Below are positions 1-36,736 of a DNA stretch of 36,736 nucleotides, piece by piece. The translations under genes and the position numbers were made by a program. Source of the DNA: an uncultured bacterium (GTDB lineage Bacteria; Verrucomicrobiota; Kiritimatiellia; CAIQIC01; Lenti-01); NCBI GenBank assembly GCA_902766695.1, contig CACXEY010000163.1, forward strand, positions 1 to 36,736. The letters are read 5' to 3'. Below the pieces are notes generated by a model. It had not been told where the DNA came from, searched no databases, and saw only the letters and a list, made by a program, of their open reading frames with translations. How positions within the stretch are numbered: position 1 is the stretch's first letter; each line of letters opens with the position of its first letter.

Positions 1-1944
1 CCCTCCTACGTCGGCATCTCCGCGCTCGCCACGGACGACATGCTGCACGAGGCCAGCTTCGCGGGCTTCGACTTCGTCGCCACCTGGAACATCGACGAGG
101 GCGAGTCGACGCCCTACCTGCGCACCGGCAGCGGAGAGCAGATCGTCGAGTTCGACGCCGGCGAGGGCACCTGCGACCCGGCGAGCGCGGTCTACGCCAT
201 CGGCGAACGCTACGGCGACCTGCCCGTGCCCGTCTGGGCGGGCCACGCCTTCCTCGGCTGGTTCGACGCCTCCGAAGGCGGCACGCAGGTGACCGCCGAA
301 AGCCGCGTCACCTCCCGCCCCGCCCGCATGCTCTACGCCCGTTGGACCGACCGCCAGACCGTCACCTTCGACCCCAACGGCGGGACCTGCGCCCCCCTCA
401 CCGCCCCCTACGCCTTCGGCGAGCCCTACGGCGACCTGCCGCTCCCGGTCCTTGAAGGCTCCGCCTTCCTCGGCTGGTTCGACGTGGAGACCGACGAGCC
501 CGTCACGACCAATACCGTCGTCCCCCTGGTCCCCGCCCGCGCCCTTGTCGCCCAGTGGGCCCCGCCCCAGGTCGTCACGTTCGTGGCGGGATCTTATGGT
601 TCGTTCCGCGGAGAGCCGACGATGGAGATGACCTTCGGAATCGGCGGAAAGTACCACGACCTGCCCAAGACCACGCCGGACGGGACCCATGCGCGGCTCG
701 GCTGGTACACGACGCCCGACGGGGACGAGACGGGGGAAATCGTCGAGGAAGGATCCGATGTCACGTCCGAGGGGATGCGGACACTGTACGCGCACTGGAC
801 GGACAAGCAGACAGTGACGTTCGATGCCCAAAACGGAACGGAACCCACAACAGGCGTCTATACGGTCGGTGGAAAGTACGGAACGTTGCCGACGCCGAAA
901 TGGGCGGGCCATGCGTTCGTTGGCTGGTTCACGGAGGCGGAAGGCGGCAAGCAGTTGTCGGCCTCCGGCAAAGTGACCACCAAGCCGGAGCGAACCGTCT
1001 ACGCCCAGTGGATGGACAAACAGACGGTCGTCTTCGACGCCCATGGAGGGGAGTGCACCCCCTCGACGATGGAGGCCGGGATGGGCGGCCGCTACGGCTC
1101 CCTGCCGACGCCGACCAAGGCGGGATACGCATTCGTCGGCTGGTACACCAAGGCCGAAGGCGGCAACCACCTCACGGCGAACAGCATCGTGACGACGCTG
1201 AAAACGCGGACGTTCCACGCCCACTGGACGAACGAGCAGACGGTCGTCTTCGACGCGCAGGGCGGCGACTGCGATCCCGCGACGATGACCGCCGAAATGG
1301 GCGGCCGCTACGGACCTTTGCCGAAACCGACCAAGGCCGGCTACGCGTTCGTCGGCTGGTACACGAAGGCCGAGGGCGGCAGCCACCTCACGGCGAACAG
1401 CATCGTGACGACGCTGAAGACGCGCACGTTCTACGCCCACTGGTCGGCCGACCAGACGGTGGCGTTCGTCGCGAACGGCGGATCGTGCGACACGACGACG
1501 ATGGTGGCCACGATTGGCGGGACCTACGGCGAATTGCCGAAGGCGACCCAGGATGGCTACATCTTCAAGGGCTGGTACACCAAGGCTGAAGGTGGCTCGA
1601 AGGTCACGGCGGCCAGCACCGTCACGGCGGCGACGGCGCGGACGCTCTACGCGCACTGGAAGGAGAAAGGCGCCGCCCCGTCCATCACCGCCTTCTCGGT
1701 CTCGCCGCGCTCCACCGCGCTTGCCGCCCGCTCCGCCGGTTCCGGCATCCTCGAGTGCACGCTCGTGGTCGAGACGGGTGCCGACTTCGTCTATGAAGTC
1801 CAGTGGACGGCCTCGATGCTCGGCGAGTGGACGGTCCTGAAACACTGGACCGCTGCCGAAGACGGCGAATTCCCCGTCACGGTGGAAGTCCCGGCCGATT
1901 TCCCCGCCGGTTTCTTCCGGGTCGTGGAGTTTGAAGTGGAATAA
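1..1944 (+). CDS. Surface/secreted protein with seven tandem Listeria-Bacteroides (Flg_new, PF09479-like) repeats; the 5' end lies outside the window
   Basis: Frame 1 is open from nt 1, with no stop before the ORF-track Met at 40. Stop TAA is at 1942-1944. Seven ~72-aa units share the pattern QTVxFDxxGGxC...YGxLPxPxxxGYxFxGW(Y/F)T..EGG...(L/F)YAxW. The last ~90 aa are non-repetitive and end in FFRVVEFEVE. Confidence 0.8.
   Translation, partial: PSYVGISALATDDMLHEASFAGFDFVATWNIDEGESTPYLRTGSGEQIVEFDAGEGTCDPASAVYAIGERYGDLPVPVWAGHAFLGWFDASEGGTQVTAESRVTSRPARMLYARWTDRQTVTFDPNGGTCAPLTAPYAFGEPYGDLPLPVLEGSAFLGWFDVETDEPVTTNTVVPLVPARALVAQWAPPQVVTFVAGSYGSFRGEPTMEMTFGIGGKYHDLPKTTPDGTHARLGWYTTPDGDETGEIVEEGSDVTSEGMRTLYAHWTDKQTVTFDAQNGTEPTTGVYTVGGKYGTLPTPKWAGHAFVGWFTEAEGGKQLSASGKVTTKPERTVYAQWMDKQTVVFDAHGGECTPSTMEAGMGGRYGSLPTPTKAGYAFVGWYTKAEGGNHLTANSIVTTLKTRTFHAHWTNEQTVVFDAQGGDCDPATMTAEMGGRYGPLPKPTKAGYAFVGWYTKAEGGSHLTANSIVTTLKTRTFYAHWSADQTVAFVANGGSCDTTTMVATIGGTYGELPKATQDGYIFKGWYTKAEGGSKVTAASTVTAATARTLYAHWKEKGAAPSITAFSVSPRSTALAARSAGSGILECTLVVETGADFVYEVQWTASMLGEWTVLKHWTAAEDGEFPVTVEVPADFPAGFFRVVEFEVE
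1021..1668 (+). repeat. Three consecutive 216-bp in-frame coding repeat units (starts 1021, 1237, 1453); the first two are near-identical
   Basis: Each unit begins cagacggt(c/g)g. Units 1021-1236 and 1237-1452 share long identical runs, for example cacctcacggcgaacagcatcgtgacgacgctgaa. Their peptides differ at only a few residues. Confidence 0.85.
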
Positions 1945-1968
1945 GTCCGATCCAATCCCGGATTGCCG

Positions 1969-2005
1969 TGCGCGGCCGCGTGAAAACGCGGCCGCGCATG
2001 TTTTT
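1969..2005 (+). terminator. Rho-independent terminator after the repeat-protein gene
   Basis: Perfect 12-bp GC stem tgcgcggccgcg / cgcggccgcgca with loop tgaaaa, followed by tgttttt. It lies 25 nt after the stop codon. Confidence 0.75.
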
Positions 2006-2146
2006 CCTGGCGGGAGTTGCCGGCGATTCCTCCTGGGGGGAGACTGCTGCGCTGGGCAACCCCGCCGAGGGCAAACGGTTTTTCCTCGGCATTGCGCATA
2101 CCCCGTGCACGTCCCGGGAAGCAATCTTCTCGACAGGTCGCAGAGA

Positions 2147-2175
2147 TTGTATATTGTATCGTGCAAGCGTAATAT
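2147..2175 (+). promoter_or_regulatory. Sigma70-like promoter for the plus-strand acyltransferase gene
   Basis: TTGTAT (2147-2152), 17-nt spacer, TAATAT (2170-2175). It sits in an AT-rich patch about 28 nt upstream of the ATG at 2203. Confidence 0.45.
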
Positions 2176-2202
2176 AAGGAATAACAGGACAGGAATGATT
2201 AT

Positions 2203-3444
2203 ATGAACACAACCGCCCCCCAAACCCGCGTGTTTCAGTGGTCCCGGCTCGCGGCCATCGCCGCGCTTTCAGCCTGCTGTTTTTTCTTTTTCCGAATGCA
2301 CGGCGTTCCCATGCTTCGGACGGTTTCGGTTTCCGCGGGCGTGGGATTGTTCTTCGTCTTTCTCTGGCTTGCGGAATCCCGGAGCCAACCGCCCCAGGCG
2401 CGTTCCGGGAAAAAACGGGATGGATTCGACTGGGGAATGCACTACATGCGGGGGTTCGCCATCGTCTGCATCATGCTCTCCCATTTCTGCGTGCGAACGG
2501 GCTGGCCCCGGTTCTCGGCGGGGTTTCTGCGGAGTTCGACGGTCTTCTTCCTCTTCATCTCGGGCTATCTCTGCCAATACCTGGCCTTCCGCCGTCCCGT
2601 GGACACGGGACAGTACTATCTTTCGAAGGTGAAGAATGTCATTTCGCCCTATGTCGTCTGTTCGCTCGCCACGCTGGCGGCCGTTTGCCTCCTCCATGCC
2701 AAGCGTGCTGGCGTGATCGCCCCCTCCGAAATCTCCCTACGGTCCTTGCCCAACATCCTGCTTCTGGGCTGGGCCCAGCGCCCATATTGGTACATTCCCT
2801 TCGTCGTCATCCTCTTCCTCGTTTCGCCGTGGCTGACCCGCATCGGCAACCGGACGCTTCTCTGGCTGCTGGTGGTTTCCTTCTTCGCGGCAGTCTGCTT
2901 TCCGGGCCGGCCCTTGGGAAACCTGACGTGGAACCCGGTTGTCTCCCTGTATCGGTATGTCTATTTTACCTGGGCATACCTGCTGGGGTTCGCCTACGCG
3001 CGCTGGAAGGCCCGGATTGATCCGCACCTGGGTGCTTATGCCATCCCGGCCTTGCTGCTGGGCATCCTCCTCGGCTTCCGCACCATGTTCCCGGCCGGCC
3101 AGTATTCGGACTTCATTCTTTCCGGCTCTTTCGCCTGGTCCGTGCAGAAACTCTTTTTCCTGGTTCCCGTCCTCTGGATTGCCAACCGGGTCCGCTCCGT
3201 CCGCATCCCCCTTTTCGACTGGCTCGCGACCTACAGTTTCACCCTTTTCTTCCTGCACCATTTCTTCATCCAGGACTATATCGGCCTCATGGCCCGGGTG
3301 TCCGGCACCCTCGGGGCCGGCACGTTGGTGCAGACCGCCGTCCACATCGCCCTGACCGTGGTGTTCCTTGCCCAGAACCTCCTGCTGGCCGTCATGCTGA
3401 AACAGGTCTGCGGACATTGGTCCCGGCAATTCATTGGGGCGTGA
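2203..3444 (+). CDS. Acyltransferase family 3 (AT3) integral membrane O-acyltransferase with an N-terminal ~80-aa two-TM extension
   Basis: 413-aa multi-pass hydrophobic protein. It has the AT3-type entry motif (MRGFAIVCIMLSHF) and many further TM segments. It has its own promoter and an ATG start. Confidence 0.8.
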   Translation: MNTTAPQTRVFQWSRLAAIAALSACCFFFFRMHGVPMLRTVSVSAGVGLFFVFLWLAESRSQPPQARSGKKRDGFDWGMHYMRGFAIVCIMLSHFCVRTGWPRFSAGFLRSSTVFFLFISGYLCQYLAFRRPVDTGQYYLSKVKNVISPYVVCSLATLAAVCLLHAKRAGVIAPSEISLRSLPNILLLGWAQRPYWYIPFVVILFLVSPWLTRIGNRTLLWLLVVSFFAAVCFPGRPLGNLTWNPVVSLYRYVYFTWAYLLGFAYARWKARIDPHLGAYAIPALLLGILLGFRTMFPAGQYSDFILSGSFAWSVQKLFFLVPVLWIANRVRSVRIPLFDWLATYSFTLFFLHHFFIQDYIGLMARVSGTLGAGTLVQTAVHIALTVVFLAQNLLLAVMLKQVCGHWSRQFIGA

Positions 3445-3554
3445 TTGTTTCCGCAGAAGCGGATGACGTCCAATGTCTGCGCAAGTTTTCCTGACGGTGG
3501 GGGGGCATGCTCCCCCACCCTGGTCGAAGCCAGTGGAACATAATTGACCCTGAA

Positions 3555-3597
3555 AAGAGCAGTTGAGCGACACTTCGAGTGTCGCTCAACTGCTCTT
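3555..3597 (-). terminator. 43-nt perfect palindrome between convergent genes; likely terminator of the long minus-strand operon
   Basis: aagagcagttgagcgacact / agtgtcgctcaactgctctt forms a 20-bp perfect stem with a 3-nt loop. On the minus strand it is followed by TTTTCA. There is no T-run on the plus-strand side. The palindrome explains why both strands give ORFs starting MSLNCS. Confidence 0.7.
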
Positions 3598-3608
3598 GTA
3601 ATATCAAA

Positions 3609-4706
3609 TCACGGCATGGTGGCTCGTTTCCCCCACCATCGGAGCAAATTGCTTGTTGGATTGGCCAAAAACCATGGCCAACTATAACGCGAAACCCAAG
3701 TCAGAACGGCAACGGTCAGGAGGGTTTCGATTGTCCAGGCGAGCAAACCGCCGGGCATCAGATGGGTTTTCTCCATCCCATGGATTACATAGAAGAAAAA
3801 CCTATGATACACGTAAATGACGAGGGTCGCACTTCCCCACTTGGCCAACAATCGATTTGCCCGCATCACCCGCATGACAAAGAGGCACGACAGCGAACTG
3901 AGCAACAAATAGAGACATCTCAATCCCATTTTTGCGCAAGCGATACTCCAGCCAACCGGTTCACCCCACCAATCGCTGCTGGTCCTGCCATCCCAGTAAC
4001 TCCACTTGCAATGGTGAACGAAACTCAAGTTGACATCGGGCAAGACCTGCCAAAAAAGGAAAAAGAGGCCAATCAACCCCACCCAGGCAAGCCAATTGGG
4101 GATTTTGCGGATGCCCCACCGCCAATCCCACGCCGCCGTGTAATACCCCGCCAGGAAAAACGGGGAAAAGGCCAAGGCCCGTTGAACGGCAAAGGCGCCG
4201 GATACAGGGAGAAAACCACTCAGGATGCTTATTGCGACGCTCACCATGAATGCCAAAGCACATCGTCGAGGCCCGGCATTCGCCGGAGGCAACAGAAATA
4301 CTCCAATTCGCCAATAGACCAAAGCCAGCAAATACCAGTAAGTCGTTGCGGGACTTATCCAAAGTTTGATGGTCGGCGACGCCCCCTGGAAAATGGCAAA
4401 AAGAACCCAGAAAACATGAAAGCACAAAAAGGTCTCAAGCAGTCTTATGATGTTGCGGAAATAGCGCTTGCGGTCGTGGAGGTGAGTGAAACGACCTGAA
4501 ACAAACACAAACAGGGGCATGTGAAAAGCATAAATCGTATTGAAAACCGCCAGATCCAATGTCCCTGGATTATGAATAAAATGCCCATAAACGACCAAGA
4601 CAATCAAAACAAATTTCAGGGTGTCCCAATAGAGATCGCGTTGGGGTTTGCCTTCCGGGCCCGGGTGAGGGGCAGATTGAAAGTCAAGTGTTGCAACGTC
4701 TTTCAT
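3609..4706 (-). CDS. Acyltransferase family 3 (AT3) membrane O-acyltransferase
   Basis: 365 aa with ATG at 4706. AT3-type N-terminal motif WDTLKFVLIVLVVYGHF, then about 9-10 hydrophobic helices. GC is visibly lower than in flanking genes. Confidence 0.85.
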   Translation of the reverse strand: MKDVATLDFQSAPHPGPEGKPQRDLYWDTLKFVLIVLVVYGHFIHNPGTLDLAVFNTIYAFHMPLFVFVSGRFTHLHDRKRYFRNIIRLLETFLCFHVFWVLFAIFQGASPTIKLWISPATTYWYLLALVYWRIGVFLLPPANAGPRRCALAFMVSVAISILSGFLPVSGAFAVQRALAFSPFFLAGYYTAAWDWRWGIRKIPNWLAWVGLIGLFFLFWQVLPDVNLSFVHHCKWSYWDGRTSSDWWGEPVGWSIACAKMGLRCLYLLLSSLSCLFVMRVMRANRLLAKWGSATLVIYVYHRFFFYVIHGMEKTHLMPGGLLAWTIETLLTVAVLTWVSRYSWPWFLANPTSNLLRWWGKRATMP

Positions 4707-4762
4707 GTCGGGGAATCAGTTCCTGCATTGAACACACATTGGCAAAGAAGCACGCACAACCA

Positions 4763-5704
4763 CTACATCCCGTATTTCAGCCAACCGAAAAACCGCTTCG
4801 TTTGCAGTTTGAGAATGCACCAAGAAAGCAAGGCGGCGCACCCCAAGACCACGGTGAACTGGATCAAGCTGTTGTCCAGAGCCGGAAGTCTGGATGCGGC
4901 CAACAAATGCACGGCATCGGCAAAAACGAAATGCGTGACGAAAATCAGGATGCTCATCTTCCGCAATGTCACGTACGCGGGGCGAAACGTGATGGGGCAG
5001 TCCAGGAAGAGGGAAAACAGTGCGACGGTAAATGCGGCCCGGGCAAAAGGAAGCAATGCGGGAACACGCATTCCGGCATACAGCACGGGCAAGGCCATCA
5101 AACGCGCCCAGGTTGTTTCCCCCCTCCACCGGGAAAGGGGAGCCAACAACGAACCGACCTGAATCCACAACAGGAAGGGCAAAAAAGAATGTGATCCCCA
5201 CAGGACATCCATTCCCCAATGATATTGGAAAATGGCATGGGCGGCAAACGTCGCGAACAAGGCCGCGAGCGGGTGAAGGCATTTGCGCAACAGCTGGACG
5301 ACGGGAACCCCGATCATCAATGCCATGATGAAATAGGACCCCCTGAAGGTCGATCCCAAGAAAAGACATTTGGAAAAGGAAACCCAATCAAAATGCGCAT
5401 GCCACTTCTGTATGGCGATGGTGCAGGGAAGGAGAAGCACGAACCAAAAGGCATAAAAAACGGCAAGTCGCCTGACATAGTGGAACAGGGTTTGCAGGTT
5501 GACCACGGGTTTCCGGAAATAGAGATAGGACGAAACGACGAAAAAAACCGGAACGGCAAAACCCGGACAAAACGCAAAACTCAACCATCCATACTCTTTG
5601 AACAAGTGGGTATGGATGGAAACGACAAGCAAGGCCATGCAAAACTTCAGAACATCAAGCCCGGGCAATTGCTCCTGCCCGCATTTTCCGCAATCCGTCG
5701 TCAT
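4763..5704 (-). CDS. Acyltransferase family 3 (AT3) membrane O-acyltransferase
   Basis: The ORF track starts at a TTG (5761). I prefer ATG 5704, which is preceded by gagaAAGGAAAgaaa. Motif LDVLKFCMALLVVSIHT, then multiple TM helices. Lower GC than neighbours. Confidence 0.8.
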   Translation of the reverse strand: MTTDCGKCGQEQLPGLDVLKFCMALLVVSIHTHLFKEYGWLSFAFCPGFAVPVFFVVSSYLYFRKPVVNLQTLFHYVRRLAVFYAFWFVLLLPCTIAIQKWHAHFDWVSFSKCLFLGSTFRGSYFIMALMIGVPVVQLLRKCLHPLAALFATFAAHAIFQYHWGMDVLWGSHSFLPFLLWIQVGSLLAPLSRWRGETTWARLMALPVLYAGMRVPALLPFARAAFTVALFSLFLDCPITFRPAYVTLRKMSILIFVTHFVFADAVHLLAASRLPALDNSLIQFTVVLGCAALLSWCILKLQTKRFFGWLKYGM

Positions 5705-5761
5705 TTTCTTTCCTTTCTCACAGAGAGGTTTGAAACTCCACCGCCCGTTCCTGCCGCACAA

Positions 5762-6937
5762 TCACCCGTGCGCCTGGTTTTGCAAAAAGGCGACGATGTC
5801 CCGGACGACCCGTTCCGCCGCATGGCCATCTTCGACATTGCCGATTTGGGCCAGGAAACGGGCCCGTTTTTCTTGCAACGCTTCCGGGTCGAAAGAACGG
5901 ATTTCCGAGAGCAATCCGGGAAAGGTTTCGGAGATGGGATAGGGAAGGTCTTCGCAGGGCATGTAAAAACCGCGCTCGACCTTTTCATAATGGTTCCTGT
6001 CGGGGGCGAACAGGAAGCAGGGTTTCGGAGTGAGCGCGAAATCGAAGAGGGAACCCGAATAATCCGTAATCAGGACATCGGTGCAGGCCAGGTATTCCGC
6101 CATGTCGTCCGCGGCATTCCCGTCCACGACGGTTTGTCCGTCGACGGGCAAAAGCCTGTCGGCCTTGATTTGTTCCAGGACCCTGGCGTGGACCCGGAAA
6201 ACGAAGGCAAATTGCCCGCCGAATTTTTGGCCGAGGGCCGCAAGGAGCCCGGGAATGTCCATTTGGCGCACTTGTTCGATGCCGCTCCACGCCACGTCGT
6301 CGCGGAAGGTGGGGGCAAAGAGGACCAGCCGCTTTTGGGGCAGTCCCAGCTTCCGTTTCAGGGCCACCGGATCGGGGGGGGCGAACAGCAAATCGTTCCG
6401 GGGGGTGCCGTACAAGCGGATCCGGTTTTCCAGCAGGAACGCGCGATTCAGGCAATCGGCCGTGTAGCGGCATCCCGCGATGCAGTAGTCGGAACTCGTT
6501 GCGTATCCGGATGGCTTCCACCGCAGCAAATCCCCCCCGATTTTCTTCAGCGGGGTTCCATGCCACGTGGAGATGCACAATTGCCGTTTGTTGCGGGCGA
6601 GCCATTTCCTGAATCCGCCCCACGGCCCGTGGAACCCCAATTGTGCGACCCCGACATAGTTGTCGACGACCACGGCGGCCGTCTTCAAAAGCCTGAAATA
6701 CGCCCGTGACGGATACGGAACGACTTCGACATACTCCGGGGGCCGGTTCCGGCATTTTCTGGAAATGCACCAAATGATTTTGGTGTCCGGCGAGACATCG
6801 TGCAGTTTTTCCGAAATGTACTTCGGATTGTCGTTGTATTGCCCCCTGAAACTGCGGAAAAACACCGTATTGGGCAACGTGTGCCGGAATTTGGACAGAA
6901 CGCTTTCGCGGAAAACAGGAAAGCTCGACATGGTCAT
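5762..6937 (-). CDS. CDP-glycerol glycerophosphotransferase (TagB/TagF family, Glyphos_transf)
   Basis: Trimmed from ORF 5762..7237 to the ATG at 6937 (MTMSSFP). Family hallmarks: FRSFRGQYNDNPKYISEKL, WHGTPLKKIG, FAPTFRD, DVLITDYSGSLFDFALTPKPCFLFAPD. Its start overlaps the upstream gene's stop (ATGA). Confidence 0.9.
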   Translation of the reverse strand: MTMSSFPVFRESVLSKFRHTLPNTVFFRSFRGQYNDNPKYISEKLHDVSPDTKIIWCISRKCRNRPPEYVEVVPYPSRAYFRLLKTAAVVVDNYVGVAQLGFHGPWGGFRKWLARNKRQLCISTWHGTPLKKIGGDLLRWKPSGYATSSDYCIAGCRYTADCLNRAFLLENRIRLYGTPRNDLLFAPPDPVALKRKLGLPQKRLVLFAPTFRDDVAWSGIEQVRQMDIPGLLAALGQKFGGQFAFVFRVHARVLEQIKADRLLPVDGQTVVDGNAADDMAEYLACTDVLITDYSGSLFDFALTPKPCFLFAPDRNHYEKVERGFYMPCEDLPYPISETFPGLLSEIRSFDPEALQEKRARFLAQIGNVEDGHAAERVVRDIVAFLQNQAHG

Positions 6938-7500
6938 TCTCCGGGCCGGGCGGACGGGACGAAACCGATCGCGCCGGCGATGTCCGCCGCCGCCTGCGCC
7001 AGTCCCAAGGCCCGCAAGAGGGCGAAGGCGAAGGGGATTGCGGCCCCCAACCCCCTTCCCGTGATGATGTTGCCCGCAACCGACACGTTCGCACCCGACA
7101 GGATGGCCTTGCCCATTTTGCCCTCGAAGGCCGGGTGGCAGGTGGCGGGCTTGCCGTCCAGGAGCCCCAGTCCCGCCAGGACGCTCGGGGCGGCGCAGAT
7201 GGCGGCGAGGAGCCTGTTTTCGGCGAATGCGAGACACTGTTCCCGGACCAAGGCGCTTTCGGCCAAGTGCGTGGTCCCGGGGAGGCCGCCGGGGAGGACG
7301 AGGAGAGCGGCTCCGTCGAAATCCACGTCTTCCGCCAAGGCATCGGCCCGGAAACGGTCGCCATGGGAGGAAAGGATGTCCAGCCGCCCCGTGACGGACG
7401 CCGTCACGACATCAATCTTGGCCCGCCGCAAGATGTCAACGACAAGAAGCGCCTCGCATTCTTCGACGCCGTCTGCCAAAACAACAACAGTCCGTTTCAT
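6934..7500 (-). CDS. DJ-1/PfpI/ThiJ family protein
   Basis: MKRTVVVLADGVEECEAL..., LLVLPGG, nucleophile-elbow AAICAAP. Start ATG 7500 is preferred because AAGGAG sits 6 nt upstream. An alternative ATG is at 7506. Confidence 0.85.
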   Translation of the reverse strand: MKRTVVVLADGVEECEALLVVDILRRAKIDVVTASVTGRLDILSSHGDRFRADALAEDVDFDGAALLVLPGGLPGTTHLAESALVREQCLAFAENRLLAAICAAPSVLAGLGLLDGKPATCHPAFEGKMGKAILSGANVSVAGNIITGRGLGAAIPFAFALLRALGLAQAAADIAGAIGFVPSARPGE

Positions 7501-7527
7501 GCACATCTCCTTTCCCGGTCGTGAACA

Positions 7528-8463
7528 TCAAGGAAAGACCACCACGTCCTCTGCGCGCTTCCGATTGGAGCACGCCACGGAGAACTCGTCCTTGCAATGG
7601 CCCGCGGCGATTTCCAGGACGATTTTCTCGTTTTTGGGGATATGGCATGTTTCCCTGAGAAAATCATTGTACTTGCTGGCGAAATGGAGCTCTTTCTTCT
7701 TCATGCACGAGCCGATGCCCAAGGCATGGAGCGCCAAGACGAGATAGGTCGCGAAAATGGTCGCGCTGACAATCCAATCCCCGTATTCCTCCGCGGAGAA
7801 GGCATTGATTTCGCCCGTGACGACAAGATACTTGTCCGCGTGGTAGATGTTTTCGTATCCCGCCTCCTCCCGGCGTTTGCCCTCCAGGACATAGACCTTG
7901 AAGGGTTGGCGGTTGCAGGCACTGGGACACATCAGCGCCAGTTGCACGGCCTGCAACAGGGTTTCCCGGGGAATGGGCCTGTCCGCAAAATCCCGGACGC
8001 TGTGGCGCGTCGAAAAGAATTTCCGCGCCCATTCCAACCCATCGGGGACGGCCACCTCCTGCGCCGTGAGGTGCCGGGCCCCCCCCGTCGCGGTGACGGT
8101 CCCCATCCATTCGCGGATTCTGGGCGTCTTGTCGAGCAGTTTCGCGGCTCTCTCGGTTTCCTCCCGGTCTCCCGTGCTCTTCTTTGCCTCCAGATAGGCC
8201 TTCAGGACACTTGCGCCGGTTTCCAGGGCAAAGCGGTCCGGGTTCGGCATGGACAGTTCTTTCTCCAGCAAAGTCGCCAACCGCGCGATTTTGTCCCATC
8301 CCCACAACCGCCTGGGGTTCCGGATGGTCAGGCCCTTTTCGATTCGGTGGGCCGTCTGGACCAACGCGTCCCGCGCGGTCTGGCCTTTCAGGGAAGAAGA
8401 GCGGTCATGGCGAAAAGTGTCCCACAGTTGGGCGAATTTGAGGAAACGACGTGCAAGTTTCAT
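7528..8463 (-). CDS. Nitroreductase-family flavoprotein with a ~150-aa N-terminal extension
   Basis: 311 aa with ATG at 8463. The nitroreductase signature TRHSVRDFADRPIP...LMCPSACNRQPFKV lies in the C-terminal half. Confidence 0.8.
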   Translation of the reverse strand: MKLARRFLKFAQLWDTFRHDRSSSLKGQTARDALVQTAHRIEKGLTIRNPRRLWGWDKIARLATLLEKELSMPNPDRFALETGASVLKAYLEAKKSTGDREETERAAKLLDKTPRIREWMGTVTATGGARHLTAQEVAVPDGLEWARKFFSTRHSVRDFADRPIPRETLLQAVQLALMCPSACNRQPFKVYVLEGKRREEAGYENIYHADKYLVVTGEINAFSAEEYGDWIVSATIFATYLVLALHALGIGSCMKKKELHFASKYNDFLRETCHIPKNEKIVLEIAAGHCKDEFSVACSNRKRAEDVVVFP

Positions 8464-8531
8464 TGAAGACTCCGGATCAATTCAGTTGTCGCTGGGTTGG
8501 GGATGCATGGACAAAAGCACAATCGGGCATT

Positions 8532-9629
8532 TCATTGCGTGTTCCTTGTGTTTCGGCATTTCCGGAAAATGCCTTTCACCAGTCTCTTCAACTTGAACCT
8601 CCAAACGAGAAGTTTCCAGCGCAATCCGCAAGCCGTGGCGATTTGGAGGGGAATCTGGATGATTTTGGCTTTCCGGGAAAGCCGCGCGTGTTTTTGGAAG
8701 AATTCCCCGAATGGCATGGTTTCGAAATCGCGCCAGAAGGCAGCGTAACGAGGGGGTTCCGGGGTGGATTCGAACAAGTGGCGGTTGAACGCGCGGAAGT
8801 CGTCCCTTGCCAAGAAGCGCCCGCATTCTTCGAGCAGGATGCCGCCGGAGCGGGCAATGGCGTCCATGACGCCGTCTCCCCGCGGGGTGTGGGAAAGGAC
8901 CAAAGAAACGTCGCCGACTTCCCGGAAAGAAGGAAGGAACTCCGCAACACCCCAGAAATCCCCGATAGTCAAGTCGGAGGGGCGTGCGGCGGGGTCCCCC
9001 CTGAAGGGGCAGGAAAAGCACCCTCTGCAAAGCGAGCGGTTGGCGTAGAACCAGCGCATCCATGTTTCCAATTCCGGCGGCCGGTCGATCCCGCGCCTGT
9101 TGTCCAGGCGGATGAAAGGCTTTCCCGTCCGCTTGGGATCGCCGGCCTTGTGGCGGAAATGCAATTCCCGGATGTCCTCCCCGTAGCGGTTCCGGAGCAG
9201 GCCGAGAAACGCCTTCCACAAATCGCGGCGGGGAGTGCCATGGCACACCAAATCCACCGTCAGCAGCGAATCCGCCGGGACCTGTTTGCCCTCCAGCAAG
9301 CGTTTCAGGGCGGCCACCTGGCAGGGCATTCCCGAAAACAGGACGAGGACGCCCTTCGCCAGCAGGGGGGGGATGGCCTTGAAGGCGTCCGCGACATGGC
9401 TTTGGACGTATTTGCTTCCCGAAAACGGTTCCAGCCCATCCGCGAACTTGCGCAAGGCGTGCCGGACTTCGAAGCGCCCGTCGAAGACCGCCCCACACAC
9501 GACGAGACCGTCCCCGGCCTGTCGGTGCAGGCATTGCGCGATGGCGGGGAAGGCCCCGCCCGAAGAGCTGGTCGGGACGGCGAAGTTTTTCAGCGCGTAC
9601 GCTTTCACGGGCAAACCGCCGTCCCCCAT
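8532..9629 (-). CDS. Coenzyme F420 hydrogenase/dehydrogenase beta-subunit-like (FrhB_FdhB N+C) protein
   Basis: Trimmed from ORF 8532..9968 to ATG 9629 (MGDGGLPVKAYA). SSSGGAFPAIA, GMPCQVAALK, DLVCHGTP and CRGCFSCPF...DLTIGDFWG are typical of this family as found in polysaccharide loci. The start overlaps the tagD stop by 1 nt. Confidence 0.75.
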   Translation of the reverse strand: MGDGGLPVKAYALKNFAVPTSSSGGAFPAIAQCLHRQAGDGLVVCGAVFDGRFEVRHALRKFADGLEPFSGSKYVQSHVADAFKAIPPLLAKGVLVLFSGMPCQVAALKRLLEGKQVPADSLLTVDLVCHGTPRRDLWKAFLGLLRNRYGEDIRELHFRHKAGDPKRTGKPFIRLDNRRGIDRPPELETWMRWFYANRSLCRGCFSCPFRGDPAARPSDLTIGDFWGVAEFLPSFREVGDVSLVLSHTPRGDGVMDAIARSGGILLEECGRFLARDDFRAFNRHLFESTPEPPRYAAFWRDFETMPFGEFFQKHARLSRKAKIIQIPLQIATACGLRWKLLVWRFKLKRLVKGIFRKCRNTRNTQ

Positions 9630-10057
9630 CAATCTTTGTTGAGTTTGTGCAACACGTCCGACAGCAGCGTGGAGGAGATGCCGGCCGTGTGGGGGAGAAA
9701 GACGACATCGACGCCGACTTCGGAGAATTGCTTCACGATGGCGTTGTACATGTCGGAGTCCTTCCAGTCGGACCCGTGGAAGAGGGCGTTGAACTTGAGC
9801 TGTTCCCAAGCCTTGAACTTGTCCATGGAGGTCTGGGGGACGACTTCGTCGACATACTTGATGGCACCGACGATGGCAAAGCGCTCCTCGAAGGGGATGA
9901 TGGGGGTCTTTTTCTTGTAGTCCTGGACGAGGGCGTCCGTGCTGACCCCGACGATGAGGTGTTCGCACTGGGCCTTGGCGCGTTTGAGGATGTTGAGATG
10001 GCCGACATGGAACATGTCGAACACGCCGGTCGTGTAGCCTATGTTGTATTGTTTCAT
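9629..10057 (-). CDS. tagD: Glycerol-3-phosphate cytidylyltransferase (makes CDP-glycerol)
   Basis: MKQYNIGYTTGVFDMFHVGHLNILKRAK carries the HxGH motif, and HTAGISSTLL matches RTxGISTT. Size is ~142 aa. ATG 10057 has GGAGGA 8 nt upstream. Confidence 0.9.
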   Translation of the reverse strand: MKQYNIGYTTGVFDMFHVGHLNILKRAKAQCEHLIVGVSTDALVQDYKKKTPIIPFEERFAIVGAIKYVDEVVPQTSMDKFKAWEQLKFNALFHGSDWKDSDMYNAIVKQFSEVGVDVVFLPHTAGISSTLLSDVLHKLNKD

Positions 10058-10076
10058 GAGTCGGTCCTCCACAGCT

Positions 10077-11528
10077 TCATGGTTGTTTTCTTTTTGCCCT
10101 GCTGCGCAGCATGTTCAAGGCGTAGGTGAAGTTGTCGTTGCGGAAAAGGACGGAGCCTGCAACGTAGAAGGCCAATCCGAAGAGGCATTGCAGGCACAGC
10201 AGCGGCAGCATGGGGAGTTCCAGGAACGACAAGGCGAACACACCCGCCCCCATGGCCAGCGCCAGGAATGCGCTTTTTGCGATGTCCCAGAACTGGGCGG
10301 CGTAGCCGTAATTCAAGATCGTCCGGTTGGGGGCGATGTTGACCGCCGTCGAAAACAAATTGAACACCACGGCGCTCCAGGCAACGCCGACCACCCCGAA
10401 GCGGACGCTGGCAAGCAACACCGCCAGGCCGACCCCTTTTTTCAAAAGGTCCATCTTGAGGAGCAACCCGCTCCGTCCGCTGGCCTTGATGACGCACACG
10501 TTGATGTATTGGAGAGGCCTCCACATGTAGGCCAGGCAAGAAATTTGCAAAAAGACGACGGAAGGAAGCCATTTTTCCGTGAGCAACACCAGAACGAGGG
10601 GTTTTGCGACGGCAATGAGCCCGATCATGACGGGGAAAACCAGGTAGGTGCTCAATCCAATCATCCGGCGGGTCATGTTGCGCATGGCCGCCTGGTTGTC
10701 GTTGCATTGCGCCAAGGCCGGGAAGAGAACCGTTTGCAGGGTCGGGTCCAAGATGGTCATGGAAAGCCGCGGGAAGTGGTTTCCGTTGTTGTAATAGGCC
10801 AAATCGCTGGGGGAGAACTGCCGGGCGATGACCAGGCTGCGCAAGCGGCTGTACACGGTGTCGAGCAACCCGACGCCCAGGATTTTCCATCCGTAGTCGT
10901 AGATTTTCCGGAGGCGGTGGAAGGAGAAGACTCTGAGGGGACGCCAGCCGACGATGATCCAGAGGCAGACGGTATCGCAAACCACGTTGCCCAGGTACTG
11001 TGCGACCAAGGCCCAGACCCCGCAACCGCCATACGCCATGGCAACGGCGAGAATTCCGGAAAGGACCGTTCCAATCGATGTGGAAATGAAGAATTTCCGG
11101 AACAACATGTGCTTGGAAACGTAGGCGTGCTGGACGGAATTGACGGCCGCGATGGGGATCCTGAGCGCCAGTACCCGCAAGACGGGGACGATCAGCGGGT
11201 TCTTGAAAAAGACCGCGACCCCCGGGGCGGCGAAAAAAACACCCGCGTAAACAAGCCAGGAAAGAGCGATCCCGAAGTAAAAACAGGTCGAAAAATCGAT
11301 GTTGTCGGAATTCTTGTTCGCAATGAGGGAGTTCCCGAATCCGTACGTGACGAACACGTCGAGGATGGTGATCAGGACAACGGACAACGCGACCAGGCCG
11401 TATTCCTCCGGCAGGAGAAGCCGCGCCAGGATGACGGAGATGGCAAAATTGACGCCGGTCGCACCAATGCGTTCCAGCATCTTGTAAAAGAAGCCGGAAA
11501 GCGTTTTTGCCTTGAGGGATTTTTCCAT
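10077..11528 (-). CDS. wzx: Wzx-type oligosaccharide flippase (MOP superfamily polysaccharide biosynthesis protein)
   Basis: Trimmed from ORF 10077..11882 to ATG 11528 (MEKSLKAKTLSGFFYKMLERIG). 483 aa, about 12-14 TM helices, LLLPEEYG motif. Confidence 0.85.
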   Translation of the reverse strand: MEKSLKAKTLSGFFYKMLERIGATGVNFAISVILARLLLPEEYGLVALSVVLITILDVFVTYGFGNSLIANKNSDNIDFSTCFYFGIALSWLVYAGVFFAAPGVAVFFKNPLIVPVLRVLALRIPIAAVNSVQHAYVSKHMLFRKFFISTSIGTVLSGILAVAMAYGGCGVWALVAQYLGNVVCDTVCLWIIVGWRPLRVFSFHRLRKIYDYGWKILGVGLLDTVYSRLRSLVIARQFSPSDLAYYNNGNHFPRLSMTILDPTLQTVLFPALAQCNDNQAAMRNMTRRMIGLSTYLVFPVMIGLIAVAKPLVLVLLTEKWLPSVVFLQISCLAYMWRPLQYINVCVIKASGRSGLLLKMDLLKKGVGLAVLLASVRFGVVGVAWSAVVFNLFSTAVNIAPNRTILNYGYAAQFWDIAKSAFLALAMGAGVFALSFLELPMLPLLCLQCLFGLAFYVAGSVLFRNDNFTYALNMLRSRAKRKQP

Positions 11529-11529
11529 G

Positions 11530-12582
11530 TCACTTGTTTTTTGGGGACTTCCCGAAGAACATTTCGCCCGAAAGGTCGGGTTCCGGGAACCGGGAGAAAT
11601 CAAAGAGGTACTCGGGCAATTCGCGTTCGATGAACGAGACGTCTTCGGCGAATTGGGGGAACCGCCTGAACACCTGGGTGTTGGCCATGGAGAGGGCGGG
11701 GTCGAAAATCGATTTCGGCGCGGGATTGTCCGGGAGATGGAGGAAGTCGCGGATTTTCCGCGTGGCCGCGTCATAATCGTAGACCATTTCTTCGAAGCGG
11801 AGGCGGAGGACACGTTCGTGCGGATGTTGACAGGGTTGTCCGTCCCGCAACAGGCGGTAGTATTTGACAAAATCACGGACATTGCCCGTCGGCATGAAAC
11901 GGTTGTTCTGCATCTCGAGGAGTTTCGTCTTCGCGAACACGTAATTGTCCCTGGGATCCCGATCGACGACGATGGCCACGGGGTCGTCGAAGAACGGGAA
12001 ACAGACCATGGGGTTGTTGCCGTCGAACGGTTGGTCCAGCACGATGTTTTTCGAGAAGTCGGCCCCCATTTCCTTCAACAGCGAGCGGGTGAATTTCCGG
12101 GCCGCTTCATGGAAGTTCGTAGGGGCGATGGACAGAGGCAGACGCACCATGGGCCAGCCTTCGAACGTGCGGTGGAGACGGGATTCGAGAAACGGACGCA
12201 ACTTGTGGTACCAAATCCGCTGGCCGACCAGGCGGTTCCAGAAACCCACTTCGCCGTACGGCTTGCCCAACCAGGAAACCTGGACAAGGGAATCGATGAA
12301 TTCGTCCGCGAGTTCGACGATGCGCGAAAGCGGAACCCCCGTCTTCCGGGAAAGATACCTGCTTTGCGCCATCAATTTCCGGAACCGGCCGATGCCATAG
12401 ATGCTGTCCAGGATCCGCGTGTGGGGATGCATCAGGTGGTGTTCGAGATCCGCAAGGCCGTCCGGGAGGTAGGCCAAATGGAATTCCAGTTTGTCGAAAA
12501 CGCAATTTTCGGAAAATTCCTTCAAGTAGTCCGACACGGCACTCGACCCCGTCGAACCGAAACCGCAAACGCCAATCAACAT
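11530..12582 (-). CDS. Putative sulfotransferase-like protein (function tentative)
   Basis: Trimmed to ATG 12582, preceded by AAGGAG with a 6-nt spacer. The N-terminal loop GFGSTGSS resembles a 5'-phosphosulfate-binding loop. VVDRDPRDNYVF resembles the 3'-phosphate-binding R(D/N)PxD motif. The coding call is strong, but the family call is motif-level only. Confidence 0.4.
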   Translation of the reverse strand: MLIGVCGFGSTGSSAVSDYLKEFSENCVFDKLEFHLAYLPDGLADLEHHLMHPHTRILDSIYGIGRFRKLMAQSRYLSRKTGVPLSRIVELADEFIDSLVQVSWLGKPYGEVGFWNRLVGQRIWYHKLRPFLESRLHRTFEGWPMVRLPLSIAPTNFHEAARKFTRSLLKEMGADFSKNIVLDQPFDGNNPMVCFPFFDDPVAIVVDRDPRDNYVFAKTKLLEMQNNRFMPTGNVRDFVKYYRLLRDGQPCQHPHERVLRLRFEEMVYDYDAATRKIRDFLHLPDNPAPKSIFDPALSMANTQVFRRFPQFAEDVSFIERELPEYLFDFSRFPEPDLSGEMFFGKSPKNK

Positions 12583-13940
12583 GTTCCACTCCTTTTGTCC
12601 AACGTATCCAATGCATTCCGGGCCAGACCCCGGGGGACCGGCGACCGTTCCCTGCCCGCGTCCGCAAGCAAGGAAACCAACAAGGGTGCCGTGACGAACA
12701 ATTGCGTGGCAACCGAAGCATTGAGCGGATTCCCCACGAACGCCCGGAGTACGAACATGACATAAAACACCATCAGCCGGGCGCGCAACGGATGGCGGGG
12801 AGGAAGGCCCGAAATCTCCAAAACGGTAACGGAGATCCGGTGCAACAACCAAACGAAGACGGCACCTCCGAGCAGACCGTAACGGGCGAGCGTATCGAAG
12901 ACAAGGCTGTGGTTCCCGGCCGACAATTCAAAAGCGGTGAGCCGGTGGGCTCCGACGCCAAACAGGAAAGAAGTGCCCGACTGCAGAAATGTGTCGATGC
13001 TCGCCTGGATCAATTGGATTCTTAAGGCCAAAGACCCCCCTACCATGCCCAAGTCGCTGGTTTGCAGAAAAAGCAACAGATGGTTGATTCGCGAGTAGAG
13101 CCGCGGTTGGTTTTCAAAGAGCGAACCCAATCCCGACAAAACAACTTCCGCTCCGCCCCCAAAAAGCATGATCGCCGCCGCAAGCAGGAGACACAGGGGG
13201 CCGACCAAGGCCTGCGGCCTCTCCAAACGGAATACGGAATCGGGCAACCCCAAAAGGATCAGCAACGCCATTCCCAAAAAGAACGTGATGCCTCTCTGGG
13301 CCACAAAGACAAGAAAATACGCGGAAAACAAAACAACTATCCACGAGATGTGTTTCAGCCATCTTTGCCGGGCATGCAACGCCAGCAGGAAAGCGGCGCC
13401 CATTTCCAGCATGACCGCCGTCGCAAACGCCGTGTCGGCGACATTGCTGGTCCTGCCCTCGCCCTGGAAAAACAGGATATACCGTCTTCCCAAAAGCATC
13501 CAAAGCCGCACGTTGTCCACCATGTTCACGACAAGTCCGCCGGCGGCCAGCACGCACAGCCAATGCCGCTGCTTCGGGGACAAGGCCGGGGCCACACAGG
13601 CCATGGCGAGCATGATGAACAGAAACTTGTATCCGGCGAAATAATACCCCAGTTCCGCCGTGGATATCCCGAGGAATTTATAGGAAAGTGTGAGAAACAT
13701 ATAGCTCAAGACGGCCATGAGCGTTTTCGGGAAAGCATGGGACAACGGCAACCGGTTCCAGAAATACCCGCATAGCACCAAGGTCGGGAGCGCGGCAATC
13801 AGCGCGGGGGGGACGTTCCGGGAAAGCCAGGGGGTTTCACCGACGACCACGAGGAGGCCCAGGATGAACACGAGGAGCCCGGGCAGTTGCCGCCGAGGCC
13901 TCCGGAAAGGAAAACGGGAATTTGCGGCCGGGGTGTTCAT
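12576..13940 (-). CDS. O-antigen polymerase/ligase-like (Wzy-type) multi-pass membrane protein
   Basis: Trimmed to ATG 13940 (MNTPAANSRFPF). 454 aa, at least 10 TM helices with a larger loop in the C-terminal half. It sits next to wzx. ATGA overlap with the upstream gene. Confidence 0.6.
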   Translation of the reverse strand: MNTPAANSRFPFRRPRRQLPGLLVFILGLLVVVGETPWLSRNVPPALIAALPTLVLCGYFWNRLPLSHAFPKTLMAVLSYMFLTLSYKFLGISTAELGYYFAGYKFLFIMLAMACVAPALSPKQRHWLCVLAAGGLVVNMVDNVRLWMLLGRRYILFFQGEGRTSNVADTAFATAVMLEMGAAFLLALHARQRWLKHISWIVVLFSAYFLVFVAQRGITFFLGMALLILLGLPDSVFRLERPQALVGPLCLLLAAAIMLFGGGAEVVLSGLGSLFENQPRLYSRINHLLLFLQTSDLGMVGGSLALRIQLIQASIDTFLQSGTSFLFGVGAHRLTAFELSAGNHSLVFDTLARYGLLGGAVFVWLLHRISVTVLEISGLPPRHPLRARLMVFYVMFVLRAFVGNPLNASVATQLFVTAPLLVSLLADAGRERSPVPRGLARNALDTLDKRSGTC

Positions 13941-14746
13941 TGTCGCCAGAAAGCGGTGTTTTCGTGTTTTTTCACCCGCCGCTCCGGGGGGGGGAGTTGC
14001 ATGTAGTCGCCATACAGTTGGCGAAGCAATGCGTCGCGTCCGGCGGGCGCGGGGAGCAGGCGGCCCTCGAACGGAATGTTTTCGGCTTCCGCAAACCACG
14101 CTTTGGGGAAATGCTCCTTGGAAAGATAGGTGAACAAGGAGACGTTCCCGACGAAATCCGAGGCTTCATAGTCCAAACGGGTCGCGAGGGAGATGATTTT
14201 CTCCTTCCAGCGGTTGTATCCGGTCAAGCGCATGGGGTAGTAGGCCAAAGCGGAGGCGACCGTGGCCGAAAGGGTCTTCCTTGTCTTCATCTTGCGGGAG
14301 GTCAGGCAGACGAGGTAATGGGGGGGGACCATTTTCCTTGTGAATGCGGCGAACGAGGCCGGGGATTCCGGGACGCCATCCAAGGGGAAAACGTCCAGGT
14401 TGACGCCCAGGACGTTCGTGAGCATCCATCGCTCCTGCAGACAGGTCCGGGTGTCCGAGAATTTGGCGAAGGGATAGATGTAATCGGGGTTGTCCGGAGT
14501 CATCAGCGCGCAATGGTCCGCGACGGGGCGTCCCGAACAGAGGGAGCAGAGGCGGTCGTAGTCCGGCCGGGGCATGGCGAGGTCGATGTCGTCATCCCAC
14601 GGGATGTAGCCTTGGTGCCGGACGGCGCCCAACAGGGTCCCGTAGGCCAGGAAAAAGCGCAATCCGTTGTCGGCGCACAGCGCGGCGAAGGCGTCCAGCA
14701 ACCCGAGTTGGACGTCCTTGATTTCAGGGGATGTCATCGCACGCAT
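13937..14746 (-). CDS. LicD-family phosphotransferase (CDP-alcohol-dependent)
   Basis: FLAYGTLLGAVRHQGYIPWDDDIDLAMPRPDY is the LicD signature with its DxD. ATG 14746 is preceded by GGAG. Confidence 0.85.
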   Translation of the reverse strand: MRAMTSPEIKDVQLGLLDAFAALCADNGLRFFLAYGTLLGAVRHQGYIPWDDDIDLAMPRPDYDRLCSLCSGRPVADHCALMTPDNPDYIYPFAKFSDTRTCLQERWMLTNVLGVNLDVFPLDGVPESPASFAAFTRKMVPPHYLVCLTSRKMKTRKTLSATVASALAYYPMRLTGYNRWKEKIISLATRLDYEASDFVGNVSLFTYLSKEHFPKAWFAEAENIPFEGRLLPAPAGRDALLRQLYGDYMQLPPPERRVKKHENTAFWRQ

Positions 14747-15911
14747 GGTTTTTCTCCGTTCCGGCGCCGGCGAGGGGACAGCCGGAGAGGTACCAATTCT
14801 CCAGGCGCGGGGCCTCGACGGCAATGTCATAACCTGCTTTGCGGACGCATTCAAGCTGGTTTTTCCGCGATGAAAGATCCGCCGAACAGATCGCGGCGGC
14901 CCAACGGGCATCGGATTCTTCCAGGGGGAGAAACGACACCAGGCCCGTCACGTCGGCGGCGGAGGGGACCACGTCCTTGGATGCGAAGCATGGAAGGCCG
15001 GCCGTCTGGGCCGCGATCAACACCATTCCAAGTCCCTCGTGCAAGGAGGGGAGCACGAACACGTCGGCCGCCTGGAGATAGTCGGGGACGTCGGGCGATT
15101 CCCCGACGAAAACAACGGCATGGCCGAGTTCCGCTTCCGCGACCTGCCGGCGGATTTCTTCCTGGAGTTCCCCCTTGCCCACCAGCAGGAGCCTGGCTTC
15201 GGGGCGGATTTTCAGGACTTCCCGGAAAATCCGGATGAGGCGGGCATGGTTTTTCTGGCCGGCGAAACGGCCGACGTGCAGGAGGACGAAGGCCTCGTCC
15301 GGCAATCCGAGCTCGGCCCTGAACTCGCGCCGGCGCGCGGGGTCGAAGGCAAAACGGCCGATTTCGATGGCATTCGGCAGCAGCCGGTAGCCCGGGGAGC
15401 GGGTCGCCGACGCAAAGACATAGCGTCCGGCCATGTCGGAACAGGCGAATTGGCGGGTGGAGAGGAGGGTGGTCAGCCATCCGAAAACCCGGGCGCGCCA
15501 CCTGGCGAATCCATGGAGGATGAACGCGTCGTGGCTGTGGGCGATGCGGATCCGGACGCCACAGGACCAGGCCGCGAGGAGATGGACGAAAGATTTGCTT
15601 GTGAAGTGGGCGTGGACAACCCGGTACCCCCCCCGTTTGATGATCCGGCGGACGGCGAAGAAGTTCCGGACGACGCGGTTGAAGCGCGGCAGATGGTAGA
15701 CGCGGGAGCCGCGTGCCAGGAAACGTTTTTCAAGCATGCCGCATTCGGCGACATGGACGATGAAATCGAAAGCGATGTCATCTCCCTTGAAATGCGAGAA
15801 ATAGTTGTAGACGACCTGGGCATCCCCGCCACTGCGCAGGGCGGGGAGCATGTGCAAAACCCTCAGCACGGGGCGTTCCCGGGAATCGGGGGAAGCCATG
15901 CCGGCGTTCAT
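14724..15911 (-). CDS. Glycosyltransferase family 4 (GT-B, Glycos_transf_1)
   Basis: VGRFAGQKNH..., LLLVGKGEL, FVLPSLHEGLGMVLIAAQTAGLPCFAS (EX7E region). ATGA overlap with the upstream GT4. Confidence 0.9.
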   Translation of the reverse strand: MNAGMASPDSRERPVLRVLHMLPALRSGGDAQVVYNYFSHFKGDDIAFDFIVHVAECGMLEKRFLARGSRVYHLPRFNRVVRNFFAVRRIIKRGGYRVVHAHFTSKSFVHLLAAWSCGVRIRIAHSHDAFILHGFARWRARVFGWLTTLLSTRQFACSDMAGRYVFASATRSPGYRLLPNAIEIGRFAFDPARRREFRAELGLPDEAFVLLHVGRFAGQKNHARLIRIFREVLKIRPEARLLLVGKGELQEEIRRQVAEAELGHAVVFVGESPDVPDYLQAADVFVLPSLHEGLGMVLIAAQTAGLPCFASKDVVPSAADVTGLVSFLPLEESDARWAAAICSADLSSRKNQLECVRKAGYDIAVEAPRLENWYLSGCPLAGAGTEKNHACDDIP

Positions 15912-17017
15912 GGGGCGGCCTTCCGCCGGTAAAACTCCGCCAGGGATTCCGCCGCACCGGCGATGTCGTATCCCGCCGCAACCGCTTCGGCGGCATGGGA
16001 GGTCCGTTCGCCCGGACGGATGCCCAAAACGGCATCCACCCAGGGAGAGCCATTCCGGCCCAGCGGGAGGAACCGGACCATGTCCGTGAAGGCAACTTCG
16101 CGGGGAACGCGGGAGGAGGCCAGGCAGGGCAGGCCGGAAATCTGCGCCTCGACCAGCGAGATGCCGAAGCCTTCGAAGAGGGAAGGAAGAAGGAAGATGT
16201 CAAACGCGGAAAGGATCTTGGGAACGTCCGGCCGGGAACCCGCGAAAACGACCTTGTCGGACAACGACATGTCCGAGGCGGCCTTTTGGATGTGCTCCCA
16301 GAGTCCGCCATTGCCGACAAAACACAGTTTGAAACGGTCTGAATGCTCCAGGAGGCGGTTCAGGAGGCGGAGCATGAACACATGGTTCTTCTGGGGACGG
16401 AAACTGCCCACATGCCCGAGCAGGATTTCGTCCGGGGCGACGCGGAATTCGCCGCGGATGGCGTTGCGGGCCTGCCCGTCAAAGGAAAACCTGGGGACAT
16501 CCACGCCATTCTTGACGACCAGTTTCCTGGGGTCGGAAGCAAAGACCTTCCCGAAAAGGGCTTCGCCGGCGGCTTCGGAGCAGGCGGCGAGGGTGTCCGC
16601 GTTGCGGGCGATGTTCCAGCAGAGGAGGCGGTTGCGCAGGGCGCGGAGGGGGTAGTCCGAAAGCCTGGTGTTGTGGCTGTGGGAGATGCAGTGGCGGACG
16701 CCGTGGCGGCGGGCGGCGGGGAAGAGCGCGAAATCCACCTGGTTGAAATGGGAATGGACGATGTCGAAGGGGTGTTCGGCGAAAAAGGTCTCGAGGAAGG
16801 CGGTGAAACGCCGGTAGGATTTCAGGCCCAGCTTGGGCATGAAGAAAACCTTGGAACCGAGCGACTCGGCCAGGGAAACCATCCCCGGCTCGCTGTCCGA
16901 ATGGACCAACAAATCGATTTGCAGGCCCTCTTTGGGCATGTGCCGCAAGTAGTTCATGATGACGGCGGTGACGCCGTTGCGCTGCCGGAGGGAGGCGTAG
17001 ACGTGGAGGACTTTCAT
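15908..17017 (-). CDS. Glycosyltransferase family 4 (GT-B, Glycos_transf_1)
   Basis: Trimmed from ORF 15908..17755 to ATG 17017 (MKVLHVYASL). VGSFRPQKNH, FVGNGGL, FLLPSLFEGFGISLVEAQISGLPCLAS. Confidence 0.9.
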   Translation of the reverse strand: MKVLHVYASLRQRNGVTAVIMNYLRHMPKEGLQIDLLVHSDSEPGMVSLAESLGSKVFFMPKLGLKSYRRFTAFLETFFAEHPFDIVHSHFNQVDFALFPAARRHGVRHCISHSHNTRLSDYPLRALRNRLLCWNIARNADTLAACSEAAGEALFGKVFASDPRKLVVKNGVDVPRFSFDGQARNAIRGEFRVAPDEILLGHVGSFRPQKNHVFMLRLLNRLLEHSDRFKLCFVGNGGLWEHIQKAASDMSLSDKVVFAGSRPDVPKILSAFDIFLLPSLFEGFGISLVEAQISGLPCLASSRVPREVAFTDMVRFLPLGRNGSPWVDAVLGIRPGERTSHAAEAVAAGYDIAGAAESLAEFYRRKAAP

Positions 17018-17919
17018 CGGGTGGCTCCGGATTTGGACAGCCTGACGGCCTGCAGGCACCCGCCCAGGGGGGGCATCCCCTCGATGTAGGCGGTGAAATC
17101 GCGGTTGACGTCGGCGAACATGGCGTGGACGGCCGCCTTCCGGTCTTTTTCGGAAGGGAGTTGCATGTAGTCGCCGTAGAGGGCTTCGAGCATCTTGCGG
17201 ACATCCTTGGGGGCGAGGAGGGTGGCGTCCTCGAAGGGGATGTCCGTGACGGGGAAGCAGTGGTCCGCGGCGAAGAGTCCGCGTTCGAAGCGGAATTTGG
17301 TGACCCAGTGGAAATACATGAAGCCGTCGGCCATGCCGTCGTACTTGCCGATGAAGTGGTAGGCGAGGTTGCACAGCATGCGGCAAGGGAGGAAGCGGAG
17401 GGCGCGGACGGCCAGGGCTTGGACGGGGGTCTTGGGTTTCCAGTTTCGGTGGGAGATGGCGTAGAGAGTGGCGAACTTCGCGAGGAAATACACCCATTTT
17501 TGGACCAGGATGTTTTCCGGGACCTTGTGGAGCAGGAAGATGTCGACGAAAACGCCTTGGTGGATGTCCTTCCGGTTTTGGGTCACTTCCTCGATGAAGG
17601 TGGTCCCGTTCATGCGGACTTTTGCCCGTTCGAGGGCATCGTCCGCGACGAACCATTCCTGGAGGACGAACTTTTCCGGGGCTTCGGCGCCAAACGCGTC
17701 CCTGAACTTCCGGTATTGGTCCGGAGTCATGAAGATGTCGAGATCGTCGTCCCACGGGATGAAACCACCGTGCCGGACGGCGCCGAGGGCTGTACCGGCC
17801 GCGATGCAGTATTCAATGCCGTTCTTGCGGCACAGGGCATCGATGTATTTGGCGATTTCCAGAATCTTTTTCTGGATGTCGCGGACGGTCGGCGGGTTGT
17901 CCATGCGGAAGTCAGGCAC
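17014..17919 (-). CDS. LicD-family phosphotransferase (second copy)
   Basis: CIAAGTALGAVRHGGFIPWDDDLDIFMTPDQY. GTG 17919 has AAAGGAGG 6 nt upstream. An alternative ATG is at 17904. Confidence 0.85.
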   Translation of the reverse strand: MPDFRMDNPPTVRDIQKKILEIAKYIDALCRKNGIEYCIAAGTALGAVRHGGFIPWDDDLDIFMTPDQYRKFRDAFGAEAPEKFVLQEWFVADDALERAKVRMNGTTFIEEVTQNRKDIHQGVFVDIFLLHKVPENILVQKWVYFLAKFATLYAISHRNWKPKTPVQALAVRALRFLPCRMLCNLAYHFIGKYDGMADGFMYFHWVTKFRFERGLFAADHCFPVTDIPFEDATLLAPKDVRKMLEALYGDYMQLPSEKDRKAAVHAMFADVNRDFTAYIEGMPPLGGCLQAVRLSKSGATR

Positions 17920-18757
17920 GGGGGGGCCTCCTTTCGGATTTGCGGCGCAGGAGATGGTCGGACAAAAAGCGCATGACGGGCAGGGGGACCAGGAAGAGGG
18001 TCATTTGGCCCGCCGCGACGACGGCGAGGTCCCAGAGGGAGCAGTAGCCGCGGCGGAAATGGTCCCACTCGACCTGGACGTAGCCCCAGCAGTTGACCCA
18101 GGTCTTGCGACGCTTGTAGTTGTCCGGGCTGGAACGGTAGAGGAGAAGGGATTCCGGGAGATTGAGGGCGAGGCACCCCATGTTCAGCATGCGGGCGAAG
18201 AGGGACAGGTCCTCTTTCCGCGGGGAGGGGCCGTAGCCGCCGCAGCGGATGACCTCGCTCTTCCGGTACATGACGGTGGGATGGTTGAAGGGGCTGCGGC
18301 GGCGCATGAACTTGCGGATGCCCGCGTAGTCGGAGGGGACCACCCGGGAGGAGACGACATGGGAGGGGTCGTCGTAGAACTCGTCGATGTTCGCGCCGGC
18401 GATGGCCAGTCCGGGGTTGTCGGCGAAGAGCTTCAGGAGTTTTTCGCAGCGCCGGGGCAGCGAGATGTCGTCCGCGTCCATGCGGGCCACGAGGTCGTGG
18501 CGGCAATGTTGCAGTCCGGCGTCCAGGGCCAAGCCCAGGCTCACGTTCTCGGGCAGCTCCACGACGGTGAAAAGGCCGGGGCGCGATTGGACGAAGGAGT
18601 CGATGACGGCGGCCAACTCGTCGCCGACGGGGCCGTCGCGGACAAGGACGAACTGGTCGCAGGGGACGGTCTGGGCGAGCATGCTTTCGATGCTCTGGCG
18701 CAGGGGGCCGGGGGCGTCCCGGTGGTACATGGACATCAGAACGGAGTAGGGTTCCAT
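17912..18757 (-). CDS. Glycosyltransferase family 2 (GT-A)
   Basis: Trimmed from ORF 17912..19516 to ATG 18757 (MEPYSVLMSMYHRD). VLVRDGPV and MDADDISLP (DxD) motifs. A C-terminal hydrophobic segment is present. Confidence 0.85.
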   Translation of the reverse strand: MEPYSVLMSMYHRDAPGPLRQSIESMLAQTVPCDQFVLVRDGPVGDELAAVIDSFVQSRPGLFTVVELPENVSLGLALDAGLQHCRHDLVARMDADDISLPRRCEKLLKLFADNPGLAIAGANIDEFYDDPSHVVSSRVVPSDYAGIRKFMRRRSPFNHPTVMYRKSEVIRCGGYGPSPRKEDLSLFARMLNMGCLALNLPESLLLYRSSPDNYKRRKTWVNCWGYVQVEWDHFRRGYCSLWDLAVVAAGQMTLFLVPLPVMRFLSDHLLRRKSERRPPRA

Positions 18758-18759
18758 CG

Positions 18760-19632
18760 TCACGACTCCGTTTCCGCGATGCTTTGTTCGAGGGAAAAGA
18801 GGCGGTAATCCCGGGGGTGGTCGCCGAGGCCGGGGGCGTAGGCGAGGTTGCCGAAGGCCTTGTCCACGTAGGGGGAGAAGCGGGAGAGGAGCTTGAGGAG
18901 GGGGGAGAAGCCGGGGACGAGCGGGAGGTTTTTGCCGCGGGCGCGGGCGATGAGGCGCACGAGTTCGGAGGTGTTGGAGAGTTCGGCGTTGCAGGGCCAG
19001 AAGGTGCCGGAGGCCGCGTCGTCGACGAGGAGGCGGACGAATTCGGCGAGGTTGCCGACGTAGAGCATGGAGCGGGCGTTGGCGACCTTGGGGAAAAAGG
19101 GGAGCTTCGCGGCCATCTTTTCGAGGATGGGGAAGTTGCCCTTGGAGCCCTTGCCGTAAATCATGGGGCAACGGAGGATGGCGACCTTGAAGCTGTCGGA
19201 GGAGAGGGGGCGGAGTTTGAGTTCGGCCTGGAGCTTGCTGTCGCCGTAGAAGTTGGCGGGGGCGGGCGGGGTGTCGCGGGTGATGGTCTTGGATACGCCG
19301 ATGGGGGCGGAGTCGCCGTAGACGATGGCCGAGGACATGAAGATGAACTGTTTGACGCCCTCCGCCTTGGCCTTGGCGGCGGTTTCGGCCGGGAGCTCGG
19401 AATTGACCTTGTAGTAGAGGGCCTTGCGCTCTTCCGAGACATGGCCGACATCCGCGTGGGCGAGGCCGGCGACATGGAACACGGCGTCGTAGGGGGAGAA
19501 GTCCGCCGTCCGCCAATCGGGGGATTGCATGTCGATGGCGGAAACGGAATAGCGGTCAGGCCATTGGGCGAGGTGGGCCTGGATGGCGGACCCGACGAAG
19601 GAACCGGTGCCGGTGATCAGGAGGCGTTTCAC
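18760..19632 (-). CDS. NAD-dependent nucleotide-sugar epimerase/dehydratase (SDR, extended)
   Basis: LLITGTGSFVGS Rossmann motif and YGDSKLQAE (YxxxK). GTG start with GGGAGGA 6 nt upstream. The start overlaps the stop of the regulator gene (GTGA). Confidence 0.85.
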   Translation of the reverse strand: MKRLLITGTGSFVGSAIQAHLAQWPDRYSVSAIDMQSPDWRTADFSPYDAVFHVAGLAHADVGHVSEERKALYYKVNSELPAETAAKAKAEGVKQFIFMSSAIVYGDSAPIGVSKTITRDTPPAPANFYGDSKLQAELKLRPLSSDSFKVAILRCPMIYGKGSKGNFPILEKMAAKLPFFPKVANARSMLYVGNLAEFVRLLVDDAASGTFWPCNAELSNTSELVRLIARARGKNLPLVPGFSPLLKLLSRFSPYVDKAFGNLAYAPGLGDHPRDYRLFSLEQSIAETES

Positions 19633-21155
19633 GGGAAGTCCTCCCGTGTGTGTGGGGGGGCGGCGGAGTTCAAGTCGGCCGGATTGGAAGAAGAGGGGAC
19701 AAGGTGGTAGCCGCCGGTTTTGGGACTGCCATGGTGTTCGAGAAGTCCGGCGAGGTCGTTGACGGCCCGGGCAATGGTTTTGACATCAACCTCAAGTGCC
19801 TTGGCCAATTGACGACGGTTGATGCCTGGACATTGCCTGACGAGTTCAAGGACTTTGTCTTTTACAGGGACATTTACAGGGACATTTACAGAGACATTTA
19901 CAGGGACATTGGAAATTGTCCCATCATTTTTCGGGACACTGTTGTTTATTCCATCATTCGACGGGGAATCGACGACGAACCAATCGGAGGAGAGAGCGAG
20001 GGAGGTTTGGAACATATCTCCTTCCAGGAGAGTGGGTTCGGAACCGGCAAATGGGCGGGAATACTTGAAGAGCTTGCGGACGCCGGAACCGAGTTCGTCG
20101 GCGAAACCGATGGTTCGGAAGAAGGCGGCGATGACGGGATTTTTGGAGTCGGGTTCGAGGTTGGCGGGGGTGATGGGCCCTTGGCGGGCGGCACGACAGG
20201 GATTTTCCGTCCAGAGGCGACCGGGTTCGATGACGAAGCGGGAACGGCGGGAACTCGTGAACTCGCGGTGGATGAGAAGGTTGACGAGAAGTTCGCGGAC
20301 GACAATGTCGCGGACGCTGACGCGCCGGGCGTCGTCGTCGAGGAAGAACGGATCGGGGAGGTGCTTGGCGGCGAAGGCCATGAGGCGGTCGACGCTTTCG
20401 ACGAGGTTGGTCTGGACGAGGTCGCGGTCGTCGTAGCGGTCGAGCTGGACACGGCGGAAAAGGGCGTCCGTCCCGTAGGCGGGGCAGACGTCGAGGATGA
20501 GGTCGTCGGTGCCCAAAAGGAGGATGGCGGCGAGATTGAACCCCTTTTCGCCGGTGAGCTTGTCTTCCCCGAAAAGGCGGGAGCTGCGAAAGAGTTCTTC
20601 GTCGGACATGTCCGCCCACGGATGGTGGCCGCCCGCGAAGTTGGATGCGCGGGTGCGGATGCGGGGGAGGAGGTCGAGGCGGAGGTCGGAAGGTTTGACG
20701 TAAGGGTAAATCTTGCGCTCGGTGTAGATTTGCTGTTTGCGGATGGCGAGTACGGCGATTTCGGAGGAAGAGACGACCTTGACGTCGGCGTCGGCAAGGC
20801 GATCGTAGATGGTCCCCTTGAAGCGGTGGATGTCCGGGGTTTGGGGGACATGGAGATGGATGACGGTTTTCCCGTCGACGGACAGGATTTGGGGGTCAAG
20901 GTGGACGGCGGGGAGGAAGAGGTTGGGGTTTCCCAAGTTGTTGACGAGGTTGCGGACAAGGGAGGGGGCATGGGAGGGGGGGATGCCTTCGACGGAGCCG
21001 TTGTCGAGAACACCGAAATAGATGTCGCCGCCGAAGCGGTTGAGGAAGGCGCAGACGGTTTCGTAGGTGTCGGGGGGGATGCCGTTGCCGCAACGCTTGA
21101 ACTCGACGGCGACCGTTTCGCCGATGGAGAAGGTTTGCTGGAGGGCATGGGTCAT
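19629..21155 (-). CDS. AlbA_2 (Schlafen-type divergent AAA) + HATPase_c_4 + C-terminal winged-HTH putative transcriptional regulator ('RecG-like' family)
   Basis: Trimmed from ORF 19629..21371 to ATG 21155 (MTHALQQTF). N-terminal ETVAVEFKRC...FLNRFGGDIYFGV. Central ELLVNLLIHREF...ENP...KNPVIAAFFRTIGFADELGSGVRK. C-terminal VLELVRQCPGINRRQLAKALEVDVKTIARAV. Confidence 0.75.
   Translation of the reverse strand: MTHALQQTFSIGETVAVEFKRCGNGIPPDTYETVCAFLNRFGGDIYFGVLDNGSVEGIPPSHAPSLVRNLVNNLGNPNLFLPAVHLDPQILSVDGKTVIHLHVPQTPDIHRFKGTIYDRLADADVKVVSSSEIAVLAIRKQQIYTERKIYPYVKPSDLRLDLLPRIRTRASNFAGGHHPWADMSDEELFRSSRLFGEDKLTGEKGFNLAAILLLGTDDLILDVCPAYGTDALFRRVQLDRYDDRDLVQTNLVESVDRLMAFAAKHLPDPFFLDDDARRVSVRDIVVRELLVNLLIHREFTSSRRSRFVIEPGRLWTENPCRAARQGPITPANLEPDSKNPVIAAFFRTIGFADELGSGVRKLFKYSRPFAGSEPTLLEGDMFQTSLALSSDWFVVDSPSNDGINNSVPKNDGTISNVPVNVSVNVPVNVPVKDKVLELVRQCPGINRRQLAKALEVDVKTIARAVNDLAGLLEHHGSPKTGGYHLVPSSSNPADLNSAAPPHTREDFP
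19861..19908 (-). repeat. Four tandem 12-bp in-frame repeats (tttaca-g(g/a)gaca) encoding (NVPV/NVSV)x4
   Basis: Direct reading of 19861-19908 shows three identical units and one with a single substitution. The repeats lie in the linker just before the wHTH of the regulator. Confidence 0.9.
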
Positions 21156-21219
21156 GCGGCACTCCGACAAACGGTGGGAATGGGGGGGGCACTGAGCGAC
21201 GCCCTGTTTGCGGGGGCCT

Positions 21220-22083
21220 TCATTCGGTGTCCTCTTTTTTGCGGAGCGCGCCGGTGCCACCTTCGACGACGCCCTCTCCGCGGGCGACGGAGAAGACGGT
21301 GCCGAGGAAGCAGCGGCAGTCGAAGAAAAAGGCATGGAAGCCGCCGCGGGCGAGGTGGGCGGTGTAGTCACCGTCGAAGCGGGCCTTGACGGGGATTTCG
21401 AGTTCGTCCCGGCCGTTGATCTGGGCCCAGCCGGTGAGGCCGGGCTTGGGGGCGTTGGCGCCGTACTTGTCGCGTTCGGCGGTGAGGAGGTCCTGGTTCC
21501 AGAGGGCGGGACGGGGGCCGATGACGGACATGTTGCCGATGAAGATGTCCCAGATCTGCGGGAGTTCGTCGAGGGAATGGGCGCGGATGAAACGGCCGAT
21601 GCGGGTGATGTAGCGGCCGGGGTCGCCGAGCATGTGGGTGGGGACGTCGTGGGGGGTGTCCATCTTCATGGAACGGAACTTGTGGACGCGGAAGAAGCGT
21701 TTGTCCTTGCCTACGCGCTTCTGGGAAAAGAGGACGGGGCCGGGGTCTTCCAGAACGATGGCGAGGGAGATGGCGAGAAGGACGGGGGAGAGCAAGACAA
21801 GGCCGAAGAAAGAGAGGATGAGGTCGAGGGCGCGCTTGACGAAGCGGGAGTAGAACGTTTCGTGGAGGATGGCGGGGCCGGTCGCCACGAGATGGCCGCG
21901 GGCCCCGTCGGCGTTGGGCGGATCGTCGGCCGATTCGACGAACACGACGGACTTGCCCTCGACGGGATTGCGGTCGGAAGGGGAGTCGGCGTAAATGGTA
22001 CCGGGACGGAGGATGACGGCCAGGAGGGCGAGAATCAGGAACAGCCCGGCAAGCGTGGCGGCAATGGCGAGCAAAACGGTCAT
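21220..22083 (-). CDS. Undecaprenyl-phosphate sugar-phosphate transferase (Bac_transf, PglC/WbaP-C-like priming enzyme)
   Basis: Trimmed from ORF 21220..22371 to ATG 22083 (MTVLLAIAA). KRALDLILSFFGLVLLSPVLL...PVLFSQKRVGKDKRFFRVHKFRSM...DELPQIWDIFIGNMSVIGPRP. Confidence 0.9.
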   Translation of the reverse strand: MTVLLAIAATLAGLFLILALLAVILRPGTIYADSPSDRNPVEGKSVVFVESADDPPNADGARGHLVATGPAILHETFYSRFVKRALDLILSFFGLVLLSPVLLAISLAIVLEDPGPVLFSQKRVGKDKRFFRVHKFRSMKMDTPHDVPTHMLGDPGRYITRIGRFIRAHSLDELPQIWDIFIGNMSVIGPRPALWNQDLLTAERDKYGANAPKPGLTGWAQINGRDELEIPVKARFDGDYTAHLARGGFHAFFFDCRCFLGTVFSVARGEGVVEGGTGALRKKEDTE

Positions 22084-22667
22084 TTTGTCCCTCCACCAGC
22101 GTTGATGGGGGAGTCGGGGCGGACGCAAGTTCCGGCGGGAACCTTGGTCAACGGCGAGACGGAGGCCCGTGCGGCGACAACGGCCCCGGCATCGACGTGG
22201 GCGCAGGGGCCGACGACGGCATCGTGGTCGATGACCGCGCCGGCGGAGATGATGGCACCTATGCCAACAACGGCGTTGGTATGGACGATGGCGCCGGGAA
22301 GCACGAGCGCCCCGGGACCAATTTGGGCGGAAGGGCTGACGAAAGCGTTGGGAGATACCAAAGGGGGGCAAGGAACCGCAAGGGTTTCGATGCGGGCAAA
22401 AAGGTCCTTCCGCATGGAAAGGTTTCCCACGCTGACGGTCATGGCGTCATACCGGGCGGCGACGGATGGAAGCCCGGAAAGGGTGCAAACGGCCCCGGGT
22501 GCGGCATCATCGGCGAAGTCCACGCGGGAATAGCCGCAGGCACGGGCCAGTTCGGCCACGACGCAACCATGGCCGCCCGCCCCAAGAATCAAGAGCGAAT
22601 GCGGATACCCAAACGTCCCCATCGTGCCGGCGGCGGGATATGATTGGATAGTGGCGGGAATGGACAT
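22080..22667 (-). CDS. NeuD/PglD-family sugar N/O-acetyltransferase (hexapeptide repeat)
   Basis: LLILGAGGHGCVVAELA Rossmann-like N-domain followed by left-handed beta-helix repeats (IGPGALVLPGAIVHTNAVVGIGAIISAGAVIDHDAVVG). An alternative ATG is at 22622. It is the first gene of the operon. Confidence 0.8.
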   Translation of the reverse strand: MSIPATIQSYPAAGTMGTFGYPHSLLILGAGGHGCVVAELARACGYSRVDFADDAAPGAVCTLSGLPSVAARYDAMTVSVGNLSMRKDLFARIETLAVPCPPLVSPNAFVSPSAQIGPGALVLPGAIVHTNAVVGIGAIISAGAVIDHDAVVGPCAHVDAGAVVAARASVSPLTKVPAGTCVRPDSPINAGGGTK

Positions 22668-23316
22668 CGGTCGGCTTTACCGGAGAGGAACGAAGGGGGA
22701 AAGGGATGCCGCGGCGACGAGGGTGGCTAGAGCGGTGCGCATGGAAGCTACCCCGGCGGAATGCGGGAGGATCGTTGCCGGGAGCCACCGGGCCGGAATC
22801 GCACGGAACAATGGCAAACCGGCCCCGCACATCTGCCGATGCGATACGATGGGGCGATTGGGGAACTTGGGAAACAGCGGGGTTTTCATTCTTTTCAATA
22901 CTATCAGCCCGCCATCACAAAAGAAAGGTAAAACGCCGCCAGCGAACCATGGGGGGCATCCATGCGGGGAGATGGAAGCTGGACAGGGAAGGGGACGGTT
23001 GGGGGGAATAGCGGTCTGGCGTCGGGGCGGAGGGGGCGAGCCTGCCACGCCCGCCGGAAGCCGGAACGTGCAATCGGAGATCGGTGGATTTGCGGATGCA
23101 AGGTGGAGGGGGCCAAGGGAAAACATGCGTCCGCACATCGCCGGCGCCTTCCTTCGGCAGGACTGGAGCCGGCGGGCAGGGACTGCCCGCCCTACCCACA
23201 CATTTCTTTGCCGACCAATGAAAAGTCCTACCGCGGGTGGGGGCGGGGAGGAAAAAAGGTTTCCTTCGGGACGGGGATTTGGTTGAGTAGGCGAAAAGAC
23301 CAAATGGAGATGGATC

Positions 23317-23499
23317 ATGCAGAAAAGAGTGTTGATCGGGTTGGTGGTGCTGGGGGCGATCGTGGTCGTCGCGCTGAACGCGACGACGGGCAGCGTGGGG
23401 TTCGATTTGTTCGGGCTGAAGTGGACGATGAAGACGGTGTACGCGCTGCTGGCTTCGGCGGTGGCGGGAATCGTCGTCGGCGTGATGGTGCGGGCATGA
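23317..23499 (+). CDS. Small (60-aa) two-TM membrane protein, LapA/DUF1049-like
   Basis: Two hydrophobic helices (LIGLVVLGAIVVVAL and VYALLASAVAGIVVGVMV). GGAG lies 7 nt upstream. The stop overlaps the next start (ATGA). Confidence 0.55.
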   Translation: MQKRVLIGLVVLGAIVVVALNATTGSVGFDLFGLKWTMKTVYALLASAVAGIVVGVMVRA

Positions 23500-24671
23500 A
23501 CGCGGCGGTCAAGGCGTTGCTGGAGCGGGGGGTGGTCATTCCGGCGCCGGAGGCGGTGGAAGTCGGGGAGGAGGTCCGGGCGGACCGGATCGCGCCGGGC
23601 GTGGTCCTCCACGCGGGGTGCAAGGTGTACGGGGCGGAGACGTCGATGGGGCCGGGCTGCGTGCTCGGCGAGGAGACGCCCGCGACGGTCGAAGACTGCC
23701 AGCTCGGCGAGAAGGTGCGCCTCAAGGGCGGCTACTTCGCCGGGGCCGTGTTCCTGGACGGGGCGGCGATGGGCAGCGGCGCGCACGTGCGGTCGGGAAC
23801 CCTTCTGGAGGAAGGCGCCGAAATGGCCCATACGGTGGGGCTCAAGCAGACGGTGTTCCTGCCGTTCGTGGTGGGCGGAAGCCTGATCAATTTCTGCGAC
23901 GCGCTGATGGCCGGCGGCACCGACCGCAAGAACCACAGCGAAATCGGCTCGTCGTTCATCCACTTCAACTACACGCCGCGCGGCGACAAGGCCACGGCGT
24001 CGCTGGTGGGGGACGTTCCGCGCGGGGTGATGCTCGACCAGCCGCCGGTGTTCCTCGGCGGCCAGGGCGGGATGGCGGGACCGGTGCGCGTGGAGTACGG
24101 GACGGTGCTGGCCGCCGGGAACGTGCTGCGGCGCGATGTCGCCGAGCCGGGGCTGCTCGTGGTGCCGAAGCCGCTGCCGGGCGGCGAAATCCCCTATTCG
24201 CGCCCATACCGTTCGGTCGCGCGCACGATGGAGCACGGCGCGGTCTACGTCGGGAACATCGCGGCGTTGCAGGCCTGGTACGCGGCCGTGCGCGCCCCGC
24301 TGATGGACCGCACGCCCTGGGGCGCGGCCTGCCGCGAGGGCGCCATGCGGCAGCTCGCCGCCGTCCGCAAGGAACGCGTCAAGCGCCTCGACGCGGTGGT
24401 CCAGGCCATCGCCAGGGAAGACCGCTCCGCGCTCGACGCGGGACTCGCCGCGGCGCACACGGCGCTCGTGGAGGACTGGCCCGCGGCCAAGGAGCGCCTG
24501 GCGGCGCTCGGCGACGTGGAGTGCGAGGAGCGGTCGGCGTTCCTGGCCGCGTGGGAAGCGATGCCGGAGGGGGTGTATCTCGACCGGGTCCACGCGCTCC
24601 CCGCGGAGGCGAAACGCGCCGGCACGGCCTGGCTGCAGCGGATCGTGGATGCCGCGGCGGAGGGATTCTGA
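23496..24671 (+). CDS. Hexapeptide-repeat (left-handed beta-helix) protein, GlmU-C-terminal-like, with a ~150-aa alpha-helical C-terminal extension
   Basis: Trimmed from ORF 22962..24671 to ATG 23496 (MNAAVKALLERG). Imperfect hexapeptide periodicity runs through about aa 20-250. The Ala/Arg-rich helical tail is not assignable. Confidence 0.55.
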   Translation: MNAAVKALLERGVVIPAPEAVEVGEEVRADRIAPGVVLHAGCKVYGAETSMGPGCVLGEETPATVEDCQLGEKVRLKGGYFAGAVFLDGAAMGSGAHVRSGTLLEEGAEMAHTVGLKQTVFLPFVVGGSLINFCDALMAGGTDRKNHSEIGSSFIHFNYTPRGDKATASLVGDVPRGVMLDQPPVFLGGQGGMAGPVRVEYGTVLAAGNVLRRDVAEPGLLVVPKPLPGGEIPYSRPYRSVARTMEHGAVYVGNIAALQAWYAAVRAPLMDRTPWGAACREGAMRQLAAVRKERVKRLDAVVQAIAREDRSALDAGLAAAHTALVEDWPAAKERLAALGDVECEERSAFLAAWEAMPEGVYLDRVHALPAEAKRAGTAWLQRIVDAAAEGF

Positions 24672-24727
24672 CGACGGAAGCCGGACTTGAAAACCCGGCC
24701 GTTTTGTGGTCGAATCCATCGTGCGTC

Positions 24728-24801
24728 GCCCCGGTAGCTCAGTTGGACAGAGCGGCGGTTTCCTAAACCGCAGGTCGCAGGTTCGAACCCTGTCCGGGGT
24801 A
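24728..24801 (+). tRNA. tRNA-Arg (anticodon CCT)
   Basis: Cloverleaf folded by hand. 7-bp acceptor stem (G1-U72 wobble), D arm GCTC/GAGC, anticodon stem GCGGT/ACCGC with loop TT-CCT-AA, 5-nt variable loop, T arm with GTTCGAA, discriminator A. No encoded CCA. Confidence 0.9.
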
Positions 24802-24835
24802 CGCCTTGTTTGACGGACAATCTGGAGGAACGGAG

Positions 24836-25525
24836 ATGGAACACAAGTGGCTGGGCGCGGGATTGCTGGCGATGGGGGTGGTCGGGTTGTGCACGCTGGT
24901 GGCGGGGCCGGGCGGGGCGGAACGGACGGTGACGGCGGCGGTGACGGTCGCGGCGGGGGACGTCGTGGAGTTGCCGGAAGCGCCGCGCGGGGGCGGGATG
25001 GGGGTGTACGGGGCGCTTGGGATGCGGGCGTCGGCGCGGGATTTCGCGGGAGGGGCGATCGGACCCGAGACGTGGTCGCGGCTGCTGTGGGCGGCCTGCG
25101 GCGTGAACCGGACGGACGGACGGTGGACGATTCCCACCGCGCTCAACCGGCGGGATCTGCGGGTGTACGTGCTGGATGCGGCCGGGGTGTGGCGGTACGA
25201 TCCGGAGGCGCATGCGCTGGTATGCCGGGCGGCCGGCGATTGGCGGGCGGTGTCGGGGGCGCAACCGTATGTCGCGGAAGCGGCGGCGAATCTGGTGTAC
25301 GTGGCGGTGCCGCCGGAGGGGAAGGGGCGCCGGGGGGCGCGGGAGGCGTGGGTGCGCTGCGCGGCTTTCGAGGCGGGGTGCGCGGCGCAGGGGGTCGCGC
25401 TGGCGTGCGCGTCGGAGGGACTCAAGAACGTCGTGCGGGGGTCGTATCCGGAAGCGGAATTGCGGGCGGTGCTGGGGCTCGCGGAGGACGAAATCATCCT
25501 CATGGCGCAGTCGGTCGGACCTTGA
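24836..25525 (+). CDS. Nitroreductase-fold (SagB-type dehydrogenase-like) protein with an N-terminal signal/anchor sequence
   Basis: ATG 24836 follows GGAGGA. N-terminal hydrophobic LGAGLLAMGVVGLCTLVAG. MRASARDF (RxxxRxF), WAACGVNR and C-terminal ILMAQSVG are typical of the fold. Confidence 0.65.
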   Translation: MEHKWLGAGLLAMGVVGLCTLVAGPGGAERTVTAAVTVAAGDVVELPEAPRGGGMGVYGALGMRASARDFAGGAIGPETWSRLLWAACGVNRTDGRWTIPTALNRRDLRVYVLDAAGVWRYDPEAHALVCRAAGDWRAVSGAQPYVAEAAANLVYVAVPPEGKGRRGAREAWVRCAAFEAGCAAQGVALACASEGLKNVVRGSYPEAELRAVLGLAEDEIILMAQSVGP

Positions 25526-25623
25526 TCGGCGGCGGGGCGGGATTTTTTCCCGGGCCTGTAACCCCGCGGGGGGGCCATGCGACTGGATGGGGCGAAAGAA
25601 AGGAATCCGAAAGGAGACATCGC

Positions 25624-26046
25624 ATGGAAAAGAAAACGAACAGCAAGTGGTTGGTCCGGATGGTGGCGTTCCCGGTGATCGCGGCGGTCATGCTGGCCGC
25701 GGCGCCGTCGGCGGTCGCGGGGCCGCACGGTCCCGGCCACCGGCACGGTCCTCCGCCCCCGCCTCCGGCCCACCATCATCACCATCACCACCACCACGGC
25801 GGCGACATCATCGCGGGCGCCGCGATCGCGGGGCTGACGTTCGGGGTCGTGGACTCGGTGTTCCGGTGGGCGAATCCCCCGCCGCCCCCGCCTCCGCCGC
25901 CCCCCCCGCCGCCTCCGCCGCGGCCGGTGGTGGTCTACGGCACGCCGGGCGCCACCGTGACCTACACCACGTACTCGCCGGCACCGGTGGTGTACGGGTA
26001 CCCGCCGCCCCCGCCGCCTCCGCCGCGCTGGCGCTACGGGTACTGA
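25624..26046 (+). CDS. Small exported low-complexity protein: signal peptide, His9 tract, glycine-zipper-like hydrophobic segment, poly-Pro tracts, Tyr-rich tail
   Basis: ATG 25624 follows AAAGGAG. Signal peptide VAFPVIAAVMLAAAPSAVA. Nine consecutive His codons. Pro runs of 6, 15 and 8. A strong terminator lies 29 nt after the stop. Confidence 0.6.
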   Translation: MEKKTNSKWLVRMVAFPVIAAVMLAAAPSAVAGPHGPGHRHGPPPPPPAHHHHHHHHHGGDIIAGAAIAGLTFGVVDSVFRWANPPPPPPPPPPPPPPPRPVVVYGTPGATVTYTTYSPAPVVYGYPPPPPPPPRWRYGY

Positions 26047-26074
26047 GAGCCGGCGAGAGAGTTCGCCGATAAGT

Positions 26075-26114
26075 CCGCCCCGTCCGGGATTGGTACCGGA
26101 CGGGGCGGGTTTTT
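26075..26114 (+). terminator. Rho-independent terminator
   Basis: 13-bp perfect stem ccgccccgtccgg / ccggacggggcgg, 8-nt loop, then gTTTTTg. Confidence 0.8.
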
Positions 26115-26301
26115 GCCACGGGGACCGGGTGGTTTCTCATGGGGGTTGCGATGATGGAAATCAATTGGATTTCAATGGGTTTTCCTTGATATCGCGCGTG
26201 GGTGCGAAGGGGGAGAGGATGGAGGGCGTGAAAGGCGTGCGGGATGTCCGAGGGAGGGAGGGGCAAAGGATCCGCGAAGGATCCGGGCCGCGTCGGGGCG
26301 G

Positions 26302-26330
26302 TTGACAAAACTGGGGGGGCGCGCCAGAAT
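26302..26330 (+). promoter_or_regulatory. Sigma70-like promoter of proS
   Basis: TTGACA (26302-26307), 17-nt spacer, CAGAAT (26325-26330). It lies about 43 nt upstream of the ATG. Confidence 0.5.
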
Positions 26331-26372
26331 CGGCAGAAAACGAATAATCCACCGATTCCCGGAGTAGACACC

Positions 26373-27950
26373 ATGAGCAATCCCAACGCATCCGCCAAAC
26401 CCGCCAAGGGCGCCCCGCAGCAGGCATCCGACGGCATCACCCCGCGCGCCCGCGACTACGGGCAGTGGTACCTGGACGTCGTCAAGCGCGGCGACCTCGC
26501 CGAGCATTCGTCCGTCCGCGGGTGCATGGTCATCAAGCCGCACGGATACGCCATCTGGGAGCGGTTGCAGCGCGAGCTGGACGACCGGTTCAAGGCGACC
26601 GGGCACTCGAACGCGTATTTTCCGATCTTCATCCCGCTCTCCCTGCTGGCGAAGGAGGAGGAGCACGCGGCCGGGTTCGCGAAGGAATGCGCGGTGGTCA
26701 CGCACTACCGGCTCAAGGCTGTCGACGGCAAGGTCGGCGTGGACCCCGAATCCAAGCTGGAAGAGCCGCTGATCGTGCGTCCGACGAGCGAGACGATCAT
26801 CTGGAACCAGTACAAGAACTGGATCCAGAGCTACCGCGATCTGCCCATCCTGGTCAACCAGTGGGCGAACGTGGTGCGCTGGGAGATGCGGACGCGGCTG
26901 TTCCTGCGGACGGCCGAGTTCCTGTGGCAGGAGGGGCACACGGCGCACGCGACGGAGGCCGAGGCGCGCGAGGAAGTCTCGCGGATGCTGGAGGTCTACG
27001 CGGACGTGGCGGAGAACGTCATGGCGGTGCCCGTGGTGCGCGGCCACAAGACCGAGGGCGAACGCTTCGCCGGCGCCGTGGACACGCAGTGCATCGAAGG
27101 CATGATGCAGGACGGCAAGGCCCTCCAGATGGGCACGAGCCACTACCTCGGGCAGAACTTCGCGAAGAGCGCCGACGTCAAGTTCCTCAACAAGGAAGGC
27201 CAGCTGGAATACGTGCACGCGACGAGCTGGGGCGTCTCGACGCGCCTGATCGGGGCGCTCATCATGACGCACTCCGACGACAACGGGCTTGTGCTGCCGC
27301 CGAAGCTCGCGCCGGTGCAGGTGGTGGTGATTCCGATTTACAAGACCGCCGAGGAGCAGGCCGCGACGACCGCCGAGGCCAACGCCGTCGCCGACGCGCT
27401 CAAGGCCAAGGGCATCCGCGTCAAGGTGGACGACCGCGAAGGCATGCAGCCGGGCGCGAAGTACTACGAGTGGGAGCGCAAGGGCGTGCCGGTGCGCATC
27501 GAGGTGGGCCCGCGCGACCTGGAGAAGGGGTCGCTTTGCCTGGTGCGGCGGTTCGTCATCGAGAACGAAGGCGAGGCCGAGCAGGAGCTCCGCAAGCGCA
27601 AAAAACAGTTCGTCCCGCGCCAGGAGGCCATCGATGGGCTGCCGGCGCTGCTGGACACGCTGCAGAAGGAGCTGCTGGAGCGGGCGCGGAAGATCCGCGA
27701 GAAGAAGACGCGCGTCATCGACACGCTGGAAGACTTCGAGAAATTCTTCAAGGAAGAAGGCGGCGGCTTCGCCTGGGTGCACTGGGCGGGCGGCCGCGCC
27801 GAAGAGGAAGAGATGGCCAAGCGCTACGAGACGAGCATCCGGTGCATCCCGTTCGACGACCAGATTCCCGAGGCCGCGCGCGGCGCGGGGACCTGCATCC
27901 TGACCGGGAAGCCGAGCGAACGGCGCGTTCTGATGGCGAAGGCGTACTGA
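26373..27950 (+). CDS. proS: Prolyl-tRNA synthetase, archaeal/eukaryote-like type (no INS editing domain, C-terminal Zn-binding-type domain)
   Basis: Trimmed to ATG 26373 ([10 protein letters not shown]). [77 protein letters not shown], and a tail ending in AKAY. Confidence 0.95.
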
Positions 27951-27972
27951 GACGGTTCAAGCCGCGAGGTTC

Positions 27973-28014
27973 TCCCTTGTGCCGACGATGGGCGGCACAA
28001 GGGATTTTTGTTTT
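27973..28014 (+). terminator. Rho-independent terminator of proS
   Basis: 12-bp stem tcccttgtgccg / cggcacaaggga, 8-nt loop, then TTTTTgTTTT. Confidence 0.8.
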
Positions 28015-28087
28015 CCGCGTGCCCGACGGTCGTGGAGGCGGGGTGGCCGACGGAGCGGCCACGGCCGCCCCTCTACGGGATGGAGGT

Positions 28088-29332
28088 TCAGGCGCGGGCG
28101 TCGAGGAGGGAGAAGGCTTCGGTGAGGAGGGAGCGGTGGTGGCCGGGGGCGAGGACGAGGTGGTTGCCGAGGGGGCGGGAGAGGAGGAGGTCCAGGGCGT
28201 CGGAAGGAATGCGGACGAGGGCCTGGGTGCGGCATTGGCCGTCGTCGTGGGTGTCGGCGAGGAGTTCGCCTTCGGTGCACCAGCATTCGCCGAGGTCGGC
28301 GCCGCCGAGGCGCAGGAGGGTGACGGGGCCGCGCGGGAGGGTGCCGTCGATGCCGAGACCGAGGCCGGATTCGAAGTGGGTCTTGAAGGCGTAGGAGCCG
28401 ACGAGGCCGAGCGGGATGGTGCAGTGGGCGAGACGGAGGTCGCCGGTGGCGGGGTCTAGGGCGGCGGGGTTGGCCATCCAGGCGGGGCGTCCGGTCAGGT
28501 GCCAGAGCCAGCGGAGGGCGAGGATGGACGGGATGTCGCCTTCGCATCCGGCACTGATGCCGGAGTCGGCCAGCAGGGCGAGGGCCAGGCAGCCGGTGGT
28601 GCCGTCCTGGCGGACCCAGTCGAAGCACCGGACGGTGATGGCGGAGAGGGCGTACTTGGCCACGACGGCCTTCAGGGCCCGGTGGAGGGCGACGGCCTGG
28701 GCGTAGGCGGATTCGGACACGCCGTCGTGGGAGGTGGCGCCGCGCCAGGGGACGAGTTCGGACGGGGTGGGCGGCGTCGCCAGCTCTTGGCGCATGAGGG
28801 TGCGGACTTCGTCGAGGGTGACGGGTACGAGTTCGGCGCCGAAGCGGCGGCGCACGGTGGCGGCGTCCTGCGAACTGGCGACGAGCCAGTCGGACGGGGT
28901 GCCGATCTGGCCGATGCGTTCGCCGGCGAGGCGGCGGTTGGCGTCGAGGGCCTTGGCGGTACGGGCGATGGCGGAGAGGGTTCCGGCGTCGTCGGGGGCG
29001 CGGAGGAGGTGGATGCGGCCCTGGCCGCCGAGCTGGCGGACGCGGGCGAGGATTTCGAGGGAGGCCGGGAGGGAGTTGTGGCCGGGATGGGCGACGAGCA
29101 GTACGGGGCCGCGTCCGCCGGCGGCGCGCCAGGCGTCGATGCGGCGCAGTACTTCGCCTTCGACGCCGCCGGTGAGGACGAACCAGAAGGGGGTGTCGGC
29201 GGCGGCCGGAACGGGGTCCGGGGCGGGGGCGCCGCCGATGGACTGGAGGGCGCGGTGGAAGGCGCCGGTGGCGGCCTCCAGGGAGGCGGCATCGTGCAGG
29301 GGGGATGCGACGGGAATGTAGGGGAAGGACAT
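28088..29332 (-). CDS. L-fucose/L-arabinose isomerase-like family protein (COG2407-like); function tentative
   Basis: Trimmed from ORF 28088..29509 to ATG 29332 (MSFPYIPV). Size ~414 aa. The region ITVRCFD...GCLALALLADSGISAGCEGDIPSILAL resembles the FucI/AraA-like catalytic core. Motif-level recognition only. Confidence 0.5.
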   Translation of the reverse strand: MSFPYIPVASPLHDAASLEAATGAFHRALQSIGGAPAPDPVPAAADTPFWFVLTGGVEGEVLRRIDAWRAAGGRGPVLLVAHPGHNSLPASLEILARVRQLGGQGRIHLLRAPDDAGTLSAIARTAKALDANRRLAGERIGQIGTPSDWLVASSQDAATVRRRFGAELVPVTLDEVRTLMRQELATPPTPSELVPWRGATSHDGVSESAYAQAVALHRALKAVVAKYALSAITVRCFDWVRQDGTTGCLALALLADSGISAGCEGDIPSILALRWLWHLTGRPAWMANPAALDPATGDLRLAHCTIPLGLVGSYAFKTHFESGLGLGIDGTLPRGPVTLLRLGGADLGECWCTEGELLADTHDDGQCRTQALVRIPSDALDLLLSRPLGNHLVLAPGHHRSLLTEAFSLLDARA

Positions 29333-29433
29333 CGGAAAACCTCGCTTTCGTTTACGGCTCCAGCCTAGCGGAAAGGCGGCGGGGAAGCAATCCCGGTCTC
29401 GCGCCAGGGCGCCGGGAGGAAGAGGGGCGGAGA

Positions 29434-29444
29434 GGGGGGGGGGG
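29434..29444. repeat. G11 homopolymer (C11 on the gene-sense strand) inside a purine-only intergenic region
   Basis: Read directly as a-GGGGGGGGGGG-a-GGGGG. It lies 102-112 nt upstream of the isomerase-like ATG. Confidence 0.95.
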
Positions 29445-29601
29445 AGGGGGAAAAGGTGGCGGAAAAGTTCATGGGGGGAGGGATGAGGGGAAATGAGTGA
29501 AAAGGGCAATGTTTCTCATGTTTGCAAAAGTGGGGAGGGTGAGGGGGGAGAGAGGGGGGCGGGCGCGGCTGACAGCCGCGCCTCAGGAAGGAGGGGGGAA
29601 G

Positions 29602-29637
29602 AAAAACGGCGGTCTCCGGGTTGGGGAGGCCGCCGCC
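29602..29637 (-). terminator. Probable intrinsic terminator ending the BMC operon
   Basis: On the minus strand: cggcggcctcc - ccaacc - ggagaccgccg (11-bp stem with one mismatch) followed by TTTTT. It starts about 23 nt after the BMC-P stop. Confidence 0.45.
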
Positions 29638-29659
29638 AGGGAATGGAAACGGAAAGGGG

Positions 29660-29950
29660 TCAGTCCTTGACGTAGAGGGTCTTGCCGCCGATTTCCCAGG
29701 TGTCGACGATGGCCATGATGACGGCATCGACAGGACGGTTCTGGGTGATCGTGGTCTGGCGGGCGGAGGAGCCGGCCGCGGTCAGGACGTACTCGCCGGG
29801 ACCCGCGCCCATGGCGTCGGCGGCGACGACGAAGTTGCCGGTTTCCTTGCCGTCGGTGCCGACGAGGCGGACCAGCAGGAAGCGGATTCCGTCCAGGGAC
29901 GGCTCTTTGCGGGTGGATACGACGGTGCCGACGACTTTGCCGAGGTTCAT
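29660..29950 (-). CDS. BMC-P pentameric vertex shell protein (EutN/CcmL family, PF03319-like)
   Basis: 96 aa. [30 protein letters not shown]...[16 protein letters not shown]...[10 protein letters not shown]. Typical length and N-terminal motif. Confidence 0.9.
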
Positions 29951-30058
29951 GGGGTTCTCCGGGAGGGTGGACGGGATGGTCAGGAAGGGGGAAGGAATGG
30001 TGCGCGGGGAGGGCAGGGGGCTGTGGCCCGCCCGCCGGCCCTCCCCCGCGCGGAGGGA

Positions 30059-30361
30059 TTACTTCCGGCCCTTCGGGGCTTCGGGAGCGCGGCCCAGCGG
30101 CAGCACGGCGTCGACGTTGGCGTGCGGACGCGCGATGACGTGGACGGAGACGACTTCGCCGACGCGGCCGGCGGCGATCTGCCCGGCGTCGCAGGCGGCC
30201 TTGACGGCGGCGACGTCGCCGCGGACGATGACGGTGGTGAAACCGCCGCCGGTCTTTTCGTAGGTGACGAGTTCGACCTTGGCGGCCTTGACCATCGCAT
30301 CGGCGGCCTCGACGGTCGCGGGGAAGGAACGGGTTTCGATCATTCCGAGTGCATCTGCCAT
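30059..30361 (-). CDS. BMC-H hexameric shell protein (PduA/EutM-type, PF00936-like)
   Basis: 100 aa. [29 protein letters not shown]...[16 protein letters not shown], followed by a short basic C-terminal tail. AGAGG lies 7 nt upstream of the ATG. Confidence 0.92.
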
Positions 30362-30402
30362 AATTTTACCTCTTGTTGTTTCGGGGTTGCTTTTTTAAAT
30401 CT

Positions 30403-31689
30403 TCAGCGTCCGCCGCAGGCGGCGAGGGCTTCTTCCATCATCTTGACGGAGGAGGAGGCGCCGATGCGGGTGGCGCCGTTGCGGATCATGAGCATGGCGT
30501 CGGCGTAGGTGCGGACGCCGCCGGAGGCCTTGACGCCGAGCTTGGGGGCGACGGTGCGGGCCATGAGGGCGACGTCCTCGGCCTTGGCCCCGCCCTTGTT
30601 GAAGCCGGTGGAGGTCTTGACGTAGTCGGCGCGGGCCTTCATGGAAGCAAGGCAGGCCTTGACGATCTCGTCGGGAGTCAGCAGGCAGGTCTCGAGGATG
30701 ACCTTGAGCAGGCCGCGGCCGTCCTTGACGGATTCGCAGACGGTGCGGATGTCGCGCGCGACGCCGTCCCAGTCGCCGGACTTGGCCTTGCCGACGTTGA
30801 TGACCATGTCGATTTCGCGGGCGCCGTTGCGCATGGCGTTGCGGGCTTCCATGGCCATCATCTGCGCGGACATGGCGCCGAGCGGGAACCCGACGACGGC
30901 GCAGACCTTGACGGAGGAGCCGCGGAGGGCCTGGGCGGCGACGGGGACCATCGCGGAGTTCACGCAGCAGCTCCAGAAGTTGTACTGGATGGCTTCGGCG
31001 CAGAGTTTCTTCACGTCGTCGGCCGTGGCCTCGGGCTTGAGGAGGGTGTGGTCGATCATGCGCGCGAGCTGCTGGGCGGAAAGGTTGCCGGTGGCGGCCG
31101 CGACCTGGGCGCCGCCGACGGCGCAACCGCCGCCGACGATCTGCTTCACTCGCTCGGCGATCCGGGCGATGTCCTGGGGGCTGAGGTCCAATTTCATCTC
31201 CTTCATTGCGGCCATGACGGGCGAAGCCGCGCGTCCGGTCTCGAGGTCCTTGATCATCCGGACGCGCCGCAGGTGCCTCTCTTCGGTGCAGTCCGTGGCC
31301 AGGAAGGTCTGGATGATGCCTTTGGCCTGTTCGAAAGGGGTCTGTCCGGAGCCGAGGGTGAGGAGGTTGGCTCCGTTGTGCTGGCGGGAATTGCGGGCGA
31401 GGGCCTCGTTGTAGCAGGCGGCGGCGCGGACGCCGGGGATCTTGTTGGCGGTCATCGCGGAGCCGATGCCGGCGCCGTCGACCATGATGCCGACGTCGGC
31501 GCGGCCGGCGGCGACGGTACGGGCGACCTTGGCGGCGAAGACGGGGTAATCGACGGAGGGGGTCTTGGCGGCGGTGCCGACGTCGATGACGGCATGGCCG
31601 AGCGACTTGAGCCAGGAGGCGATCTGCTCCTTGAGCTCGAAGCCGCCGTGGTCGGCGCCGACGACGATTCTGCACGTTCCCGTTGACAT
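30403..31689 (-). CDS. Bifunctional fusion: RpiB/LacAB-type sugar-phosphate isomerase (N-terminal) + deoxyribose-phosphate aldolase DeoC/DERA (C-terminal)
   Basis: Only the last 428 codons of the 1420-aa ORF 30403..34665 are credible (ATG 31689, MSTGTCRIVVGADHGGFELK). The RpiB fold ends near ...ERHLRRVRMIKDLE. The DERA part has IDHTLLKPEAT, VVGFPLGA, EIDMVIN, YVKTSTGF and GVKASGGVR. Confidence 0.9.
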   Translation of the reverse strand: MSTGTCRIVVGADHGGFELKEQIASWLKSLGHAVIDVGTAAKTPSVDYPVFAAKVARTVAAGRADVGIMVDGAGIGSAMTANKIPGVRAAACYNEALARNSRQHNGANLLTLGSGQTPFEQAKGIIQTFLATDCTEERHLRRVRMIKDLETGRAASPVMAAMKEMKLDLSPQDIARIAERVKQIVGGGCAVGGAQVAAATGNLSAQQLARMIDHTLLKPEATADDVKKLCAEAIQYNFWSCCVNSAMVPVAAQALRGSSVKVCAVVGFPLGAMSAQMMAMEARNAMRNGAREIDMVINVGKAKSGDWDGVARDIRTVCESVKDGRGLLKVILETCLLTPDEIVKACLASMKARADYVKTSTGFNKGGAKAEDVALMARTVAPKLGVKASGGVRTYADAMLMIRNGATRIGASSSVKMMEEALAACGGR

Positions 31690-31821
31690 GATGCGGGAAG
31701 TTTCCTCCCGTACGGCGCGCGCGGCAAGCGGAAAGCGGGGGGGCGGGGTGAAACGGTTTACCCCGCGGCGGGGCGACTTGCGGCTTGCGGGGCGGGGCGG
31801 GGGCGGGGTATGGTGGGAGGC

Positions 31822-32400
31822 ATGAGCAAGGAACTGACGATACAGACGTACGGGGCGCCCGTGCTGAGGGAGAAGGCGGTGGCCGTGGAGGCCGTCACGC
31901 CGGAACTGCGCAAGCTCGCGAAGGACATGGTCTTCACCATGCACCGCGCGAACGGGGTGGGGCTGGCGGCGCAGCAGGTGGGGCGGACGGAGTCGGTGTG
32001 CGTGATCGACGTGCCGGCGGAGTACGATGTCGAGGAGCGCGGCAAGGGCGGGGAGCGGCTGAACCCGGACGTGGAGATGCCGCTGGTGCTGTTCAATCCG
32101 CGCATCGTCGCGGCGTCGGAGGACGAGACGGCGGCGCAGGAGGAGGGGTGCCTGAGCTTTCCCGGGATCAACGGGAGCGTGGAGCGTCCGTGGCGGGTGC
32201 GGGTGGCGTACCTGGATATCGACGGGCGGGAGCGGGAGACGGAGCTGGTGGGGTTCGTCGCGCGCGCGGCGCAGCACGAAATCGACCATCTGGAGGGGAC
32301 GCTGTTCATCGACCGGTTCAAGTACGTCAAGAAGCTGGCGGTGCGGGGCAAGCTCAAGAAGCTCAAGGAAGAGACGCTGGAGGGGCTGGCGGAGGCGTAA
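31822..32400 (+). CDS. def: Peptide deformylase
   Basis: The three canonical motifs are present: GVGLAAQQVG, EGCLSFPG, QHEIDHLEG. ATG 31822 is preferred because GGTGGGAGG lies just upstream. An alternative ATG is at 31810. Confidence 0.93.
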   Translation: MSKELTIQTYGAPVLREKAVAVEAVTPELRKLAKDMVFTMHRANGVGLAAQQVGRTESVCVIDVPAEYDVEERGKGGERLNPDVEMPLVLFNPRIVAASEDETAAQEEGCLSFPGINGSVERPWRVRVAYLDIDGRERETELVGFVARAAQHEIDHLEGTLFIDRFKYVKKLAVRGKLKKLKEETLEGLAEA

Positions 32401-32463
32401 GCGGGGGGGGGCGAACTTTTTCCGGGGCCATGCAATAAATCCGGGGGGGCGGCGTTGTAGGGG

Positions 32464-33072
32464 ATGAAGAGAGACGGCATGGACACGAACCCGGGAAAGG
32501 AAAACACGGCGGACCTGGCGGATTGGCAGGCCTACCACCGGCGCGGGGAACGGGAGGCGCTGGTGCGGCTGGTGGAGAGGTACCGGCGGCCGCTGTTCGG
32601 GTATCTGCTGCGGCTGGCGGGGGATGCGGGGACGGCGGAGGAATGGTTCCAGGAGACGTGGGCGCGGGCGCTCGCCCGGCCGCGGTCGTTCGTGCGGCCG
32701 CCGATGGCGCCGTGGCTGTTCCGGATTGCGCACAACCTGGCGATGGATTCGTTCCGGCGCTCGCGCCGGGAGGTCCCGCTGGCGCAGACGGCGGAGGGGG
32801 AGGAGACCGTCGCGGACGCGGGGACGCTGGCGCCGGACCGCCTGGTGGCGTCGCGGGAGCTCGGGGAACGCATCGCGGCGGCGGTGGCGGAGCTGCCGGA
32901 AACGCAGCGGGAGACGTTTTCGCTGCGGATGGACGGGCGGTTGGCGTTCAAGGAAATCGCGGACATCCAGGGCTGTCCCCTCGGGACGGTGCTGGCGCGG
33001 ATGCAGTACGCGCTCGCGAAGCTGCGCGCGGCGCTGGCGGCGGATTATTCGGACTGGAAGGAGATGCGGTGA
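32464..33072 (+). CDS. ECF-type RNA polymerase sigma-70 family factor
   Basis: Region 2 (LVERYRRPLFGYLLRLAGDAGTAEEWFQETWARA...WLFRIAHNLAMDSFRR) and region 4 (LPETQRETFSLRMDGRLAFKEIADIQGCPLGTVLARMQYALAKLR). Confidence 0.9.
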   Translation: MKRDGMDTNPGKENTADLADWQAYHRRGEREALVRLVERYRRPLFGYLLRLAGDAGTAEEWFQETWARALARPRSFVRPPMAPWLFRIAHNLAMDSFRRSRREVPLAQTAEGEETVADAGTLAPDRLVASRELGERIAAAVAELPETQRETFSLRMDGRLAFKEIADIQGCPLGTVLARMQYALAKLRAALAADYSDWKEMR

Positions 33073-33073
33073 G

Positions 33074-33457
33074 ATGAAGACGACGATGGACGCAACGGGT
33101 TTCGAGGCGACCGCCACGGCGGAAGAACGCGCGCTGGCGCGGGCGCTGGAGGCGTGCAAGCTGCCGGCGATGCCGGTCGGGACGATCGAGTGCATCGAAC
33201 GGCGGGTCCGGGCGCGGCGGATGCGGGTCCTGCGCGCGATGTGGATGTCGGCGGTGGCCGTGGCGGCGGCGGTGGCGCTGGTGGCCGGGGCGTGGCGGAT
33301 GCGGTCGGCGACCGTGGCGGAGGAGGCGGCGTTCGCGGAGGCGGAGGCGGAATGGCTTTCGCCGTACGATGCGGAGTTCGAGGAGCTGGAGACGACGCTG
33401 CTGGCCTTCGAGGCGCTGGATTTCGGTTCGGACGCGACGGCGTTCCCGAGCCTGTGA
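33074..33457 (+). CDS. Putative single-pass anti-sigma factor
   Basis: It starts 1 nt after the sigma gene's stop. 127 aa with one TM (MWMSAVAVAAAVALVAGAW) and an acidic C-terminus. The call rests on position and topology only. Confidence 0.5.
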   Translation: MKTTMDATGFEATATAEERALARALEACKLPAMPVGTIECIERRVRARRMRVLRAMWMSAVAVAAAVALVAGAWRMRSATVAEEAAFAEAEAEWLSPYDAEFEELETTLLAFEALDFGSDATAFPSL

Positions 33458-33488
33458 TGTGGAAAACCAAACCGAAAGGAACACGACG

Positions 33489-34178
33489 ATGAAAACGGCA
33501 TGGAAATGGATTCCGGTCCTGGCGCTGGCCGCCGCGGCCGCGTACGCGCAGACGGAGATGCCCGGAGACGGGCCGGAGGGGGATGGCGTGCCGCCGCCGT
33601 CCTTCTGCGAAAAGGCCGGCTGCCCGGGCATGGGCAAGCCGGTACCGCCGCCGGACGGCAGGCGCGGTCCGTGCGGGCGGCCGGACAAGGCGCGCTGCCG
33701 CGGGCCGGAGGGAATGCGTCCCCCGTGCCCGCCGCCGGAGTGCGGCGAGGGACCGACGGAGGAGGAGCGGGCCGAGTTCGCGGCCTTCCGCAAGCTGTGC
33801 AAGGACGTGCGGGCGGAAACCGACGAGGCGAAGAAGGCCGAGCTGGCCGACGCCCTGCGCGCGAAGCTCGGCGAGATGGCCGACCGCCAGCACGAGAGGT
33901 TGCAGGCGCGCCTCGCCGCCGCCGAAAAGCGCATCGGGGAGCAGAAGGCCCGCCTGGACCGCCAGCTCGCGGACCTGAAGGCGATGATCGAAGAAGGCGA
34001 AGCCAACCGCGACGAGTGGATCGAGGAGCAGTGCCGCTGCATCCTCTCCGGCGAGCGCCCTCCGATGCGTCCGCACCGCCGCGGGGAACGGGGCGGCCAC
34101 AAGGGCGGGCGGCACGGTCCTCCGCCGTGCGGGCGGGGGGGAATGGATCCCGCCCCGGACGGGGAAACCGCGGACTGA
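33489..34178 (+). CDS. Secreted Cys/Pro-rich protein with a long coiled-coil region (function unknown)
   Basis: Trimmed to ATG 33489. Signal peptide MKTAWKWIPVLALAAAAAYA. Then a Pro/Cys/Gly-rich segment, about 110 aa of heptad-like charged helix, and a basic Gly/Pro tail. Confidence 0.55.
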   Translation: MKTAWKWIPVLALAAAAAYAQTEMPGDGPEGDGVPPPSFCEKAGCPGMGKPVPPPDGRRGPCGRPDKARCRGPEGMRPPCPPPECGEGPTEEERAEFAAFRKLCKDVRAETDEAKKAELADALRAKLGEMADRQHERLQARLAAAEKRIGEQKARLDRQLADLKAMIEEGEANRDEWIEEQCRCILSGERPPMRPHRRGERGGHKGGRHGPPPCGRGGMDPAPDGETAD

Positions 34179-34191
34179 GGATGGGGAACGG

Positions 34192-34240
34192 GGCGGCTTG
34201 CGACGCGGTTGGCGGGGCGGGGGGGCGCAAGCCGCCTTTT
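34192..34240 (+). terminator. Possible terminator of the ECF operon
   Basis: 11-bp perfect stem ggcggcttgcg / cgcaagccgcc followed by TTTT. The loop is unusually large at 23 nt. Confidence 0.4.
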
Positions 34241-34272
34241 CCGGGGGCGCGGCGAATAGGTGGTGCGGGGGA

Positions 34273-34301
34273 TTGAACGGGCGGGGCGGGTCGTGTATAG
34301 T
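34273..34301 (+). promoter_or_regulatory. Near-consensus sigma70-like promoter
   Basis: TTGAAC (34273-34278), 17-nt spacer, TATAGT (34296-34301). It lies 42 nt upstream of the DRTGG gene ATG. Confidence 0.55.
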
Positions 34302-34342
34302 GGAAGCGATTTCCATTCCACGAAAGGCACTGACGTAATCCC

Positions 34343-34681
34343 ATGAAACTTTCCGAACTCCTCCAGGCGGTCGAGGCCGAGGTCCTCTGGTCCGACCCGG
34401 CACACGACGCCACCGACGTCGCCAACGTCATCTCGTCCGACCTCATGAGCGACGTGCTCATGATGGACGCCGAACAGCCGCTGCTGCTTTCCTCCCTCGT
34501 GTCCGACCAGTCGCTGCGCACGGCGAACGTCGTCGGCGCGGTCGCGCTCGTCGTCGCCAACGGCAAGATCCCGCCGCCGAACATGGTGGAGCTCGCGCAG
34601 GAACTCGGGATCACCCTCGCCCGCACCGAGATGGCCAAGTTCGAGGCGTCGGTGGCGCTGGGCAAGGCGCTCGGCCGCTAG
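34343..34681 (+). CDS. DRTGG-domain protein
   Basis: 112 aa. Layout typical of stand-alone DRTGG proteins (VISSDLMSDVL...LLLSSLVSDQSLRTANVVGAVALVVANGKIPPPNMVELAQELGITL). Confidence 0.7.
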   Translation: MKLSELLQAVEAEVLWSDPAHDATDVANVISSDLMSDVLMMDAEQPLLLSSLVSDQSLRTANVVGAVALVVANGKIPPPNMVELAQELGITLARTEMAKFEASVALGKALGR

Positions 34682-34724
34682 GGCCGGGCCGCCGCCGCAT
34701 CCCCCGCCCCCGCAGAGGCGCGCC

Positions 34725-35687
34725 GTGGAACCGCTGCAACTGACCGCCGAGCAGTCGCCGCTGCTCTTCCTGGAGCTGCTCTACAAGCTCCGCGTGCGCG
34801 ACGTGATGGCCAAGGACCTGGTCACCATCGCCCGCTCCGCCACGATGCGCGACCTCAAGCGCCTGATGCAGGAACGCAAGGTGTCGGGGGTCCCGGTGGT
34901 CGAGAACAAGCGCCTCTACGGCATCGTCAGCATCGAGGACCTCATCCAGGCGCTGGAGAAGAACCGGATGGATGCGCCGGTGTCGGAGTTCATGGCGCCG
35001 AACGCGGTGACGGTGGAGGAGAACATGCCGCTGAGCATCGTGATGTCGTACTTCAACAAGTACGACTACCGGCGCTTCCCGGTGCTCAACGCGAGCAACG
35101 AGCCGGTGGGGATCATCACGGCGCGGTCGATCAACTCGCGGCTGCTGATGGAGCTGTTCCGGGAGCTGGCGCGGATCGAGAACCAGTACGTGCTGCCGGT
35201 GGACGACAACGCGACGTGCTACTTCAAGACCTACCGCATCCAGAAGGCCGACTTCGACAACGCCGGCAAGGCGTCCACCGAAATCAAGAACGTCCTGCGC
35301 GACCGCGGCATCGCCGCCAAGACCATCCGGCGCGTCGCCATCGCCGCGTACGAGCTGGAGATCAACCTCGCGGTCCACTCCGACGGCGGGACGCTGACGT
35401 TCCGCGCCGACGAGGACGAAATCCAGATCGTGTCCAAGGACCAGGGCCCCGGCATCGCCGACGTCTCGCTCGCCATGAAGGAGGGGTGGACGACCGCGAA
35501 CGAGTGGGTCAAGGCGATGGGGTTCGGCGCCGGCATGGGGCTGCCCAACGCCAAGCGCGTGGCGGACGAGTTCCACATCGCGTCCGCGCTCGGCGTCGGC
35601 ACCAACGTGACCGCCCGCTTCATCCTGCCCAAGGCCGTCCCGACGCCGCCCGCGTCGCTGCCGACCGCCGCGGTGCCCGGCGCGTGA
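34725..35687 (+). CDS. CBS-pair + GHKL (HATPase_c_2, RsbW/SpoIIAB-like) serine-protein-kinase-type regulator
   Basis: GTG start with GAGG 6 nt upstream. Two CBS motifs (VRDVMAKDLVTI...VSGVPVV and VSEFMAPNAVTV...RRFPVL). ATPase boxes AAYELEINLAVHS, DQGPGI, GFGAGMGLPNAKR. Confidence 0.8.
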   Translation: MEPLQLTAEQSPLLFLELLYKLRVRDVMAKDLVTIARSATMRDLKRLMQERKVSGVPVVENKRLYGIVSIEDLIQALEKNRMDAPVSEFMAPNAVTVEENMPLSIVMSYFNKYDYRRFPVLNASNEPVGIITARSINSRLLMELFRELARIENQYVLPVDDNATCYFKTYRIQKADFDNAGKASTEIKNVLRDRGIAAKTIRRVAIAAYELEINLAVHSDGGTLTFRADEDEIQIVSKDQGPGIADVSLAMKEGWTTANEWVKAMGFGAGMGLPNAKRVADEFHIASALGVGTNVTARFILPKAVPTPPASLPTAAVPGA

Positions 35688-36343
35688 CGGCTCCCGTCTG
35701 CCCGCTGTGCGGCGGCGGCGGCCCGTTCCGACCGCTGGCCGACCGCTGGGGGCGCCACCATCGGCTCTGCCCCGACTGCAGGCTGATCGCCACGGTGCGC
35801 GGGGAACTCCCCGATCCCGCCCGCGCGGCCGCCCGCTACGCGCTGCACCGCAACGGACCGGAGGACGCCGGATACGTCTCCTTCCTGCGGCGCGCCGTCG
35901 ATGCCGCGCGGCCGCATCTGGGCGGCGTCCGGCGCGCGCTCGACTACGGATGCGGCCCCGGTCCCGCCCTGCAGGTCCCGCTCGCGGAACTCGGCATCGC
36001 CTGCGACCGGTGGGATCCGTGTTTCTTTCCCGACCCGCCGCCACTGGAGCGGTATCCGGCGGTGTTCGCCACCGAAGTCGTCGAACATTTCCGCGACCCC
36101 GCGCGCGACTGGGCCGCGATGCTCGCGCGCGTCGCGCCGGGCGGCCTGCTGGTGGTCATGAGCGGGTTCTGGACGGACGCGGACGCCTTCCCGTCCTGGA
36201 ACTACGCGGACGACTTCACGCACGTCGCGTTCCACCACGCGGACACCCTCCGCTGGATTGCCCGGCGGCACGGGCTGACCGTGTTGACGTCTGCCGACCG
36301 GCGCGTCGCGGTTTTCCGCGCCGCGGGACGAGGCGGTCCGTAA
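35684..36343 (+). CDS. Class I SAM-dependent methyltransferase with an N-terminal CxxC...CxxC zinc-ribbon
   Basis: A GTG start overlaps the preceding stop (GTGA). CPLCGG...CPDC, then SAM motif I ALDYGCGPG, and FATEVVEHF, LLVV. Confidence 0.7.
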   Translation: MTAPVCPLCGGGGPFRPLADRWGRHHRLCPDCRLIATVRGELPDPARAAARYALHRNGPEDAGYVSFLRRAVDAARPHLGGVRRALDYGCGPGPALQVPLAELGIACDRWDPCFFPDPPPLERYPAVFATEVVEHFRDPARDWAAMLARVAPGGLLVVMSGFWTDADAFPSWNYADDFTHVAFHHADTLRWIARRHGLTVLTSADRRVAVFRAAGRGGP

Positions 36344-36736
36344 CTGCCCTTTTCCCATCGCAGCCATCCTTCCTGTCGGGGCTCCCGTCTGTTTTGGAAA
36401 TAGGAAAATCACTTGATTTTTCCCCCTTCCGGCCCCGCTCTTCCGCCCATGAAAAACGCCCCCCGCGTTCCCACCGCCAAGGCCGTTCATGAACCGATGG
36501 AAGAGGGGACGCCGCAAATCCCGTTTGCAACCGAAGCCCCCCGTCCAGGAGCTTTGCCGCCCTCCCGCGCTCCACGCACGGGATGTTCCGGGGGGGGGAC
36601 GGGGCGTCTCCCGCCCGCCGGGGGCCGGTGATTCCGATGCAACGCGGCCGGGGTGTAACCCAAAAGTGTCAGCGGCATTGGGCTGGGTCAGGCGAAGATG
36701 GGCCGGCCGGATTTCAGTTGGGCGCGGAGGGTGGCA

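Follow-up and report, generated by a model that had tools for sequence, protein, structure and literature searches.

A Wzx/Wzy-type glycan operon of a Kiritimatiellia-like bacterium and its sulfotransferase-fold candidate for the transfer of cytidylyl-activated head groups

The window, the whole 36,736-nucleotide stretch of DNA analysed here, carries 19 consecutive minus-strand genes running from position 22667 down to 3609. This run, described in an earlier note, was recovered by GC3 frame analysis with inspection of start codons and RBS, and an independent gene caller gives the same products on the public contig containing the window (281, 301, 369, 395, 269, 454, 350, 483, 142, 365, 311, 188, 389, 313 and 365 aa). 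Profile searches support the note's picture of a unidirectional Wzx/Wzy-type glycan locus with LicD-type and TagF-type phosphotransferases and acyltransferases; Pfam and NCBIfam models confirm the families it named, with caveats on the Wzy-like protein, the second AT3 enzyme, the sulfotransferase and TagD. The two LicD proteins, the TagF-like enzyme of TagB/TarF size, Wzx, the small priming enzyme and the AT3 acyltransferases are firm assignments. The ProRS of the host shares 83–87% identity with its counterparts in Kiritimatiellia and Verrucomicrobia MAGs. The organism is a Kiritimatiellia-like member of the PVC group from bovine gut metagenomes, in line with the PVC affiliation considered before. 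The features are the following.

22668–22961, no strand: divergent intergenic region of 294 nt upstream of G1 (gene model)
22080–22667, minus strand: G1, NeuD/PglD-type sugar N-acetyltransferase, 195 aa (PglD_N, 41.7 bits, and Hexapep)
21220–22083, minus strand: G2, small polyprenyl-phosphate glycosyl-1-phosphate transferase (priming), 287 aa (Bac_transf, 169.5 bits)
19629–21155, minus strand: G3, AlbA_2/Schlafen, HATPase_c_4 and winged-HTH protein, 508 aa (Pfam)
18760–19632, minus strand: G4, SDR-family NAD-dependent epimerase or reductase, 290 aa (Epimerase, 71.3 bits; RmlD_sub_bind, 52.9 bits)
17912–18757, minus strand: G5, GT2 glycosyltransferase, 281 aa (Glycos_transf_2, 73.5 bits)
17014–17919, minus strand: G6, LicD-family phosphotransferase, 301 aa (LicD, 122.2 bits)
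15908–17017, minus strand: G7, GT4 glycosyltransferase, 369 aa (Glycos_transf_1, 78 bits; Glyco_transf_4, 52 bits)
14724–15911, minus strand: G8, GT4 glycosyltransferase, 395 aa (Glycos_transf_1, 99.7 bits)
13937–14746, minus strand: G9, LicD-family phosphotransferase, 269 aa (LicD, 148.9 bits)
12576–13940, minus strand: G10, polytopic membrane protein, 454 aa (about 11 hydrophobic segments)
11530–12582, minus strand: G11, sulfotransferase-fold protein of an uncharacterised family, 350 aa (Sulfotransfer_3, 28.2 bits)
10077–11528, minus strand: G12, Wzx (MOP-family) flippase, 483 aa (Polysacc_synt_3, 287.4 bits)
9629–10057, minus strand: G13, small HxGH cytidylyltransferase, 142 aa (CTP_transf_like, 68.3 bits)
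8532–9629, minus strand: G14, FrhB/FdhB-C-domain flavoprotein-like reductase without ferredoxin domain, 365 aa (FrhB_FdhB_C, 61.5 bits)
7528–8463, minus strand: G15, nitroreductase-fold FMN enzyme, 311 aa (Nitroreductase, 71.3 bits)
6934–7506, minus strand: G16, DJ-1 family glyoxalase III-type protein, 188–190 aa (DJ-1_PfpI, 114.7 bits)
5762–6937, minus strand: G17, TagB/TarF-sized CDP-polyol phosphotransferase of the Glyphos_transf (TagF-like) family, 389–391 aa (Glyphos_transf, 219.1 bits)
4763–5704, minus strand: G18, probable AT3-type membrane O-acyltransferase, 313 aa (Acyl_transf_3, 24.6 bits)
3609–4706, minus strand: G19, AT3-type membrane O-acyltransferase, 365 aa (Acyl_transf_3, 68.7 bits)
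3555–3597, no strand: 20-bp hairpin with perfect stem and 3-nt loop between convergent genes (sequence and folding)

As counted before, eleven of the 18 junctions are overlapping or spaced by 1 nt (-4, -4, -8, -4, -4, -23, -4, -7, +1, -1, -4), the G1/G2 junction being an ATGA overlap; one further junction is at +2 and six span 19–68 nt. The palindromic hairpin reported at the end of the run is borne out by folding (-39.2 kcal/mol, z = -8.9 against 200 shuffles) and separates the operon from a convergent plus-strand AT3 gene (2203–3444). It is likely a bidirectional terminator, and a consensus terminator scan missed it because its tail has only four U. Within the run, neither terminator-like sites (30, with 25.9 expected from shuffled sequence) nor promoter-like sites (2, with 4.4 expected) are in excess. 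The divergent region upstream of G1 is the presumed promoter region of the operon; a sigma-70 consensus scan of this region, which does not cover the promoter types of this phylum, gave no match. We infer a single transcript for all 19 genes.

Among the backbone assembly genes, G1 may alternatively start at 22622, scores 112 bits against NeuD_NnaD (under the cut-off of 160.8) and is 64% identical to the first gene of the comparison locus L091. G2 reaches 197.9 bits against EPS_sugtrans over the C-terminal domain only, and G4 reaches no NCBIfam equivalog cut-off. In L091 the homologues of G2 (92% identical) and G4 (91%) directly adjoin and G3 is missing; homology between the window and L091 begins exactly at the G4 start codon, and a gap of 64 nt lies upstream of G3, which has no NCBIfam match. 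Judged against this closest syntenic relative, G3, previously listed as a regulator, is an AlbA_2 gene inserted later and lies outside the glycan pathway. G10 has no Pfam match even at E <= 10. Its L092 homologue (24% identical) matches the entire Wzy_C profile (E = 5.6e-4), and G10 homologues lie upstream of the G11 homologue in L084, L090, L092, L093, L094 and L095, and downstream of it, or undetected, in some other loci. G10 is probably a remote Wzy-type polymerase. G12 is co-inherited with G11 and G13, at 50–82% identity in L084, L090, L091, L093, L094 and L095. The Acyl_transf_3 score of G18 is under the gathering threshold of 31 bits, yet the match spans the entire profile, and the protein has 7 hydrophobic segments, consistent with its probable assignment; G19 is 88% identical to its L094 counterpart. 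With GC contents of 53% and 51%, against 66–73% in the flanks, G18 and G19 look recently acquired.

G6 can be aligned with the catalytic domain of FKRP and retains WDDDLD, and the other LicD protein, G9, is 83% identical to its L094 counterpart. G17 scores 134.8 bits against TarF (cut-off 550) and 132 bits against residues 347–712 of S. epidermidis TagF, with the TWHGTPLK and RxH motifs kept; it is 79% identical to its L094 counterpart and missing from L084 and L091. To our knowledge, CDP-glycerol and CDP-ribitol are the sole known donors of the TagF-like family.

The name TagD, given to G13 in the earlier note, does not hold. G13 scores 83.3 bits against the g3p_cytidyltrns equivalog, whose cut-off is 165.4, and 79.5 bits against rfaE_dom_II; its best-domain scores in the PDB are 68 bits for Fom1, 63 for TagD and 52 for the N-terminal domain of ECT (89 over both domains), and its identities 38% to TagD, 33% to TarD, 36% to the Fom1 cytidylyltransferase domain and 40% to human ECT. 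Where TagD has RTEGISTT, G13 has HTAGISST, with His replacing the essential Arg113; HxGH, the equivalents of Lys44 and Lys46, and GSDW are retained. Validated glycerol-phosphate cytidylyltransferases keep Arg113 and are 60–70% identical to TagD (PMC8262930). Cytidylyltransferases from loci of other lineages are 59–94% identical to G13 and have LPHTxGISST in common with it, whereas conservation across loci is ~30% for LicD and 38–50% for FrhB-like and nitroreductase proteins. By these comparisons G13 belongs to a distinct, highly conserved orthologue group. Since it is not a TagD orthologue, CDP-glycerol is a plausible rather than an established product, and the CDP-glycerol chemistry proposed earlier stands at that strength.

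In the comparison loci, most of which were retrieved with G11, FrhB or nitroreductase queries, the G13 group usually adjoins a nitroreductase-fold or FrhB-like flavoenzyme, an arrangement found in more than ten loci of several lineages. A G15-type gene holds this place in L089, L090, L091, L094, L095, L100, L102, L110, L117 and L118, and the two enzymes can be swapped: L083 and L085 have LicD-cytidylyltransferase-FrhB and L089 has LicD-cytidylyltransferase-nitroreductase in otherwise homologous loci. Reductase-less G13-type enzymes occur in L092, L093, L099, L105–L109, L113 and L120. Homologues of G14 (38–41% identical) are found in the LicD-cytidylyltransferase-FrhB trio, and its wider family adjoins, or is fused to, PS_pyruv_trans; G14 is missing from the close relatives L091 and L094. 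G15 has a helical N-terminal domain of 130 aa without matches, its family of 237 members is conserved over the full length, and in its model (pLDDT 91) the C-terminal part alone matches solved nitroreductases (165–250 aa). G16 scores 139.6 bits against TIGR01383, over the cut-off of 131.25, and has counterparts in L084, L094 and L095. Because a nitroreductase or FrhB-like gene adjoins G13-type genes in many unrelated loci, the FrhB-like, nitroreductase and DJ-1 genes are, on their neighbourhoods, no bystanders.

L094 reads LicD-Wzy-G11(91%)-Wzx-cytidylyltransferase(92%)-nitroreductase-DJ-1-TagF-AT3-AT3, L084 reads G11-Wzx-cytidylyltransferase-FrhB-nitroreductase-DJ-1-AT3-AT3, and L091 and L090 have G11-Wzx-cytidylyltransferase-nitroreductase without LicD or TagF. 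Judged by gene order, the decoration module, G11-G12-G13-(G14)-G15-G16-G17, is inherited together and would be the distinctive part of the locus. At the same site of a related genome, a different gene set is bounded by matching conserved 5' genes and a shared 3' flank (L091, L094), in agreement with the hypervariability between conserved flanks that had been anticipated.

The family of G11 comprises 1,877 clusters at 50% identity. The Sulfotransfer_3 match of G11 is marginal and covers the C-terminal part only, and neither NCBIfam models nor PDB sequences gave a match. The Foldseek matches of its AlphaFold model (pLDDT 83) are sulfotransferases, at TM-scores of 0.34–0.48 and with 10–13% identity among the best matches, plus one weak kinase match near the bottom of the list. 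G11 resembles PAPS sulfotransferases (the CurM sulfotransferase domain 4gbm, 3rnl, TPST, the Stf family) in its N-terminal P-loop and RDPRD; unlike theirs, its invariant P-loop, GFGSTGSS, is without Lys or Arg, and its genomic partners are cytidylyltransferases, not PAPS-synthesis genes. A cytidylyltransferase is present in 23 of the 34 well-flanked loci of the family, LicD or TagF in only 4. The partner pathways are of five kinds: a G13-type cytidylyltransferase; a GFO_IDH_MocA fusion of a TagD-type cytidylyltransferase, accompanied by an aminotransferase (L154, L167, L170); CTP_transf_like-PEP_mutase fusions (L132, L163), to which L163 adds phosphonopyruvate decarboxylase and an aminotransferase; choline kinase, LicC-like and IspD-like genes (L104, L119); and an IspD-like cytidylyltransferase with an SDR gene after it (L127), with an IspD-like gene in the same position in L133. 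Aminoethylphosphonate and CDP-polyol types are included among these cassettes. Three further loci end just before the slot where syntenic loci hold the cytidylyltransferase.

By its genomic company, G11 probably acts as one more phospho-head-group transferase, using CDP- or CMP-activated donors. Because the family is linked to cytidylyl activation, the sulfation once thought possible is doubtful, and the predicted maximum of three phosphotransfer steps, by the two LicD enzymes and the TagF-like enzyme, could rise to four. Several observations count against this assignment: RDPRD is typical of the 3'-phosphate-binding site of PAPS sulfotransferases, which are the only structural relatives of G11; 8–11 of the 34 well-flanked loci lack a cytidylyltransferase within 10 kb; the most divergent members (27–30% identical; L158, L164, L165) have glycosyltransferase neighbours only; and cultured Kiritimatiellae produce sulfated exopolymers (PMC7356697). 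L172 carries a fusion of a G11-like domain with LicD, beside AT3 and TagF-like genes. This context counts in favour of the assignment, but the fusion suggests complementary rather than interchangeable roles and in that respect speaks against it.

On balance we lean towards a single Wzx/Wzy locus that makes an O-acylated, phospho-decorated surface glycan of repeat units and includes a CDP-head-group module and the G11 transferase. Family membership, gene order, conservation and co-occurrence form its basis, and from them we infer the identity of the head group, the redox direction and the activity of G11. G2 would prime the repeat unit on polyprenyl phosphate, with a first sugar, tailored by G1 and G4, that is probably an N-acetylated amino sugar; G5, G7 and G8 would lengthen the unit, G12 would flip it, G10 would polymerise it, and G18 and G19 would O-acylate the glycan. 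G13 would supply the head group in CDP-activated form; glycerol phosphate, or a compound closely derived from it, is the likeliest candidate. Up to four enzymes would transfer it, namely both LicD proteins, G17 and G11. The last of these would attack the beta-phosphorus of CDP-X and release CMP, by analogy with a sulfotransferase that acts on PAPS and releases PAP. The flavoenzymes G15 and G14, with G16, may be optional accessories oxidising or reducing the head group or its precursor. Four transferases are unusually many for one donor-making enzyme, which counts against this reading.

It is possible, though on the unlikely side, that G13 is a divergent glycerol-3-phosphate cytidylyltransferase, that the LicD and TagF-like enzymes add glycerol phosphate, that G11 is a PAPS sulfotransferase, and that the FrhB-like, nitroreductase and DJ-1 genes are unrelated tailoring genes or passengers. 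The motif-intact Glyphos_transf enzyme three genes away from the cytidylyltransferase, both in the window and in L094, points this way, as do the motifs retained by G13 and the place of TagD among its best PDB matches. Many G13-type enzymes lack a reductase and would thus have to act on a widespread metabolite, for which glycerol 3-phosphate is a fit. The fold of G11 matches sulfotransferases only, and sulfated polymers are produced by Kiritimatiellae. However, G13 falls under the TagD cut-off, is about equally near rfaE domain II, the Fom1 cytidylyltransferase domain and ECT, and has His where the validated enzymes have Arg113. The recurrent flavoenzyme neighbours of the cytidylyltransferase also argue against this scheme, and G11-like genes occur in phosphonate, CDP-polyol and phosphocholine cassettes without another transferase. 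The existence of at least two transcription units, for example with G3 under its own promoter and separate units at the 56–68-nt gaps before G15, G18 and G19, is unlikely. The six wider junctions, the inserted G3 after its gap and the much lower GC of the last two genes, with their apparent recent acquisition, would fit such a division; against it, the 19 genes all point the same way, translational coupling is seen at eleven junctions, terminator-like and promoter-like sites show no surplus inside the run, and the sole strong hairpin is at the run's end.

A three-carbon-acid head group is quite improbable. G13 would here activate phosphoenolpyruvate or phosphoglycerate, and the phospho-enolpyruvyl group put on a sugar would be reduced to phospho-lactyl by the nitroreductase-fold and FrhB-like enzymes, as modelled on the nitroreductase-fold C-terminal domain of FbiB and dehydro-F420-0; DJ-1 would handle a reactive 2-oxoaldehyde or anhydride by-product. 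The FbiB domain is among the top NCBIfam matches of G15, weakly (25 bits), but the similarity is confined to a generic N-terminal nitroreductase motif, and Foldseek returns generic nitroreductases only. The FbiD, FbiA, FbiB logic is documented (PMC6450877), CpgD makes CDP-glycerate, a genuine donor in bacteria (PMC12275187), and PF01467 enzymes use carboxylated substrates such as phosphonoformate (PMC6697681); CpgD and FbiD, however, are of another fold. Glycan-locus FrhB-like genes are tied or fused to PEP-using pyruvyl transferases, and a 2-hydroxyacid dehydrogenase lies within the L093 locus. Klebsiella K22 and K37 bear 1-carboxyethyl (lactyl) ethers, in keeping with such a head group. Also in its favour, a nitroreductase accompanies the pyruvyl transferase of K22 and K37, and an 'F420 hydrogenase' that of K66, although all three are listed as non-pyruvylated (PMC4616057). 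Against it, the cytidylyltransferase often occurs without any reductase. The known TagF-like donors are limited to CDP-glycerol and CDP-ribitol, and we know of no phospho-lactyl glycan.

Wzy-dependent pneumococcal capsule loci with Gct (TagD) and Glyphos_transf or LicD-family phosphotransferases were reportedly described by Bentley et al. in 2006. Such loci and the window both unite, in genes of one direction, the Wzx/Wzy pathway with a priming enzyme, glycosyltransferases, acetyltransferases, a small cytidylyltransferase and side-chain phosphotransferases of the TagF-like and LicD-like types. The window differs in its diderm PVC host, the non-TagD-orthologue cytidylyltransferase, the extra flavoenzymes, DJ-1 and G11, and CpsABCD-type regulators, Wzz, Wzc and Wza were not found in the scanned flanking ORFs. 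An anionic polymer of this sort had been expected to be unusual in a diderm, but diderms already have Wzx/Wzy glycans with glycerol phosphate, and glycerol phosphate or ribitol phosphate is known from the E. coli O antigens O28ab, O37, O100, O130, O29, O33, O118 and O151 (PMC7685785). Like the predicted product of the window, these are diderm repeat-unit surface glycans with polyol-phosphate substituents, in another phylum and with another gene set. In Gram-negative pathogens the TagF-like group 2 capsule polymerases Cps3D and Cps7D pair with the cytidylyltransferases Cps3B and Cps7B (PMC5974469, PMC8262930). Their Glyphos_transf catalytic domain uses CDP-polyol in a diderm, as that of G17 (60 bits against Cps3D, 8qoy) is predicted to do; they are large multidomain enzymes of ABC-transporter-dependent loci, whereas G17 is a 390-aa single-domain protein in a Wzx/Wzy locus, and Cps3B and Cps7B are about 70% identical to TagD, in contrast to 38% for G13. 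In the Pnt and Lic pathways, nucleotidyl activation by LicC, PntC or a Fom1-type cytidylyltransferase domain is followed by LicD-type transfer (PMC6697681, which names no sulfotransferase-fold candidate transferase). This logic, a cytidylyl-activated small phospho(no) head group and its transfer onto a surface glycan, matches the window, which has no PEP mutase or choline kinase. Cassettes of the Pnt/Lic type in L132, L163 and L104 contain G11-like genes, and a LicD gene is absent from the recovered contigs of L132 and L163 (10.7–13.9 kb).

The locus itself is an ordinary glycan operon, and its noteworthy part is the G11 family. This unstudied family may represent a new kind of enzyme that attaches cytidine-activated phosphate groups to sugars.

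Because the GC content of the window is high, coding frames were picked by third-position GC, and starts were placed by ribosome-binding sites and junction logic. This gives 19 consecutive genes, G1 to G19 in transcription order, on the minus strand from 22667 down to 3609. A 47-kb public metagenome contig holds the same sequence, and 15 products in its stored gene calls are equal in length to ours. Eleven junctions overlap or have a 1-nt spacer (six of the ATGA or GTGA type, overlaps of 8, 23 and 7 nt, one TGAnATG and one TGATG), one has a spacer of 2 nt and six measure 19–68 nt. At its 3' end the run closes with a hairpin at 3555–3597 (perfect 20-bp stem, 3-nt loop, folding energy -39.2 kcal/mol, z = -8.9), which separates it from a convergent gene for an AT3 protein. 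Terminator-like and promoter-like consensus matches within the run show no excess over shuffled expectation, and none of the RNA runs searched contains the operon sequence. The tight unidirectional run with a terminal hairpin described in the earlier note is borne out by gene calls, junctions and folding. GC content is 51–67% in the locus versus 66–73% in the flanks, with a minimum in the two terminal AT3 genes. On the plus strand, GC skew reaches +0.34 and is strongly positive at 14000–34000, over the operon and beyond, and cumulative skew climbs steadily through the window without a turning point.

Pfam and NCBIfam profile searches assign the operon proteins to the following families:

G1: PglD/NeuD-type acetyltransferase
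G2: small Bac_transf priming enzyme
G3: AlbA_2/HATPase_c_4/wHTH protein
G4: SDR epimerase or reductase
G5: GT2 glycosyltransferase
G6: LicD protein
G7: GT4 glycosyltransferase
G8: GT4 glycosyltransferase
G9: LicD protein
G10: polytopic protein, no Pfam match
G11: weak Sulfotransfer_3 match
G12: Wzx
G13: CTP_transf_like enzyme
G14: FrhB_FdhB_C protein
G15: nitroreductase
G16: DJ-1
G17: Glyphos_transf
G18 and G19: AT3 proteins, one under threshold

Most of the gene content claimed from the sequence alone is recovered by these profiles; the exceptions are the "Wzy" without a Pfam match, the weak sulfotransferase, the sub-threshold AT3 and the TagD call, which fails. A priming transferase (G2, Bac_transf, 169.5 bits) and a MOP-family flippase (G12, Polysacc_synt_3, 287.4 bits) are present. 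G10 has about 11 hydrophobic segments and no Pfam match at E <= 10, and is tied to Wzy_C only through a homologue in locus L092 (24% identity; L numbers denote comparison loci), which itself matches Wzy_C at E = 5.6e-4. Wzz, Wzc and Wza are absent among the 19 genes and 10 flanking ORFs scanned; their genes may lie elsewhere in the genome. The AT3 acyltransferase profile (PF01757) matches G19 above its gathering threshold (68.7 bits) and G18 at 24.6 bits versus a 31-bit threshold, yet over the whole profile. A third AT3 acyltransferase (2203–3444, plus strand, 413 aa, 73.6 bits) faces the operon across the hairpin, a layout repeated in the close relative L091, and may be functionally part of the locus despite its opposite strand.

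Both LicD proteins exceed the PF04991 threshold (G6, 122.2 bits; G9, 148.9 bits) and display acidic DxD-type motifs, WDDDLD and WDDDID; that of G6 is common to FKRP. Donors of the LicD family include CDP-choline and CDP-ribitol. G17 matches Glyphos_transf (PF04464) above the gathering threshold, with 219.1 bits over profile positions 11–366 of 367. It aligns with the full extent of the Staphylococcus epidermidis TagF catalytic domain and keeps both His motifs, TWHGTPLK and RVH aligning with QTWHGTPLK and RMH of 3l7i; the catalytic residues of that enzyme are His444 and His584. G17 falls under the named-enzyme cut-offs (TarF, 134.8 versus 550; TarL, 55.8 versus 1000; TarB, 26.4 versus 500), and its length of 390 aa is that of the single-addition enzymes TagB and TarF rather than that of a polymerase.

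The ProRS encoded 3.6 kb upstream of the operon shows 83–87% identity to ProRS of Kiritimatiellia and "Verrucomicrobia" MAGs, and the window sequence is found repeatedly in bovine gut and rumen metagenomes; the earlier guess of a PVC host is therefore right. Eighty ProRS loci from GTDB genomes have no flanking gene in common with the window, and therefore serve taxonomy only, not locus comparison. The cassette shuffling expected of a hypervariable locus is seen in three close relatives, L091, L094 and L084. L091 keeps the acetyltransferase, priming transferase (92%) and SDR (91%) at its 5' end and the series G11-Wzx-cytidylyltransferase-nitroreductase at its 3' end, together with the convergent AT3 and the giant Flg_new protein known from the window; in its centre the glycosyltransferases are different ones, and LicD, FrhB, DJ-1 and TagF are missing. 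L094 keeps LicD-Wzy-G11-Wzx-cytidylyltransferase-nitroreductase-DJ-1-TagF-AT3-AT3 and has no FrhB; L084 keeps FrhB and is missing TagF. L091 also has no G3 between the priming transferase and the SDR, homology restarting exactly at the G4 start codon, so G3 is an insertion and, by descent, no pathway regulator as had been proposed. This AlbA_2/Schlafen-HATPase_c_4-wHTH gene (19629–21155, minus strand) is inserted precisely, its stop overlapping the next start (GTGA). PADLOC, run on G3 and two of the flanking ORFs, detected no defence system; its matches, at 14–18 bits, are at noise level.

Outside the operon, the window contains several other features:

40–1944, plus strand (L001, 17686–21098): piece of a giant surface protein
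22962–24671: 569-aa ORF without a Pfam match
24728–24802, plus strand: tRNA-Arg(CCT) gene, 2 kb upstream of the operon
24806–25525: second, ordinary nitroreductase gene
30403–34665, minus strand: 1,420-aa ORF

The giant protein (3,623 aa on the full contig) has Listeria-Bacteroides (Flg_new) repeats and faint Glug and Peptidase_M26_N matches; a related giant protein likewise flanks the glycan locus of L091. The tRNA gene, lying between the 569-aa ORF and the second nitroreductase, could serve the variable locus as an integration landmark. The 1,420-aa ORF is probably spurious; the plus strand there encodes peptide deformylase, a sigma factor of the ECF type and further ORFs, whose GC3 is 0.85–0.93.

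Taken as a whole, the operon belongs to a well-known class and is ordinary within it. In pneumococci, Wzy-dependent loci combine a small cytidylyltransferase with side-chain transferases of the TagF-like or LicD-like kind. E. coli has O antigens with glycerol phosphate or ribitol phosphate (PMC7685785), and TagF-like capsule polymerases are found in Gram-negative pathogens (PMC5974469). The idea of a phospho-decorated glycan is therefore unsurprising, a known type in a new phylum, and the polymer loses the unusual status once claimed for it in a diderm PVC host. The earlier interpretation is supported in part, losing its TagD, its regulator and its surprise value. The part of the locus to follow is the decoration module, a variant worth experiment: the literature searched does not describe the G13-type clade, its pairing with flavoenzymes or a link between G11 and cytidylyl activation.

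G13 (142 aa) scores 83.3 bits against the glycerol-3-phosphate cytidylyltransferase equivalog TIGR01518, whose cut-off is 165.4, and 79.5 bits, close to that score, against rfaE_dom_II. Its best single-domain PDB scores are 68 bits for the Fom1 cytidylyltransferase domain, 63 bits for TagD and 52 bits for the human ECT N-terminal domain, and identity to the Fom1 domain, TagD, ECT and TarD is 33–40% (TagD, 38%; TarD, 33%). The HxGH motif of TagD is kept as HVGH and KKK aligns with K44-Q-K46; HTAGISST stands where TagD and TarD have RTxGISTT, placing His at the Arg113 position. This arginine is essential in glycerol-phosphate cytidylyltransferases, and validated enzymes from Gram-positive and Gram-negative bacteria are 60–70% identical to TagD and keep RTxGISTT (PMC8262930). 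Nearly all G13-type orthologues share the His; the TagD-type cytidylyltransferases of L134, L154, L167 and L170 retain RT. Orthologues with the HTAGISST-type motif occur in loci resembling Lachnospiraceae, Bacteroidales, Ruminococcus and Abditibacteriota and are 59–94% identical to G13, a conservation well beyond that of any partner gene. Judged by sequence, the G13 type is an orthologue group separate from TagD, and the sub-cut-off score, low identity to TagD and TarD and loss of Arg113 overturn the TagD call.

The substrate of G13 is probably a common metabolite, since many loci have a G13-type enzyme without any reductase. Because a TagF-like enzyme is nearby, glycerol phosphate is the best single guess as a candidate substrate; the claim that CDP-glycerol is made here survives to that extent, without TagD orthology. 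We also considered a RibL-type FAD synthetase and dropped it, as RibF-related and FAD-synthetase matches are near noise and bacteria have RibF; CpgD-type CDP-glycerate synthesis involves a different fold and is an analogy only. A phosphonate head group in the window itself is rejected, since PEP mutase has no match in any scanned ORF (the 19 operon genes and 10 ORFs flanking them), and a MeOPN-like phosphoramidate pathway was dropped for want of a glutamine kinase or APS-kinase-like gene.

G14 has FrhB_FdhB_C only (61.5 bits), with no FrhB_FdhB_N, Fer4 or NCBIfam match and no match in a PDB sequence search; by this domain content it is a relative of the FrhB/FdhB family and no F420 hydrogenase subunit. 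FrhB-like proteins of glycan loci generally adjoin, or are fused to, pyruvyl transferases; the subfamily closest to G14 is instead found in a LicD-cytidylyltransferase-FrhB trio. Natural fusions join PS_pyruv_trans, ferredoxin and FrhB_FdhB_C (782 aa; L086, 13871–16219) and ferredoxin, FrhB_FdhB_C and a hexapeptide acetyltransferase (597 aa; L083, 14520–16313). FrhB-like reductases of glycan loci appear mechanistically coupled to pyruvyl transfer. Klebsiella K22 and K37 capsules bear lactyl (1-carboxyethyl) ethers. The K22 and K37 loci have a pyruvyl transferase with a nitroreductase and the K66 locus one with an "F420 hydrogenase", and all three are listed as not pyruvylated (PMC4616057); these reductases may convert an enolpyruvyl or pyruvyl group to such an ether.

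In L089, otherwise homologous to L083 and L085, a G15-type nitroreductase occupies the exact place of FrhB (LicD-cytidylyltransferase-nitroreductase), a module for which the literature searched holds no description. A G15-type gene immediately follows the cytidylyltransferase in L090, L091, L094, L095, L100, L102, L110 and L118. That two unrelated flavoenzymes interchange beside one cytidylyltransferase type argues that a redox step is part of the head-group pathway. The G15 family has 237 members conserved over their full length. In the G15 model (pLDDT 91), a generic FMN nitroreductase domain is matched by solved structures, and an N-terminal helical domain lies beyond their coverage. Foldseek matches of this model are limited to FMN nitroreductases of a generic kind, IYD and cyclodipeptide oxidase, and the PDB sequence matches to generic nitroreductases. 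G16 exceeds the DJ-1 glyoxalase III equivalog cut-off (TIGR01383, 139.6 versus 131.25 bits) and has the AICAAP nucleophile-elbow motif.

G11 (350 aa) belongs to a family of 1,877 clusters at 50% identity, nearly all of 330–360 aa, whose members are 52–77% identical across phyla and annotated as "hypothetical" or weakly as "sulfotransferase". Its invariant motifs are GxCGFGSTGSS, DQPF, VVDRDPRDNYVF and NPxPKSIFDP. From 80 loci fetched by the family profile, 34 had 4 kb or more on each side; a cytidylyltransferase is present in 23 of these, LicD or TagF in only 4. Three more loci end just before the position of the cytidylyltransferase in syntenic loci. The partners are of five kinds:

G13-type cytidylyltransferase
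TagD-type cytidylyltransferase-GFO/IDH/MocA oxidoreductase fusion, with an aminotransferase (L154, L167, L170)
CTP_transf_like-PEP mutase fusions (L163, L132)
choline kinase with LicC-like and IspD-like genes (L104, L119)
IspD-like cytidylyltransferase followed by an SDR (L127)

L163 adds phosphonopyruvate decarboxylase and an aminotransferase, an aminoethylphosphonate pathway. The L127 pair resembles the CDP-polyol pair Bcs1/TarIJ, and L133 has an IspD-like gene in the equivalent position. The oxidoreductase fusions (L167 and L170, 13260–14651; L154, 13312–14655) may lead to a head group that is an amino-polyol (serinol-type) phosphate; in L167 and L170 they adjoin genes for a class-V aminotransferase and for a pyruvyl transferase. 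L172 encodes a fusion of a G11-like domain with LicD (5558–7621, 687 aa) beside AT3 and TagF-like genes, adjoined by a fusion of a GT4 glycosyltransferase with radical SAM/SPASM (2871–5561, 896 aa).

The simplest reading of these neighbourhoods makes cytidine-activated head groups the substrates of the G11 family, whose members would most likely be the transferases. The rival is a true PAPS-dependent sulfotransferase. The loop with which such enzymes bind the 5'-phosphosulfate contains a basic residue, Lys or Arg; the loop that corresponds to it by sequence inspection, GFGSTGSS, is invariant across 30 aligned members of the family and has neither. RDPRD is likewise invariant, and by sequence register an invariant Phe takes the position expected for the Ser of the 3'-phosphate-binding Arg...Ser motif. 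In fold comparison, the matches to the G11 model (pLDDT 83) are sulfotransferases, one weak kinase aside, which speaks for the rival, but they are weak, with TM of 0.34–0.48 and E >= 3.7e-4. The Pfam sulfotransferase match (28.2 bits) is confined to the C-terminal third, and a PDB sequence search gave none. Also against the transferase reading, the most distant family members have no cytidylyltransferase nearby, the locus sample was centred on G11 rather than on the cytidylyltransferase, and Kiritimatiellae produce sulfated polymers (PMC7356697). The label "sulfotransferase-like" holds as a weak profile match; the cytidylyltransferase context and the P-loop without Lys or Arg stand against it. 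A role of G11 as a head-group kinase is rejected, as the phosphonate cassettes of L132 and L163 need none.

We tentatively propose, as possible though short of probable, that the G11 family forms a so far unrecognised class of phospho(no)transferases that modify glycans, with a sulfotransferase-like fold and CDP- or CMP-donors, and that G13-type enzymes with nitroreductase or FrhB partners supply a redox-tailored head group. Such chemistry is plausible: the acceptor hydroxyl would attack CDP-X at its beta-phosphorus and displace CMP, mirroring the PAPS sulfotransferases, in which the sulfur of PAPS is attacked and PAP is lost. Head groups would include glycerol phosphate, polyol phosphates, phosphocholine-type groups and 2-aminoethylphosphonate, and G11 would work beside or instead of LicD and TagF enzymes. 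A literature search for a sulfotransferase-like phosphonate transferase found nothing.

The locus indicates that surface glycans with phospho-decoration and acylation are made by Kiritimatiellia-like bacteria of the rumen, which swap the genes with Bacteroidales, Lachnospiraceae and Ruminococcus, across which the cytidylyltransferase is 59–76% identical. In CTP-activating glycan loci of the aminoethylphosphonate, polyol-phosphate or related type, the group transferase is often unknown or presumed LicD-like (PMC6697681); a sulfotransferase-fold family inside those cassettes would be a testable candidate. That a non-TagD cytidylyltransferase is so tightly paired with flavoenzymes of the nitroreductase fold or the FrhB-like kind points to an undescribed head-group pathway. 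If the proposal for G11 is true, the chemistry of the sulfotransferase fold would widen from sulfuryl to phosphoryl-ester transfer.

What the first reader, a model, noticed from the sequence alone, without database searches (positions are those of the whole stretch)
29602..31689. Compact three-gene microcompartment operon: RpiB-DERA fusion enzyme + one BMC-H + one BMC-P, with no aldehyde-dehydrogenase core nearby
Seen:
- Minus-strand genes 31689->30403 (RpiB-type isomerase fused to DeoC/DERA), 30361->30059 (PduA-type hexamer) and 29950->29660 (EutN/CcmL-type pentamer) are spaced 41 and 108 nt apart. They end at a hairpin plus T5 (29602-29637).
- Upstream is the divergent housekeeping gene def. 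Downstream are a separately punctuated isomerase-like gene and the convergent proS.
- No acylating aldehyde dehydrogenase, PduL/Pta, alcohol dehydrogenase, BMC-T or second BMC-H gene is in the window.

Established:
- Catabolic BMCs (metabolosomes) normally co-encode that core together with several shell paralogs.
- DERA releases acetaldehyde plus glyceraldehyde-3-P, which is the kind of volatile toxic aldehyde that BMCs sequester.
- From memory, BMC locus catalogues (Axen et al. 2014; Sutter et al. 2021) list an experimentally uncharacterised 'PVM-like' type in PVC bacteria that includes DERA, but alongside the aldehyde-dehydrogenase core.

Inference: this is either a satellite of a main locus elsewhere, or a stripped-down aldolase compartment built from the two shell parts minimally needed to close an icosahedron. 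Placing a sugar-phosphate isomerase domain inside such a shell has not been tested.
Basis: partly seen in the sequence, partly recalled or inferred. Interest (0 to 1): 0.75.

Follow-up and report, generated by a model that had tools for sequence, protein, structure and literature searches.

The report
Half of a split microcompartment locus
The three genes are real, but they are one half of a known, widespread bacterial organelle for breaking down deoxyribose-phosphate; the "missing" aldehyde dehydrogenase and other shell genes sit at a second site in a near-identical genome.

Summary
An RpiB–DERA fusion, one BMC-H and one BMC-P lie on the minus strand, 41 and 108 nt apart, and end at a strong hairpin plus U5. 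No aldehyde dehydrogenase or other shell gene is in the 36.7-kb window.

The interpretation needs correcting. This is not a PVM-like or stripped-down compartment. It is the first module of the SPU (sugar-phosphate utilization) microcompartment, named in 2014 and found in more than 280 loci in 2021.

In about 100 genomes and metagenome contigs from many phyla the canonical order is fusion–BMC-Tdp–BMC-H–BMC-P–AldDH–BMC-T–BMC-P–BMC-P.

In rumen Kiritimatiellia this locus is split. MAG RGIG6649 carries the same three-gene cassette on contig 12 (99.1% nt identity; fusion and BMC-H 100% aa). It carries AldDH–BMC-T–BMC-P–BMC-P on contig 15.

The cassette holds the only aldolase and the only hexamer, so it is an essential half and not a redundant satellite. 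All three genes are under purifying selection (dN/dS 0.08–0.22). The fusion has an encapsulation-peptide-like helix in its linker.

The one lineage-specific oddity is a clean deletion of the CcmP-like BMC-Tdp gene. I rate it a new member of a known kind, with modest interest.

The parts
31690..31763 (-). Conserved 5' leader / promoter-proximal region of the cassette (GGTAAACCGTTTCAC...GGAGGAAACT..CCGCATC-ATG)
   Evidence: It is conserved in four different genomic contexts, and similarity to relatives stops at its upstream edge (alignment A1; blastn borders). No sigma-70 consensus was found. There is no Rfam match and no significant RNA fold.
30403..31689 (-). RpiB-DERA fusion gene (428 aa), the SPU signature enzyme
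   Evidence: Pfam, NCBIfam and PDB matches. It is 78% identical to the fusion heading complete SPU loci L001-L004. dN/dS is 0.11-0.22.
31240..31674 (-). RpiB-type isomerase domain (aa 6-150)
   Evidence: Matches PDB 3ph3/3he8 at about 3e-36. D13, H14, Y48, H104, N105, R138 and R142 are invariant in 66 homologs. Asp71 replaces the catalytic Cys in all 66.
31135..31179 (-). Encapsulation-peptide-like amphipathic helix in the inter-domain linker (aa 171-185, PQDIARIAERVKQIV)
   Evidence: The AF2 model shows an isolated helix 171-185 between disordered stretches 164-168 and 186-199. The motif is conserved across phyla. It resembles the AldDH N-terminal peptide LTDQDIEAIAQRIAGD.
30436..31074 (-). 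Deoxyribose-phosphate aldolase (DeoC) domain (aa 206-418)
   Evidence: Matches PDB 8qps at 1.7e-70 and the TIGR00126 equivalog. D294, K358 (VKTSTG) and K387 are invariant in 66 homologs.
30362..30402 (-). 41-nt spacer: the BMC-H leader, and the scar of a clean deletion of the CcmP-like BMC-Tdp gene
   Evidence: In L012 the same leader (GATTTAAAAAAAGCAACCCCGAAAAACAACAAGAGGTAAAATT-ATG) follows the Tdp gene. In the window it follows the fusion stop codon directly.
30059..30361 (-). BMC-H hexamer shell protein (100 aa, EutM/PduA-like), the only BMC-H of the system
   Evidence: PF00936, E 2e-29. Nearest NCBIfam model is EutM. dN/dS is 0.09-0.15. The second module (ALD-T2-P2-P3) has no BMC-H.
29660..29950 (-). 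BMC-P pentamer vertex protein (96 aa, CcmL/EutN-like)
   Evidence: PF03319, E 6.6e-30. dN/dS is 0.08-0.12. It differs by one residue (I68V) from MBR3582230.1 of MAG RGIG6649.
29600..29637 (-). Intrinsic terminator (12-bp interrupted stem, 7-nt loop, U5) closing the operon
   Evidence: RNA fold gives -20.2 kcal/mol, z -3.0. It is conserved, and similarity to relatives ends just after it (alignment A2).

Best explanation
The cassette is a self-contained operon, running from a conserved leader to an intrinsic terminator. It forms module A of a split SPU-type (sugar-phosphate utilization) bacterial microcompartment in a rumen Kiritimatiellia bacterium.

Module A supplies three things: the signature cargo (an RpiB-DERA fusion carrying an internal encapsulation-peptide-like helix), the only shell hexamer (BMC-H), and one vertex pentamer (BMC-P).

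Module B lies at a second chromosomal site. It encodes an acylating aldehyde dehydrogenase with an N-terminal encapsulation peptide, a PduT-like BMC-T and two more BMC-P.

Inferred mechanism: the products of both modules co-assemble. Deoxyribose-5-phosphate from nucleoside or DNA breakdown enters the shell. The DERA domain cleaves it to glyceraldehyde-3-P and acetaldehyde. The co-encapsulated AldDH converts the trapped acetaldehyde to acetyl-CoA.

What is shown: gene identities, synteny, the split arrangement in a near-identical genome, purifying selection, and the helix motif. What is inferred: co-transcription, co-assembly, substrate and encapsulation.
For: 1. Canonical locus. The order fusion-Tdp-H-P-AldDH-T2-P2-P3 occurs in most of 80 genome loci and 80 metagenome loci from Kiritimatiellia/Verrucomicrobiota, Thermoanaerobaculia, Myxococcota, Planctomycetota, Calditrichia, Krumholzibacteriota and others. 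In Kiritimatiellia/Verrucomicrobiota it is often followed by DeoB-DeoA-PNP.

2. Split in RGIG6649. MAG RGIG6649 (GCA_017527155.1) contig JAFXQI010000012.1 carries fusion-H-P without Tdp. That cassette is 99.1% nt identical to window 29601-31763, with the fusion and H 100% aa and P 99% aa. Contig JAFXQI010000015.1 of the same MAG carries intact AldDH-T2-P2-P3. The NCBI accessions MBR3582230.1 (P) and MBR3582382.1 (AldDH) lie 152 apart.

3. Split in RGIG6903. This MAG has a fusion 92% identical to the window's and shows the same split: contig 55 carries fusion-Tdp-H-P and contig 35 carries AldDH-T2-P2-P3.

4. Stand-alone modules elsewhere. AldDH-T2-P2-P3 modules occur alone in many rumen contigs. 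Fusion-Tdp-H-P modules followed by unrelated genes also occur.

5. Encapsulation signals. The AldDHs keep the N-terminal peptide MRLTDQDIEAIAQRIAGD. The fusion linker has the related helix PQDIARIAERVKQIV.

6. Purifying selection. dN/dS is 0.08-0.22 for all three genes, including within the Tdp-less clade. Catalytic residues are invariant.

7. Literature. SPU is defined by PF01791 plus PF02502 with AldDH, and satellite loci arising by fission of a main locus are described (PMC8217296; PMC4207490).
Against: - The window's own genome was not available beyond a 47-kb contig (L092). Module B is shown in a near-identical MAG, not in the window strain itself.
- The window strain has a different flanking context (def/proS) from RGIG6649. 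MAG binning could in principle mis-assign a contig.
- No close Tdp homolog carries an RGIG6649 accession, so the shell differs from the canonical one.
- No expression, assembly or enzymatic data exist here.
- The RpiB domain has Asp in place of the catalytic Cys, so its activity is unverified.
Confidence: 0.85

Rival explanations
1. Stand-alone minimal aldolase compartment. One BMC-H and one BMC-P close an icosahedral shell around the RpiB-DERA fusion alone, with no encapsulated aldehyde dehydrogenase.
For: No AldDH or other shell gene lies within 29 kb on one side or 5 kb on the other. The cassette is a complete transcription unit with its own leader and terminator. From general knowledge, not tested here, BMC-H plus BMC-P suffice to form small closed shells in synthetic systems.
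Against: The near-identical cassette in RGIG6649 co-exists with AldDH-T2-P2-P3 on another contig. Those module B genes are intact, and the AldDH keeps its encapsulation peptide. Every complete relative locus pairs the fusion with AldDH. Releasing acetaldehyde inside a shell with no consuming enzyme has no obvious benefit.
Confidence: 0.05
2. Further reduced four-gene system. The window lineage pairs the fusion-H-P cassette with a solitary EP-bearing AldDH, having lost Tdp, T2 and the two extra BMC-P. The result would be a natural one-hexamer, one-pentamer metabolosome.
For: A BMC-type AldDH (P0259) with an intact N-terminal peptide stands alone, with no shell genes within 10 kb, in L099 and L100. 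L100 comes from the same metagenome sample (ERZ28653917) as L005, a fusion-H-P cassette 98% identical to the window's.
Against: A shared sample is not a shared genome. RGIG6649, which has the 99% identical cassette, has the full module B. The solitary AldDH is only 85% identical to RGIG6903's AldDH. The fusion-versus-AldDH divergence calibration predicts about 90-93% for the window lineage, which is closer to the 94% cluster that carries T2-P2-P3. L100 has 63% GC against 68% for L005.
Confidence: 0.07
3. Decaying remnant. The cassette is a non-functional leftover of a disrupted SPU locus, on its way to loss.
For: The Tdp gene has been deleted and the locus is fragmented.
Against: dN/dS is 0.08-0.22 in all three genes. 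Reading frames are intact and catalytic residues invariant. The exact fusion protein is found in 62 index blocks of the assembly collection (28 contigs). The leader and terminator are conserved.
Confidence: 0.03

Closest known systems
SPU (sugar-phosphate utilization) bacterial microcompartment loci (Axen et al. 2014, PMC4207490; Sutter et al. 2021, PMC8217296)
   Same: It has the DeoC-type aldolase (PF01791) plus RpiB-type isomerase (PF02502) signature, here fused as already noted for Marinimicrobia in 2014. The BMC-H and BMC-P are adjacent. The fusion is 78% identical to the one heading complete fusion-Tdp-H-P-AldDH-T2-P2-P3(-DeoB-DeoA-PNP) loci. The AldDH partner carries an N-terminal encapsulation peptide.
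   Different: The locus is split into two unlinked modules. The CcmP/CsoS1D-like BMC-Tdp gene between the fusion and BMC-H is cleanly deleted. The deoB/deoA/PNP genes are not adjacent. I could not assign one of the seven SPU subtypes because the supplementary data could not be read.
Satellite loci arising by fission of a main BMC locus (for example HO type I, Sutter et al. 2021)
   Same: A block of shell genes plus an aldolase sits away from the block containing AldDH. Relatives have the same genes contiguous (text).
   Different: Here the detached block contains the only BMC-H and the signature enzyme, so neither block is a self-sufficient 'main' locus.
PVM-like BMC
   Same: It occurs in PVC-superphylum bacteria and has an aldolase signature enzyme acting on a sugar derivative.
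   Different: [quoted passage not shown] The window has a class I DeoC aldolase fused to RpiB, with no PF00596 hit.

Membership tests
SPU-type BMC locus | DeoC-type aldolase (PF01791) encoded with shell genes | tested here: met
   PF01791 hit at aa 211-411. TIGR00126 equivalog scores 261 bits against a cut-off of 117. PDB DERA match at 1.7e-70.
SPU-type BMC locus | RpiB-type isomerase (PF02502) encoded with shell genes | tested here: met
   PF02502, E 2.6e-46. NF004051 subfamily scores 159 bits against a cut-off of 135. The rpiB equivalog TIGR01120 scores 137.0, just under its 138.65 cut-off. Asp replaces the catalytic Cys.
SPU-type BMC locus | BMC-H (PF00936) and BMC-P (PF03319) shell genes in the locus | tested here: met
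   E 2e-29 and 6.6e-30.
SPU-type BMC locus | Acylating aldehyde dehydrogenase (PF00171) in the locus | tested here: not met
   It is absent from the 36.7-kb window. It is present on a different contig of the near-identical MAG RGIG6649 (L017) and of RGIG6903 (L016), so the feature is met at genome level in relatives but not at locus level.
SPU-type BMC locus | Orthology and synteny with catalogued complete SPU loci | tested here: met
   The fusion, H and P are 78%, 90% and 85% identical to those of L001 and in the same order. The only difference is the missing Tdp.
SPU-type BMC locus | Cargo carries an encapsulation peptide | tested here: inconclusive
   A conserved amphipathic helix at aa 171-185 is flanked by disordered linker and resembles the AldDH N-terminal peptide. 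A targeting function has not been tested.
SPU-type BMC locus | Physical shell assembly and deoxyribose-5-P turnover inside it | not testable with these tools
   This needs expression, EM and enzymology.
PVM-like BMC | The PVM aldolase (pfam00596) as signature enzyme | tested here: not met
   The Pfam scan of the fusion gives only PF02502 and PF01791. No PF00596 hit appears in any scanned ORF of the window.
Satellite locus by fission (Sutter 2021 sense) | Genes contiguous in relatives are found at a separate site from the AldDH-containing block in the same genome | tested here: met
   RGIG6649 contigs 12 and 15, and RGIG6903 contigs 55 and 35, compared with contiguous loci L001, L009 and others.

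The most novel reading that the evidence does not exclude
This rumen Kiritimatiellia lineage (window, L005 and RGIG6649 types) may run a functional SPU metabolosome that has dispensed with the gated CcmP/CsoS1D-like double-stacked trimer (BMC-Tdp). About 100 other loci of this type retain that protein, and it has been proposed as the conduit for sugar phosphates. If the lineage truly lacks it, the trimer is not needed for deoxyribose-5-P entry, and substrate would pass through the single BMC-H or the PduT-like BMC-T. In the extreme version, some sub-lineages pair the cassette with a solitary AldDH and build a one-hexamer, one-pentamer shell.
Probability: 0.35. Interest if true: 0.45.

Novelty: new member of a known kind. 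Interest (0 to 1): 0.28.

Why it matters
The SPU compartment is one of the most prevalent predicted microcompartments, and it is thought to let anaerobes feed on DNA and nucleoside debris.

This case shows how misleading a single window can be. An apparent 'coreless, minimal' compartment is really half of a split locus.

Its modest added value is threefold.

- The split places the only hexamer with the signature enzyme, and places the AldDH with the trimer and two pentamers. The two modules must therefore be co-regulated in trans.
- A natural, selected deletion of the gated BMC-Tdp offers a ready-made test of what that shell protein is for.
- All fusion enzymes of this type carry Asp instead of the catalytic Cys in the RpiB domain, which deserves a biochemical look.

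Tried and rejected
1. Lateral transfer of the cassette. The cassette is 99% identical to L089-type contigs, while blastn gave neighbouring DNA as 85-87%. Per-gene dS showed that proS is also very close (dS 0.05-0.08, against 0-0.04 for the cassette), and only the nitroreductase is divergent. These are close relatives with a rearranged context, not clear inter-species transfer.

2. Pairing with the solitary AldDH. I tried to pair the window cassette with the solitary AldDH from the same sample as L005. The divergence calibration and the RGIG6649 result make this the less likely partner.

3. RNA element or promoter in the conserved leader. There was no Rfam match, no significant fold and no sigma-70 consensus.

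4. The 414-aa downstream gene as part of the system. It is absent next to the cassette in the other context and in RGIG6903, and it has no Pfam or PDB match.

5. JGI metagenome scan. It added only one close module A (L106) and one close module B (L105), with no co-occurrence information.

6. Literature. Every full-text search, DOI look-up and supplement search failed with time-outs. I therefore could not check whether SPU has been characterised experimentally. I recall, unverified, a 2024 study from the Kerfeld laboratory. I also could not assign an SPU subtype.
Full report
**Observation**

The three minus-strand genes are exactly as described.
- The 428-aa product of 30403-31689 has an N-terminal RpiB/LacAB domain (PF02502, E 2.6e-46) and a C-terminal DeoC domain (PF01791).
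- It passes the NCBIfam deoC equivalog cut-off, with 261 bits against 117.
- It matches solved DERA structures at 1.7e-70 over aa 206-418, and RpiB structures at about 3e-35 over aa 6-150.
- 30059-30361 is a BMC-H (PF00936, 2e-29) and 29660-29950 is a BMC-P (PF03319, 6.6e-30).
- The spacers are 41 and 108 nt.
- The operon ends in a hairpin of -20.2 kcal/mol (z = -3.0) followed by U5.
- def is divergent upstream and proS convergent downstream.
- The intervening 414-aa gene has no Pfam or PDB match and only a faint SftI-like hit.

Nothing else related to microcompartments is in the window. This was checked by tblastn with eight reference proteins and by Pfam scans of 36 coding-like ORFs. The remainder of the window is a polysaccharide-biosynthesis cluster.

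**What family this is**

The fusion has thousands of homologs. A 78% identical relative (P0047) heads a complete locus: fusion, CcmP/CsoS1D-like BMC-Tdp, BMC-H, BMC-P, AldDH (PF00171), PduT-like BMC-T, two more BMC-P, then phosphopentomutase, pyrimidine-nucleoside phosphorylase and purine-nucleoside phosphorylase.

I searched one representative genome per species with a chimeric query made of the window fusion plus that AldDH. I annotated the 80 returned loci by tblastn. I then repeated this on metagenome contigs.

The order fusion-Tdp-H-P-AldDH-T2-P2-P3 is the rule. It is seen in Kiritimatiellia/Verrucomicrobiota, Thermoanaerobaculia/Holophagales, Myxococcota, Planctomycetota, Calditrichia, Krumholzibacteriota, Anaerolineae and others.

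- Axen et al. [quoted passage not shown]
- Sutter et al. 2021 report more than 280 loci in 26 phyla and seven subtypes, all sharing PF01791 and PF02502, with AldDH converting the acetaldehyde (PMC8217296).

**Where the missing core is**

In the rumen Kiritimatiellia clade closest to the window, the locus is split.
- MAG RGIG6903 has a fusion 92% identical to the window's. It carries fusion-Tdp-H-P on contig 55 (L012) and AldDH-T2-P2-P3 on contig 35 (L016).
- Its NCBI accessions agree with one genome: MBR4189598-601 for module A against MBR4189203 for AldDH.

The decisive case is MAG RGIG6649 (GCA_017527155.1).
- Contig JAFXQI010000012.1 (L194) carries fusion-H-P with no Tdp. It is 99.1% nt identical to window 29601-31763, with the fusion and BMC-H 100% and BMC-P 99% identical in protein.
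- Contig JAFXQI010000015.1 of the same MAG (L017) carries intact AldDH-T2-P2-P3.
- The accessions MBR3582230.1 (BMC-P) and MBR3582382.1 (AldDH) are 152 apart.

Stand-alone AldDH-T2-P2-P3 modules recur in many rumen assemblies. Stand-alone fusion-Tdp-H-P modules recur in other relatives.

Module B contains no BMC-H and no aldolase. The window cassette is therefore not a redundant satellite. It is the half that supplies the signature enzyme and the sole hexamer.

**Is the cassette functional?**

- dN/dS against three relatives is 0.11-0.22 for the fusion, 0.09-0.15 for BMC-H and 0.08-0.12 for BMC-P. This includes the comparison within the Tdp-less clade.
- In 66 fusion homologs, the DERA residues D294, K358 (Schiff-base lysine motif VKTSTG) and K387 are invariant. 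So are the RpiB residues D13, H14, Y48, H104, N105, R138 and R142. The assignment of these residues to catalytic roles rests on my knowledge of E. coli DERA and RpiB.
- The inter-domain linker contains a conserved amphipathic motif, DLSPQDIARIAERVKQIV.
- An AlphaFold2 model (mean pLDDT 88) renders this motif as an isolated helix, aa 171-185, between disordered segments.
- The motif resembles the N-terminal peptide of the partner AldDHs, MRLTDQDIEAIAQRIAGD. That is the usual form of a microcompartment encapsulation peptide. Its targeting role here is inferred.

**Operon borders and context**

Similarity to relatives in three different genomic contexts begins about 75 nt upstream of the fusion start codon. 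It ends just after the terminator.

The window is the same strain as ENA contig ERZ27280006 k141_1729273 (100% over 16.3 kb). The cassette occurs in two contexts among near-identical strains:
- the def/proS context (window, L005, L186, L190);
- a 374-aa-ORF/SurA-like context (L089-91, L185, L187-189, L191-194, including RGIG6649).

I first read this as lateral transfer. Per-gene dS shows instead that the strains are simply close relatives with a rearrangement.

**Lineage-specific feature**

Relative to RGIG6903, the Tdp gene is cleanly deleted. The fusion stop codon is followed directly by the AT-rich BMC-H leader, which in L012 follows Tdp.

Among the ten protein clusters closest to the RGIG6903 Tdp, the only annotated NCBI accessions are from RGIG6903 and one unrelated MAG. 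None is from RGIG6649. This is consistent with loss, but it is not proof, because MAGs are incomplete.

A BMC-type AldDH with an intact N-terminal peptide and no neighbouring shell genes also exists (L099, L100). L100 is from the same sample as a Tdp-less cassette (L005). The divergence calibration and the RGIG6649 evidence make it an unlikely partner of the window cassette. I keep it as a low-probability rival.

**Mechanism**

The pathway is inferred from the family literature and from the deoB/deoA/PNP genes flanking complete relatives.
1. Nucleoside phosphorylases and phosphopentomutase yield deoxyribose-5-P.
2. It enters the shell, and the DERA domain cleaves it to glyceraldehyde-3-P and acetaldehyde.
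3. The co-encapsulated AldDH, encoded at the second locus, traps the acetaldehyde as acetyl-CoA.

The role of the RpiB domain is unclear. It carries Asp71 where characterised RpiBs have the catalytic Cys, and this holds in all 66 homologs. This is a family-wide trait, not a peculiarity of this window.

**Verdict**

This is a new member of a known, catalogued kind (SPU), in a split arrangement of a sort already described for other BMC types. The clean Tdp deletion is the one feature worth a follow-up.

Limits:
- Module B is demonstrated in a near-identical MAG, not in the window strain's own genome.
- All functional statements are computational.
- The literature search tool failed throughout. 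I could not verify whether SPU has been characterised experimentally, and I could not assign the subtype.

Noticed in passing
window 31474-31479 (fusion aa 71-73); all fusion homologs in L001-L088: The RpiB domain has Asp71 at the position of the catalytic Cys of E. coli and C. thermocellum RpiB, and Ala73 in place of Thr. This holds in all 66 fusion homologs from many phyla, while every other active-site residue is conserved. It may mark a distinct RpiB subfamily with a carboxylate base or an altered substrate.
   Followed up: partly
L048, L054, L056, L062, L065, L077, L087 (fusion linker region): Fusions from Myxococcota, Planctomycetota, Calditrichia and other phyla carry an extra Cys-rich insert of about 45 aa (for example CTCCGGDCGGHC...) after the EP-like helix. 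Kiritimatiellia fusions lack it. It could be a metal or Fe-S binding module.
   Followed up: no
L099 10001-11467; L100 8208-9674: A BMC-type acylating AldDH with an intact N-terminal encapsulation peptide stands alone between ileS and glycosyltransferase genes, with no shell genes within 10 kb. L100 comes from the same metagenome sample as the Tdp-less cassette L005.
   Followed up: partly
window 29601 and 31763; L089-L091, L185-L194: The cassette sits in two different genomic contexts in near-identical strains. Nucleotide similarity breaks exactly at the operon's leader and terminator, so the rearrangement breakpoints coincide with the transcription-unit borders.
   Followed up: partly
L095 8512-9729; L101 8473-9687; L102 4523-5737: In several rumen contigs the AldDH-T2-P2-P3 module has a divergent gene just upstream encoding a metalloenzyme/phosphomutase (PF01676 plus PF10143). 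A phage-type integrase lies one or two genes further upstream. These hint at a functional link or at mobility of module B.
   Followed up: no
window 3000-6000: A low-GC stretch (51-56% against a window mean of 64%) holds three Acyl_transf_3 genes inside the polysaccharide-biosynthesis cluster. It looks like a horizontally acquired or variable serotype-type island.
   Followed up: no
window 19629-21371 (-): A 580-aa protein has Schlafen AlbA_2, HATPase_c_4 and HTH domains and sits between polysaccharide genes. This kind of protein is often associated with defence or regulation.
   Followed up: no
window 28088-29332 (-): The conserved 414-aa protein downstream of the cassette has no Pfam or PDB match and only a faint sulfoquinovose-isomerase (SftI) similarity (26.6 bits). 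It travels with the def/proS context, not with the cassette.
   Followed up: partly
L052, L068, L078: Some deltaproteobacterial/Myxococcota SPU loci have the order fusion-H-P-AldDH-T2-P2-P3-Tdp. Fusion-H-P adjacency without an intervening Tdp has therefore arisen more than once.
   Followed up: no
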